Origin: Chiloscyllium plagiosum
Taxonomy: Eukaryota
Assembly: GCF_004010195.1 (NCBI RefSeq)
Contig: NC_057755.1
Coordinates: 5,087,643 to 5,151,642 of the forward strand
Direction of reading: 5' to 3'
DNA length: 64,000 nt
The first letter of the stretch is position 1. Each line of letters starts with the position of its first letter. This document shows positions 1 through 64,000 of the stretch, piece after piece. The notes under the pieces are model-generated. The model saw only the letters and a program-made list of their open reading frames with translations. It was not told the DNA's origin and made no database searches. Both the position numbers and the translations under genes were made by a program.

Positions 1-199
1 TCCTGTACTGGAAATCAAGATCTGTTATCCTTGCAGTTGTAACAGAGGTTAATGATTGAAAATCCACACAGAATTGGTCATTCACCGTCCTCTTAATCTG
101 AGGTGAACAGAAAGCATTCATTCCTCCAATTCAGCCACGGGAGTTGAGAGAGCGCAACCCAGGGAGCAGATAGGAAGTTAACTTTGAATATTAAATGTT

Positions 200-3100
200 T
201 ACCTTGTAAATCAACCGAGCAAAGGCTGAACAGTAGTGACAGCGTATATGGTGACTGCTGGGTACATGATCTAATACATCCGGGAGTGGCTAAACCTGAA
301 ACACTACACGTGTAATGTCTCCCATCCGTCCTCCTTTTCTAATCACGCCAAAAGACTCAATATGGAACGTTGGTCAGCAATTCAGAGGGGGTGGAAGCTA
401 GACCTTTTCCATGCTGCCTTTGCAGGATGTTCAAGGTAAGGCCACCACTAGTGTCCCTGCTGACTTCACCTGCGAGAAGTGCCACAAACCCAGCTCCTCA
501 CAGACAGCGTTAGGGAAATGGAAATAGAGCTGGATGAATTTCGGATTATTCAGGAGGCTGAGGGGGTGATATAGAGGAGTTATAGGGAGATAGTCAACCT
601 ATGTCACGGTATAAAGGTAGCTGTATGACCATCAGCAGAGAAAAAGGAAAGTGCAGGGAGCCCCTGTGGCCGTTGCCTCAAAATTAGGTATAACACTTTG
701 TATACCTATAGGGGGAGTGAACTACTGGGAAAGCCACAGTGGCTCAGAACGGAAGGAGGGGAGAATAGGAGGGCAATAGTGATAGTAAATTCAATTGTTC
801 GAGGAACAGATGGGAGATTGGTCGTGAACCAGGGTCCTGGATGGTGTGATGCTTCTTGAGTACCAGGGTCAGGGATGTCTCGCATCAAGTCGGCAGGATT
901 CTCAAAGTGGAGGGTGAGTAGCCAGAAGCCGTGATACGCATCGGTACCAGTGATATAGCTAGGAAAAAGGATGAGGGCCTGAAAGGAGAATCTAGATAAT
1001 TAGATTGGAAGCAAAAAATGTCAGGACAAGTAGTGTAGTAATCTCAGGATTGCTACCGGGGCCATGAGCTAGTGAACGTAGGAATAGAGAGTGACTGCAG
1101 CTGAACACGTGGCTTTAGAGCTGGCGTAAGAGGCCGGGCTTCACATATGTAAATCATTGGGATACATTCTGGGGGAGGATAGGACATATGCAAGGAGGAT
1201 GGGTTGCAACTGAACTGGAGAGGCACCGATATCCTGACCAGAAGGTTTATGAAATCGCTTCACGAAGGTTGAAATTAGTTTGGCAGGGATTTGGGAACCG
1301 GAACGATAGATCAGAAGATGGGGTAGCTGGCGAACAGGCAGCGATTCTGTGAGGAAGTATCGAGAGTTGATAGGCAAATTTGCAGTTAGTGTGATGGGTT
1401 GAGGTGTGTCTGTTTTAACCAAAAATGTCTCAGGAATAAGGGTGATGAACATACAGCATGCATCAGTACTTGGAGCTAGGATGTTGTGACCATTATGGAG
1501 ACTTGAATATCACAGGTACAGAAATCGTTGTTGGATGTTCCGCGGTTCAGATGTTTCAAAAAGAATAAGGAGGGAGTTAAAAGAGGTGGGGAGTAGCATT
1601 GCTAATCAAGGAAAGTACTGTCACAAAGCTAGTCCCTTTTTTGCTAAAAGCTGTTCTTCGGTTAAAGGAGTCTCTGACCTTGACATTGGCCATGTTTTAG
1701 AAGTGACCTGAAAAAGAAATGGAGTAGTCAGCTCTCTAGTTAGCTGAGTTGAGCAGTTTTATTTAAGGCTTGAACTGCAAAGTTCAACAGGGAGCTGTGT
1801 GAAAACTCTTTCTCTTTTCTGCCTTTCAAATTCAACCTATAAGCATGTGTTCCATTTATACTGGTTTTTGAAGAGAGTTTGCTTACTGGGACTGGTGCGT
1901 TTATTCGGCATAGCATAATTAACTCTTATTGGATGGGTTGAGTTTGTAGGCGTTCTTTATTCTGTTCTTTGTGTTTCATTGTGTAATTTTGTGAATAAAC
2001 TTTTGTCTGTTTTATAATCTCGAAGTCAATCTAGCTGTCTTACTCTGGGTAAGTTTCAATGTACACTTACTGAAACAAATTGCAATGTTATAGTCTGCCT
2101 GCCTATGGGGCTGCCTGTTTTGAGTGGTCTGCTCGAGTCGACAACAGCATCAAACAGCAGACACTGAGGTCGTCGATGAGGGATTGACTACTGTGTCATT
2201 ATTCGCGGACGTGAGAACCAGGAAAGGAGCAGTTACTTTACTGGGGGTTTTCTATAGACCCCCTCCCACTCTAAAAGCAACAGAGCTACGGAGGAGCAGA
2301 TAAGGAGGCAGAGTTTGGAACGGTGCGGAAATAATAGGGTTGTCATCATGAGTGACTTCAACTTCGCTAATATTGCTTGGAAACTCTTTTTTGTGTGAGT
2401 AGTTTGGATTGAGCAGATTTGTTTGGATCTCCAGGAAGGATTCCTGATTCAATATGTAGACAGGCTAACGAGAGTGGAGGCCATATTGGATTTGGTGCTT
2501 GGCAACAAACCAGATCAGGTGTCAGATCTCTCTGTGGGAGAGCATTTCGGTGGCAGTGATCACAACTCCCTGACCTTTACTTTATTCGCAAAGAGGGTTG
2601 GAAGAGACGTTATGGGAAAGCATTTAATTGTGTAATGGGCAATTGCAGTGCTCTGAGGCAGGAACTGTGCAGCATAAATTGGGAGCAGATGTTCTCAGGG
2701 AAATAGGGAACAGAACTGTGGAGGTTGTTCAGGAAGCACTTGCTGTGATTGCTGGATAGGTTTGCTACACAGAGGCAAGGAACGGATGGTAGGGTGAAGG
2801 AAGCTTGGATGACGAGACATATGGAACATTCAATCAAGAGGAAGAAGGAGGCTGACTTAAGGTTGTGAAGGCAAGGATCAGAAAGTGCTCTTTGGGCTTA
2901 GAATGTAAGCAGGGAGAATGGATTTCTGAGAGCTATAAATGGTCGCGAAGAAACCATGGCGGTTAGAAATAAGGGGAAAAAAAGATGCGTTCTCCACCCA
3001 TATGAGGAAAAAGAAGGACGACCAGAGTGAGGGTAGGGCTTATTAAGGATCGTGAAGGGAACTTCAGACGAGAGTCGTGGGTCATAGGGGATGTCACTAC

Positions 3101-4120
3101 TGGGAGGGACTGTGAGGACAGCATGAAACAGACTGATATGCTCGAACAAGTTGATGTTAAGCAGGAGGATGTGCCGGAAATATTGAAAAACCTGGGGATA
3201 AATAAGTCTCCTGGTCAGATGGGATATATCCAAGATTCCTGCAGGATGTGAGGGAACAGATTACTGCGCCTTTGGCAATGATCTTTATGTCCTCACTTTC
3301 CACTTGCGTAGTACCAGATGATTGGAGGGTGGCGAATGTTATTCCCTTGTTCAAAAAAGGGAATAGGGATGACCCTGGAAGTTGCAGGCCAATCAGTCTT
3401 ACGTCGATGGTGGGCAAATCATTGAAGAGGATTCTGAGAGACAGGATTCATAATTATTTCAGAAAGCATTGGAGTTCGTCAGCATGGATAAGTGAGGGGC
3501 AGGTCATGCCTCATAAACTTCACTGAATTCTTTGAAGCTGTGGCAACATACCTTGATTGTAGAGCAGTGGATGTGGTGTATATGGATTTTAGCAAGGCGT
3601 CTGATAAGGTTGTCATTATAGGCTCTTTCAGAAATTTTGCTGTCTGGATATTGAATTGGCTGACTCATAAACGCCAGTGCATGATAATAGAGGGAAAGCA
3701 TTTGGCCTGGAGCTCAGTGACCTGTGGTGTTCCACAGGGATAGGTTCAGGGACTCTTCTCTATGTGATTTTTATAAATGACTTGGATGAGGAAGTAGAAG
3801 GGTGGGTTCATAGGTTTGCACATGGCATGTAGGTTGGTGGAGTTGTGGATTCTGTGAAGGGTTGTTGTAGGTAACAAGACATTGACAGGATGCAGAACTG
3901 GGTTGAAAAGTGACAGAGGGCGTTCAGCATAGAAAAGTGTGGTGTGATGCATTTTGGAAGGTCGAATTTGGATGCAGAATTCAGATAAAAGGTAGCATTC
4001 TTAGCAGTGTGAAGGAATAGAGGGATCTTGGTGTCCCATGTCCACAGACGACTCAATTTGTGCCACAGAAGCTGATAACGTTCTTCAGAATGCGAAAAGG
4101 CATATTGGCTTTCATCAGCA
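200..4120 (+). mobile_element. Degenerate CR1-clade LINE (ORF1 zinc finger plus SGNH esterase; ORF2 endonuclease/RT), interrupted by a solo LTR and 3'-truncated
   Basis: ORF2 fragments AILDLVLGN, SDHNSL, VPDDWRVANVIPLFKKG, RSCLINF, VDVVYMDFSKA, GVPQG. ORF1 CEKC and HIGTSDI-like motifs. Many stops and frameshifts. Confidence 0.88.
1619..2146 (+). mobile_element. Solo LTR (Gypsy/Gmr1-like family) inserted in CR1 ORF2
   Basis: TGT...ACA termini, internal AATAAA near 1994, degenerate 4-bp flanks GTAC/GCAT, and CR1 endonuclease sequence resumes after it. Reverse-complement homolog of the LTR at 36600-41076. Confidence 0.78.
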
Positions 4121-4121
4121 A

Positions 4122-4860
4122 GGTCGAGAAATGTGGTGCTGGAAAATCACATCCAGTCAGACAGCATCCCAAGAACAGCAGAGTCGATGTTTTGTGCATA
4201 AGCTGTTCATTAGGGAAGATGGGTGGCTCAAGTGGGCCGAGATGTAAATACGAGGGGATGGGGCTGGGGAAAAGCGAGCTGGGAATGTAATAGATAGATG
4301 AAGATGGGGGGTGAAGGTGATTAGCCAGAGAGGAGAATGGAGCAGATAGGTGGGCAGAAAGATGGATAGGTAGGATAATTCAAGTGGGTGGTGCCGATTT
4401 GGAAGGTTGGATCTGGAATAAAGAACATAGAGGTTAATGAGGAAACTTGTGAGATCTGCATTGATGCCGTGTGGTTGCAAAGTTCCAAGGTGGAGGATGA
4501 CATGTTTTTCCTCCAGGCACTGAGTGGCTAATGTTTGGTGGTGGAGGACGCCCAGGAATTGCATGCCCCTGGCAGAATTAAAGTTTTCAGGCACAGGGCG
4601 GTATGGTTGTTTCGTGTGTGTGAGATATGCCCCAAACATTCCACAAGGTTGGATCCTATCTCCACAATGTAGAGGAGGCCACATCAAATACAACGGACGC
4701 AGTAGCTGACGTGTGAAGTATTGCAGGTAAATCTCAATTGGATGTGAAATGCTCCTTTGGGGCATTGGACAGAGCTGAGTTTGAGGGGAGGTATGGCGCA
4801 GGTTTTGCCCTTCCTGCATTGGCAGGGGAAAAACGCCAGGAGTGGACATCTCTCTGAATT
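4122..4860 (-). mobile_element. Penelope-like element 3' fragment (GIY-YIG C-terminus plus terminal repeat with degenerate hammerhead motif)
   Basis: EEKHVILHLGTLQPHGINADLTSF in ORF 4157-4981. Terminal sequence shared with many short copies in the window. Confidence 0.7.
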
Positions 4861-6059
4861 TTAGACTGGGAGAAATTGTAATCGCCCCACCTTTCCATTC
4901 AAAGCTGGATTTGAAACCACATTCCTGCATCTGGCGAGCAAACAGTGCTTGATGCTGTTGTGATCCTGACCACTGCGCCACTATTTCACTCTGTCCCTGA
5001 AATGTGTGCTATCGACCATGTTTTTTGAACGAATTAAGACAGTTAATTCAACTCCCAGTTCAACTTAACTGCTTTCCTGTTTCTTTTTATATATAATTTA
5101 ATCACTGACAAAGTGGAAGATGTCATGCATTTTCTTTTTCATTTTTGGTGACATTTGATAATTAACCAGACCTGGAAAGTATTTCTGTGATTTTGTCTAA
5201 TCTGTACCAAAATGAACAGATATATTGAACTATTAAATGGCATGTAAAATGTATTGTTACTGTCTTCAGACCTTCAGTTTCTTGCCGTGTTCTTGCTCTC
5301 AGTATAGCTAGTGTGAACATATTGTGATGCAACTTGAATCACCTGCTCCCTGAACAAATGCCTCTTTGGCTTGTGACACCATGGTAACGTGCATACATCT
5401 GACCCAGGAGACGCCGGCTCAGGTCCCACCTGCTCTAGAGATAGATTGGAACGTATTTGCATGAGATGCATTTGGGAAAAAGAAATGAGGGGAGGTAATG
5501 GCCTGATGGATAGAGCATTAATGGAAACAACCATTTAATATTCTTAAAATGGCTGATTCAGATCCCAACCTAACAGATGATGGAATCTGAATCAGCCATT
5601 TGAGCCTAAATAAGGAGATATAAATCCAATAATCCCCATTGTTCAGAGAAGTCCATCTGATTCACGAACATTCTTCAATAAAGAAGCTGTGATCTTTACC
5701 TTGTTTGTTTCACATGGGACTCACCACCACAGCAATTTGGTTGGTTTTAAACTTTCCCGTTATGAATTGGTAATAAATGTTTTCTGACTCATTGACAATC
5801 AAAACCCACCAGTGAATAAAACATAATCTGCAATGTATGCGACAGACTTTTATTGTCTTACTTTTGAGTTTGATTATTTAACTTATAACAACTAAATATA
5901 GTTTTGATGAGACGTTTTAGCTTTCTATCACGAATTTCTGCCCATGTATTCCTCTATGTCTACCCTGACGTCAGTGAAGTGTACCTCTGAGGAAAAGCAA
6001 ACATAACTGCTTACCGTTTTCTGGTTTTAATAATGCAGTGTCCAGTATGCGAGTTGTAA

Positions 6060-6369
6060 TTTAGATTACAGTGTGGAAACAGGCCCTTCGGCCCAACAAA
6101 TCCACACCGACCCGCCGAAGCGTAACCCACCCATACCCCTACATTTACCCCTTACCTAACACTACGGGCAATTTAGCATGGCCAATTCACCTGGCCAGTC
6201 ATCTTTGGACTGTGGGAGGAAACCGGAGCACCCGGAGGAAACCCACGAAGGCATGGGGAGAACGTGCAAACTCCACACAGTCAGTCGCCTGAGGCGGGAA
6301 TTGAACACGGGTCTCTGGCAATGTGAGGCAACAGTGCTAACCACTGTGCCACCGTGCCACCGTGCCGCC
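6060..6369 (-). mobile_element. tRNA-derived SINE (HE1/V-SINE type)
   Basis: Minus strand: A box TGGCACAGTGG, B-box-like GTGTTCAATTCC, V-domain CTGTGTGGAGTTTGCACGTTCTCCCC, CR1-like 3' tail ending in (TAATC)-type repeats. Confidence 0.88.
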
Positions 6370-7004
6370 CATGTTACCAATCAAATGAACAGTGCACTGC
6401 TATAATCAAAGTAATATTTCAACATGAGTAGCAGGATAATACATTCTCAACCGTGATTACTGATCAGATTGCAGAGAATTGCACAGAATTGACTACAGGA
6501 AAGCTTGCATTCAGTTCAAATGGGATATTGCTGTATTTATACTGCCTATGGGTCTGCAACCATACCTGCACATCTCAGTACCTCAGAACATCCATGAGTG
6601 ATTATTGAGAGTAGGCTGACGCGACGCTAAATGGACAGGGAAAATGTGTCCTGATTTTCATGTACAGGACATACTTGGGCAATTTTGCACATTGTTTGGA
6701 GATGCCAGTATTATAACTATACTGGACCAGTATGGCGAGGGGAGCAGCACGTTTTGAGCCTATGTCTTCAGTACTAGCGTCTGTATATTGTCAAGTCCCA
6801 TAGCCATTGCGGTATACATTGGCTGCAACCGTATTCTAATGCCACTTGGTTTTGATTCGAATTGACTGAAGAGTCGTATTTGTAATGTTGAAGACATTGG
6901 AGGGGGCCAAGATGGACTTTCATTTTTCATCTCCATCTATCTAGTTGTTCAGTGACAGTAGAAAAGAAATCAAGGACCTATATGGATGGAAATTGATAAT
7001 CAAA

Positions 7005-8235
7005 ACGAGTTCAGTGATGTATCTGATGGGGAGTGACAGTACGAGGCAGGTCAGCTATGCTGGTGGATGTGCAATGACAGTCAGAGTGAGATCAGTGATG
7101 TATCTGGACGGGGATTGAACACAAGAATTATGTCAGTGCAATATCTGCATGGTGAGTGAAAATAAGTGTGAGGTTAATTATGTATCTGGATGAACAGTGA
7201 CAGTTGCAGTGAGGTCAATGCTGTATCTGGGCGAGGATTGAACAAAAAGAGAGAGATTAGTGAAATATCTGGCTGGTGATTGACAATAGAGGTGAGCTTT
7301 ATGATGTATCTGGATGGATAGTAACAATATAAGTGCGGTCAGTGATGTGACTGGACAGTGAATGATCCTATGAGGTAGGTCAGTGATGCATCAGGATGGG
7401 CGGTGTCAATAGGAGTGTGGTCAATGCCATATGGACTGTGACATTAATGAGTAAGGTTTGCATTGTCCCTGATTGAACAGAAATAATATGATTGAGGTCG
7501 GAAATGCAACTAACTACAAAGTGACGGTAAGATTATGTTCAGTGAAATATATCGATGGAGATTGCCAATAAAAGTGACGTTGGAACTGTATCTGGCTAAA
7601 GAGTGGCAATAAGTGTGAGGTCAGTGATGCAACTGAATGGTGAGTAACAACAGGTGTGAGATAGTGATGCTTCCATGTGAACAGTGGCAATATAAGTGAG
7701 ATCAGTGACGCATCTGAATGGACAATGACAATATAAGGGGTGGGGGTCGTAAGAGGTGTGTCTGGATGTTGCATGACCATAAGATTGATATCAGTGATGC
7801 ATTTAATAGACAGGGACAATATGACTCATTTAAGTGATGTATCCGTACGGAAGTCACATGAATGGTGAAGTCAGCAATGTATTCGGACCGACTGTGATAA
7901 TAAGTATGAGGTCACTGATGTATTGGGGTGGAGATTGAGAGTAAGGGTAGGTCAGTCATATATCGGGGTGGAGACTGACTATGGGGTGATGTCAGTGCTG
8001 TATCTAGACGGGGCGTGGCAATACTTGTCACGTCAGTAATTCATTTGCATGGCCAGTTGCAATCATAGTAAGTTTAGTGATGTAGCAGGATGGATAGTAA
8101 AACAAAATGTGGGCGTGGAATATCTGATTAGACAGTTACATGAAGAGTGCAAACAATGAGATTTGTCGAGATGAACGAGGTATTACAAATCGAATGGAGA
8201 GTTACAATAAAAGTGAGGCCACTAAGGTATCCATT
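7005..8235. repeat. Degenerate 41-bp minisatellite, about 30 units, consensus approx. GTGAGGTCAGTGATGTATCTGGATGGACAGTGACAATAAGT
   Basis: TATCTG recurs at 7101, 7142, 7183, 7224, 7266 and 7307 (period 41-42). Confidence 0.85.
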
Positions 8236-8294
8236 GTTGGAAACTCATTTACTGAGTCCACTTTGCTCAGGAAAGACGGAATGTTAGAGAGTAA

Positions 8295-8672
8295 TATCCC
8301 TACAGCATGGAAATAGCCCTATCGAGCCAAAAAGTCCACATCAACTTTTCGAAGAGCATCCAACCCAAAGTCATTCCCCCCCCCCCCACCCCCATCCTTA
8401 TAACCCTTCATTTTCCATGAATAGACCACCTAACCTACACATCCCTGGGTACTCTGGGCAATACAGCATGGACAGTTCACCTTATCATGTACATCCTTGA
8501 GCCGTGGGAGGAAACTGGAGAACCCATGGAAACACACACAGGTACGCGGAGAATGTGCAAACTCCACACAGACAGTTTGCAGACAGTCACTCGACAGTGC
8601 CTCTTGGTTGAATTGAGACCAAGTCCCTGGTGCTATGAGGCAGCAGTGCTAACCACTGAGCCATCGTGGCAC
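8295..8672 (-). mobile_element. Diverged HE1/V-SINE-type SINE
   Basis: gtgcaaactccacacagac and gcagcagtgctaaccactg motifs shared with 6060-6369. Confidence 0.78.
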
Positions 8673-9239
8673 CACTATATTTATTCTCACTTAGTCCTTC
8701 ATGTAACTCCAGATCCTTGGCAACTGTAGATGAGAAATAAATGCTGACCTCGGCAGCAATGCACTCATTCAGCTGTGAGAAGATTCATATTTCAATCAGT
8801 GAGTGAAATCTGTTCGTTTAAAGAAGCAAGATCCTGCCCTCGAGTAGAGAGGGACAGCTCTGAGACATATTTTCACACTTGGAATAAACTGACCCGATGC
8901 AGCGTCGGTTGAAATATTTTTTGATATCGGAATGGGACTCATGGTGTTTAATTGCACAGCGTTATTGCTGGAAAATTCCGAATTCTGCTTTTGTTATTTT
9001 ATTATCATGTACTGAAGAGCGACTCTCCTTCATAATTGGGAATCAACTTGTTATTTAATTCATATATTCATTTGCAGAAGTTTGAAAAACAGCAATAAAC
9101 CTGAGCAATGCTGTATCCTCAATCTCCGCAAGCAGCTTCCACACAGTATGAGGCAGCGTCTCTGGGACTGCATTAAATCAGGGTTTCAAACAAGGAAATT
9201 ATCAGCTGCCTGAAGGGACAGATCACCTCGCACGGAGAA

Positions 9240-11600
9240 ATGAACCTAACAATTCGTCAAGTGGAGAAAGTGTTCGACACCATCCTTGTTTTCACTGACA
9301 TCTCTAGTATTGCATTGTGCTATTTGGACTTGTTTCAAATATGTAGATCCGCTCTCTGTTTTTATCTTTTAAAGAATACCATTTCCAGCTCACTTACTCC
9401 TTAGCCTTCTCCAAACACCGGAGCAGTGACGGAAATTCACTGAGCAGCATTCTCAGTACAATTCTCCTCTGACAGAGACTCCTGACTTCTCTGCTGCTGC
9501 AGCATTTTCTGATCTCCGTGTTCTGTCATCTGTTTCAGTTTTAAACGCGTCGAAGGTGTGAGTAGAGATCAGGCCAGTTACTTGTGAATAAGGGTCACTG
9601 GTACCGAAATATAAACTCTGTGTTATCTTCCGCAAATGCTGCTAATCCTGCTGAGGAATTTCTGCTTTTGTTTTACAGATAAGGCCTTTTTTGCCCTCAT
9701 TCTGAAGATTACGGGGTGATCTGAGTGATAACCTACAAGATATCAACAGGAAAAGACAGGAAAAGGTGAACTGTTCCAATTGGCTGGTGTTTCCAAAATG
9801 TGGGACCACAGTCTGAGAATCAGCGCCAAAGATTTCAGGAGAGATTTTAGGAATTCGATGGGTGGGAGAGATTTGGCACACTCTTCCACAAACGGCGATG
9901 GATAATGAATCTGTTTTTCAGTTTTAATCTGAGATTGATTTTCTTTTTGATAGAATGAAATGGATGTGCGCCCTGTTTTGATTTGTAAAGTTTCATCTAA
10001 CTACGTTGCCTTCTGGAAATTCTCGCCTCTCTGGTCAGGGAATTCAAATCTGGAGAGGTTACCCTCCTGATTCCTGCACGTTGAGAACTTTATCATGTAG
10101 ATTTACAATGTAAATATCACAGCTGTCCTTACACGTCGTCATTTAGGGCGCCCTGCATGTTCTGGTATGCCACAACTATCTTACATAGGTTCTGATGCCT
10201 TCATTCATCAGAGCTCAGGTTTGGCTCTGATCAAGTTTTTGTCCAATGCTAAGAACACGCGATGACGTGATGCAAGGAGAAAGTGAGAGTTTGGCTTATG
10301 GACGTTGCACTCGCCAGTCCAGTGACTGAGTTTGGAGCGAAGTTTCTAATAGGGTTTTGTGCCTGCCAGAATGGGAACTTGAAAACTGAAAAAAAATGTT
10401 CACCATCATTCAAATAGTTCCCTTGCTGCCAAATAAAATCACAGGCTAACTTCTGCTTTCTTATCCTGGGGAATGAGCTCAGTTCCTGCCCATACTCCAT
10501 GATCTCTGGAATGACTGGGCTGGAGGAAAATCTGATGTGGTTTTGAAAGTCTTGAAATTCAAACTCACTGAACTGCAACCACTTCCAGGTACACAGTTGG
10601 CCGGTGTTTGTTGATAAAATCTTATTTTTAATTTCTGAAAAAGAAGGGAGTAATTTCTGATCAGTAATTCACTGCATCTTTTCTCACTTGTCTTCAACGG
10701 TTAATTTGCTGGCGATTGTTATCCTTTCCCACGGAAAGTGGTGTGTTACCCCTTGCACGACACACTACCTGGTAGTTATGGTAGCTGCCGATTTGATGGT
10801 CATTATGACTGATATTATACTGATGAATGTTTGATTTTATTATTATCCACGATGTTTCTCAGACATCACTCCTGCGTTTAGTGTCAACATGGTTCTGTTA
10901 TATGCAGCCACTGACTGCTCTGTCTGGTTCACCATCAGTTTCTCCGTTTACCAATTTGGGACCGTTTGTTGTGAGAAGGTGAGAACAAAATATTGCATTG
11001 AGCAAACTGCGAATGTGATTCTCGCAAAAACCTGCATCCTGTTCTGTGTGAAATAAATCCCCTTCTATTTTCAATATGAGCCTATGTGGATAATAAATAA
11101 CGTGCCATTTTACTGTGAACCAAAGGCAAGTTACTTCAGTGAGACTGAGTATGGAGTATTAGATGAGCATTATAAGGTTTTAATCCATTTACTGCTATTC
11201 TCTTTATTCTGTTGGTCAATGCTCTGACAGTCAGACACATTTTAATAACCAGGCGAATCCAGAAGACACTGAAGAGTGAGAGTAAAGCAGAGAATCGCAT
11301 AGACCCAGAGATGGAGAGCAGAAGGAAGTCTGTGATTTTGCTTGCCACCATATCTGGGAGCTTCATCCTCCTGTGGTTAATCTATGATTTAGATTTCTTA
11401 TATTACATCATTCGAAAAAAATCCATCTTGCCGATTTCCCGCATTTTATGAATCACTTCAGCAGTTTTTGTTTCTTGCTGCAAAGCTTAAGTTGTTACAA
11501 AAACACATTTATTTCTGCTTCAACATTGTATTGGTATAGAAAGTAGATCAGTAACGTAGTAAAATACCTGTTTACACAAATTCCGTGTGTTATGAATAAA
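9240..11600 (+). pseudogene. GPR139-like GPCR pseudogene, copy A (exon 1 9240-9306, exon 2 from 10701)
   Basis: Exon 1 MNLTIRQVEKVFDTILVFTDIS. Acceptor AG is mutated to GG (tcttcaacGG|ttaatttg). In-frame TGA at 10832-10834, another stop near 11054, DRF replaced by YQF, and indels. Colinear with copy B through upstream region, intron and exon 2. Confidence 0.88.
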
Positions 11601-11604
11601 AAAA

Positions 11605-12045
11605 CTACTCACATCCACATGTGCGTGGTCACTCTCTCACACACAGATACGTTCACACACACATGCACATGATCAAACAGTCTCACACGTGCATGCAATC
11701 ACACATACCGGCACGTCATCACACACACGGTCACTCACACGCACACGGTAACACAGTCATACACATGGCCATTCATGCACAGTCACACATGTATGTCACA
11801 CACACACGTGCGGTCACTTACGCACAGCCATTCTCACAGACTTACACGAGCATTCAAATATAGTCACACACAGTTGAGGTCACACAGTCACATACATGGT
11901 CACTCACACGTGCGTTCTCTCCCACACACATTCTCTCGCTGTCACACACACTCACACATGCGTTCATTCATACATGCGGTCACTCACACGCATATGGTTA
12001 CTCACACATGTGCATTCTCACATCAACACACTGTCGCAGTCACAC
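11605..12045. repeat. CA-rich degenerate microsatellite between GPCR copies A and B
   Basis: Imperfect (CA)n with recurrent GGTCACTCACAC units. Confidence 0.85.
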
Positions 12046-12447
12046 TCCAGAGTAACAGAAGGACAGCTCTGAGACATATTTTGACGTTTGGAATATAATT
12101 TGTCGTTGCAACATTGATTGAAATAATTCATAATCTCGAGATGGAACTCATAATATCTGAGTGGACAGCGTTATTGCTGGCAGATTCCAGATTCTGCTTT
12201 AGTTATTTCGTGACGATGTTCTAGCCAGCATCACGTGTTCATAATTGGGATTAAACTCATTATTGTAATTAGTTTGTTGATTAACTGATGTGTGAAAAAC
12301 AGCAACAAAGCTGAGCAATGCAGTCACCTCGATCTCCCCAACGTGCTTCCACCCAATATAAGGCAATGTCTCTTGGACTGCATCAGCTCAGGATTTCAAA
12401 CAATGAGCTTGTCAGCTGCCTGAAGGGACAAATCACCTCGCAGAGAA

Positions 12448-12514
12448 ATGAATCTAACGATTGAACTTTTGGAAATAGTGTTTTACACCACCCTTGCTTT
12501 TATCGGGATCCCAG
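12448..12514 (+). CDS. GPR139/GPR142-like class A GPCR, copy B, coding exon 1 (MNLTIELLEIVFYTTLAFIGIP, phase-1 intron follows)
   Basis: ATG at 12448, 67-nt exon ending CCAG|GTATGG donor. Encodes an N-glycosylation sequon (NLT) and the first half of TM1, and joins in frame to the acceptor at 14057/14058. A homologous exon precedes copy A. Confidence 0.85.
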
Positions 12515-13070
12515 GTATGGCGTTATGATAACTGAACTTATCTTAATCTGCTGCTGTCATGTCACAAGCTCACTGGCTGGTCACCATTATTCAGACACTG
12601 GATAATTCACCAGCAATTCACTGAGCAGCATTTTCGGTAAAATTCTCCACTGATAGAGACTCCCAAATTCATTTCCGCTGCAGCATCTTCTGATTTCAGT
12701 GTTTTGTAATCTGTTCTGGTTTCATGCGGTTTGAAGGTATGAGGAGAGATCATGCAAATTACTTCTGTAAAAGGGTTTCTGGAAATGTTACAATAAACTC
12801 TACTTTCTCTCCACTGATGTTCCTGACATGCTGAGTAATTTCTGTTTATGTTATTCAGATGAGGACTGTTTATACTTGGTTAGGAATTCTAGAATGAGGA
12901 AGCATTAGTCTGATAATTAGGGCCAGAGTGTTCAGGAGGGATGTTCGTCAGCACTTTGACACACAACGTTCAGGAAATGTTTGGAAATCTCTTCCAGAAA
13001 CCGCAATGGGATTTTTAATCAAAGACAGATTGTTTTTGTTATGCAAAGGAGTTGAAGAATATGCCACATG

Positions 13071-13245
13071 AAAAACGGAGGTTGCTGGAAAAGCTCAGCA
13101 AGTCTGGTAACATCTGAGAAGAGAAATCAAAGTTAACGTTTTTGGTCTGGGGATTCTTCCTCAGAATGAAACTGAAACGTTAATTTTGATTACTCTTCAA
13201 AGATTCTGGAGACCTGCTGAGCTTTTCGAGCAACTTCTGTTTTTT
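13071..13245. mobile_element. Short palindromic (inverted-arm) interspersed repeat in the intron of copy B
   Basis: Left arm aaaaacggaggttgctggaaaagctcagcaagtct...aaagttaacgttt is the reverse complement of right arm aaacgttaatttt...agacctgctgagcttttcgagcaacttctgttttt. Absent from the homologous intron of copy A. Confidence 0.7.
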
Positions 13246-14057
13246 GCTTCTGGTTTTCGTAGTGAATATGCAGTCTGCTTCGACTGGGAAAGGTTCATCT
13301 GATTACCCTCCCTTCTGGAAACTCTCTTCTCCTCACCCTGTCTGGTCAGGAGAGTTAAATCTTGACAGAATGTCCTCCTGATCGCTGTTCCTCGAAACAT
13401 TTTTCATGTGAAGATGTGTGAAATTCCAATCTAAACATCACAGTCTGACACTCTTACGTTGTTACTAAAGGAGCTCTGTGTGCTCTGATATGCTGTACTT
13501 GCATAAGACACTTGGAGCAGTCTTATCTAAATCCTATGGAGGTTCTGATCGTTCGTTTCCTGCTCCTGTTGTGGCTATGATCAGGATTTGGTCCAATGCT
13601 ACGAGCCGGGGATGACCTGATCCAAGGGGAAAGGGACAGGGTGGTTTATTGACAAACCAATCGCCAGCGCTGTGATTGATTTGGCAACGGGGCTTTTTAA
13701 TTGGGTTCTGTTCTTGCCAAAATCGGAGCTGAGAACTTTAAAAATCGATTACAGGTATTCACACAGATATTTCACCAGTGAACATTGTCAAAAACGTGCT
13801 TCTGCTTTCTTTGGAGGGGCCGTGAGTTCAGGTGGTGTCTCAATGTCTTAAAATTGCACGCTCAGTCCAGAGATTGTGAAATTTGGTTAAAGACTGAACT
13901 CATGGCCCCTCACTCAAAAAAAAAATGACTCAATCCCTCCCAATTCCACTCAAACGATGTACTGATTTTTGTGGTAAAATCTTGTTGCTGCTGTCTGGAA
14001 AAGGCGGGGGGTTCTGATCAGTAATTTACCACGTCATTTGCTATTTGCCTTCTACAG

Positions 14058-14971
14058 TTAATTTGCTGGCAATTGTTATCTTTTCCCGGGGAAAGTGCGG
14101 TGTTTCCCCTTGCACGACACGGTACCTGGTGGTTATGGCAGCTGCCGATCTGATGGTCATCGTCACTGATATTCTGCTGACTAGTTTTCGCTTTTATTAT
14201 TACCCTCAGTCTTTCCTGTCCATCACTCCTGTGTGTAGTGTCATTGGAGCCCTGATACGTGCAGCAAGGGACTGTTCTGTCTGGTTCACGGTCACTTTCT
14301 CCTTTGACCGATTTGTGAACATTTGTTGTCAGAAGCTGAGAACAAAATATTGCACTAAGAAAATGGCGACTGTAGTCCTAGCAACAACCTGCATCCTGCT
14401 CTGTCTGAAAAACATCCCCTTCTACTTTGAATATGAACCTATGATGACAATCAACAATGTGCCATTCTACTGTGATACAAAGTCAAGCTACTTCACTGAG
14501 ACTTGGTGGGTCGCGTTAGATTGGCTTGATACGGTTTTAACCCCTTTACTGCCATTTGCTTTGATTCTTTTGTTCAATGCTTTGACCGTCAGACACATTT
14601 TAGTGACCAGTCGAGTCCGGAAGAAGCTGAAGGGTGAGAGTAAAGGAGGGAATCACAGAGACTCAGAGATGGAGAGCAGAAGGAAGTCTGTAATTTTGCT
14701 CTTTTCCATTTCAGGAAGCTTCATCCTCCTGTGGTTAATCGTTGTCATAGATTTCTTATATTATGCCATTCAAAAAATCCATCCTGATGATTATGCACCT
14801 TTTCTGTACCACTTCAGTATTGTTGGTTTTATGCTGCAGAACCTAAGTTGTTGCACAAACACATTCATTTATGCAGCAACATTGTCTAGATTCAGAGCGA
14901 AGATAGGTAATGCAGTGAAGTACCTGTTTGAAAAAATGCTTGCGCTTTCAATAAATAAAAGCCATTTGTGA
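14058..14971 (+). CDS. GPR139/GPR142-like class A GPCR, copy B, coding exon 2 (intact; spliced product 326 aa)
   Basis: Acceptor TTGCCTTCTACAG|TTAATTTG. Open frame with class A hallmarks: (P)VNLLAIV TM1 Asn, MAAADL TM2 Asp, TM3 Cys and FDRF, ECL2 Cys, LLPF TM5, SGSFILLW TM6, CTNTFIY TM7, helix 8 SRFR. 67+914=981 nt = 327 codons including stop. The subfamily call is by motif resemblance. Confidence 0.9.
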
Positions 14972-15505
14972 AGACAACAAGAGAGTCTTGTGGTTTCCAC
15001 ACCATGCATATCATTTTTAATACTCGCTCGTGGGTTGAGCGCATTGCAGGTTGGCTCAATATTCAATGCCAATGCCTAGATAACGCCGCTGAGAAGTAAT
15101 TGTCTAGCTGCCTTCTTGATCTGCTGCAATTCATGTGCTGTACATAACTTTATATTGCCCTGAGGGAGGGCATTCTTGAATCTTGACCCAACTGCAGTAA
15201 TGGAATGGCAGCATGGTAAGTGGTTTGCCAGCGAAATTGCAGGCAGTGATGTTCCCTTTAACTCCTGCTCTTGTCCTTCTAGATGGAATTGTAATGGGTT
15301 TGCAAGGTACTGTCCGGGGATCTTTGATGATTTTTTTTCAGTAGTCCATGAAGATGGCACATTCTGCTGCCCCTGAGCATCGTTGGGAGAGGGAGAAGAT
15401 GTTTGTCGCTGTGGTATCACTCAAGAGGGGTCTGATTTGTCCTCGAAGGTGTCGAGCTTCTTGAGTGTTGTTGGAGTTGACCCAACAGGGGAAAGTGGGG
15501 AGTAT

Positions 15506-15654
15506 AAAAATGTGTTGCTGAAGGTTCCTGAAGAAGGGCTTATGCCCGAAACGTCGATTCTCCTTCTCCTTGGATGCTGCCTGACCTGCTTCGCTTTTCC
15601 AGCAACACATTTTTAAGCTCTGATCTCCAACATCTGCAGTTCTCACTTTCTCCT
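15506..15654 (+). mobile_element. 149-bp Penelope-type terminal-repeat insertion with minimal hammerhead motif and 14-bp TSD
   Basis: Flanked by AAAGTGGGGAGTAT at 15492-15505 and 15655-15668. The first 15 bp are an inverted copy of 15600-15614. Confidence 0.82.
15524..15560 (+). ncRNA. Minimal type I hammerhead ribozyme motif
   Basis: CTGAAGA-A-GGGC TTAT GCCC-GAAAC-GTC: catalytic core boxes, 4-bp stem II, palindromic ACGT stem III, predicted cleavage after C15555. Stem I is weak in this copy. Confidence 0.65.
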
Positions 15655-16294
15655 AAAGTGGGGAGTATGCCATCATACTCCTCAAATAGAGTACTCAGCC
15701 CAGTGCAGGGACTGAGTTGAACTGGGAACCTGGGAATACCTCATTGAGCATAATCCAAAGGAATTGTCTGGGGAAATGGAATTTTTTCCTGGGTAACTGC
15801 TGTCAGCCTGGAATCCTCTGTAACTCTCTAACAAATCAGATTCTTTGGAGGGTTCTGATGAAATGAAATAGAGATATTCATCCGAAAATGTTTGACGATT
15901 AAATACCTGTTCTCACTGCTCAGTAACAATTCAACAGACTGTTAACGTATGTCACAGACAACCTACTATGAGCAACGTCGACGTGAAAAATTGCATCATG
16001 TGATTACATGACCAACATTAACAAATGGCTGGGCTCTCTACTTGTCAGCAGCAATCTTCCCAATGCTAATGGGCTGCTACTGTAATGCATTCTCATCAGA
16101 CAATTCATGTCAATGAGTGCAGAGCCAGAATGATGCATCAACTTGTCTTGTGTCGAAAATAACACAAGACCACTCTCTGCTGGCTTCTCCACGCCAATGC
16201 ACTTGGGAGTTGTGAAAGGTGAAAACCCTCAGGGATTCAGTCAGTGACGGTGGGAGGGAGGTCATCATCAAAACTGACAGCGTCATCATCAAAC

Positions 16295-16338
16295 ATACAC
16301 ACACACACACACTCACAAATACACACACACACACACAG

Positions 16339-16372
<34 letters not shown>

Positions 16373-16385
16373 ACATTCACAGACA
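16295..16385. repeat. (CA)n microsatellite
   Basis: Near-perfect AC dinucleotide run. Confidence 0.95.
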
Positions 16386-16569
16386 CAAGAACAGATAGGT
16401 CTCCCTCTGCTGTGGACCAAAATGTTACGCACAGATATTCACAGTAAACTTTGTTCCCGTCAGCACCTTGGTGTTGAAACATTGTGATATCTAGTCAGAA
16501 AATGTCACAAGTCTGGAAGTTTTGTCTTCGTTGGATTTACGACATCTTCTTCCATTAATATTGCAGAGA

Positions 16570-16990
16570 GAGTGATAGAGTTTGACACCATGGAAACAGC
16601 CCCTTCGCACCAACCAAATCATGCTGAACAGATATCTTAAATTAATCTAATCCCATTTGCCAGAATATGGCACATATTCCTATAAACCCTTCATATTCAT
16701 ATGCCCATCCAGATTTAAATGTTGCAATTGTTTTCGACTTCCTCTGGCCACTTTGTTGCACACACGTACCACCCATTGTGTGAAAAGAAATCCCCCTCAT
16801 GTCCCGTATAAATCTTTCCTCTCTCAACTTAAACCTATGCCCTCTAATTTTGGGCTCCCAAAACCTAAAGCAAAGACGTTATCTATTCATCCTAAACTTG
16901 TCTCTGTTGATTTTATAAGCTTCTATAAGGTCACCTCTCTCCTCCGATGCTGCAGGGAAAACAGACCCAAACTGTTCAGACTCTTCAGTA
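16570..16990 (-). mobile_element. CR1 LINE 3' fragment
   Basis: Typical CR1 3' end (ggaaacagccccttcg..., aaacctatgccctcta...), shared with other CR1 tails in the window. Confidence 0.7.
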
Positions 16991-17449
16991 AATTTAGTTT
17001 ATACTCGGCAATGATATCGCCGGATCACAGGTGGGGGTGATGCTTACTGTAGTTGAATACCCAGTGAAAAATCAAAGGTTTAACGCAGTATATGAAACAA
17101 TCTACACATATTGCATTTGTCCATATCTCAACTACACCTTGATTCGTGAGTGTTTGATAATCGGTGGAGATATTTTTAACCCAACATTTGCACCGTTTAT
17201 TTGGAGTCACAACAACTGATATTTCTTTCATATTTAATTTTAAGGACGCCGCAGCACCAGATCAATTTTCAAAAGAAGTCAAAAGTAATCAGACATCATT
17301 AGCCTGACAAATGAAGAATTCTGACTACGGAAATGGATACAGATTGTTCTTTCTATAATCTATACAAAGCTAGTTGATCCATCTAGTTTCGGAACTAACG
17401 CTGTTGGTTACGCCCAGCTAAACTGTCTTTGATTGAGTACTGGTCTCTT

Positions 17450-17717
17450 GACCTGTTCTATCTGTTCTAGCCTCCCCACCAATCTATCACAATTACCATG
17501 CACCAGAATCCACCTGTCATCTTGCCACCTACTTTACCCCTAGCCACGCCTCCCTTATTTATCTCTCATTCCACTTTCCACTCTACATTCCTGATGAAGG
17601 GGTAATAGTCGAAACGTCGACTTTCCTGCTCCTTGGACGCTGCGTGACCTGCAGTCCATTTCCAGCGCCACCCTTTTCCACTCTGACTCGCCAGCATCTG
17701 GGTCCTCACTTTCTCCT
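17450..17717 (+). mobile_element. Penelope-type terminal repeat abutting GPCR copy C
   Basis: cattcCTGATGAaggggtaatagtcGAAACGTCga, and terminus gtcctcactttctcct. Confidence 0.75.
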
Positions 17718-18350
17718 CCTTTGATCGATTTGTGACCATTTGTCAGAATCTGAGAACAAATTATTACACTGACAAAACTACAACTGTGGTTCTACCAAAA
17801 ACCTGCACCCGACTCTTCCTGATAAGTATTCTATTTTAATTTGAATTTTCGGTGATCATGAGCAATGTGCCATTCCACTGTCAAGAAAAATCAAGCTGAT
17901 TTATTACGATTTGGTCGGTGACATGAGATTGGCCTGATCCAGTTTTAACCGCTTTACCGCCATTTGCTTTAAATCTGTTGGCCAATGCTCTGACAGTCAG
18001 ACACGTTCGGACGAGGCTGAAGGGTGAAAATAAAGGAGATAATCGCAGAGACCCAGACATGGAGTGCAGAAGGAAGTCAGTGATTATGCTCTTCACTATA
18101 ATTGAGAGGTTCATCCTCCTCTGGTTAAAAGTTGTGACACATTTCTTATTTAATGTCATTTAAGTAATAAATCCTGAAAATTGCCCGCCATTTTTGCACC
18201 AATGCACTGTTATTGGTTTAATGTTGCAGAGGCTATGTTTTTGCACAAATACAATTATTTATGCTGTAACACTGTCGAGGTTCAGAGCGAAGTGCGGTAA
18301 TGCAGTAAAATTCCTGGTTACACAAATTCCTTGTGTTATGAATATATCAA
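17718..18350 (+). pseudogene. GPR139-like GPCR pseudogene, copy C (5'-truncated, starts at the TM3 DRF motif)
   Basis: TTTGATCGATTT (FDRF), then fragments NALTVRH, DPDMECRRKSVI and CTNTIIYAVTLSRFRAK, with stops and frameshifts. The 5' half is replaced by a Penelope-like repeat. Confidence 0.85.
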
Positions 18351-19189
18351 CTTTCTTTGTGAAAGCAAAACCAGTTCATGGAATGACACTTTTCATTCAC
18401 CTGTAGGATGTTGGCATTACTGGCTGTGTCCGCGTTTACCTCCTCGTCTCTCGTTGCCCCTTGACAATGTGGCTATAAGTTGTCTTGCTGAACCGCTGCA
18501 GTCCATGTACAGTACGTAGATCCACAGTTGTATTCGGGAGGCAATTCCAAAATCTTGTTCCAGTGACCATGCAGGAACGGGTATATATTCCCCAAGTCGG
18601 GATGATGAGGTGCTCAGAGGGGAAGTGGTCGTGGATTTTGAAGGTGCTGTCTGAGGATCTTTGGTGAATTTCTGCAGTGCACCTTGTAGAAGTATATACT
18701 GCTGCGACTGAGTCTTAGATTTGAAGATTGTGATTTCTTTGTGGACATGCAGTCAATATAGTGGAACTGTTTTGCCCTGAATGGTGTCGAACTTCTTGAT
18801 TGCTATTGGAGTGGCACCTGTTCAAGTGTGGAGCATTTCATCGCATTCCTGGCAGAGCATCATTATGCCAATGAAAGGAGGGAATTGAGCAGGAAACCTG
18901 CGGATTACCCATCGTAGCATAATCCAAAGTAATTGACCAAGGAAAAGAATTATTCAGTAATTGCTATCAGCTTGGAGCTCTCTGTACATCTTCATCAAAA
19001 CGAAATCCTTAGCAGGGCTCTGATGACATTACCTCGAACAGTTAATCAGAAATTATTTGACTATGATATATATGATCTCACTCCTACGTTAACATTCAAT
19101 AGACGCCGTGTGAATGTCACAAATAGCTAACTATGAGGAGTTCCAGTGTGAGAAGTTGTGACAGGCGATTACATCACGTTATCAGAAAT

Positions 19190-19300
19190 CACACATCCAA
19201 ACATTTACTTATTCAGTAACATTGTCTAGGTGCAGAGTAAATTTCTGTAACGCAATAAATAATCTCATGATATGAATTCCTTACGTTTGATAACAAATAG
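19190..19300 (+). pseudogene. Short remnant of a GPR139-like TM7/helix-8 segment
   Basis: acatttacttattcagtaacattgtctaggtgcagagtaaat aligns by eye to copy B acattcatttatgcagcaacattgtctagattcagagcgaag. Confidence 0.6.
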
Positions 19301-20275
19301 TTGCTGTCCCCAATTTTAAGCATGAGGCTTACAGCTCCCAATGGGCTGCTACTCCAATGGACTCACAAACAGAAACTTTCAACAGGATAAACACACGCAC
19401 ACTTCCATTTCTCTTTATTAATCCTTTTCCATATTCTCTACAAGCTCATAATCATTCTGTATCTCTCTCGCATTTAATCAAACCCTTTGTTCTCTTTTGC
19501 TAAAACATAAACTGCTCCCAATCCTCAAACAGGCTGATCTAATGCAAAGAAGTGTTACAATCTTAAAGTCCTGATCGACGTCCCACAGGTATAAATTCCA
19601 GTTGCGATAATGTCATGCCTCAATTTCCATTCATTCACATTCAACACCACAAGCCAATTCACGGAGAAAGATGCTTGACGTAATCCACAATGTTTCTAAA
19701 ATATGTATGCAATAATTGCCATCATTGGTATTCCTGGTTGGTGACATTAACTTGTTTAGATTTGCAAACTAGTTATTGCTTTTACTGAAACAGAATACCT
19801 ATGAAGGTTTGGCAGCATGTGTGGAAAGAAATCAAACTTTTCCACTGAGTTCTGTCCACAGATGCTGCCAGACTTGCTGAGGTTTTCCAGCCATTTCTGT
19901 GTTACTTCCTCATTTCCTGAATCCCCAGTTCTTTCGGTTTATATTTGTTTGTTGACTTTGTTGTGCGCTTGATAGTCAGTCACATAGTGATCATCATATG
20001 TTCCAGTATCATATTCAGTGATATTCACCATTTTCTCAACAAACAATAAGGATGTTGTTTCACTTAAGTGAAAGATGATTGCTGGTGGTTTAACCTAATG
20101 GTCGCTATGTCTCAAGTGAGAGGAGTGATTGAGCAGGATAGACCTTCATGGTAACCTCAGCCGATGTAAGGAATTAACCTAGATATTTGCTGTCCTTCTG
20201 CATCACACATTAGTCTTTGAGTCAACAGAGTCTACCTGATTACTTTGCATAGCCAAGTATGCGAAATATGTAAAT

Positions 20276-20510
20276 AAAACAGAAAGTGTGGGGAAACTCA
20301 GCTGGTCTGGCAGGGTCAGCGGAGAGAGAAAGAAAGCAGAGTTAATGGTTCCAGTCCAGTGACACTTCTTGAAAATCCTTGTTTGCTTTCTGAACAAGTG
20401 TTACTGGAGTTCAAACGTTAGCTCTCTTTGTCTCCCTTAACAGATATTGCCAAATGTTCTGATTTTCTCACACAGCTTCTGGTTTTGCTTCAAATCTCCA
20501 GCATCTGCAC
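20276..20510. mobile_element. Palindromic interspersed repeat (same family as 13071-13245)
   Basis: Arms ~20276-20375 and ~20388-20490 are imperfect reverse complements. Confidence 0.6.
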
Positions 20511-21029
20511 TTCACTGTTGCATCCTGAATGAATGACCTTTTTAAGATTAGCTTGGCCGTTTTACTCGATTTCATTTCCTGAACGCCAGCCCGTGTGCCT
20601 CATGCACTTGGCCAATTCTCTGATCTTTGATGTCTGTCCGTACTGCGCACTTTTAATTATGATTTCATTTGAAAGAACTGCCCGTGGTAAGGAGGAACCC
20701 AATGCAAAGTAAAATCATACCGTGTGTCGTTTATTTCATGGAGAGGATATTGCACAGATCCTCTACTGCTGTGCAATTTTGTAACGTTAATTCACTAACT
20801 GGATCACTTGACCAATTATACAATAATTAGAAGGATTCGCTGTCCGAATATCATTGTAATCAGTGTCGGTGACTGACTATGGTGATCCAAGGATACGTGC
20901 AACACAATGTAGATGTGATCATGTTAAAGTCAGATTGTATTCGAGTGAATAACAATAGTGAATATTCCACCTTGAAGATCCAGCAGTACTGTGAGCAATA
21001 GTATTAATTGGTTTAGAAATAATCATAGA

Positions 21030-21840
21030 ACCCTGCCAGCCCTGCCCTTCCTTGAACCATGTTTCTGTAATCGCTAAGATGTCCCATTCCCATATCCGCA
21101 GCCATGACCTGAGTTCATCTGTATTATCTGTCAGGCCATTGGGTTTGAAATAATGAATTTTGATTTATCAGTCTTAACTCGTTCTCGGCCTTGCTGTTGC
21201 CTGTGTTGACACTTTGACTTGTTTCTCTTCTCATCTGTACCAGCCTCAGACTTGTCATGTTTCTCGTTATGCCTTTGCTGCCCACCAACACCCCCCACCC
21301 AATTACTAAGTATGAATTCTGCCGAGCAGCTCTCGCAAATCTTCCTGCCAGGATACTGGTTCTCCTCCAAGTCAGTTTCCAACAACGCTTCTTATACAAG
21401 GTCACTTCTGTGCCAGAAGAGATTCCAATGATCCAAAAATGTGTATTTTTCCAGTTGCACCCCCAGTTCTGCAGACAAGCATTCATCTGCTCATTCCTTG
21501 CATTTCCACTTCATTTAGTATGTGGCACAGTGAATAATTCAGTTATTACTACCTTTTAGGCGCTGCTTTTTAACGCCGTGCCTAAATTCATATAAGCTTC
21601 ATTCAGAACATCTCCATTTCTCTGCCTATATTTCAATTTCTCCTGGTAGGCAGCTAAAACCCATCACAGGTTCAGATACCATTGACCGTCTTCAGCTATT
21701 CCACTCATCACATGGCTCTATTTGCTTCGATCCCTTCATTTACTTTTCGCTCTAGAATTGCTCTCTTCTTCATCGGTTCAGCCTCTTACATGGTCAGTGG
21801 TCAACATCTTCTGCTTCTGTTATGCCGAGTATATGGGCTT
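21030..21840 (-). mobile_element. Old CR1 fragment (ORF1 3' part / ORF2 5' part)
   Basis: Resembles the ORF1-ORF2 junction of the other CR1 copies (gtttctgtaatcgct..., ccagttgcacccccag...). Confidence 0.55.
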
Positions 21841-24825
21841 AATCTGGGGATCCTGCAAACTTCCACTATTACCCTGAATGAAGGACATCAGCCTTAGTAA
21901 TCTCGTTATAACTTTTGCCCTGTAGAATTCTGAGACTTATGCATGGTATCTCAGCCACAGATCTCATTTCCAAGGCTAGAACGTACTGAAAAGGAAAATA
22001 AGTACGTCAGAGGCATTGAACTGGCATTGGCAGGTTCTTGTGTATCTGGGCGTGTTCTACACACAAGAGGAGTTTGAAGTTTGGAACTTTCTTCCACAAG
22101 ATCTGAATTTTAATCTGTGTTAGACGTATATTTGTTAAGCAAAGATTTGGACTAAAAGAAGAGAGATGGAACTAGGCCATAGATTAAATATGACGTGATT
22201 GAATCGTAGAACACATTGGAGGAGCTGAATGGCGAACTCCTGTTCATACAGCCCTATAGTCCGTACTCCAGGTTAAAATGTCTTTTGGCACGTCGGTGAA
22301 TCCCACATGAACACCCATCATCTATGAGCTCCTCCACCTGATGTCTCTGCTCGAAGAATTTCTCCATCATTTTGCCCAGAGCTGCAGTATAGTGCCTCCC
22401 ACTAAATTACAGAATAAGTTATCAGTCTACTTGCTGAAGTTTAGATGAATGACGGGGCACTCTCATTGGACCCTGTAAAATTCTGATGCCCCCAGCGACC
22501 AACAAATTGAGATCCAAGAGTCACAATTTAAGAAAATGTGGAGATGATGAGAAATCTCTCCATCTGTTGTTTGAGTTTCTGTGTTCATTTAGACTCCAAC
22601 ATCCCCCTACCCAAGGCAAAAAATACTCATTTTTTAACATCCACTGTTTCTTTAAATCCCTGCATCCTTGGAAGGTTTTTCATTTTGGTCAAAACGCACC
22701 AAACCGAAGCTCTAACTCGGCCTCTCTGCCCAAAGATGTTGTCTACTTCCTCACTATTGTTCAATGATGTGGACAGCAATAATAAAGAGATTGACTTCTG
22801 ATTCTTTATGCAGGGACTGGGGTGAAATTCTTAACCTCAAGCTGGCCACGCCCTGTGGGTGAAAAGTGTTTGTAACTAATGCTTTCAACGTTAAAAGTTT
22901 CCCTTCAGGAAGGCAGGTTGGTTGACAGTTTGCTGAGGATAATCCCATACAAGAATAAGTTTGAGCTGTTCCAAATGCAGCTAATTGAACAACAACCCAG
23001 GAAGAGAAGAATGTACCTCATGGTCATCAGAATTAGACCAAGATTCTTCACCAATCCATCTCTTCCTGTCACACAAGATGTTTTCCAAAACCCTGAAATT
23101 GCCTCCGAATCTATCTGTGTGTCCCATCAACTGCCATTTGCTGTAATTCTTGAGTCTCCAGGAGTTCAATGTGAAAAATCGCTTCCGGGTATAACCTAAT
23201 GTCATTTATGGGTGTTGGTTTAGTTTTGTTGATTGTAGTTTGTGAAGCGGTGTGATGCTAATAGCGTGTGTTCAATTAACATCACTGGCTGCTGTTACTA
23301 TAAAGGACTCTCCTTGTCACTCTCTTCACACACCTGAGGTATCGCAGCCCTGATTATAAATCATCAGACATCTCTCTCAAATGCGGCAGCACGTCCAAAT
23401 GGTCCGGTAAGACTATGGTGACTTGAATGTTATTAACGTAATAATTGTTTCAATTAGGGAAGCATATACATAAAAACTTAGTGTGGGACCTCTTCCATGC
23501 TGACATTCTGCGACTACCTCCCTCTCCCGAATCAGTTCAAAATTGAAACAAAACATATTGAGAAAATTTGAATCATTGGCTGAGATTCCTTAATATCCAA
23601 TGACATTAAGTCTATAGTTATGTGTGCTAAATTCAAATCGTACTCGCCAGGCTCAGCAACTCCAATTATATCGTGACTCGTTTTCTTTATTTTATCTCTG
23701 GCTCTTTCAGTCCATGTCATGGCGATTATAAATCTGTCTCGGGGAAAGCGTGGATTTAGCAAGTGCATCATGTGTTATCTCGTGATGATGGCAGTGGCGG
23801 ATCTACTGCTCATTATCATCGAGGTCATATTGAGGCAAATTAATGCTTTATTATTTCTTTCTTGGACATCAATACCGTATGTAGCATTCTCAGTGTCATC
23901 AGTTGTGCAGCACAGATTGTACCATCAGGTTCACTGTTACTTTCTGTTTTGATAGGTTTGTGGCGATCTGCTGCCCGCAGATGAAAATCCAATATTGCTC
24001 AGGGAAACCCGCAGCTTTACTACTCGCAATGACATTATTTCTACTGTTGTTGAAAAGTATTCCTTTCCAATTTGTATATGAAGCTCATGAAATTACTAGC
24101 AATGTACCATGTTTCAGCTCTGTAAAGCCTAGTTATTGTACTAAGACCTGGTGGATGGCGTTTTCTGGATTAGATAAAATTTTAAATCTTTTGGCACCAT
24201 TGGTGTTAATGATATTGTTGAACGCACTGATACTCAGCCAGATTTTATTGACAAGCCGAGTTCTCAGAGGACTGAGGATTGTCAGCAAAGGCAAGAATCA
24301 GAGTGACCCAGAAATGCAGAGCAGTAGGAAATCCTTGATTTTCCACTTCACTGTTTCTGGAAGCTTCATATTTTTGTGGCTTGTATATGTCCTGTATAGC
24401 TTTAATGTTGTATCTTACTTTGACGACACTTCATTTTACATTTTTGTGCAAGTTGGGTATATGCTACAGAACATCAATCTTTGCACAAATCTTTTTATTT
24501 ACTTTGCAACACTGTCCAGGTTCCGAGAGCAGTTTCAGAGTGCTGTGAACTATCCAATCACAACAATTATTCTATCAATTAATAAGGAAAAAAATATATG
24601 ATCACAGTCTGTTGTGTTTTCCTTACCTTTGAGCTAGTAGGCCCAATATCAATCCGACCTCCTCCACAGGTATCTAGTAGCATCTTTCAAGAAAATAGCT
24701 AAACAAGAGAAATCTAAATGGAGACATGCTGTGAGTCTGAGTGATTCTACTGCATGAATATTGTATTTGCCATAAAAAAATCAATGGCTCCCCGTCAGCA
24801 TTGATTTCCAGATGATCAAAAAGAG

Positions 24826-24954
24826 GTGAAAGTGAGAACTGAATTTGTGGAAGATCAGAGTCGAGAGTGTGGTGCTGGAAAAGCACAGCTGTTAAGGCAG
24901 CATCCGAAGCGCAGGACAGTCGATATTTCGGGCATAAATACCTTCATCAGGAAT
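24826..24954 (-). mobile_element. Penelope-type terminal repeat, degenerate hammerhead
   Basis: Reverse complement reads attcCTGATGAaggtatttatgcccGAAAtatc. Confidence 0.72.
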
Positions 24955-26112
24955 CAAAATGAGCTGACATCAAACATAGATGGTAGTGATGGGAAAAGGA
25001 CAGCAGAACCGCGTGGAAGACAGCAGCCAAGTTGGGAGTGAATGGTTTAATTGACTGTCTGTTCCAATATCTCCGGACAGGACAGGAGAAACAGTTTGCT
25101 GAGTTCTATTTGTGTGATTTCAGAAACCATCCTTTCAATGGGGCCCGTTATTCAATTGATTAGCAAACTCGAAACGAATGACCTCAGCATTTGTTACTTG
25201 TTGGTTATGTGCTGCAATCCAGAGCACGTGTTCCCTGCCCGGTTTCCCACTGTCAAGTACATGTCTGCCAGTATGCTTCAAAGTTTTCCCCAAAATGAAA
25301 TTCGTTGTTAACGTGATTGTTCGTACTACTGATTGGAAAAATAAATTGTTCTATACTCGACAATGTCTCTCCAACGCACACTGCAGAGCCGTCATGAAGC
25401 ACACAGCCATGGGAAGAGTTATGTTTGACTCCCTTAAGATTTAACTCGCCAAAAGCATTGGGAACCAATTTTGCTGTTATGGGCTCCAATCCATCAATAT
25501 TGCATGTCTTACATGTCACAACTGATATTCTCTGCCTAATTTGAAAATTATTCTCAAGAGGGTTTCGGAAATTCAAAGAAAATCATAAAACTTTACACAG
25601 CAAATGGAGGCTTTTTTCCCATCGTGAGTGTACCAGCTTCAGAAAGAATTACCCGGATTGCTTCACTCTCCACCGCTATCTGTGTAGCCCTCTAACTTCA
25701 TCACTTCCCAATATGTACCCTGCTCTCTTTTGAGACTCCCTATGGAACTTGATCCCATCCCTGAGCGAGACATCACTTTCCAAATCCTATTAATTCTCTG
25801 AGCAAACAATGTTCTCCTCATCTCACTGCGCTATTGGCAATCTTGAAATTGTGATCCCTGGTTAATGACATACCAACCAGTGGAAACGGAATATCGTTCT
25901 TTACCCTGTCAAAGTTGTCTATCGTTTTAAAAACCTCAAAGTTTCCTCTTAATCTGATCTGCTCCATGGAGAGTAAGTCCAATCTCTCTCATTTGGCTCC
26001 TAAAATCCCCCACTCTTGGTATCATTCTCATAATTCTCTTTGACCTATCTCTCCTTCCTCAAGGCACCCAGAACTGACCACCTTGCCCCACATGTGGACT
26101 GACCAATCATTT

Positions 26113-26375
26113 AGGAGAAAGTGAGGACTGTAGATGCTGGAGATCAGAGTTGAAAATGTGTTGCTGGAAAAGCGCAGCAGGTCAGGCAGCATCCAAGGAT
26201 CAGGAGAATCGACGTTTTGGGCATGAGCCCTTCATGCAGTAAATGATGTGTGTGGAGATGCAGGTGAATTTGTGGCGGATATGGAAGGATCCCTTGGCGC
26301 CTTGGAGAGAAGTAAGGGGGGAGGTGTGGGCGCAAGTTTTGCATTTCTTGCGATTGCAGGGGAAGGTGCCGTGAT
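26113..26375 (-). mobile_element. Penelope-type terminal repeat joined to an internal ORF piece
   Basis: aggagaaagtgaggactg terminus. FPCNRKKCKTC Cys-rich linker in the minus-strand ORF. Confidence 0.75.
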
Positions 26376-26762
26376 GTTTCCAAGACACCCTTAACGCGAC
26401 ACTTGCAGCTTTACAATGCATGCTATATTTAAACACGTTACAATATTGCTGACTTCTGCAACTGCAATTCAATCATCCCGCTAGCTTATGGATTCCTCGT
26501 TACTATTCAAGGCTTCTGTCTGCAGGGGCCAAAGGGGTGGTTTCCAATTGAAGGGTAGATCGGTTTAAGTTATTGCAAGATTTCATCTAAAAAGTAAGAT
26601 TCAACGATAAACAAGTTGAATACTGGGAAAGTACGTTGCCTCTTATTTATAGAGGTATGTTTTCTTTAATGAACCACATCTCCACGATCCAAACAATAGT
26701 GTTTATTAAATGTTTTTCTGATGCTAGTCATCTTAAATTTGATGTTGGTTTTCAATCAGACA

Positions 26763-27520
26763 ATCATAGAATCATGCCTCGTGGCAACACATTTCAGTCC
26801 AACTTGTCCCTGCCAACCAGTTTCCCCAAACTAATTTAGTCCCATTTGCCTGCATATGACCCATACCCCTCTAAAGTGGCATTATTCCTTCTCCTGTGCA
26901 AATATCTTCTAAATCTTACTGCACCTGCATCCAACACTTTCTGTTGCAGTTCACTACACATACGAAGCATCCTCTGTCTGAGTACTTTGCCCCTCCGGTC
27001 CCTTCGAAAGATTTCTCGTTTCACCTTCAAATTAGGATCTCTAATTCTACACTCCCCGACCTTAATAAAAATAGCTTGGCTATTCATCTTATCTGTACCC
27101 CTCATGATTTTACACAATACTCCAAAAGTAGCCTCACCACAATCCTGTACAAATGCAACATGCCATTCCAACTCCGACATATATTGGTCAGAGCTATGAA
27201 AGCAAGGAAACCAAATACCTTTTTTCCCAACTTGTTTACCCGAGACAAACCTTTCGATTAACTGTGCACCTAAACTCTGAGGTGTCCTTGTTTGACATTA
27301 AGTCTTAGGAAAACTCCATTAAGTATATAAATCATTTCCTTGTTCGTTTTACCAAAATGCAACACTTCACATTTATCTGAGCTAAATTCAAACTCCTACT
27401 CGCCGGCCTATTGGCCCAATTGTTCAAGGTCCCCTTTTAATCATAGAAAACCGTCTTCACTGTCAACGACACTACCGACTTTGGTGCGACTCTCAAACGT
27501 ACTGAACACGCTTCAAATGA
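26763..27520 (-). mobile_element. CR1 LINE 3' fragment (its distal part is duplicated in tandem)
   Basis: LEGYGSYAGKWD C-terminus and CATAGAAT-type tail. Confidence 0.75.
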
Positions 27521-28074
27521 ATTGCTCCTCAAGATAAGTGACTGCCTGGAACTCTACGCCCAGAAATTGCTGGAAGTTAGATCACTGAAAGTATTTGATC
27601 CAAAAGTACCTCACCACAATCCTGTACAAATGCAACATGCCATTCCAACTCCGACATATATTGGTCAGAGCTATGAAAACAAGGAAACCAAATACCTTTT
27701 TTCCCAACTTGTTTACCTAAGACAAACCTTTCGATTAACTGTGCACCTAAACTCTGAAGTGTCCTTGTTTGATATTAAGTCTTAGGAAAACTCCATTAAG
27801 TATATAAATCATTTCCTTGTTCGTTTTACCAAAATGCAACACTTCACATTTATCTCAGCTAAATTCAAACTCCTATTCGCCGGCCTATTGGCCCAATTGT
27901 TCAAGTCCCCTTGTAATCATAGAAAACCTTCTTCACTGTCAACGACACCACCGATTTCGGTGCGACTCTCAAACGTACTGAACACGCTTCAAATGAATTG
28001 CTCCTCAAGATAAGTGACTGCCTGGAGCTCTACGCCCAGAAATTTCTGAAAGTTAGATCACTGAAAGTATTTGA
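27121..28074. repeat. Direct tandem duplication, 2 x ~477 bp (27121-27598 / 27599-28074)
   Basis: Both units run tccaaaagta(g)cctcaccacaatcc ... gttagatcactgaaagtatttga, with scattered substitutions. Confidence 0.93.
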
Positions 28075-28679
28075 GGCGATAGTTAGATTTTTGAAATATC
28101 ATACAGTTAAGTAATATGAGGAGCCAACACAAAACAAAAACTTGCAACAGATCAGCCCTAAGTTCATAAAACAGCCAGCTATCTTGAGGATTGCCGATTT
28201 CTGCTTCGATATAGCATGCTCTTATTTCTGTCAAGATTCTCAAATTATCATGGGTTTGTAAAGATAATGGAAATGTACGAATTCACGCTTTTGAATGGAA
28301 AAACATATGGGAGTAAGGACTTCAAAGGAATGAGGACATAAAAACTATTTGTTTTTGGAATTCTTGATCCATAAAAATTCACATGCAGCCATGTTTGATC
28401 TTTGAATTGCAAAACGAAATCTGCCTGCAAACCGCTGAGTGTAGAACTCCAAGTTAAGACATTCAGAACCACAATCAGAAATGGAAGCTTTGATTTATGG
28501 CGGACTTGTTGGCGAACAGCATGCCTTTTTTTCCAGTGGATGGCATATTGAGTACAAGAATTGGCAGGTATTGTTTCAGTTGTAAAACACATTAGTTCGG
28601 TGATATTTGGAATACTGGGTACACTTCTGGTAACCACATTGCCAAAAGGTTGTGGATGCTTTGGGCATGGTGCAGATAA

Positions 28680-29150
28680 GTTTAATCAGAATATTGTCTG
28701 GTGCGAGATGTGAGGAGAAGTTGAGTACATTAGAAGGTTTTCATTGGGAAGAAGGAAGTTGGGGGTGGGTGGGGGCAACCTGATGGAGTTCTACGAAATC
28801 ATAAGAGATGTCGATAGTTGAGATAGCATGCAACATTTTCTCAGAGTACAGGACACAATTACTCAGGGTGTCATGTTGAAAGTGAGAGGGTAAATGCTTC
28901 ACGGAGATATACGTGGCACTTTCTTCGTGCAGAAGGTGGTGAATGCCTCGAATGCATTGCCAACGGAAGTTTTAGGAGTGGAACTATAGCGTCATTTTTG
29001 AATTATTTCAACAATTGCAAGATTAGGCAGAGAGTAAAGGGATACACATCCATAGAAAATCGGCAGCAGGTTTAAATAGAAGATCTGAATTGGCGCAGAC
29101 ATGGAGGGCCGAAAAGCCTGTCTCTGTGCTGTTACGTTCTTTGTTCTTTC
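28680..29150 (+). mobile_element. CR1 LINE 3' fragment
   Basis: 3' end ggagggccgaaaagcctgtctctgtgctg...ttctttgttct, homologous to the tail at 37034-37100. Confidence 0.7.
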
Positions 29151-29199
29151 TTCTTTTAAAAATGGACAAAGATGTCCAGAAACTGAGCAATTGCTTGAG

Positions 29200-29555
29200 G
29201 GTAGGATTGTGGCTCAGTGGTAAGCACTGATGCATCACAGTGCTAGCGAGCCTGTTTTTGATAACAACCTCGGGCGACTATGTGGTCTTTGCACTTTCTT
29301 GCCATGTCTATACGGGTTTCCTCCGGGTGCTCTTGTTTCCTTCCACAGCTAGGTGGTACAGGTTAGGGTGCATTGGCCTTACTAAATTGTCCACATTATC
29401 CAGGGATATGCAGGCTATGTAGGTTAGACATAGGGAGTGCAACGTTGCACGAATAGTGGAAAGGGATGGGTCTGCATTGTATATTATATGGAATGATGGT
29501 ACGAACTCGATGGGCTCGCTGGCCTGCTTCCACACTGTTGATTTTCCATGATTCT
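29200..29555 (+). mobile_element. Diverged HE1/V-SINE-type SINE
   Basis: gtggctcagtggtaagcactg A box and gggtttcctccgggtgctc V-domain. Confidence 0.75.
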
Positions 29556-29875
29556 AGGCACTTTTCTGTAGAAGGAAACTCAGAGTGTATAAAAGTGCTG
29601 AAATGGCAGTATAAATGGAAAACAAAGATGTCAGGAATGTCTTCAGCCAAAGGATGGTGAACCTGTGGAACTCATTAACATAGAAAGGCCATGGAGACCG
29701 TCACTGAGTGTATTTAAGTCAGTGATAACTTCGAAGGTGACAGAGAGGAGGCATAAAAATGGGGTAAAGAACTTATCAGGGAGGAGAAAGTGAGGACTGC
29801 AGATGCTGGAGATCAGAGCTGAAAATGCGTTGCTAGAAAAGTGCAGCAGGTCAGGCAGCATCCAAGGAACAGGAG

Positions 29876-29912
29876 AATCGACGTTTCGGGCATAAACCCT
29901 TCTTCAGTAATG
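29876..29912 (-). ncRNA. Minimal type I hammerhead motif in a Penelope-type repeat (29783-29990)
   Basis: Reverse complement reads cattaCTGAAGA-A-GGGT TTAT GCCC-GAAAC-GTCgatt. Confidence 0.6.
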
Positions 29913-31328
29913 AGGAAAGTGCGTCCAGCAGGCTAAGATAAAAGGTCGCGAGGAGGGACTTGGGGGATGGGCGTTGGAAATGCGATAGGAAATGCGATCA
30001 GTAAAGAAACTTATCAGCCATGACCGAATGGCGTAGAGGATTTGTTGGACCAAATGGTTTAACTTTGCTCCTCTACTTTACAGTCTCATAATCTCTGGTC
30101 AAGTGGGAAATAACATTTTATCCACCCTAATGTCAGACAATTACTATCTCCAGCAAAGGAGATTCTAACCATCACCTTTTGGTATTCAGTGACATTACCA
30201 TCACGTAAACCACGATTATCAACATCCTGAAGATTGCCTTTGACCCAAAACTGCGCTAGATTAGCCATATCAGGATTGTTTCCACAACATTATGTCAGAG
30301 GCCAGTAAATCTGCAAAAATAGGCTCACTTCTTCACTCCGCAAAACCTATCCAACATTTATAAGGCACAAGTCAAGAGTGTGATGAAATACTCCACACTT
30401 TCCCGGATGGGTCCAGCTCCAATAATATGGAAGGCACTTGATACCATCAGGATCATGCAAAATTCTGAAGAAGAGTCAAGGCAGACTCTACCGCTTCGCT
30501 TTTGTTTCTCTGCACACAGAACCTGCAAACTCTGTCGGGTTTATCTGACATTTCCTTTGTTTATTTGAGATACCCTGCATCGGCAGTAATTTGTCTTTTT
30601 TTTTCTGGAACATATCAGACCACTCGATTGTCATCATAGTCAGAAAGCTTCAGTCTGACTCTCCACTGTCGCTCAGTAAAATCAGTGGGTACCATCCACA
30701 AGATGAATTGCAGAAGCTGGCCAAGGCTCCTCAGAGTGCTCCCTCTCAACCTCATAGCCACAACTGTCTCGAAGCAGTAGATGTATGGGAATGGCAACAC
30801 TTGCAAGTTCACTTCAAACCATTTGCCTTCCTATCTTGGAAACATGCTGCCATTCCTTCAGTTTTGCTGGATAAATTAAAAGGTATCTAGACAGTTCCTT
30901 GTAGACGAAAACTTTAGCAGAATATGGGCCATAGTCGGGAAGTGGGAGCCAGTTCAGCTTAGGAAACCTGGTCGGCATGAACACGTTGGACGTCAGGATT
31001 ACTTTCTGTGCTGCATGATTCTATGTAGGCGATCTTCCAACAATTGTTCTACACTAGCTCGAGAAGGCAGCTCACCGCCATATTCTCAAGTGTAACTCGG
31101 GAATGGTCAATAAATGCTGACTCAGCCTCCGCCGAATGGGCTAACGTTATTACATAAAGCTGCTTCAGCAGATGTAAGATAACACCGTTGGTGAAATCAT
31201 AAGGAATGTGTAACTTGGAAGTCACCAAAAGCGGGAAAAGTGTGGCCCATTTCATGAAAAAGAGGGAGTAGAGTTCAATACGTTGTACACAAATATAACT
31301 GAATTTGAACACTTACCAATAATTTCAA

Positions 31329-31672
31329 AGTTGTGAGACGATTTGTAGCTCGGGTGCTCGTTGCTGTGGTTCTGTTCGCCGAGCTGGAAGTTTTTGTTGC
31401 AAATATTTCGTCCCCTGTCTAGGTGACATCCGCAGTGCTTGGGAGCTTCCTGTGAAGCGCTTCTGTGGTGTTTCCTCCTGCATTTATAGTGGCCTGTCCC
31501 TGCCGCTTCCGGTTGACACTTGGTGGAAGGATTCGATTCTTTCGGCATTCATGCAGGAACCGGAGTTGTTCGCATGTGGCGCTTAGGCGGTTAATGCAGG
31601 ATTCCCATTTCCTGGCTTGTCGTAGCGTCTCTCGCCCGTAGGTGTTCAAAGTTTGTGAGAAGATTTGTAGCT
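31329..31672 (-). mobile_element. Partial duplicate of the second-family Penelope-like element
   Basis: Copy of 33193-33533, truncated at the duplication junction. Confidence 0.78.
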
Positions 31673-33192
31673 GAGATCAGAGCTGAAAATGCGTTGCTAG
31701 AAAAGCGCAGCAGGTCAGGCAGCATCCAAGGAACAGGAGAATCAACGTTTCGGGCAGAAACTCTTCTTCAGTAATGAGGAAAGTGCGTCCAGCAGGCTAA
31801 GATAAAAGGTTGGGAGGAGGGACTTGGGAGATGGGCGTTGGAAATGCGATAGGAAATGCGATCAGTAAAGAAACTTATCAACCATGACCGAATGGCGTAG
31901 AGGATTTGTTGGACCAAATGGTTTAACTTTGCTCCTTTACTTTACAGTCTCATAATCTCTGGTCAAGTGGGAAATAACATTTTATCCACCCTAATGTCAG
32001 ACAATTACTATCTCCAACAAAGGAGAGTCTAACCATCACCTTTTGGTATTCAGTGACATTACCATCACGTAAACCACCATTATCAACATCCTGAAGATTG
32101 CCTTTGACCCAAAACTGCGCTGGATTAGCCATATCAGGATTGTCTCCACAACATTATGTCAGAGGCTAGTAAATCTGCAAAAACAAACTCACTTCCTGAC
32201 TCCGCAAAACGTATCCAATATTTATACGGCACAAGTCAAGATTTTGATGAAATATTCCACACTTTCTCAGATGTGTTCAGCTCCAATAATATGGAAGGCA
32301 CTTGATACCATCAGGATCATGCAAAATTCTGAAGAAGAGTCAAGGCAGATTCTACCGCTTCGCTTTTGTTTCTCTGCACACAGAACCTGCCAACTCTGTC
32401 GGGTTTATCTGACATTTCCTTTGTTTATTTGAGATACACTGCATCGGCAGTAATTTGTCTTTTTTTTTCTGGAACATATCAGACCACTCGAATGTCATCA
32501 TAGTTAGAAAGCTTCAATCTGACTCTCCACTGTCGCTCAGTAAAATCAGTGGGTACCATCCACAAGATGAATTGCAGAAGCTGGCCAAGGCTCCTCAGAG
32601 TGCTCCCTCTCAACCTCACAGCCACAACTGTCTCAAAGCAGTAGATGTATGGGATTGGCAACACTTGCAAGTTCACTTCAAACCATTTGCCTTCCTATCT
32701 TGGAAACATGCTGCAATTCCTTCAGTTTTGCTGGATAAATTAAAAGGTATCTAGACAGTTCCTTGTAGACGAAAACTTTAGCAGAATATGGGCCATAGTC
32801 GGGCAAGTGGGAGCAGTTCAGATTAGGAAACCTGGTCGGCATGAACACGTTGGACGTCAGGATTACTTTCTGTGCTGCATGATTCTATGTAGGCGATCTT
32901 CCAACAATTGTTCTACACTAGCTCGAGAAGGCAGCTCACCGCCATATTCTCAAGTGTAACTCGGGAATGGTCAATAAATGCTGACTCAGCCTCCGCCGAA
33001 TGGGCTAACGTTATTACATAAAGCTGCTTCAGCAGATGTAAGATAACACCGCTGGTGAAATCATAAGGAATGTGTAACTTGGAAGTCACCAAAAGCGGGA
33101 AAAGTGTGGCCCATTTCATGAAAAAGAGGGAGTAGAGTTCAATACGTTGTACACAAATATAATTGAATTTGAACATTTACCAATAATTTCAA

Positions 33193-34007
33193 AGTTGTGA
33201 GACGATTTGTAGCTCGGGTGCTCGTTGCTGTGGTTCTGTTCGCCGAGCTGGAAGTTTTTGTTGCAAATATTTCGTCCCCTGTCTAGGTGACATCCGCAGT
33301 GCTTGGGAGCTTCCTGTGAAGCGCTTCTGTGGTGTTTCCTCCTGCATTTATAGTGGCCTGTCCCTGCCGCTTCCGGTTGACACTTGGTGGAAGGATTCGA
33401 TTCTTTCGGCATTCATGCAGGAACCGGAGTTGTTCGCATGTGGCGCTTAGGCGGTTAATGCAGGATTCCCATTTCCTGGCTTGTCGTAGCGTCTCTCGCC
33501 CGTAGGTGTTCAAAGTTTGTGAGAAGATTTGTAGCTCGGGTGCTCGTTGCTGTGGTTCTGTTCGCCGAGCTGGAAGTTTTTGTTGCAAACGTTTCGTCCC
33601 CTGTCTAGGTGACATCCTCAGTGCTTGGGAGCCTCCTGTGAAGCGCTTCTGTGGTGTTTCCTCCGGCATTTATAGTGGCCTGTCCCTGCCGCTTCCACTC
33701 ATCCACAAACTCCATTAACAAACACATCGACCTGGACCCAATATACGGCCTCTACAGCGGACAGCTGAAACTGACACTCATCCACAAAGTCCATCAACAA
33801 TCACATCGACCTGGACCCAATATATCGGCCACTACAGGGACAGCTGAAACTGACAACCGGAAGTGTCAGGGACAGGCCACAATAAATGCCGGAGGAAACA
33901 CCACAGAAGCGCTTCATAGGAGGCTCCCAAGCACTGAGGATGTCACCTAGACAGGGGATGAAACGTTTGCAACAAAAACTTCCAGCTCGGCGAACAGAAC
34001 CACAGCA
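33193..34007 (-). mobile_element. Internally deleted Penelope-like element (second family): two direct pLTRs around the ORF 5' end, plus an inverted pLTR
   Basis: Direct repeats at ~33193-33377 and ~33512-33697 flank NTYGRETLRQARKWE...LRFLHECRKNRILPPSV. The inverted copy at 33698-34007 encodes HSSTNSINKHIDLDPIY (GIY-YIG C-terminus). Flanking duplication a(t/c)ttaccaataat(t/g)tcaa. Confidence 0.8.
33585..33624 (-). ncRNA. Minimal type I hammerhead motif (second PLE family)
   Basis: Reverse complement reads gca-CTGAGGA-T-GTCACCT AGAC AGGGGAC-GAAAC-GTT-tgc. Stem I GCA/TGC; stem II has one mismatch. Confidence 0.6.
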
Positions 34008-34789
34008 ACTTACCAATAATGTCAACAGTTCTGAGTAATGGGCAGTTAATCCATGCATTTGTAAGATTGCTCAATATTACATTCTGTTCCACGCAGGCCC
34101 TTTGTTACTGTAGAGACAATGAATCTGTCCACCGAAATACAATAACGTTGTCAAGACAACCTCACTAGGAAGCTGAACGTCCTGAGAGCCCCTAAATCTG
34201 TTGCAATCACTAGTTATATTCGTCATTCTAAACAAGGAGCAAATAAACCACTTTCCTCTGAGGGTTACAGCTCAACAGAATCTGTGATGATGACTAAAAT
34301 GCCACTAATTTCCCGAGAAGTAGAATTAAATGTTATTGTTAGGTGTACTCAAGTAAAAAAAGCACATGAGTGCAGTGAAAATTGTGCATTTTCCCCATTT
34401 CCAACACTATCGTAGGTAAATAATGAGAAGTAAAGAAACAAAGTTAAGAGTTAAACCTTACAATCCTTATTAGTATGAATTCAAACAAGTGACTTTAAAA
34501 TGTAACGGACAACTTTTCAAATATTTTCAAAAAACACAACAATGCGCCACTGTTTGTAATAAAGCTATTCTACACCATACTGAGATGTAAATTCTTCTTC
34601 ATTGTTGCCTTTTATATCAACAAACTAACAGTAGAGATTTTCCGTGAGCAGAAATCTCACACAGATAGCCACTTGAGTCCCTTTGTCTATGATCAACGAT
34701 TCCATTCCGAGCATCCGTGGAAATGCAGCACCATGCTTCCATTATGACAGATGTGTCCTGATTAGAAATGTCTGATAATTGTGATAAGA

Positions 34790-37700
34790 GAGCTAGACAG
34801 ACTAACAGATTTTAAAACCGACAAAAGAAAATCATAGAAGACCATAATGAAACAGAAAGAACAGAATAAAGAACCCCTACAGAGGTCAACCTGTCCAATT
34901 AGACTTACTGTAATTACGCTGTTCTGAATATACATAATGATCCCATTAAGCAAACTTCCTTTAAAAACCAGTATAAATAGAACATGTGCATGCAGGTTGA
35001 ACTTGAAGGGCAGAAAAGAGAAAGAGTTTCCACACAGCTCCTTATTGAACTTTCCAATTGGATAAAGCCATGTCAGCTTCGTTTTGTGGGCCTTTTGATC
35101 TCTCTAGCTTCAACTTGTGTCGCTGCAATCTTGTGACGACACAATCTGGGAAAATTCCTGGCAAAACGTTCTTGGTTTCTTCAGTTACCTGCGGCTCCAC
35201 AGGCTTTTCAACTTTCATACACAACATGCCTACCCGTGAATCAGCAAGGACAAATTGTTTTCCTGGAGCTGAGAGTTTGTCCAATACTCCTACCACAAAT
35301 TCTCCACTCTTCTCTGGACTCTCTAGCCTCACTTTACGTAATTGAGCCGTTTTTTGTCTCGCCACGAATTCACTTTACCAGTTCCTTTTCTGACAATAGT
35401 CCCTCAGGAGTACATTTCTCCTCATTCTTCAGCATTACAGACTGAGATACTCCTGTGTCCCTTAATATTGTCACATCTCTACCTACTACTCCTGACCTAT
35501 GTGAATAAAATTTACTCTGGCATGCATACTTTTTAAGCAAATCTGGCACTACTTACTTAATCAACCGCTGATCATCTTGGACACTCTGAGGCAGTTGTCT
35601 AACTTCCCTTTGCTTTTTGTTACTAGTTCAACAAAACACCCAGGCTTATCTGGCTTCCCTACATCTGGCTTTCTCCGAGCCCATCAACACTGTGATTTCA
35701 TGTAGCCCACCATATTTTAATTAAAACACCGGAGCTTTATACCTACTTTGTCGCCACCAGTGGTTTCATTTTTTACTCTGCGTTAAGTTATCCTTATGAT
35801 CTTCACTGTGATCTACCTTCCTTTTTCCACGTGAGCATTTCCCTTTGTCTCAATTTCTGTCTCTCGCGGACCAAAGTTGAATCTGGAAGCCAAACGGAGT
35901 TTTATGAACCAACTCATAATCATCAGCTGCTAACCTTGCCATTTTAACTATCTGCTCTTCCACATGAGTCATCACTAATTCCTTACTATGACAATGTTTA
36001 ACATTTGTCTCCTACTTTTTAAGCTGACTTTAATTTTCAAGTTGAAAAATGTAGTGCTGGAAAAACACAGCAGGCCAGGCAGCATCCGAAGAGCAGGAGA
36101 ATCAGTTTTTGTTTCAGTGTCAGTTTTTGAAGTTCAAGAGTTCTCTCCTTTCCTTTCTCTGCGTTCTCTCTTTATCTGTCTCTGTTCTGCTGCTCTCTCT
36201 TTTCTCTCTGTTCTGCTGCTCTCTTTTACCATGTCTTCAGATTTTAATCGTAACACAATTCTGCTGTCCTTACCTTATCTCTCGCCTCCAACTCAAGCTC
36301 CTTCATTTGCATTTGAATTATTGCCATCGCTATAGATTATGCTGCTTTCTCCAGCATGTATAAATGCTGAGCTACTGTTGTAATTATCTTTCAATTCCTC
36401 ACAGAAGCAGGCATATCCAACTCCAGCTTGTCTGCTTATTCCTGCAGTGTAATTTTATTCAACTTTTACAAGTCGCCGCATCCACTTCCAGAAAACGTTT
36501 GGCGACTGAAAGAGCCATTCCTATACCAAACTTTGTCTACCCAACCAACCCAACACACGAAATAAAGACACTAGCGCCTACCAGTTGCTGTTTAAAATCT
36601 TTTATGGACTATGGTAGACCACTCAAGATATTTTGGGCTGGTAACCCAGATCATAAGTTTGCCATTTGTTTCAGTAAGTGTGCAGTGCCAATTACAACGA
36701 GTAAGCTTGCTCGGTTGACTACCAGGTTTGGAAACAGACAAAAAAAAATCTATTCACAAAGTGTACACAATGAAACGCAAAGAACAGAATTAAGAACGCT
36801 TACTGAACTCCGTCTATGCAAACTAGAATTAATTATGCTGTTCGTAATAAACACAACAGTCCCAATAAGCAACCCCACTCAAAAATCAATGACATAATGG
36901 AACATTTGCTTACAGGTTGAAGTTAGAAGGACAAAAAGAGAGAGATAGTTTCCACACAGCTCACTACTGACCTCCTAACTAGTTCCGGACTAAACCGAAC
37001 TGCTCAGCAAGAGAGCTAGCCACTCCGCTTTCAAAGAAGAACAAAGAACAAAGAAACTTTATAGCCCAAGAACAGGCCCTTCTGCCCTCTATGCCTGAGC
37101 CGATCCAAATGTACTCTCTAAAACTGTCGGTTAATTCAGAAGCATCTGTATCACTTTGCTCCCCACCTAATCATGCTATTGTCCTGACGCATCTGAAACG
37201 AATCTACAGTGCTTGCCCCTAACACCTCTGGTGATAACGCGTTCCAAACGGCCACCACCCTCTATGTTACGTGTATCCCCCTTAAACATTCCACCTCTCA
37301 CCTTGAACGCGTGACCTCTCGTTATTGAATCCTTCACCCTGGGAAAAAGCTTGTCTCTACCCACCCTGTCCATACCCTTCATGATTTTGTGAACCTTAAT
37401 TATGTCTCCCCTCAATCTCCTTTTGTTTCTATTGAACATGAACCTAACCTACCGAACCTCGCTTCATAGCGAGCACCTTCCAAAGCAGGCAACGTCCTCG
37501 TAAACCTTCTTTGCACCCTCTCCAATGCATCCACATCCTGTTGGTAATGTGGCGACCATAACTGTACAGAGTATTCGAACTGTAGCCGAACCAATGCCTT
37601 GTACAATTTTAATGCGACTTGCCAGCTCTTATACTCAATACCCCGTCCAATGAAGGCAAGCATACTATATGCCTCTTGACCACTTTGTCCACCTGTGCAG

Positions 37701-40700
37701 CAACCTTCAGGGTACAATGGACCTGCACTGTCAGATCTCTCTGCCCATCAACCTTTCCCAAGGCTCTTCCGTTCATTGTATAATTCGTTCTTGGAATAGT
37801 CTTGCCTAAAAGCATCACCTCACATTTGTCTAGATTGTCTAAACCATGCTGCCTATCACTGATAAGCCCATTCTTTTCGAAATTTAAATAGACCCTATCC
37901 CTCAGTACCTTCTTTTGCAACTTTCCCAACACGGACGTCAGGCTTACTGGTCGGTTATTACCTGGAATATCCCTACTATCCCTCTTGTACAGAGGGATAT
38001 CATGAGAAACCTTCCAGTCCTCCAGCACTTCACCTGTATTTAAGGAGGCCATCCGTAGTTAAGCAGGGCCCCAGCTATTTCCTCTCTCGCCTCCCTCAGC
38101 AACCTGGGATAATTCCCATGCGATCCTGGGAATTTGTTCACCTTAACAACCTCTAGCCTAGTCAACACATCTTCCCTACTTATGTCAATGTGATCCAGAT
38201 AAATCTAACTTGGGACTCTAATCTCAACATCCATCATGTTTCTCTCCTCAGTGAATACTGATGCATAGTAATCATTCAGAATCACACCCATTTTCTCAGG
38301 TTCGACACACAGCCTTCCTTTAGTGGACGAATTCTTTCTCTAGTTACCTGCTTGCCTCTTATACAAGAATAAAATGCTTTGGGATTTTCCTGAATTCTGC
38401 ACTCTAAAGCTATTTCATGACCCCTTTTAGACTGCTTGATTGCTCATTTAAGACTTGTTCTACTCTTCTGGTATTCCTCCAGGGCCCGTTCTGTTCTTAG
38501 CTGCCTTGCCTTATGTATGCTTCCCTTTTCCTCTTGGCTCGTCGTACAATTTCCTGTCATCCACGGTTCACGAACCTTTCCCTTCCTATCCTTTGCCTTC
38601 AACGGGACATGCCTATACTGTATTACCGTTAACCAACTTTGAAAGCCTCCCACATCTCAAATGTGGACTTCCATTCAAATAGTTGTGTCCAATGCACATT
38701 TCCCAGCTCCTGCCTAATTTTCATATAATTAGCCTTGCCCCAGTTTACAATTCTTCCCTTAGGACCACTCTCTTCTTAACTGCGAATATTCCGAAACTTA
38801 CAGAAATGTAGTCACTTTTCCTAAAGAAATCTCCTACCCCTTCTTCTACCACCTGGCCTGACTCGTTCTCCAGTACCAGGTCCCATATGGCCCCTTCCTT
38901 CGTAGGACTACTGCCATATTGCTCTAGAAAACTCTCCTGGACGCTTGTAACAAATTCTAACCCAACCAGACCTCGGACGTGAAGTGTATCCCAGTCAATA
39001 TTGGGAAAATTATAATCTCCCAACACTACTACCCTCGTGCCTCTACATATTTCCTTAATCTCTTTACCTATTTGTTCTTCTACCTTAGCTCACTGTTGGG
39101 AGGCCTGCTATACAGCCCCAACAGTGTTAGTGCACCCTTCTTACTTCTCAGCTCCATCGATAATGCCTCATTACCCAAGACCTCCATAGTGTGCTCCATT
39201 AGCACAACCGTGATATCGTCCTTGACCAGCAATGTAACTCCACTCCCTTTTAATTTCCTCCCTGTCTTGTCTGAAACGTCTATATCCTGGAACATTACAT
39301 TGCCAATCATTATGACCTTCCTTCAACCAAGTCTCTGTGATTGCAATAACGTCATAATCCAAGCCCTAAGTTCACCTACCTTACACACTATACTCCTCGC
39401 ATCATAGTAGATGCACTTCAGGCCACCAGTATTTTTGCAGTCATCTGCTCTCTGCTGTTCTTCCCTTTATGAATGCTATCTTCATAGTTATACTGTCTCC
39501 AGTCTCCACCTCGCTGCCTACTTGTCTTCTCTTCTGGTTCCCATCCCCTGCCACATTAGTTTAAAACCTCACCAACAGCAGTAGCAAAAACTCCCCCAAG
39601 AACATTGTTCCAGTCTGTTTCAGTCGTAGACCGCCCATTTTGTAATAGTCCCACTTACCCCAGAACCGGTCCCAATGTCCAACAAATCTGAACCCCTCCA
39701 TTCTCCACCATTTCTCAAGCCACGTGTTCATCCTGCCTATTTTTGTCATTTCTACGCTGGCTAGCACGTGGCACTGGTAGTAATCCCGAGATCACTACCT
39801 TTGAGATCCTCCTCTTTAACTTCTCTCCTAACTCACTGAATTCTTCTTTTAAGTCATCATCTCGTTTTCTAGTTATATCGTTGGTGCCTATATGCGCAAA
39901 AGAAACTGGCTGTTCGCTCTCCCCTTTTAGAATGCTCTGCAGGCCAACGGTGACATCGCTGACCCGAGGACCTGGGAGGCAACTAGCCATCCGGGACTCC
40001 CGTTTTTGGCCACAGAATCGCCTATCTACTTGCCTCACAACTGAATCCCTTGTGATTATGCTCCTACAAGTCTTTTTCCCGCCATTATGAGCAGCAGTGC
40101 CCGCACGGTGCCATGATCCTGGCAACTGCTGCCCTCCCCTGGTGAGCCATCTCCCCCAACAGTATTCAAAATGGTGTACCTGTTTTGGAGGAAGATTACC
40201 TCAGGAGACACCTGCACTGCCTTCCAACTCTTTTGCTGTCTTTTGGTGACCCAGTCACTGTCTCCCTCAGCAGTTCTAACCTCCGGTGTGACCAGTTTAG
40301 TAAGCGTGCTATCCATGCCCTCCTCAGCATCTCGGATGCTCCACAGTGAGTCCATTCCCACCTCCAGAGCCGTCATGCGGTCAAACAGGAGCGGCAGCTG
40401 GACACACTTCTTGCAAGTGTAAGAGTCAGGAATGTCAGACACGTTCCCTAAGATCCCACATCAAGCAAAAAGCACATGCCACGGGTGTGAGGTCCCCTGC
40501 AATTATAAGCTTAGCTTCATATTAACTAACTATAACCAAACAATTCACTTAAATATATGAAAAAGAAAGATAAAGAAAAAGTAAAAGCCTTATCTTACAG
40601 AGTCTTTTCTTCCAGTTAGAAGAGGGGGCGGGGCGGGGGCGGGAGGGTGATACTACATGTGTAGTATCTCGGGTTTAGCCACTGCCCAAATATAAGTTAA

Positions 40701-41076
40701 GCTCTTACCACTCCGGCAGCCTTCGCTTTAATCCACCTTCTTTCCTTGCCCCTCTGTCAAAATGAAGGCCCGACTCCCGTGGTAAGTCCCTTTTTAAACT
40801 TACCCTTCCGGGTTGCCCTCGCTTCACTCCACCTTCACTGCTTGCCACTCTGTCAAAATGTCATTATACAGGTCACCTCTAAAACATGACCATTTTGGCG
40901 TGAAGTCTCGTCTGCTTACATAAAAACAAAAAAGCTTTGTCAGTACACTTTGACCTCTGTACCAAACCAGTCCAACCAGCACTAGTACACCTTACGATCC
41001 CTTTGGAAAACGAAAAGGAAATAGCATCCTTAGGAAAAGGAACAGATTTTAGAAATTAGAAACCAGCTTTGTGGCA
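34790..41076 (-). mobile_element. Deleted Gypsy (Gmr1-like) LTR retrotransposon; its 5' LTR (~36600-37033 plus 40861-41076) is split by a CR1; partial 3' LTR ~34790-35050
   Basis: Minus-strand fragments THVEEQIVKMARLAA..DYELVHK, a zinc-knuckle remnant and LPGIFPDCVVTR. LTR pieces are reverse-complement homologs of 1619-2146. No integrase or RT recognisable. Confidence 0.72.
37034..40860 (-). mobile_element. 5'-complete CR1 LINE (3.8 kb) with an RT-core deletion, nested in an LTR
   Basis: ORF1 YTCKKC and esterase motifs (RDSVVR, HIGTND, GLRL). ORF2 DVIAITETWL, GDYNFPNIDW, EDWKV, RPVSLTS, ALERVQRRFTR. (TTCTTTG)n tail at 37034-37055. RT jumps from QHG to DKCEVM near 37835. Confidence 0.92.
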
Positions 41077-41249
41077 TGCAAAAAGGAAGGTTTGTGAATG
41101 CTGCAAGAATAATTTGACCAAGGAGGAACGAGGTGAGACACCAGGTTAGTAGAGGTGCAAGGTGGCTTGGGTGTCAAGGTGGCAGGCATGTAGAGAGGCA
41201 AGAGAGGAGGGGTTAGACGCCAACTGGAATGTAGTTGGTGCCGTGAACT

Positions 41250-41745
41250 TAATAAGGTGAGCCAGGTCGATTTCATAAAATGACTTCTGTGTTTGGTGCT
41301 ATTAACCTTATCCAATCAGCGTATCCCAGCTGACTAATATAAATGGCAGCGTCAGAGTTCTGTCCATTCAGAGCTTGGTGTGAAAAAGCTGGAACAATAT
41401 CAAAGGCTTTTCAGGTGTAAATGAAGGATCATTTGGAGACAGGATAGAGTCATCTGTGGCACTGGGATTAATGAAATAACCTTGCAAAAGTACTTACTCA
41501 TTGAAGCCACACCGAACTTCAAACAGGCACTTAAATTGGCTATGTCATCTCGAAATGCAGCAAGTGGAGCACAGGATTTTCAGTGTATGTCGATGCACGT
41601 AGACACCATCGCAAGAACAACTACGCTGGGGAATACCATTTGAATGGAGGCAATTACACATCGTCACTCAGGACATATCGTGGACAGAGGGTCTCCATAT
41701 CAGCTCACAGCAAAACTCGAAAACAAAGCCAAGTCTTGTTTTCTT
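41250..41745 (+). mobile_element. Second Gypsy-type remnant: LTR piece followed by a gag fragment
   Basis: CCAAT and TATA-like boxes (ccaatcagc...tataaat), then GINEITLQKYLLIEATPNFKQALKLA, resembling Gypsy gag. Confidence 0.55.
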
Positions 41746-42342
41746 CAGGAGCTGGGTGGGAAAGACAGCTTGAGTTTGGGGTGGACATGTGCACGTTGAT
41801 GGTCAAAGAAGGACAATATGTTTTTCAAGGCAAAGCAAATAAAAAAGTCTCGAGTTTGCACATTGCACACTTTGTTACTTTATTTGCTCTCATTTCATTC
41901 TTCTTCCATCACCTCCTTTTGATTTATTCGTCAAAATGTTTAGCGTGTCATTTCCAATTTGTTTTAGTGTTCTTTTCTCGGTTTCAACATCTGAATTTCA
42001 GCTTTGGGATGTAATTCAATCTCAATAGCAAATACTGCGTTTTTCTCAATTCAGTCTTCAGTCTCATTGTTTTTAACCTGAGAATTCAGGATTCAAGTCT
42101 CCGAAAGAACATAGATTAGATTAATGAAGCCTTTATTCAATTAATGTGATGCTTTTTCTCATATTCACTGATATTAGAATATGAACATATACTGTATATG
42201 CATCTTATGCGTTTCTCTCTCTCTGTCTCGCTGTTCATCTGTGTTTACGTTTCTGTGTGTGTGGTGTGCCCCTGTATCTTTGTGTGTTTTTATGCCTGTT
42301 TTCTCTTTCTCTCTCTCTCGCTGAATCTCTCTGAAACTCTCT

Positions 42343-42385
42343 NNNNNNNNNNNNNNNNNNNNNNNNNNNNNNNNNNNNNNNNNNN
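42343..42385. other. Assembly gap (43 N) within CT/GT/GA microsatellites
   Basis: Run of N. True distance across the gap is unknown. Confidence 0.99.
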
Positions 42386-43539
42386 TGTGTGTGTGTGTGA
42401 GAGAGAGAGAGATGAGGTCTACCTGCAATGGTACACACTTTCTCCGAGATGGAAATTTGAATGAATGAATTAATACGTGAGGAATAAAAAGCCCAGTATC
42501 TTTCTCTATTTGTTTCCCTCGCTGTTGTCTTGTGTTGAAAGTGATTCCCCGAAATTTCTGTTTCGCAACGGTGCTCTCTCTCTCTCTCTCTTTCATTGTC
42601 ATACCTACCGCCAGTCTTCATCCTGCCCTCTGTCTGTTTGTCAGGCCGACCATCAGTCAACGTCTATCTCCCTCTCTGATGGTTAGATTGAAAGTACGTC
42701 AGCGCCTCGTTTCTTCTCCAATGTTTAGACTTGTATTTAGTCAGTGACCCACTGAAATATAACCCAGATTGACACTTCTCTGATGGACCATTTGTATGGT
42801 TGTCTTCAATTATATCATTCGAGGACTAGACTACACGAATTCCGAAATAATATTTGAAGAATTTAGAAACATGGTTGAGGGGGTTGAGTTTCTGAACAAA
42901 CTCATGAATTTACACAGCAACTCAGTCCAAGTTCAGGCACCAAATCAAGCATGCGCTGACATCTCCAATGGCACAACTGACACAATGAATGAAAACACTG
43001 CACGTCTGAAAGTGAGCCGACTGTGTCATAGCGTTTCCAGTCTGAGTTTCAAATTTCGACGTGACCCCAAGTGAGGAGCAGTTCAACAACGCTTAAGTTG
43101 TAATGGAGTTGAGATTTTGTTGGAATGAATGTGGGGGCACGACGTGCAGGTCAGGATGATGAACGTGAGGAATATTGGCTCCTGCAACATTCCGATTATC
43201 ACCTTGTCAGATTAGTTCCTTATCAACGTGTCATTAAAGGGCAAAACAAAGTAAATGTAACAGTAGAAATCATGGTCAGTGTACTATTTAGTAATAATGT
43301 AAAAATAAACTGCTGTGACATTGTTCTCTGCCTCTGTAATTTTTTTCTTCCATGTGAAAACCCTTGAGAGTTTTGACACCCACAGACACTTATTTCCGGG
43401 AATCCCAAGTTTGAAATGACAGAGGTCATCATTATATGTCTATTGTTGTAAATCTGGACGCTCAAGAGGGGCCTTTCGATTCCGTGATTGGTCAAATAAG
43501 CAGAAGCAGCTTAGTCTGTTTAAACAAGTTTTAGCAATT

Positions 43540-44018
43540 TGTTATGACGCCCGGCATAGGTTACCCAGCAATGCGTGGGCTAAGCACCTCTATGCTCTCT
43601 GGAAAAGCTGCATACAATCTTAAAACACAGACAACTTTTATAGTTCTCTTAACAAACCGAACAACCTTAATTGCAAAATTCATCCTATAAAATGAAATGA
43701 TATGACAAATAGGCATAAAATTAAGCCAATGGCATTTCCTGGGACTTGACTTGTTTTGCACTTCTTTATCTCCGGGATACCTGGTTTCCAAGGTCAGTTA
43801 GGATACTTTAATAATGTCATATCTTACTTAGTTAATTCATACTATGAACAGGACATTGTTTGCTAATCTATTTCAATTCGTTCAAGAATGCACTTTTCAG
43901 CAAAGTAAGAAGCCATTGCTCCTAGAAATCACTTTGTTATGCTATTTTATGTTAGTTGCATTAGGAAGCCATTTTTTAGTTTGTAAAAGCATGGATTAAA
44001 TAGTTGCTCCTCACAACA
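43540..44018. mobile_element. Candidate solo LTR
   Basis: Termini TGTTATGA...TCACAACA (7/8 inverted match), 479 bp. No clean TSD. Confidence 0.4.
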
Positions 44019-45519
44019 CCATAAATCCAGATTTACATCCTCACCATCACATTATCTCACACTCAGCAGTTCTTGAGCTCCTACATTTCCGTAGGATGGT
44101 TTTGCTCCATTGTGCGAGTTGCACAGAAGGTCTTGCTTACAGTACCCATGACAATCTCCCCTCCTGTTTGACAGTATCCATCTGGCACAAGTCTGCTTGG
44201 CATCGTTTGATCAAGATAACGAATTTGGCCGACTGGCCTTCGCATTTTATTAGCTTGGTTGGACACGTGCCCACCTCCCATCAGCTGATATGGGGTCACG
44301 TCGAAATTTGAAATTCAGAGTGGAAACGCTGTGACACCTCAGCTGATTTGATAATCTTTGAGCATCAGTCAACAAAAGTCCACTTTAACCCGCCTGTGAC
44401 CATGTGACCAATGTAAAACGCATTTGTGTATGCAACTAAAATAAGTTATCTCGGTTCAACATTGTTCCACACTGTTAGACGCTGAAGCTACTTGAATTTT
44501 CGCTAGTTTGATCTTCATGCTACTTCTGTAATGAAAGAGAACTCCTAGATAAATACAACAGTGTTAACCTGCTTTTCAATGAAGTTATGCCCACATCTTC
44601 ACTTTTCTGCAAAACACATGTCATCACCACATTCGGTATGACGGTGTTCAAAACAGAACGCCACTGTTGACATTAATGCGATGACAATGTACATTTTTTT
44701 CAAAATGGGCCAAATGTCTTCCTGCTGCACCATCCCATTTCAGTGATTCTATGAATTTTACACTGATCCTCATAATATTTCAAGTTGGCCCCTACTGTGC
44801 AGATAGTATATCAGGCATTTAATGTTTAGATCAAACGACTTAATTTATCTTTGCAATTGTATTCCATTTAATTGGTTGCTTTCAGTAACTGCTATCTTCT
44901 GGCATCGATTTCCTGCCTAAGTGTCATGCTGTGTAGTGTTGTAATGGACACAGCTCATCTCTCAGTAACTCTCCTGAAGACATTATTGAAAACAACTATT
45001 CTGCAGATTCCACTTTTGGAAATAGAATAGCTTTCTGCAATCGTGTTTTATTATTTTGAGTGTCTGTCTGTGTGCAGCTGTACTAAGCTTGGTGTGCTCT
45101 CTGGTATTATTTGACATCTTTCAATTATGAAATAGCTGATATTTTGATCAACCTTTTTATTTAATCGTGCTGCTTTTTTTGTGAGTGTCTACTATTAGTC
45201 AAAGGTAACAATAGAATTTTCATGTCGATTCACTGCTTTCATTGCCCTATAAAAGCCAATAGGGCAATTTAATCCCGTGCACGGGATAACCAAAGACAGC
45301 CAGTTACAACGTTTGCAACATCAGCCGTGGCCTGTCTCAAGCTTACCAACAATTGCTACTATGGGCTAACTCTGCAAGTTGAGGGAAAAAAAATGCCCAG
45401 GCTTATTTTGCGCCCTAATGATGTGGAAATGCAACACAGAAATTGCATTAGACCAGTCAATCAGTAACTTAAGTGAAAACTTCGTCAAAAAAGTATTCAT
45501 GAAAACATAGTGGCAGAAA

Positions 45520-46440
45520 GATGTACACATTGGAAAGAGACCCCACAGTTCAACTTGTCCATCCAACAAGATATCCAAAATTCACCTTGTCATATTTACC
45601 AGCATTTGGCATTCTGAACCGTTACTGTTCATCCGGATGAAACGTCGATTCACTTGCTCCTCGGATGTTGTGATTTTCCAGCACCACACTGTCAACTCCG
45701 ATTTCTAGAATATGAAATCCTCACTTTCTCCGAGTTGATTTCAACCTTCCTGCTCACCTGTCCGTCCTGATGTCCTTTAAATGTTGTATTTCGTACCAAC
45801 CTCCAAGACTTTATTTGGCTGCTCATTCCACACCCACAGCACCCTCTCCATGCAAAACTTGCCATTAAGGTCCTTTTCATATCCTTCCCCTCTCACTTTA
45901 AGCCGATGTTCTCGAATTTTGGACTTCCGTACGATGGGAAAAAATACTTTGGCAATTGTCATACACATGCCCCTCATGATTTCATAAACATCTAACCTCT
46001 GACACTTCAGGGAAAATAGCCGCAGACCCTTTTGCCTCTCCCAGTAGCTTAACACTCCAATCCTGTTAACATGCTTGCAAATCGTGTCTGAACCCTTTCA
46101 AGTTTCACAACATTCTACCTGCTGCAGCGAGGTCAGAACTGAACATAGTATTCCAAAACTGGTCTAACCAATGTTCGGCTTCTCAGTAACACGTCTTCCT
46201 AAATCCTCTATTCAATGCACTGACGAATAAAGACACGTGCACTAAATGACTTCTTTATTAATCTGTCTACCTGCGATTCCACTTTCAAGAAATTGTGAAT
46301 CTGTACCCCCATCGTCTCTGTTCTGCAACATTCCTCAGAACCATTGCCTTGATTTGTCCTACCAAAATGCAACATCTTACTTTCAGCGAAGTTAAACTCG
46401 ATCTGGCACTCCTCGGATCATCCATCCAAGAGCAATCATT
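45520..46440 (-). mobile_element. CR1 LINE 3' fragment with a nested Penelope-type repeat (~45630-45730)
   Basis: LRLFSL, VYEIMRG and REHRLKVRG motifs in the minus-strand ORFs. Confidence 0.72.
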
Positions 46441-47729
46441 CAGAAATAAGTGTTCAGTGGCAACCATCCATCCTGTGTGGCTTCATCCGTCCGGGTATTG
46501 AGTAAAAAGGTTAGCAAATCATGTTGCAGCTGAATAAAACTTTATTTAAGTCATATTTAGAGCATTGCCTGCAATTCTAGACACCACATGAGAGATTGGA
46601 CCGAGTGTGAAAGATGGTTATTGGAGTGTTTTCTGAAGTAGCATGTTTCCATCCTGAGGAAAGATTGGACAAATGTGTTCATTTGCCCGAGAGTATCGGC
46701 GGCTGAAGAGACACCTGACGGAAATAGAAAAAAAGTGTGTGGAATGGATCAGGTGAATATTCAGCGCCGTTCTTCCACGCTCGAGTGAGTAGTTTCCTAA
46801 CCTATTGAGCTTTTTTTTCCTGAACACATGGTGGCAAGCACGCTGAGTTTTTCCAGCAATTTCTGTCTTTCTGTATTTCCAGCACCTGCAGTTATTTATT
46901 TCATTGTATGTAAGTACAACTTAGGGTGGAGTAACCTGGTCTGCAGCAACTATCTTGCGGAAGAATCTGAGGAGTGATCAGAATTTGAAATTTATGCATG
47001 GAAGACATCAGAGGACAATATTATGGCTGGTGATTATTTCAGGAGAAGGACGAAGTCAAAAACCTGACAGGAGTCGTAATCAGGCTGCCAAATGTACAAA
47101 TAGGAGCAACAACAAAGGAGTAAATATTGAGTGATTCTGCTTACTTTTGGTTTTCAGCAAGACAATTATCATTTGGAAGATTGAATCAGATTTAAGAATG
47201 CTTTATCTTCGTCAGTATTGGTTGAAACTTGAACTTAAAACAAAAAGAGCAGGAGAACTTTATTTTGTGTTTTGGCTTACACTGGCATTCTACACGGCCA
47301 TGAATGTTCCTTTATGTCAATGTCAATACCATATCATGATGCATAAAATTTTATTAGCAGTAGGAAAGGTGGTCATCAGCAGGATCTTTTCCTTGCTGCA
47401 CATTCATAAATACAGATTTGCCTGCCTCCTTCAATGTCTAAAAATCCTTTTTTCCGTTGTTGGAGCACCAGCATCTCCACCTTCCCTGTGAAATGCTGGA
47501 TCTTCCCATTGCTTCACATTCGAGCCGTAGAAATTAAGCGTCAGTTAGCATCACTGCTGTGCTTCTTTAAGATCTGGATGCAATTGAATGCAACAGTTTT
47601 TGCAACAGCCAAATCATTACTTTGTTCCAGTCACCGAAAGTGTGAATTGCTCATAACCAAACAGACAGAAAAACTGAAGGATGGAATACAGCAGTCAAGT
47701 AGACGCAACCGACATTCGAATAAGAGTTC

Positions 47730-48002
47730 AGTTTGTGTACGTGTGTGCTCTGTGTGTGTGCACGTGCGCACGTGTTTACTTGTTTGAGCGTGTGTACGTA
47801 TGTCAGCATGTGTCTGAGAGAGAATGCGTGTGTGTGGGTGAGTGTGTGCTTGTGAGGGATCGTGTGTGTACATGTGTATGCGTGACCATGTGTGCATGTG
47901 TGCGAGAGTGCGTGTGTGAGTGTGTTTGTGAATGTGCGTGTGTGCATGGTGTATGTCTTTGTGTGCGTCTCTGTGTGTGAGTACGTGTTTGTATGTGTGC
48001 AC
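47730..48002. repeat. TG-rich degenerate microsatellite about 1 kb upstream of copy E exon 2
   Basis: Imperfect (TG)n. Confidence 0.88.
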
Positions 48003-48979
48003 ATTTATGTAAGCGAGAAAGCAGGGTTGATTGCTGGTTTTATTGAAAATGGCAATATTCGCTTTCCCACAGCGGCAGAGGGTTTTTTGTGATTACTTGG
48101 GTGGCATTCCAGTCTGGTCTCTGAGTCTGGATTAACAAGCAATGCAAATGCTCGCTTTTGAAGTGAAGGAAACTCGTAAATGGAAGAGGATTTTGGTTTT
48201 TTGAGAGGTTCAAGAGCTCGGGGTTTCTGTCATGATTTAAGAGGCAATACATGTAAGTCAGAGTTGAGAATAACTATTGTCCTCCTTAAATTCATGTGAC
48301 TACTTAACTCAGTTTGTGAAAACTTACGGAGAGCACATGGATTCACAAATCTTTTAAGGCGGAGTTAGAGCCATTCTGCATTTTCACTGTGCAGCAGGCG
48401 CGCTGTGTTGAACGGAATGTGCGGTAGTTAGATTCGCCATGACCAATATTTCAGCCTCAATTGTCCACATGGCTTATTGCTTCCCCAACTTTATGATCTC
48501 ATGGAGAGATTGATACATAATAGATGATGAAGCGACATGAATAAATCTTGCGAGAAACATACAAACACATCCTGATCTCTGAAATAAAGCTTTATTCTGT
48601 GAGCAGTTATTCAAGAAGTTCAGTTTGAAGTGGGAACCAATTTTATCAGGATCAAGAACAAGTAGTTATGTACCTTGAAAGATTCAAATCATAACTCATT
48701 TACAAGGCTGTGTATTCCCCAATCCCAATCAGACTTTGATTTAGGGAAAGGTCGTGCAATTATTGAATTAACAGAACCCGACTATCTGATTGCCTGGTGA
48801 GTCTGAAATTACTTTAGATTTAGATCTGAATTAGAATTTCCATATTCAACAATAACAGAAACCATTTGATCACCTGCAAATTTCCATATTCTGTGCTCAT
48901 CATACCATACTGACGGCGTCAAATCGAGAAGCTGTTTGCTGAGTAAATTCTAGCATTTTTCCATTTCTTTCTCACACAA

Positions 48980-49851
48980 TTAATTTGCTGGCCATTGCGA
49001 TTCTCTCCCGCGGACATTGTGGTGTTTCAAAGTACACCACACGCTACCTCGTGGCTATGACATGGGCAGATCACCTGATCATCATATTTGAAGTCATATT
49101 GAGAGAGATTATTTATTATTATGAAACCCCAGTGTTTTTCTTGGTCATCACCCCTGCATGTAGTGCTCATGATGCACTGTGTGATGCAAGCATGGACTGT
49201 TCTGTCTGGTTCACTGTCACATTCTCTTTTGATCAATTTGTAGCTGTTTGTTGCCATAAATTGAGAACACGATTTTGCACAGACAAAACTGCAGCTGTGG
49301 TGCTTTCAACAACCTGCATTCTGCTTTGCTTGAAAAGCGTCCCTGTCTATTTTATTCATGAATCTGGGTATATAGTTGACAATGTACCATGGTTTTGTTA
49401 TGTGAAACCGAGTTATTATACCGATCCTGGTTGGGTGGGTTATGAATGCTTTGCTAAAGCTTTAACGCCACTGCTCCCATTCGCTCTAATTCTGTTGATC
49501 AACACTTTGACTGTAAGACAAATTTTAGCATCCAGCCGAGTCCGTAAGGAACTGAAAGCCCGCACTAATGGAGAGAAACACCGCGACCCAGAGATGGAAA
49601 GCAGGAGGAAGTCTGTCATTTTACTTTTTACCGTATCTGGCAGCTTTATACTTCTGTTGTTGACATTTATCTTAAAATTCTTTCGTGATATCATTGGCGG
49701 AACCGATTCCACTGATTCTGAAACCATATCTGGTTATTTTGGCCTCATGCTGCGGAATTTACGTTGCTGCACAAATGCATTTATTTATGTAGCGACTCAG
49801 TCCAAATTCAGACAGAAAATCAAGAACATTTTGAAATCACTAGTGGCATAG
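48980..49851 (+). pseudogene. GPR139-like GPCR copy E: open exon-2 reading frame but probable young pseudogene
   Basis: Uninterrupted ~290-codon frame homologous to copy B. Acceptor reads CAA|TTAATTTG instead of CAG, DRF is DQF, TM6 Trp is lost, and no exon 1 was recognised upstream. GPCR identity is secure; coding status is uncertain. Confidence 0.7.
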
Positions 49852-50070
49852 TTTCTGCAATTAGTAAATAATCTGTACCTCACAACGGGTGTCAGCTATG
49901 TCACAGTGCTTCCAGTCCGCGAATACTAGATTTGTGCCAAATTATGAGGTGCAGTCACCATTGTTAAAGTTGTGAGGACACTAAGAGTAGACATTGCATG
50001 GGCCTGGAAGGAAATTGACGGGATCGTGAACATGTCAGGGTGTTAACCATTAGAAATACCTACTACTATA

Positions 50071-50636
50071 TGCTATGGATGAGACCAGAACCCCTCAAAA
50101 TATTTTATGAAGGTAGTCTCAACCTAACGTTTCATCATTTTGAAGGCAGTTGTGAGGTGGATATTTCGGGTGTGATGCACTGGACCAACCACTCCGCTTT
50201 ATCAAAATAGAATTTATTTGTGCAGTATAATTCAATAAGAAATCAAGAAAATGGAATTTAGAAAAAAAATAACAATTGGCAACTTAACTGAGGAAATGTT
50301 TCAGTTCCCATAACATCACATTAAGACATCCCTTGCAAAAGGTAAATTCAAACACAGGTTCATACAGGCAGGAGAGATTTCAGAGAGGGAAGCCAGTCAA
50401 AAATCATCTGCAGGAGCATGGAACTATGCTGCACTGTAATACTCCTGCGACTATTACCAGAAGCTTCTCTGCTGCAACGAAACCAAACTGTAAAAAAAAA
50501 CCTGAACTGGGAGAATCAGCCACTCCCCTGTCGTTGATATTTCCACACTTTTGTACAAATCTGCCTTGACGACCTCTCCTGAAAGAAAAAGCACCGAAGG
50601 AGAAAATAACCTTGTTAAAATGACAGCATCGTCACA
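50071..50636. mobile_element. Candidate solo LTR
   Basis: TG...CA termini (tgctatgga...cgtcaca) and loose resemblance to the minus-strand LTR at 36600-41076. TSD not conserved. Confidence 0.45.
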
Positions 50637-52309
50637 TGGATGTGAGCAACTTTCATCTTTTCAATTGAGATTTGAATACATTTGTCGTTAATAAAATGAA
50701 ACATTGCATATAATACAACTCTTCAGGATAACTTTGCTAATAAATTATTTTAAGTTCATTTATAGCATGTTCCCTGTGTGTGCATTGGTTCGTTTGCATC
50801 TAAAAACCTTAAGCATTTTTAACAACAAAGAGATGTATTTCAAGGAATCCTTTTATGAAAGTGATATTTGTCAGCAATTTTCCATGCAATGAGATATCAC
50901 CATTTTATAACACATATCCAGAACTCTGTGAAATCAGTTGGCAGCTCTGCCTGTACATCATCCAGATCCGTTATAACCTATCCTTCAGTTTTTCCAGCAA
51001 TCTGCTCCTTCTGTACCGACGCTCAAACTACGTGGCAATGCTTTCTTCTGCAAGGATTTCTCAGGCATCTACAGTCCACAAACATGGGTTAACTGACTGT
51101 AGTATTCATCCTGCGCTGCATTGCCCTGATTGGGCAGGATTTCGCCCAGCCATTATTTGATTGGAAATTCGTTGAGCATCCATTAAAGACAGACCTTCGT
51201 TAACCCACCGCTGGGTCTGGAGTGAATGTTAAGGTCATTTATTCAGAATATAAATTCAATGTGTTTTCTTAATTCACATAACTTTAGACAATCATTATAA
51301 GATAAAAGTACTTTTAATGCCTGGTTTTGTCTCTGAAATTTGGTTCCACCTCTTGGATGATATGAAACCTCTGTTGCTCACAAAATTCCTGGCATTAATT
51401 ATTTTTCATTTAGTGTAATAACATGCAGTGCTGTACAGAAAAACAACCTATGTCGAATTACTAAGGGAGGACATTCTTGGGAATATCTTTTCATATGAAT
51501 CGATACAAAACCCATGTCATAATTAGATGTGGCAGATCCTATCACGGTTTCGAGTCCCCTGTGACTATCCAATACCCATTAGCGTTCATAGTAAATATAA
51601 TCATGCTATTGTAAAATTAGAATTGTTTTGGTGAGTCTCTTTATTCAATTGAGCTATATCTTTTATTTACCTTAATGGAGTAAGTAGATAACAGCAGGGA
51701 ACTAAAGCCATTGCAGCATTTCTCAGTGAGATTAAGACTGATCAACCTCTGTCAATGCAGAAATAGCCAGTGATAATTGATAATGCACGAACAGTCGGTT
51801 AATACTGGTAACTAAGTTGAATTAAGGGCTCGTCAGAAGTGCAGTCCAGCTACACTCATTTAGAAATAACTTCAGTGGCATTCAACTAGGTTCATTGAAT
51901 TTCTAACACCATTTCAGTTACTGTCCAAACATGCAATAAGCATGCTGTTGCGAAGACGTAAGATAAGAACAAATGGGAATTGCTTCAAGTGGTCCAAGAA
52001 AGTTGTCAAAAAACCTCAAGATAAATAGTAATGAGGTGAAATATCCCTAACCATTACTGAAAAAAAGTGGTTAAAATGCATATGCATGTACTTGTTGAAA
52101 GCATTTCCCATCAATTCTGGTAACTTTTAGCCATTGTTCTTCAGAGCGCAATACCAGCCCAAGCCTAATCTGCTCCTTTATCTTTCAAGTACCTTTCCTT
52201 GCAGCTTCAATCATGTGATTATCGCTGATGGCTTTGAAAAGTCCTGTTTGTTTCTCAACAATGACATTTTAAATCAACCCGTGTCTATCTGCAACACGAT
52301 GCAGACAGC

Positions 52310-52630
52310 ATACAGAATCCATAATCCTAACAGCGTGGAAACAGCTATTCGACGCAAAATGTCCACCCCCACTCTCTGAAAGGCATCCCATCCAAACTCA
52401 CCTCCCAATTTTATCCCTGTAACCATGCACTTCCCATGTCTAAACCACCTAACTTACACATCCCTGGATGTTAGGCGCAATTTATTTCGGCCAATCCACG
52501 AAACCTACACAAGTTTGGACTGTGGGAGGAAACAGAAGCAAAAGGCGGAACCCCATAAATGCAGGGAGAATGTACAAACACGACGCAGAAAGCCGTCCAA
52601 GGTTGGAATTGAATTTGGGTCACTTAACTA
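52310..52630 (-). mobile_element. Diverged HE1/V-SINE-type SINE
   Basis: ggactgtgggaggaaac and gggagaatgtacaaac motifs. Confidence 0.68.
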
Positions 52631-53299
52631 TGACGATGATTTTTAGGAAATTTTGATTCAACATTAGCAATTATTAGTCATTCAAAGCATGAGATATTTT
52701 AATTATCGCTCATTTATTGCACTGGACAATAGCTATCGCTGTATCAATCATTCTTAACAACGTCATGATATCATTGCCAGAACCTGAGATGCACGAGCTT
52801 CATGAACACATGAATTATAAAATTATCACAAGACGACAAGAGAATGCATTTGCAATGTTGGCAGAGTGTCTTTTTAATGGAAATTTAGTTTGTTAGAAAG
52901 AACATTGGAATGTACCATTGCAAAGAGAGCAAAGGAAGTTAATGCAGTATCGGTCATGCCATTTGAATTTAAGCATACCTCTGTCACATATCGATAATTA
53001 GTGAATAGAATTAGCTCTCAAGTTACTAATTCCATGGTATACTTGTATGACACCACACTATATAATCCTATACCGATAGAAAATATCAATAAGGCAAAAT
53101 GGAGATGGTCAATTCATATTGTGATGGGCAGGAGGAAAAATGTGCATCGATGACAGGAGACTGGGTGACGAATTATCAACAGGAAAAGAGACAGCACGTC
53201 GAGGAAACACATGACGCCTTACAGTTGTCCAGCATTCTGTAAATTTGAGGATGGAAGGTAGAAGAGAAGATTTTTCACCACATTATGTGAAGGTGCAGG

Positions 53300-54140
53300 A
53301 CAAGATCAGCTCAGATTTCAACGGGATCTTCATCAGATTGGCCAATGGGCTGACGAGTGGCGAATGGCGTTTAATATCGATAAATGTGAGGTGTTGCATT
53401 TTGGAAAAGCAAATCAGAGCAGACCTGTATACTCAATGGTAAGGTCCTGGGCTGTATTGCTGAACAAAGAGACCTTGGAGTGCTGGCCCATAGTTCCTTG
53501 AAAGTCGATTCTCAGGTCAACAGGATAGTGAAGAAGGCGTTTGGTATGCTTTCCTTCATTGGATAGAGTATTAAGTGCAGGAGTTAGGGCGTCATGTTGC
53601 AGCTGTACAGGACATTGTTTAGTCCACTGTTTACAATATTGTATTCAATTCTGCTCTCAGATCTATCAGAAGGCTGTTGTGAAACTTGAAATGGTTCAGA
53701 AAAGATTTAAAAGGATGTTGCCAGTGTTGGAGTGTTTGGGCACTGTGAGAGGGTAAATAGGCTGGGACTGTTTTCGGAGGCTGAGGGGTGACGTTATGGA
53801 GAATATAATATAATTAGGGTCATCGATAAAGTAAATGGATAAGGTATTTCTTTGTCGTGGGGAGTCGAGAACTTGAGGTCTCAAATTTAGGTGAGAGGAT
53901 AAATATGAAAATGGACCTAAGTGACAACTTTTTCGAACAGAGTGCAGTGTTGTATGGACTTAGCTGCCAGAAGAGGTGTTGGAGGCAAGTACAATTACAA
54001 CATTTGGAAGGGCTTCGAGTGATATGGGTCAAGGGCTTGCATATAGGGCGAGATTCAGTTGGGATATCCGGTCGGCATAGACTGATTGGACCCAAGGGCC
54101 TGTTTCCATGCTATATACATCTTTATGACTCTATGACTGT
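53300..54140 (+). mobile_element. CR1 LINE 3' fragment
   Basis: gataaatgtgaggtgttgcattttgg (DKCEVLHFG), LEMVQKRFKRMLP, ATGACTCT tail. Confidence 0.82.
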
Positions 54141-54699
54141 AAGTGGAATGCAATAGTTGGTAATTCTGATTACTCTAGGGAAGAATGTGTAAAAGGTTAT
54201 AGTGTCAGAGGCGGAAAGGAAGACATTGCTGCAATGTCCGCAGGAGAACATTCTAGAACATTACACTTCCAGTTCAAAGAGATGTGACACACGTTTGGCT
54301 CTTCTCCTGGAAAATAAAATAGATAAAATCAAGCTGGATGAGCATTTGGGAAATAGCACCATCCTCACAATTCATCTTTCTCCCTTCCTGACCATCATCT
54401 GCAAATTTTGAAGTTTTTCTTGCAATGTCCATCTCAAAAATCATCCATATAAATATGAAAAAAAAAAGAGGGTCACAAAACCTGCCCCGGGGAATGCTAT
54501 TTTCGACTTATTTCCAAACTGAGAAATTACCATCTAAACCTACCCTCTCTTTCCTCTCCAATCATGTTTTTTTAATGCATCCTTCTGTTTTAACTGCTTT
54601 CTGGAAGTCTGCAACATGCACAACACTGTCCTCATCCACTGTTGACGTCACATTGTCAAAGAACTCAACTACCTTTGTCAGACACGACCTGGCCTGCGT

Positions 54700-55795
54700 C
54701 ACATCGGCTCCCAAGAGGACCAATTCCAAAATAAAAATTACAGATGGCCTCTTTCTTCAACACCATACTTTTGCCTCCCTCATGGTCAAAGACGCGCTCA
54801 CGGTGCACCACTTCCATTTCCTACACCTCCGCCCTTTAACCACATCCCTCCAATTGCGACAAGGACAGAACACCCGAGTCCTCACATTCCACCCCACAAA
54901 CTTCCAAATATATCCCATCGTCTTCCATCATTTCCACAAGCAGGCCTCAACTTCAGGGATCTATCTCCGTCCCTATCTGCGTTCTGGAAAGATCATTCCC
55001 TCTACGACTCCCTTGTCAGATCCAAGACCCCACCAGCGCTCACGCCACGCCTTGCATCTTTCCCTGTCACCGCAGGAAGTGCAAAACCTGCACCCACAGC
55101 ACAACCTTCACCTTCGTCCAAGGCCCAGAGTACCTTTCACATGTGACATAGGTTTATCTGCACTTCCACACACAACGTCTGCTGTGTCTATTGCTGTCAA
55201 TGTGGTCTTCTCTGCATTGGGGAGACAGGACACCAACATGGGGAACATTTGAGAGAACATCTCTGAGACACAAGCACTAAACAACCCCACAACCCTATGG
55301 CTGAACATTTTAACACTCCCTACCACTCCTCTAAGTACATGCAAGTGCCAACTCTAAACACCCGATGTCTGCAGGTTAAACGCATCATCCTCTGTTTTGG
55401 CAATTTCCAACCACTCAGGATCAATGTGGATTTCACTAGTTTCCCGTTTCCCCTCCCCCAAACTTATCCCAGATTTAAAATTCAAACTCAGCACCGCCTC
55501 TTGAACTGCTCTACTTGCCAAGCTTCCATTCCACATTCTGCTCCACCCTACTCTCCGACCTAATGCATTAACCCCAGCTTCAACTATATGTTGCATTCTC
55601 AGTTATCTTAGACCCAGCCCATCTCACCTCCATTTATCCATCAGCCCCCTGAGCCAGATCTCATTCCTGATGATGAGGTTATGTTCGAAATATCGACTCT
55701 CCTGCTCCTTGTATGCTACCTGGTCGTCTGTGCTTTTCCAGCACCACATTCTTCGACTCTGATTTCAAACATCTGCAGTCCTCAGTTTCTACTTT
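54700..55795 (+). mobile_element. Penelope-like element 3' portion (post-RT linker, GIY-YIG, terminal repeat)
   Basis: LTFHPTN, Cys-rich linker, AEHFN, ILCFGNFQPLRINVDFTSF. Degenerate hammerhead ctgatgatgaggttatgttcgaaat near 55667-55691. Confidence 0.75.
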
Positions 55796-56997
55796 GAGTT
55801 TGTCATGCTGGTTGTCCAGTATCTACCTACTTGTTTTGCTCCCGAAGTGTACAATTAACTTATCTGGTATAATGACCACAGTCAGATTTCCCTTTGATCA
55901 CGGGTAATTCCACATTTTTCTTAAATTGAATTTAAATTATACCATCTGCCGTAGTGTGGTTTGAATCTGAGTCTCCGGAACAATACCTCGATCTCTGAAT
56001 TAATAGTCCAGTGATAGTGTCACTGGGAAATTTCCCACCCGTTAATATTTGTGCTCCAATATATTAATGAGCAGTTCTGACACTCGAATTCAGCTTATCT
56101 TTTATTTCATAATTTGCTTGTAATGTGCATTCTTCGATACACCAAAAGAAGTCACTTGTCTATGTTATGAGGACAACAAATTTCCTGTTTTGGTTGTGGC
56201 CTTTTTGTGATGATAAAATCCTTTCTTGTTAGATTTCGAAAGCATCACATTGTTACAAGGTCTGATATTGGCGAGACAGCATCCTGAGTAATAGACCCAA
56301 CGGGGTGAACATTGACCTGAGAAGCGAAATAGAACTCATGTTAAAAGCTGCATCTGCATTGGTGACATATATAGCAGTTCCCAGCTAAAGGGATAAAATG
56401 TATGGGGAACACATTTTATTGAGTTGGATGATCAACCGTGATCATATTGAATGGTTGAGCAGGCTCAAAGAGCCGAATAGATTACTCTTGCTCATATTTA
56501 CTCTGTTTGTATCTGCAAATCAGGAAATTGACTGAAACAGTAACAGTCAATTTATTTTGCAATGAAGGAAATTCTAACTGACAAAGAATCTGAAGAACAT
56601 TTCAACATTTTGCATTCCAGTCATTCAGGGGAATGTACAATTAGATCTGCCCTGTTTGAATATCAGTAAGTGAACTCATTGCTATTGTGCAAAAAGGAAA
56701 GTCACTCACAAAATTTATACGTGCTGCAAAATCCGGAGTGTGGAAGATGTGGTTCCAAAATAATTGGAAATATCAAAATTGGTGTTGAATTTAAATGAGC
56801 ATTCATATTGTTAAAAGGAATATCAGAGGCTATCAACATGTCAATAGCACGCTGTTATGTATCCTGTCTGTCGAGATCATGAGCTGATCAGATCTCAATT
56901 TCAAACTCCATCGGTTCTCTGCTCGAATTTAAGCCAAATTCTTTGATCTCCAGTCTAAGGACATTAAATGAAAGTAAAACTCAGCTGGTCACAAAGA

Positions 56998-57530
56998 ATC
57001 AAGATTAGAATTGTGCTGGAAAAGCATAACAAGTCAGGCAACATCCAAGGAACAGGAAAATCAATGTTTTGAGCAAAAGCCCTTCATCACGATTGAGGCT
57101 GCAGCCTCGAGGTTGGAGAGATAAATAAGAGAGGGTGGAGCTGGGGAGAAAGTAGTCGAGAGTTCAATAGGTAGATGGAGGTGGGGTTGAAAGTGATAGG
57201 TCGTAGAGGAATGGATACGTGGGAAAGAGAATTGACCGGTGGGACCGGTAATGAGGATGGTGCTGAGCTGGAAGGTTGGAACTGGGGTAAGGTGGGGGAT
57301 CCACTGCCACCTCCATTCACATATTGCATTCTCAGCTACGTTCTCCCCAGCGCCACTCCCTTCCATTTATCATTCCACACCTGAAGCTCCCAGCCTCATT
57401 CCTGATGAAGGGATTTTGCCCGAAACTTCGAATGTCCTGCTCCTCGGATGCTGCCTGACTTGCTGTGCCTCTCCAGTACTGTTTTAATCTTGACTCTAAT
57501 CACCAGCATCTGCAGTACCCACCTCTGCCT
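56998..57530. mobile_element. Inverted pair of Penelope-type terminal repeats (minus ~56998-57300, plus ~57300-57530)
   Basis: The plus arm has cattcCTGATGAAGGGATTTTGCCCGAAACTTCgaatg. The minus arm carries the complementary motif near 57062-57090. Confidence 0.75.
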
Positions 57531-58769
57531 GGTCTCAGTGAATCCACTGTTGCTTTTCCAACTGAATTCACAGCAACAATAGCTATCCCTTCAAACAATA
57601 TACATTGAATGCAATCTAATTTCAAATAAACCCGAATGAGGATGCTGATTTATTCTTTCTAAATTTTTTAAATCGTTATTTTCACACTAAACAATCCAAA
57701 TATTTTCATTCTCTATGTTTCAACCATAAAGTCACAATCGTGCTGCTTTATCAGAGGAGACTGGTAGAAGCTTAATCTAATGGTCACGAAGCATTAGGTC
57801 AGCTGAGAGGTTGAGAAGGAGAGTCCTTTGTATGCAACTTAGTTGATGCAAGAATTCAACACATAGTGTTCTCATTATGCTGCATCCCTAAATGAGCAAC
57901 CAGTTGATGCTAATAATATTATCCATATGACTACAAACCTTGTTATTACATACTCGGGTCTCAGAATGGATGTGCCGTTCCTCACATCCCACAAACAAAA
58001 CAGCAATCGATGTTGATATTTCCAATATGGCAAGTAACCATGGGGTGAAGAAGATCACCCAAAGCGGTGTCTGGATATCAGTGGTAAGAACGTTGTTAGA
58101 ACAGTCTGAGGTTTCTGAGAAATATACATTTCAACACCCAATCTTTTAGCAAATTTTAAGAGGAAAATGAACCCAAGGCGAGTATCAGAGTATATAGTCA
58201 AATCTGTAAAATGAAGATGGCTGGGCATAATTCTGATTTTCATCATTTGTGATCCCTCGTATTTTTTCTGCTCCCCTAACTACAATTGCATCATTTTCCC
58301 GAATGACTGGGCTTTCAAATTTTGAATTGAGAATTAATAGACAGGGTAACGAAGGAAAATGGACAGAACTTGAGTAGAAGATTGCACCCATTGAATGGGT
58401 TTCAATTTTCTAATTGTGTTGAAGCACTCTGGCTAACTCACACAGCAACTATATTCTTGTTTTTTTCTAACCAACTATGTATAGAATCCCACTGTGAAAC
58501 ACGTTAATTGATTTACTTACAGAAGAAGAAACCAAAATCATTCTGAAAATTCGTAAGGAGTCAAATGTAAGTTACATCTGGTGGTATGAGAGCCACTGAC
58601 CGGGTCAGATTTATTTTGCCCATCCCTCATTACTCTACAGAAGATTTTTGTGAACTGTTTCTGAACATTTTTCTGCACTGTATCAAGATACAACAGTTAA
58701 GAGACAGTTGCAGGAATGTGATCCCTCGACAGCGAGGGAATAGTGATAGGCAGTGGAAGTGCATAACAG

Positions 58770-59310
58770 AGTTATAGAGGTTTAGAGCATTGAAACAGGA
58801 ACGTCGGCCCAATTTGTCAAAGCCGCCCAGATTTCACAATGCATCCAGTCCCATTTATTTGCATTTTCCCCTATCTCCCGATACCTACCTCTTCCATGTA
58901 CCTATTCAAAAGTTGCTTAAATGAGAAAATTGTCCTTGCCTCCATCATTACCGGTGGCATCCCATTCCAAACAATCATCACCTTCTGTGTGAATAAATTG
59001 GCCCTCTGGATACTTTTATGTCTCTACACTCTCATTTTAAACCTATGCCCTCTAGTTTTCAACTTCCCAGTGGTACGGCCACATTTGGAGTGCTGAGTGC
59101 AGTTCTCTTCACTCTAATATAGAAACAATATAATAAAATAAAAAATTTGAAAAGTTTTAGTAGGATGCTATCTGCTAGGATGCACACTGGAAATATGCTT
59201 GAAGGAGCAGTTTATTCTCTGGAGCGTGGGAGACTCGGGCGTGGGGAAGAGCTTATGGAGGTCTATAAAATCATGGCATGCACAGGTAAGGTAGTTAGCC
59301 ACCAGCTGTC
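58770..59310. mobile_element. CR1 3' fragments in opposite orientations (minus ~58770-59068, plus ~59070-59310)
   Basis: aaacctatgccctctag on one side, cggccacatttggagtgc and YSLERGRL/EVYKIM on the other. Confidence 0.6.
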
Positions 59311-60174
59311 CCATGGGAGAGGATATTGCACTGAACATAACCACATGAAGCTGAAACACGATACTGCAAATGAAAAAAAACTTCAAATGTGCATCTATTT
59401 TCATGTCCACCGAACACATTTTAAATAAAGACATACCTCTCTTAGGACCTATGATACTCCTGCACTGTAACTAAACACTGTTACTAAAGGCCACTCATTC
59501 TTTCTACAAGTGAGAATATCCTGGTGGGGAATGTGTGAGCGCTGGCGAACACGATTCTCCTGCCTTTACTCTTCAAGATTCTATAAATATGTGCGTTTGA
59601 AATGTGTTCCCCTTGTTGCGTTGGTGAGTTGCCTCTCTGCATCTTCTCGATGTGAGACTGTGCTGCCCCTGTGCATGAATAGTGAAGGGAGTGAGCTCTG
59701 AAGCGTCACGTATGGAGCGCCAAACAAGCCGGCCAAGATGGTTAAGTTGATTAAAGCACATGTAAATTAGAAACATTACAGGGAATTGCCTCTGCTACAT
59801 GCATTCTTCGGAGGTTCATTGCCAAATACAGCCAATTAAAAGTAAAATTTTGTGTGTGGTTTAGCATAATACTTTTCTGTACTTACTTTAACTGTACAAG
59901 GAAATTTGATAACTGCAGAGTCACAGTCAATACTTTGATTCCACGAAAAGAACTCCAAAGTGATAATTAATGCATCAACCATCACCAGGACGAAACTGAT
60001 CATGTTTCCCACCACCTTAAAAAAGTAACCAAAAATCTATTTGTATATCTAGTCTCAGTGACAACCGTTACATAACATTGGCTCTTTGGGTGAAAATAAC
60101 GAGCCCAACCAGAGAGTTGCCCACTATTGCATAGGAAAGTTTGCATTATCTGTGGAGGGACCTTTTGATGTATA

Positions 60175-60481
60175 AGATTAGATTGGATTAAATTACATTA
60201 CAGTGTGGAAGCAGGCCCTTAGGCCCAACGAGTCCACACCGACCCGCCGAAGCGCGACCCACCCCTACATTTACCCCTTACCTAACACTACGGGCAATTT
60301 AGCATGGACAACTCACCTGACCCTGCACATCTTTGGACTGTGGGAGGAAACCGGAGCAAACCCACGCAGACACGGGGAGAACGTGCAAACTCCACACAGT
60401 CAGTCGCCTGAGGCGGGAATTGAACCCGGGTCTCTGGCGCTGTGAGGCAGCAGTGCTAACCACTGTGCCACCGTGCCGCCC
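60175..60481 (-). mobile_element. tRNA-derived SINE (HE1/V-SINE type), young copy
   Basis: Intact A box TGGCACAGTGG and B box GGTTCAATTCC, V-domain, (TCTAA)n tail. Very similar to 6060-6369. Confidence 0.9.
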
Positions 60482-61629
60482 AAATCGACAGAATTGTTGT
60501 GGTGCAGAGAGAGACCATTTGGCGTATTGTGCCTGCATGGTTCCATCATCCCTATCTTTCCACACTTATCTCCCCACCATCCAAATACTAATTCAGTGCC
60601 TCCTTTGTTTGCTCCATTTGAACCTGCGTCCATCATATTTCCAACGCAGATACAGGGAGAATATGCGAACTACAAAAATCGGGATTGTAATCGAACGTGG
60701 ATTCCCAGTACTATGAGAAAGCAGTGCTAGATACTGTGCCACTCCAAACAGAGTCTAGTATCCCCCATTAAGTCTGCACTGACCTTCCAAACAGCATTCC
60801 ACATTGTCCCCATAGCCCCACATTTCCCATGTTTAATCAGCCGAGCCGATGCATTGTGGGACTGAGTGGAACCTGACCATGCAGCATGTGTCGAATGTGC
60901 AAGCTCTACATGGGCAGTCTTCTGAGATAATTTCGAAACCGACTCCTCAGCACTAAGTCACAACATTGCTCAAAACTGAACCAATGTCCTATGGTGTATA
61001 GTGAAAGAAAAAGCGTGCTCTAACACTCTCTGTTTCCTGGAGCGTTTGTTTTGTTTTTGACGTCAAGCACTTGCAATCCTTTCTTTTATACTATTGAAAA
61101 CGTAGGAAGGTTCCACATTAATTCAAGACATCAGCAACCTAATTTTCACTTTGCCCTTGATTTGACACAAAATGCAGAGGAGTAAACTGCCGGCAGTTCT
61201 GTACCCAACCTTTTCCTGGTTTATCATGTCATCTACTGTTTTACTTTACTGTGACTGAACAGTTCAGTGCGGAGGTTTTCTGTCCATTCGAATTTATCAC
61301 CTCACTAAAAAAAGACTTGAACATGAGCGCAGTAATGGTTACGTTTAAAACGTTTAGATACCAGAACTCAAGGATAGGTGTACTTGCAAGGCATGCAATT
61401 GATACTGTTTCCAGAGTATAGGAGAAGCACCCGCTGAACATAATCTCGAATGGAAAGCCAGCAAGTCAACTTTAGTTCACCAGATGCATTCACAATGATT
61501 GCAAGTATCTAAAACTACGGGTTATCCTTTGCAATTTATTTCCTAACTTTGACTCGGTTGCAACCACTTCAACAAACAAGAAACAGACATTCCTGGAAAC
61601 GCGCAGCAAACCTGGTGACAGCTGATTCT

Positions 61630-62290
61630 CTTCAGCACTCTCTGTTTTTGTTTCACATCTGCAGCAATACCTGTTTTTTTGTTTGTGTCGGATCACAGCA
61701 ATTTCTGCTTTCTCTTTGTTTCTGATTTCCAGCCAGCAATTTCTGTTTTTATTTCTTTCAGATCTGCAGCAATTTCAATTTTTTTCATATTTCCAACTAT
61801 TTTTGCTTTTATTTGTATTATGTGAAGGAACAGGATATTCATCCGAATAATTTTTTTTTTAATTAGCACTCTTGAAACTGAAATACTCAATTTTCTGAAA
61901 CATTATAGTTTCCCATGTCTTAATCAGTTTCATTGTGCAGCATTATGATAAAGTGATCTCATCCTCATCTCTGGGAGGAGAAATCGGATCTACTTGTACA
62001 GACTGTCAGTTCTGTGTTAACCTCGTCAATTTCTCTTCCAGAAATATCGCTTGCAATAAAATATTTGCCAATTTCACTTCGAGATGTGTTTTGTGAATCT
62101 CTAACCTCTTGGGCAAATTTCTCCAACAATAACCAACACATTTTGTTTTTAAATGTATCAGATCTCCAGCGATTTCTATTTTTATTTCTTCTTTCGTATG
62201 TGCAGCAGTTTCTACATTTTGTTGTTTCAGAACTGCAGAAATGTCTGTTTTTGTTCAGATTAGCTCTTCAGCATCCGCAATTCTTTGCTT
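61630..62290. repeat. Degenerate ~30-bp tandem repeats (gcaatttctgtttttgtttcagatctgca) in two patches
   Basis: Repeated units at ~61630-61810 and ~62120-62290. The unit resembles the tail of the palindromic repeat family. Confidence 0.6.
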
Positions 62291-64000
62291 TATTTTTCTA
62301 CCTGTCTCCCAACGAAATGTCTTGAAGCAAGATGTTATTTTGTCTGTAAGGATTCTTGTTCACAAATAGATGAAGAAATAAAAGAGCAGGTGTTGAGTAA
62401 CTGGGAGAAAGCACAATACTGCAGACGATGGAACCAATTCGAGTAAAGTGCTGAAACTTTGACAGAGAATGTTCCAACACAATCTGAATGTCTTCACGAA
62501 ATCAGGACAATGTTGGGTCTAAGTAAGGAAATGAGCTGCTTTTCAGTGCACTGTGAGTATGATATAAACAACTTGGTTTGGGTTTTCGAAATAAGATAGT
62601 GAAACGCGTAAAGTCGTGCTAATTAGAAGATAAGATTCACCTTGAAGATAACTGAGTCAGAATACCACAATAATAGGTGAGGAACTGTGGATGTTAGAAT
62701 TCTCAAACAAGATCAGAATTAGCTGGAGAAACTCTGCAGGTTTGACGGCATCAGCAGAAAGAAAGCAGAGTCACAGGACCCGAAACTAAGACATTGACAA
62801 ATTTGAAGATTCAACTTTGAATTGAATTTCAATATGATTTGGGATATTTTTTGCCATGGTGAACGTTGGAATTTTCTCTGTACGTGAGAAACCTACACGG
62901 AGTTTCTTGTGAACAAACATAAAAGCGCTTAAAATATTAGAGTTATTTCCTGGATATCATTGTAACATTAAGCATGGCACCTATTTGGTTCCAATCTTCC
63001 CATTCCTTCCAACATTTTTTTTGCTTCAAATTACTAAGAAACGTACCGAAAAAACTGCTCCACCAATGAATCCCAAATATCCTTGCTCTGGGTAGCGTGT
63101 TGTGAAATACTGGCATCCAATTCAATATGTACCAATAGAGTATTGTCAGTACTCCCAAGCCAACCTGAATAAGCTAAAGGACACAAAATTAAGGTTGAGG
63201 AAAGAGTGTACATTCAAAGACGGAGTCAACTGCTTGTAGGAATGAGCTGAGTCGAAGAGCCCTTGAATAGAGAATGAGTCAAATGCAACTCACTGAATTC
63301 GATTAGATTATCGACCAGGGCAAAGAGGCATTCCCTGCAACTTTTTGTCACATATCAGAGGCAATGATTCGCATTACACAATCAGCGGGAGATGAGCATC
63401 TCCAACAACAACAAAAAATCAGTCCAGATTTTCCATCCTGCAGTCGACCAGTCTTCACATTCTGAGAATATCATTATGAAGAAACTGGACTGAACCATTC
63501 CCATTGATACCATGCCTGGCAGAGCAGGTGAGTGCGGCTCAGAATCGCTCACACCCTCTCTCTGTAGTCCAACATCTTCAAGGTCAGCTAAGGAGTGTCG
63601 TGGATGTCTCTCGAATTTCTCGGATGAGCGCTACTCCAACAACACGCGAGACAATCGGCACATACACAGATATTTAAGCCTCCATGATTGGCATCTGAAC
63701 AGCTAAATTCAAAATTCACTGCCTTCACCACTGATGCACAGAGACCCAACCGAGTAGCATTTGCAAGATGCCCTGCTGTTACCGACCCAGATTTTACTCC
63801 ATCGCTTATAATTTGATGGGTATGGACATCTCTGGCTAACCCAGCAATCTGCACTAAAAAAAAGCAAAATGGGAGAAAGCAGAATTCTGTGGACAATGAG
63901 CAGAAATGCATTACGTGCTGTGTTTCTGACAGAAAAAGTTCGAGCCGCAGCATGAAGTGTTGGACAGGACTAAATGTTTTTCGTGTGAAAAGCAGCTAGT

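Follow-up and report, generated by a model that had tools for sequence, protein, structure and literature searches.

The 64,000-nucleotide stretch of Chiloscyllium plagiosum DNA analysed here (the window) contains a tandem array of class A G protein-coupled receptor (GPCR) genes that belongs to a large cartilaginous-fish family of the GPR139 clan. The family has evolved by birth and death, as the initial annotation had proposed, and its extracellular pocket is diversified. The sequences point to receptors that together sense many different water-soluble molecules, most probably in olfactory cells or in other chemosensory cells facing the outside, a reading which we favour tentatively, with confidence just short of even. 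In cartilaginous-fish annotations this repertoire-shaped family, whose members apparently number from dozens to hundreds in each genome, stands under a borrowed name.

Five long paralogous copies, all on the + strand, were located in the window by tblastn and a nucleotide profile; the reversed window served as control and gave no match better than E=5. Together with two remnants they make up seven receptor loci. The five same-strand paralogs and the remnant at 42766-42993 had been recognised in the initial annotation, which missed the one at 19201-19287. The features of the array are:

9240..9306, + strand: copy A exon 1, 67 nt from the ATG to a phase-1 GT donor
10701..11604, + strand: copy A exon 2, pseudogene (tblastn/profile match)
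12448..12514, + strand: coding part of copy B exon 1, 67 nt (22 codons plus 1 base)
12515..14057, + strand: copy B intron, GT...AG, phase 1, inside TM1; splicing predicted from homology
14058..14971, + strand: copy B exon 2, which joined to exon 1 gives an intact class A GPCR
17586..17717, no strand assigned: short interspersed repeat where copy C breaks off on its 5' side (self-blastn)
17695..18359, + strand: copy C pseudogene, covering the 3' two-thirds of exon 2 (profile/tblastn)
19201..19287, + strand: second remnant, TM7/helix 8 (E=7.9e-9)
19671..19736, + strand: copy D exon 1, 66 nt, with a one-base deletion
23711..24601, + strand: copy D exon 2 with a canonical acceptor; indels near 23834-23912 shift the frame
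42766..42993, + strand: remnant E, end of TM6 to helix 8, several stops (E=1.4e-15)
48980..49851, + strand: copy F exon 2, open frame

Copy B is the sole intact copy in the window, with two exons and a frame that is open throughout its 326 aa (7tm_1 E=1.2e-21). The other six of the seven loci are broken, in agreement with the single clearly intact copy and the high pseudogene fraction described initially. Exon 2 of copy A has lost its acceptor AG and carries stops at 10832, 11054 and 11544 as well as frameshifts near 11206, 11414 and 11574; the copy also shows the substitutions D3.49Y/R3.50Q and C3.25F. Copy C is 5'-truncated at the short interspersed repeat, of which the window holds about ten copies, and has internal stops at 17837, 17897, 17924 and 18161. 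Copy D is frameshifted in exon 1 and exon 2 alike. Copy F, with an acceptor that reads CAA, the changes R3.50Q and W6.48L and an early stop, is probably a young pseudogene. A rescue acceptor further upstream of copy F would insert 12 residues inside TM1 and was judged unlikely by eye. Exon 1 was found in three of the five long copies (A, B and D), each time followed by GT and a phase-1 intron in TM1, and the shared architecture of an approximately 67-nt first exon, reported for copies with a surviving 5' end, thus holds; protein and DNA profiles detected no exon 1 for copies C and F. The youngest copies are A, B and C (dS 0.40-0.48). A unit of promoter, exon 1, intron and exon 2 would have been duplicated in tandem, followed by frequent loss. 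Apart from the receptors, 14 other long frames in the window were scanned; a LINE endonuclease fragment alone gave a score, which lay below the cut-off, and Rfam yielded no match within the window.

In the DNA run X1, possibly from the source sample, near-identical contigs span both splice sites of copy B, with no change listed at these sites, and two parts of exon 2. The summed contig depth was 570-39,500 over exon 2, against 12-34 for the majority of unique intron bins; at single places, 21-36 contigs had other letters. The variant contigs and the exon 2 depth, which is not a copy number, suggest many paralogs. Run X5 gave 276 partial reads on copy B, nearly all on repeats, with about six on exon bins that were mostly paralog-like. 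Run X6 gave no reads on copy B, and among the pieces listed for run X7, tentatively taken as RNA, there was a single paralog-like match of 72 bases. No spliced read across the B intron was present in the four runs compared (X1, X5, X6 and X7; tissues unnamed), and a promoter motif scan upstream of A, B and D revealed nothing shared beyond chance.

Relatives of the family formed 1,921 clusters at 90% identity (E<=0.001). The best 120 of these 1,921 clusters are all named shark proteins, and 62 of them come from Heterodontus francisci, where they are spread over 18 sequences with 22 on a single one. Among the more distant representatives looked up, 17 of 20 are named sharks or rays and three carry no species name. 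Sharks and rays of at least 15 species have intact-looking members. No description of this shark-and-ray receptor family was found in the literature searched; family-size pipelines discard very large families by design, and a receptor survey contains neither an expansion nor any cartilaginous fish (no matches for 'shark' or 'cartilaginous'; Rinne et al. 2019, PMC6504862).

The 7tm_1 profile, seven helices and the residues N1.50, D2.50, C3.25, DR3.50, P5.50, W6.48 and N7.49/Y7.53 identify the proteins as class A GPCRs. R3.50 is present in 82/82 and W6.48 in 81/82 family sequences, and the family lacks P6.50 and P7.50. The cysteine pair linking TM3 and ECL2 is kept, there is almost no N-terminal domain, and the three motifs highlighted in the initial annotation are near-invariant. 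Profiles for OR, TAAR, V1R/ORA and V2R receptors did not match copy B, for which PF00001/7tm_1 was the only match at E<=0.001. The predicted structure (mean pLDDT 68) shows a peptide-receptor-like ECL2 hairpin. By both profile and fold no characterised receptor lies nearer than GPR139, which places the family in the GPR139 clan with the MIP, FMRFamide and srw-type receptors: human GPR139 (PDB 7VUG) is the nearest solved structure to the family profile (E=1.2e-13), and it came narrowly first in a fold search that discriminated poorly, with equal top E-values.

The family resembles human GPR139 and GPR142 in its class A fold, the short N-terminus and the lack of P at 7.50, with about 20% identity to human GPR139. 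The similarity does not indicate orthology, as copy B reached only 26 bits (E=5e-5) with human GPR139 but 101-106 bits with fish and amphibian orphans; searched alone, it scored higher with AT2R than with GPR139. Of the residues of the Trp/Phe site, W6.48 is retained in 81/82 sequences, while F3.33 occurs in 5/82, H5.42(5x43) in 2/82, and R6.51 and N7.39(7x38) in none. The family differs from GPR139 and GPR142 in these four residues, in the absence of P6.50, in the presence of C3.25 and in its many copies in place of one. Trp/Phe sensing of the GPR139/142 type is not supported for this separate lineage, and the automatic label 'GPR139' is misleading.

A single-copy orphan of amphibians, sturgeon and bichir, automatically named 'probable GPR139' (e.g. 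XP_069092602.1), is likely the sister lineage or the ortholog of the shark family. Both have in common the FDR(F/Y), ICL1 and ICL3 D-P-E motifs, which were found in 0/88 sequences of the other subtype. In a maximum-likelihood tree built without human GPR139 and GPR142, the support for grouping the two reached 87/93 and 93/84 and stayed short of the starred threshold. An arrangement with the shark family next to the other subtype was weakly rejected (p=0.039), while one with the family outside was not (p-AU 0.26). The orphan forms one cluster per species in 20 amphibians and keeps a GPR139-like pocket (F3.33, W6.48, K6.51, N7.39) that is 95% identical; its ECL3 motif [DNE]Rx[DN][YF] is present in 24/24 orphans but in 0/142 members of the shark family. 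No characterisation of it was found in the literature searched. Rinne et al. (2019, PMC6504862) describe neighbouring orphans of fish and coelacanth, namely GPR210A/B together with a third subtype close to GPR139/142, which probably correspond to the genes detected in this analysis in coelacanth, teleosts and reptiles. The coelacanth-type gene has a conserved ortholog in sharks too, which does not belong to the expanded family. The large two-exon family of sharks and rays likely arose by multiplication of a single GPR139-clan orphan.

Variation was compared between 28 textbook pocket positions, fixed before the test, 49 neighbouring non-pocket positions and 82 positions of the intracellular half. 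Among 82 family sequences the mean entropy was 1.58 bits in the pocket, 0.95 bits at neighbouring positions (p=0.002) and 0.37 bits in the intracellular half, and 14 of the 20 most variable sites of the extracellular half were pocket sites (p=0.0004). The 62 horn-shark paralogs all have different pockets, with identities of 0.54 (pocket), 0.75 (neighbouring non-pocket) and 0.89 (intracellular), in contrast to 0.95, 0.75 and 0.77 among 24 single-copy amphibian, sturgeon and bichir relatives used as control. The family has therefore diversified its pocket while its G-protein face stayed frozen, the pattern of a receptor repertoire. In every GPCR family, however, paralogs diverge more in the pocket than orthologs, so the pattern indicates ligand divergence and not sensory use as such. 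The variable TM sites among close members lie in TM2, TM3, TM6 and TM7. Of the divergence ascribed to ECL2, ECL3 and TM5 in the initial annotation, the loops stood up (1.36 bits for ECL2 and 1.78 for ECL3 in 82 close members), but TM5 is among the most conserved parts (0.61 bits); its pocket sites vary among distant subfamilies. The intracellular part is under purifying selection (B-F dN/dS 0.15), and whole-gene dN/dS is 0.25-0.29 for B-D and B-F. Pairwise pocket dN/dS with the intact copy B was 0.58 (B-F), 0.90 (B-A), 0.50 (B-C) and 0.34 (B-D), and these values, below 1 wherever the intact copy is involved, give no sign of positive selection and leave room for relaxed constraint.

That constraint is central to a mostly neutral explanation, in which a duplication-prone cassette in repeat-rich DNA spawns decaying copies and the pocket variation reflects redundancy. 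The broken loci, the pocket ratios and the lack of a clean RNA read of copy B in about 21 million single-cell records (one sample, tissue unnamed) agree with it, but drift is improbable given intracellular halves that are 89% identical against pockets of 54% among 62 paralogs of one species, the low whole-gene dN/dS and the intact-looking members across species. Additional GPR139/GPR142-type receptors that respond in brain or gut to L-Trp, L-Phe or aromatic neuropeptides are very unlikely: the profile and fold matches to human GPR139, the residues retained by the single-copy sister gene and a clan ancestry thought to involve aromatic ligands (PMC8557429) speak for them, yet the Trp/Phe-site residues other than W6.48 have been lost, AT2R outscores GPR139 with copy B, and a receptor for an endogenous ligand needs no 62 different pockets in one species.

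The main rival is a repertoire for immune or nociceptive sensing, carried by leukocytes, mast-like cells or somatosensory neurons and comparable to the mammalian formyl-peptide receptors or MRGPRs, which we regard as possible but less probable than the chemosensory reading. Its sequence signature would be identical. Cartilaginous fishes lack relatives of MAS1/MRGPR (PMC8455134), so an MRGPR-like niche would be open; the modelled ECL2 hairpin is peptide-receptor-like, and several of the closest relatives sit on small sequences of 8-14 Mb. Against it, the near absence of an N-terminal domain argues against chemokine-type binding, and in a weak test no NF-kB, ISRE or C/EBP-like site was common to the upstream regions of A, B and D.

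Tandem clusters, pseudogene turnover, a hypervariable pocket and a conserved intracellular face are characteristic of OR, TAAR, FPR, MRGPR and nematode srw receptors. The shark family, large, clustered and with a hypervariable pocket on a conserved scaffold, is alike in all these respects, and clusters bearing Srw are among its look-alikes (Atlas). It differs from them in matching only the 7tm_1 profile and none for OR, V1R or TAAR, in its independent origin from the GPR139 clan and in the coding intron in TM1. Within the chemosensory reading, the ligands would be expected to be polar, for instance short peptides or derivatives of amino acids: D, E, R, Q, N and Y abound in the pocket, the TM3-ECL2 cysteine pair is kept, an ECL2 hairpin is predicted and an N-terminal domain is almost lacking. 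The conserved DRF, ICL2 and ICL3 may direct all members to one G-protein pathway.

The catshark nose may offer room for such receptors. According to PMC10116579, its olfactory neurons form an almost continuous monolayer, are all Go/TRPC2 microvillous and were assigned by the authors to V2Rs, and seven receptor probes were counted, of which a putative V2R co-receptor labels 5.9 cells per mm. All seven sum to 12.6 cells per mm by our addition, and we infer that the gap to the monolayer leaves space for further receptors. In situ sensitivity may account for the gap, since the probes cover only about 16/34 v2r genes (PMC10116579). A catshark 'brain and olfactory epithelium' top-50 list contains no GPCR, and no V2R either. 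A bolder form of the chemosensory reading, which we consider doubtful, is that sharks and rays possess a fifth, so far unrecognised olfactory receptor family: hundreds of genes derived independently from an orphan of the GPR139 clan, expressed as one or few per cell in the many microvillous neurons unlabelled by the known V2R probes and serving as the main smell route of these animals; other vertebrates would keep the source orphan as one copy or have lost it.

The conserved coding blocks permit one pan-family probe, and ligand screens could take the single-copy amphibian gene, with its GPR139-like pocket, as their natural ancestral reference. Published accounts credit cartilaginous fishes with few GPCRs and, for all the size of their noses, with a very small olfactory repertoire (PMC8455134, PMC10116579). 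The family described here is likely a set of chemical sensors so far overlooked in animals to which very few are ascribed, and a fifth olfactory family, if true, would overturn the view that cartilaginous fishes possess tiny chemoreceptor repertoires.

The GPCR array of the window is a real cluster belonging to a receptor repertoire. Six-frame translation and tblastn recovered five long segments coding for GPCRs, all on the + strand within 10701-49851 (copies A, B, C, D and F), and a nucleotide profile of these copies located exactly two further pieces in the window:

42766-42993, + strand, remnant (copy E), nucleotide profile E=1.4e-15
19201-19287, + strand, remnant, nucleotide profile E=7.9e-9

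On the reversed window, this profile gave no match better than E=5. The five same-strand paralogs of the initial annotation were recovered, and the piece at 19201-19287 was added to its single remnant. Exon 1 was found in three of the five copies (A and B, 67 nt; D, 66 nt) and terminated each time at a phase-1 GT donor inside TM1, in agreement with the exon of about 67 nt and the phase-1 intron described before. The exons of B, joined on paper, encode a protein of 326 aa that is predicted to have seven helices and has 7tm_1 as its sole Pfam match. B is indeed the one intact copy: A, C and D are broken by stops or frameshifts, and F has an open exon 2, no AG acceptor and no exon 1 detectable in the window. 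In F, Q also replaces the R of DRF, which is kept in 82/82 family sequences. dS values of 0.40-0.48 mark A, B and C as the most recent copies; D and F, at dS about 1-1.5 from B, arose earlier. Over ~850 bp upstream and in the intron, A and B are 71% identical, and downstream sequence is common to B and C. LINE and SINE debris makes up the remainder of the window.

Several features surround the copies. A degenerate 41-bp tandem array (6935-8149, ~30 copies, 57% match) ends ~1.1 kb upstream of the start codon of A, and a CA-rich degenerate array (11635-12045) lies immediately upstream of the flank of B; no comparable degenerate tandem array was seen upstream of D and F. The summed DNA contig depth over 12060-12640, which holds exon 1 of B and sequence upstream of it, was 200-950, whereas most unique intron bins had 12-34; X7, a sequencing run aligned to B, had none there. 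This suggests an upstream block that many paralogs have in common and not a widespread transposon. Recent local tandem duplications between D and E (29809-33536, 1,865 bp at 97.5%; 27121-28074, 478 bp at 96%) could be products of unequal crossing-over or assembly artefacts.

A protein search with B returned 1,921 clusters at 90% identity, which include cross-species orthologs and faulty gene models and therefore give no per-genome number. The best 120 of these clusters came from 11 shark species and were nearly all automatically named 'probable G-protein coupled receptor 139'. Counted among these 120, Heterodontus francisci contributed at least 62 clusters on 18 sequences, a floor for this one species, and Pristiophorus japonicus at least 24; the proposal of a multi-copy family is supported. 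A word-free search of 50% representatives yielded 111 matches at E<=1e-30 with full-length identities as low as 35%, followed by a gap to the next matches at 23-29%. Among 20 family representatives looked up, 17 were named sharks or rays, including skates, a stingray and an electric ray, and three had no species shown; no chimaera was named among the members looked up. B grouped inside carpet-shark proteins with 100/100 support. Chimeric database models of the family (P0003, P0015, P0041, P0057, P0078, P0195) contain LINE-derived or unrelated segments or are named misleadingly (as chemokine, capa or vasopressin receptor or as sodium channel). Such faulty models and names scatter the family across labels.

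Sequence variation was analyzed in an alignment of B with 81 of the 120 listed relatives, after 39 outside 298-345 aa were dropped, with positions numbered from the motifs of B. For the pocket we used a textbook list of 28 class A positions. Mean entropy over the 82 sequences was 1.58 bits at these positions, 0.95 bits at 49 other positions of the extracellular half (p=0.002 versus pocket) and 0.37 bits at 82 intracellular-half positions, which bears out the variable extracellular face noted initially. The most variable sites were 3.29, 3.32, 7.35, 2.65, 2.61 and 7.39, and 14 of the top 20 were on the pocket list (p=0.0004). The strong divergence ascribed to ECL2, TM5 and ECL3 held for both loops, but TM5 was not variable among these close members; it did vary among 61 distant representatives. 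The main new result is the contrast between paralogs and single-copy proteins: the 62 H. francisci (horn-shark) paralogs had identities of 0.54 in the pocket, 0.75 in non-pocket and 0.89 in intracellular positions, with 62/62 different pockets, whereas 24 single-copy amphibian, sturgeon and bichir proteins used as control had 0.95, 0.75 and 0.77, respectively. Pairwise dN/dS between B and F was 0.15 for intracellular positions (strong constraint) and 0.58 for the pocket (faster change); among window copies, pocket values never exceeded 1 in pairs with intact B and so do not demonstrate positive selection.

The match of B to human GPR139 was weak (E=5.4e-5) and ranked behind AT2R, but a 71-sequence family profile put GPR139 first (E=1.2e-13). 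The family thus belongs to the clan to which the label GPR139 points, although the gene name itself does not apply. The nearest proteins outside sharks were orphans of coelacanth, salamander, teleosts and amphioxus. A search with the salamander protein retrieved one cluster each in 20 amphibian species and one sturgeon before any shark, and no teleost or amniote member appeared; a bichir member of this single-copy gene was also found. Teleosts, amphibians, reptiles and also sharks carry conserved orthologs of the coelacanth-type gene. The shark family and the amphibian/sturgeon/bichir gene were joined with support of 87/93 (60 sequences) and 93/84 (31 sequences), values under the starred level from trees without human GPR139 and GPR142. 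Three intracellular motifs are common to both (17-20 of 24) and occur in 0/88 coelacanth-type sequences. Against this sister grouping, B scored 106 bits with the coelacanth and 101 bits with the salamander protein. In topology tests, a family outside all single-copy types was not rejected (p-AU 0.26), and grouping with the coelacanth type gave p=0.039. Orphan subtypes GPR210A/B, named beside GPR139/142 with no cartilaginous fish in the part of the source covered (PMC6504862), probably correspond to clades found here. Other single-copy orphans of the clan (P0240, P0250, P0255, P0323, P0391) have the ECL3 motif [DNE]Rx[DN][YF] in common (83/88 in one subtype) and R6.51 (88/88). Some databases label them as transmembrane protein 183A isoforms, hinting at a fixed neighbour usable for synteny.

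Mutagenesis and modelling assigned Trp/Phe binding in GPR139 to F3.33, H5x43, W6.48, R6.51 and N7x38 (PMC5430874, in part). The amphibian/sturgeon/bichir gene keeps F (24/24), W (22/24), a basic K (24/24) and N (24/24). In the shark family W persists (81/82), but F (5/82), H (2/82), R (0/82) and N (0/82) speak against the aromatic amino-acid link suggested initially. Given this contrast and the diverse pockets of the shark family, a fixed, GPR139-like ancestral pocket was probably freed and then diversified within the cartilaginous fishes. The conserved single-copy orphan (P0242, P0284-P0303, P0422), whose F3.33, W6.48, K6.51 and N7.39 make its pocket GPR139-like, is itself a candidate receptor for aromatic amino acids or peptides.

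The receptors encoded by intact genes would have next to no N-terminal domain, a disulfide between TM3 and ECL2 (C3.25 present in 81/82 family sequences), an ECL2 hairpin predicted with moderate confidence in the model, and a polar pocket differing from copy to copy; all receptors would signal via one common G protein. As judged from sequence, such a set has the design of a sensor repertoire. An immune or nociceptive role like that of FPRs or MRGPRs would fit the sequences equally well, and MAS1/MRGPR relatives are missing from sharks in the part of PMC8455134 covered. Four runs aligned to B contained no spliced read of B; one of them, a single-cell run whose tissue is not stated, had a few partial reads, most of them paralog-like. 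We lean towards external chemosensation because of family size, turnover and a contrast in the catshark, where the olfactory neurons lie in a nearly unbroken monolayer and seven counted probes sum to 12.6 cells per mm (our sum and reading; PMC10116579, in part). Limited probe coverage or sensitivity could also cause this gap.

No description of the family was found in the literature searched, which lay outside subscription journals, and an earlier report elsewhere in print is possible. GPR139 was unmentioned in the accessible parts of shark genome papers (PMC10620051, PMC11979771, PMC8455134, PMC7677710, bioRxiv 10.1101/2025.02.19.638963), and the family was likewise not found in the portions covered of the supplements of PMC8455134 and PMC7677710 or of PMC12208981 and PMC8557429. 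The whale shark paper, in the part covered, describes cartilaginous fishes as having relatively few GPCRs; families of >100 copies were left out of its size analysis (PMC8455134). The repertoire is annotated in databases but apparently undescribed in print. It represents a known kind of system with an unexpected ancestor, found in a lineage said to hold few such genes.
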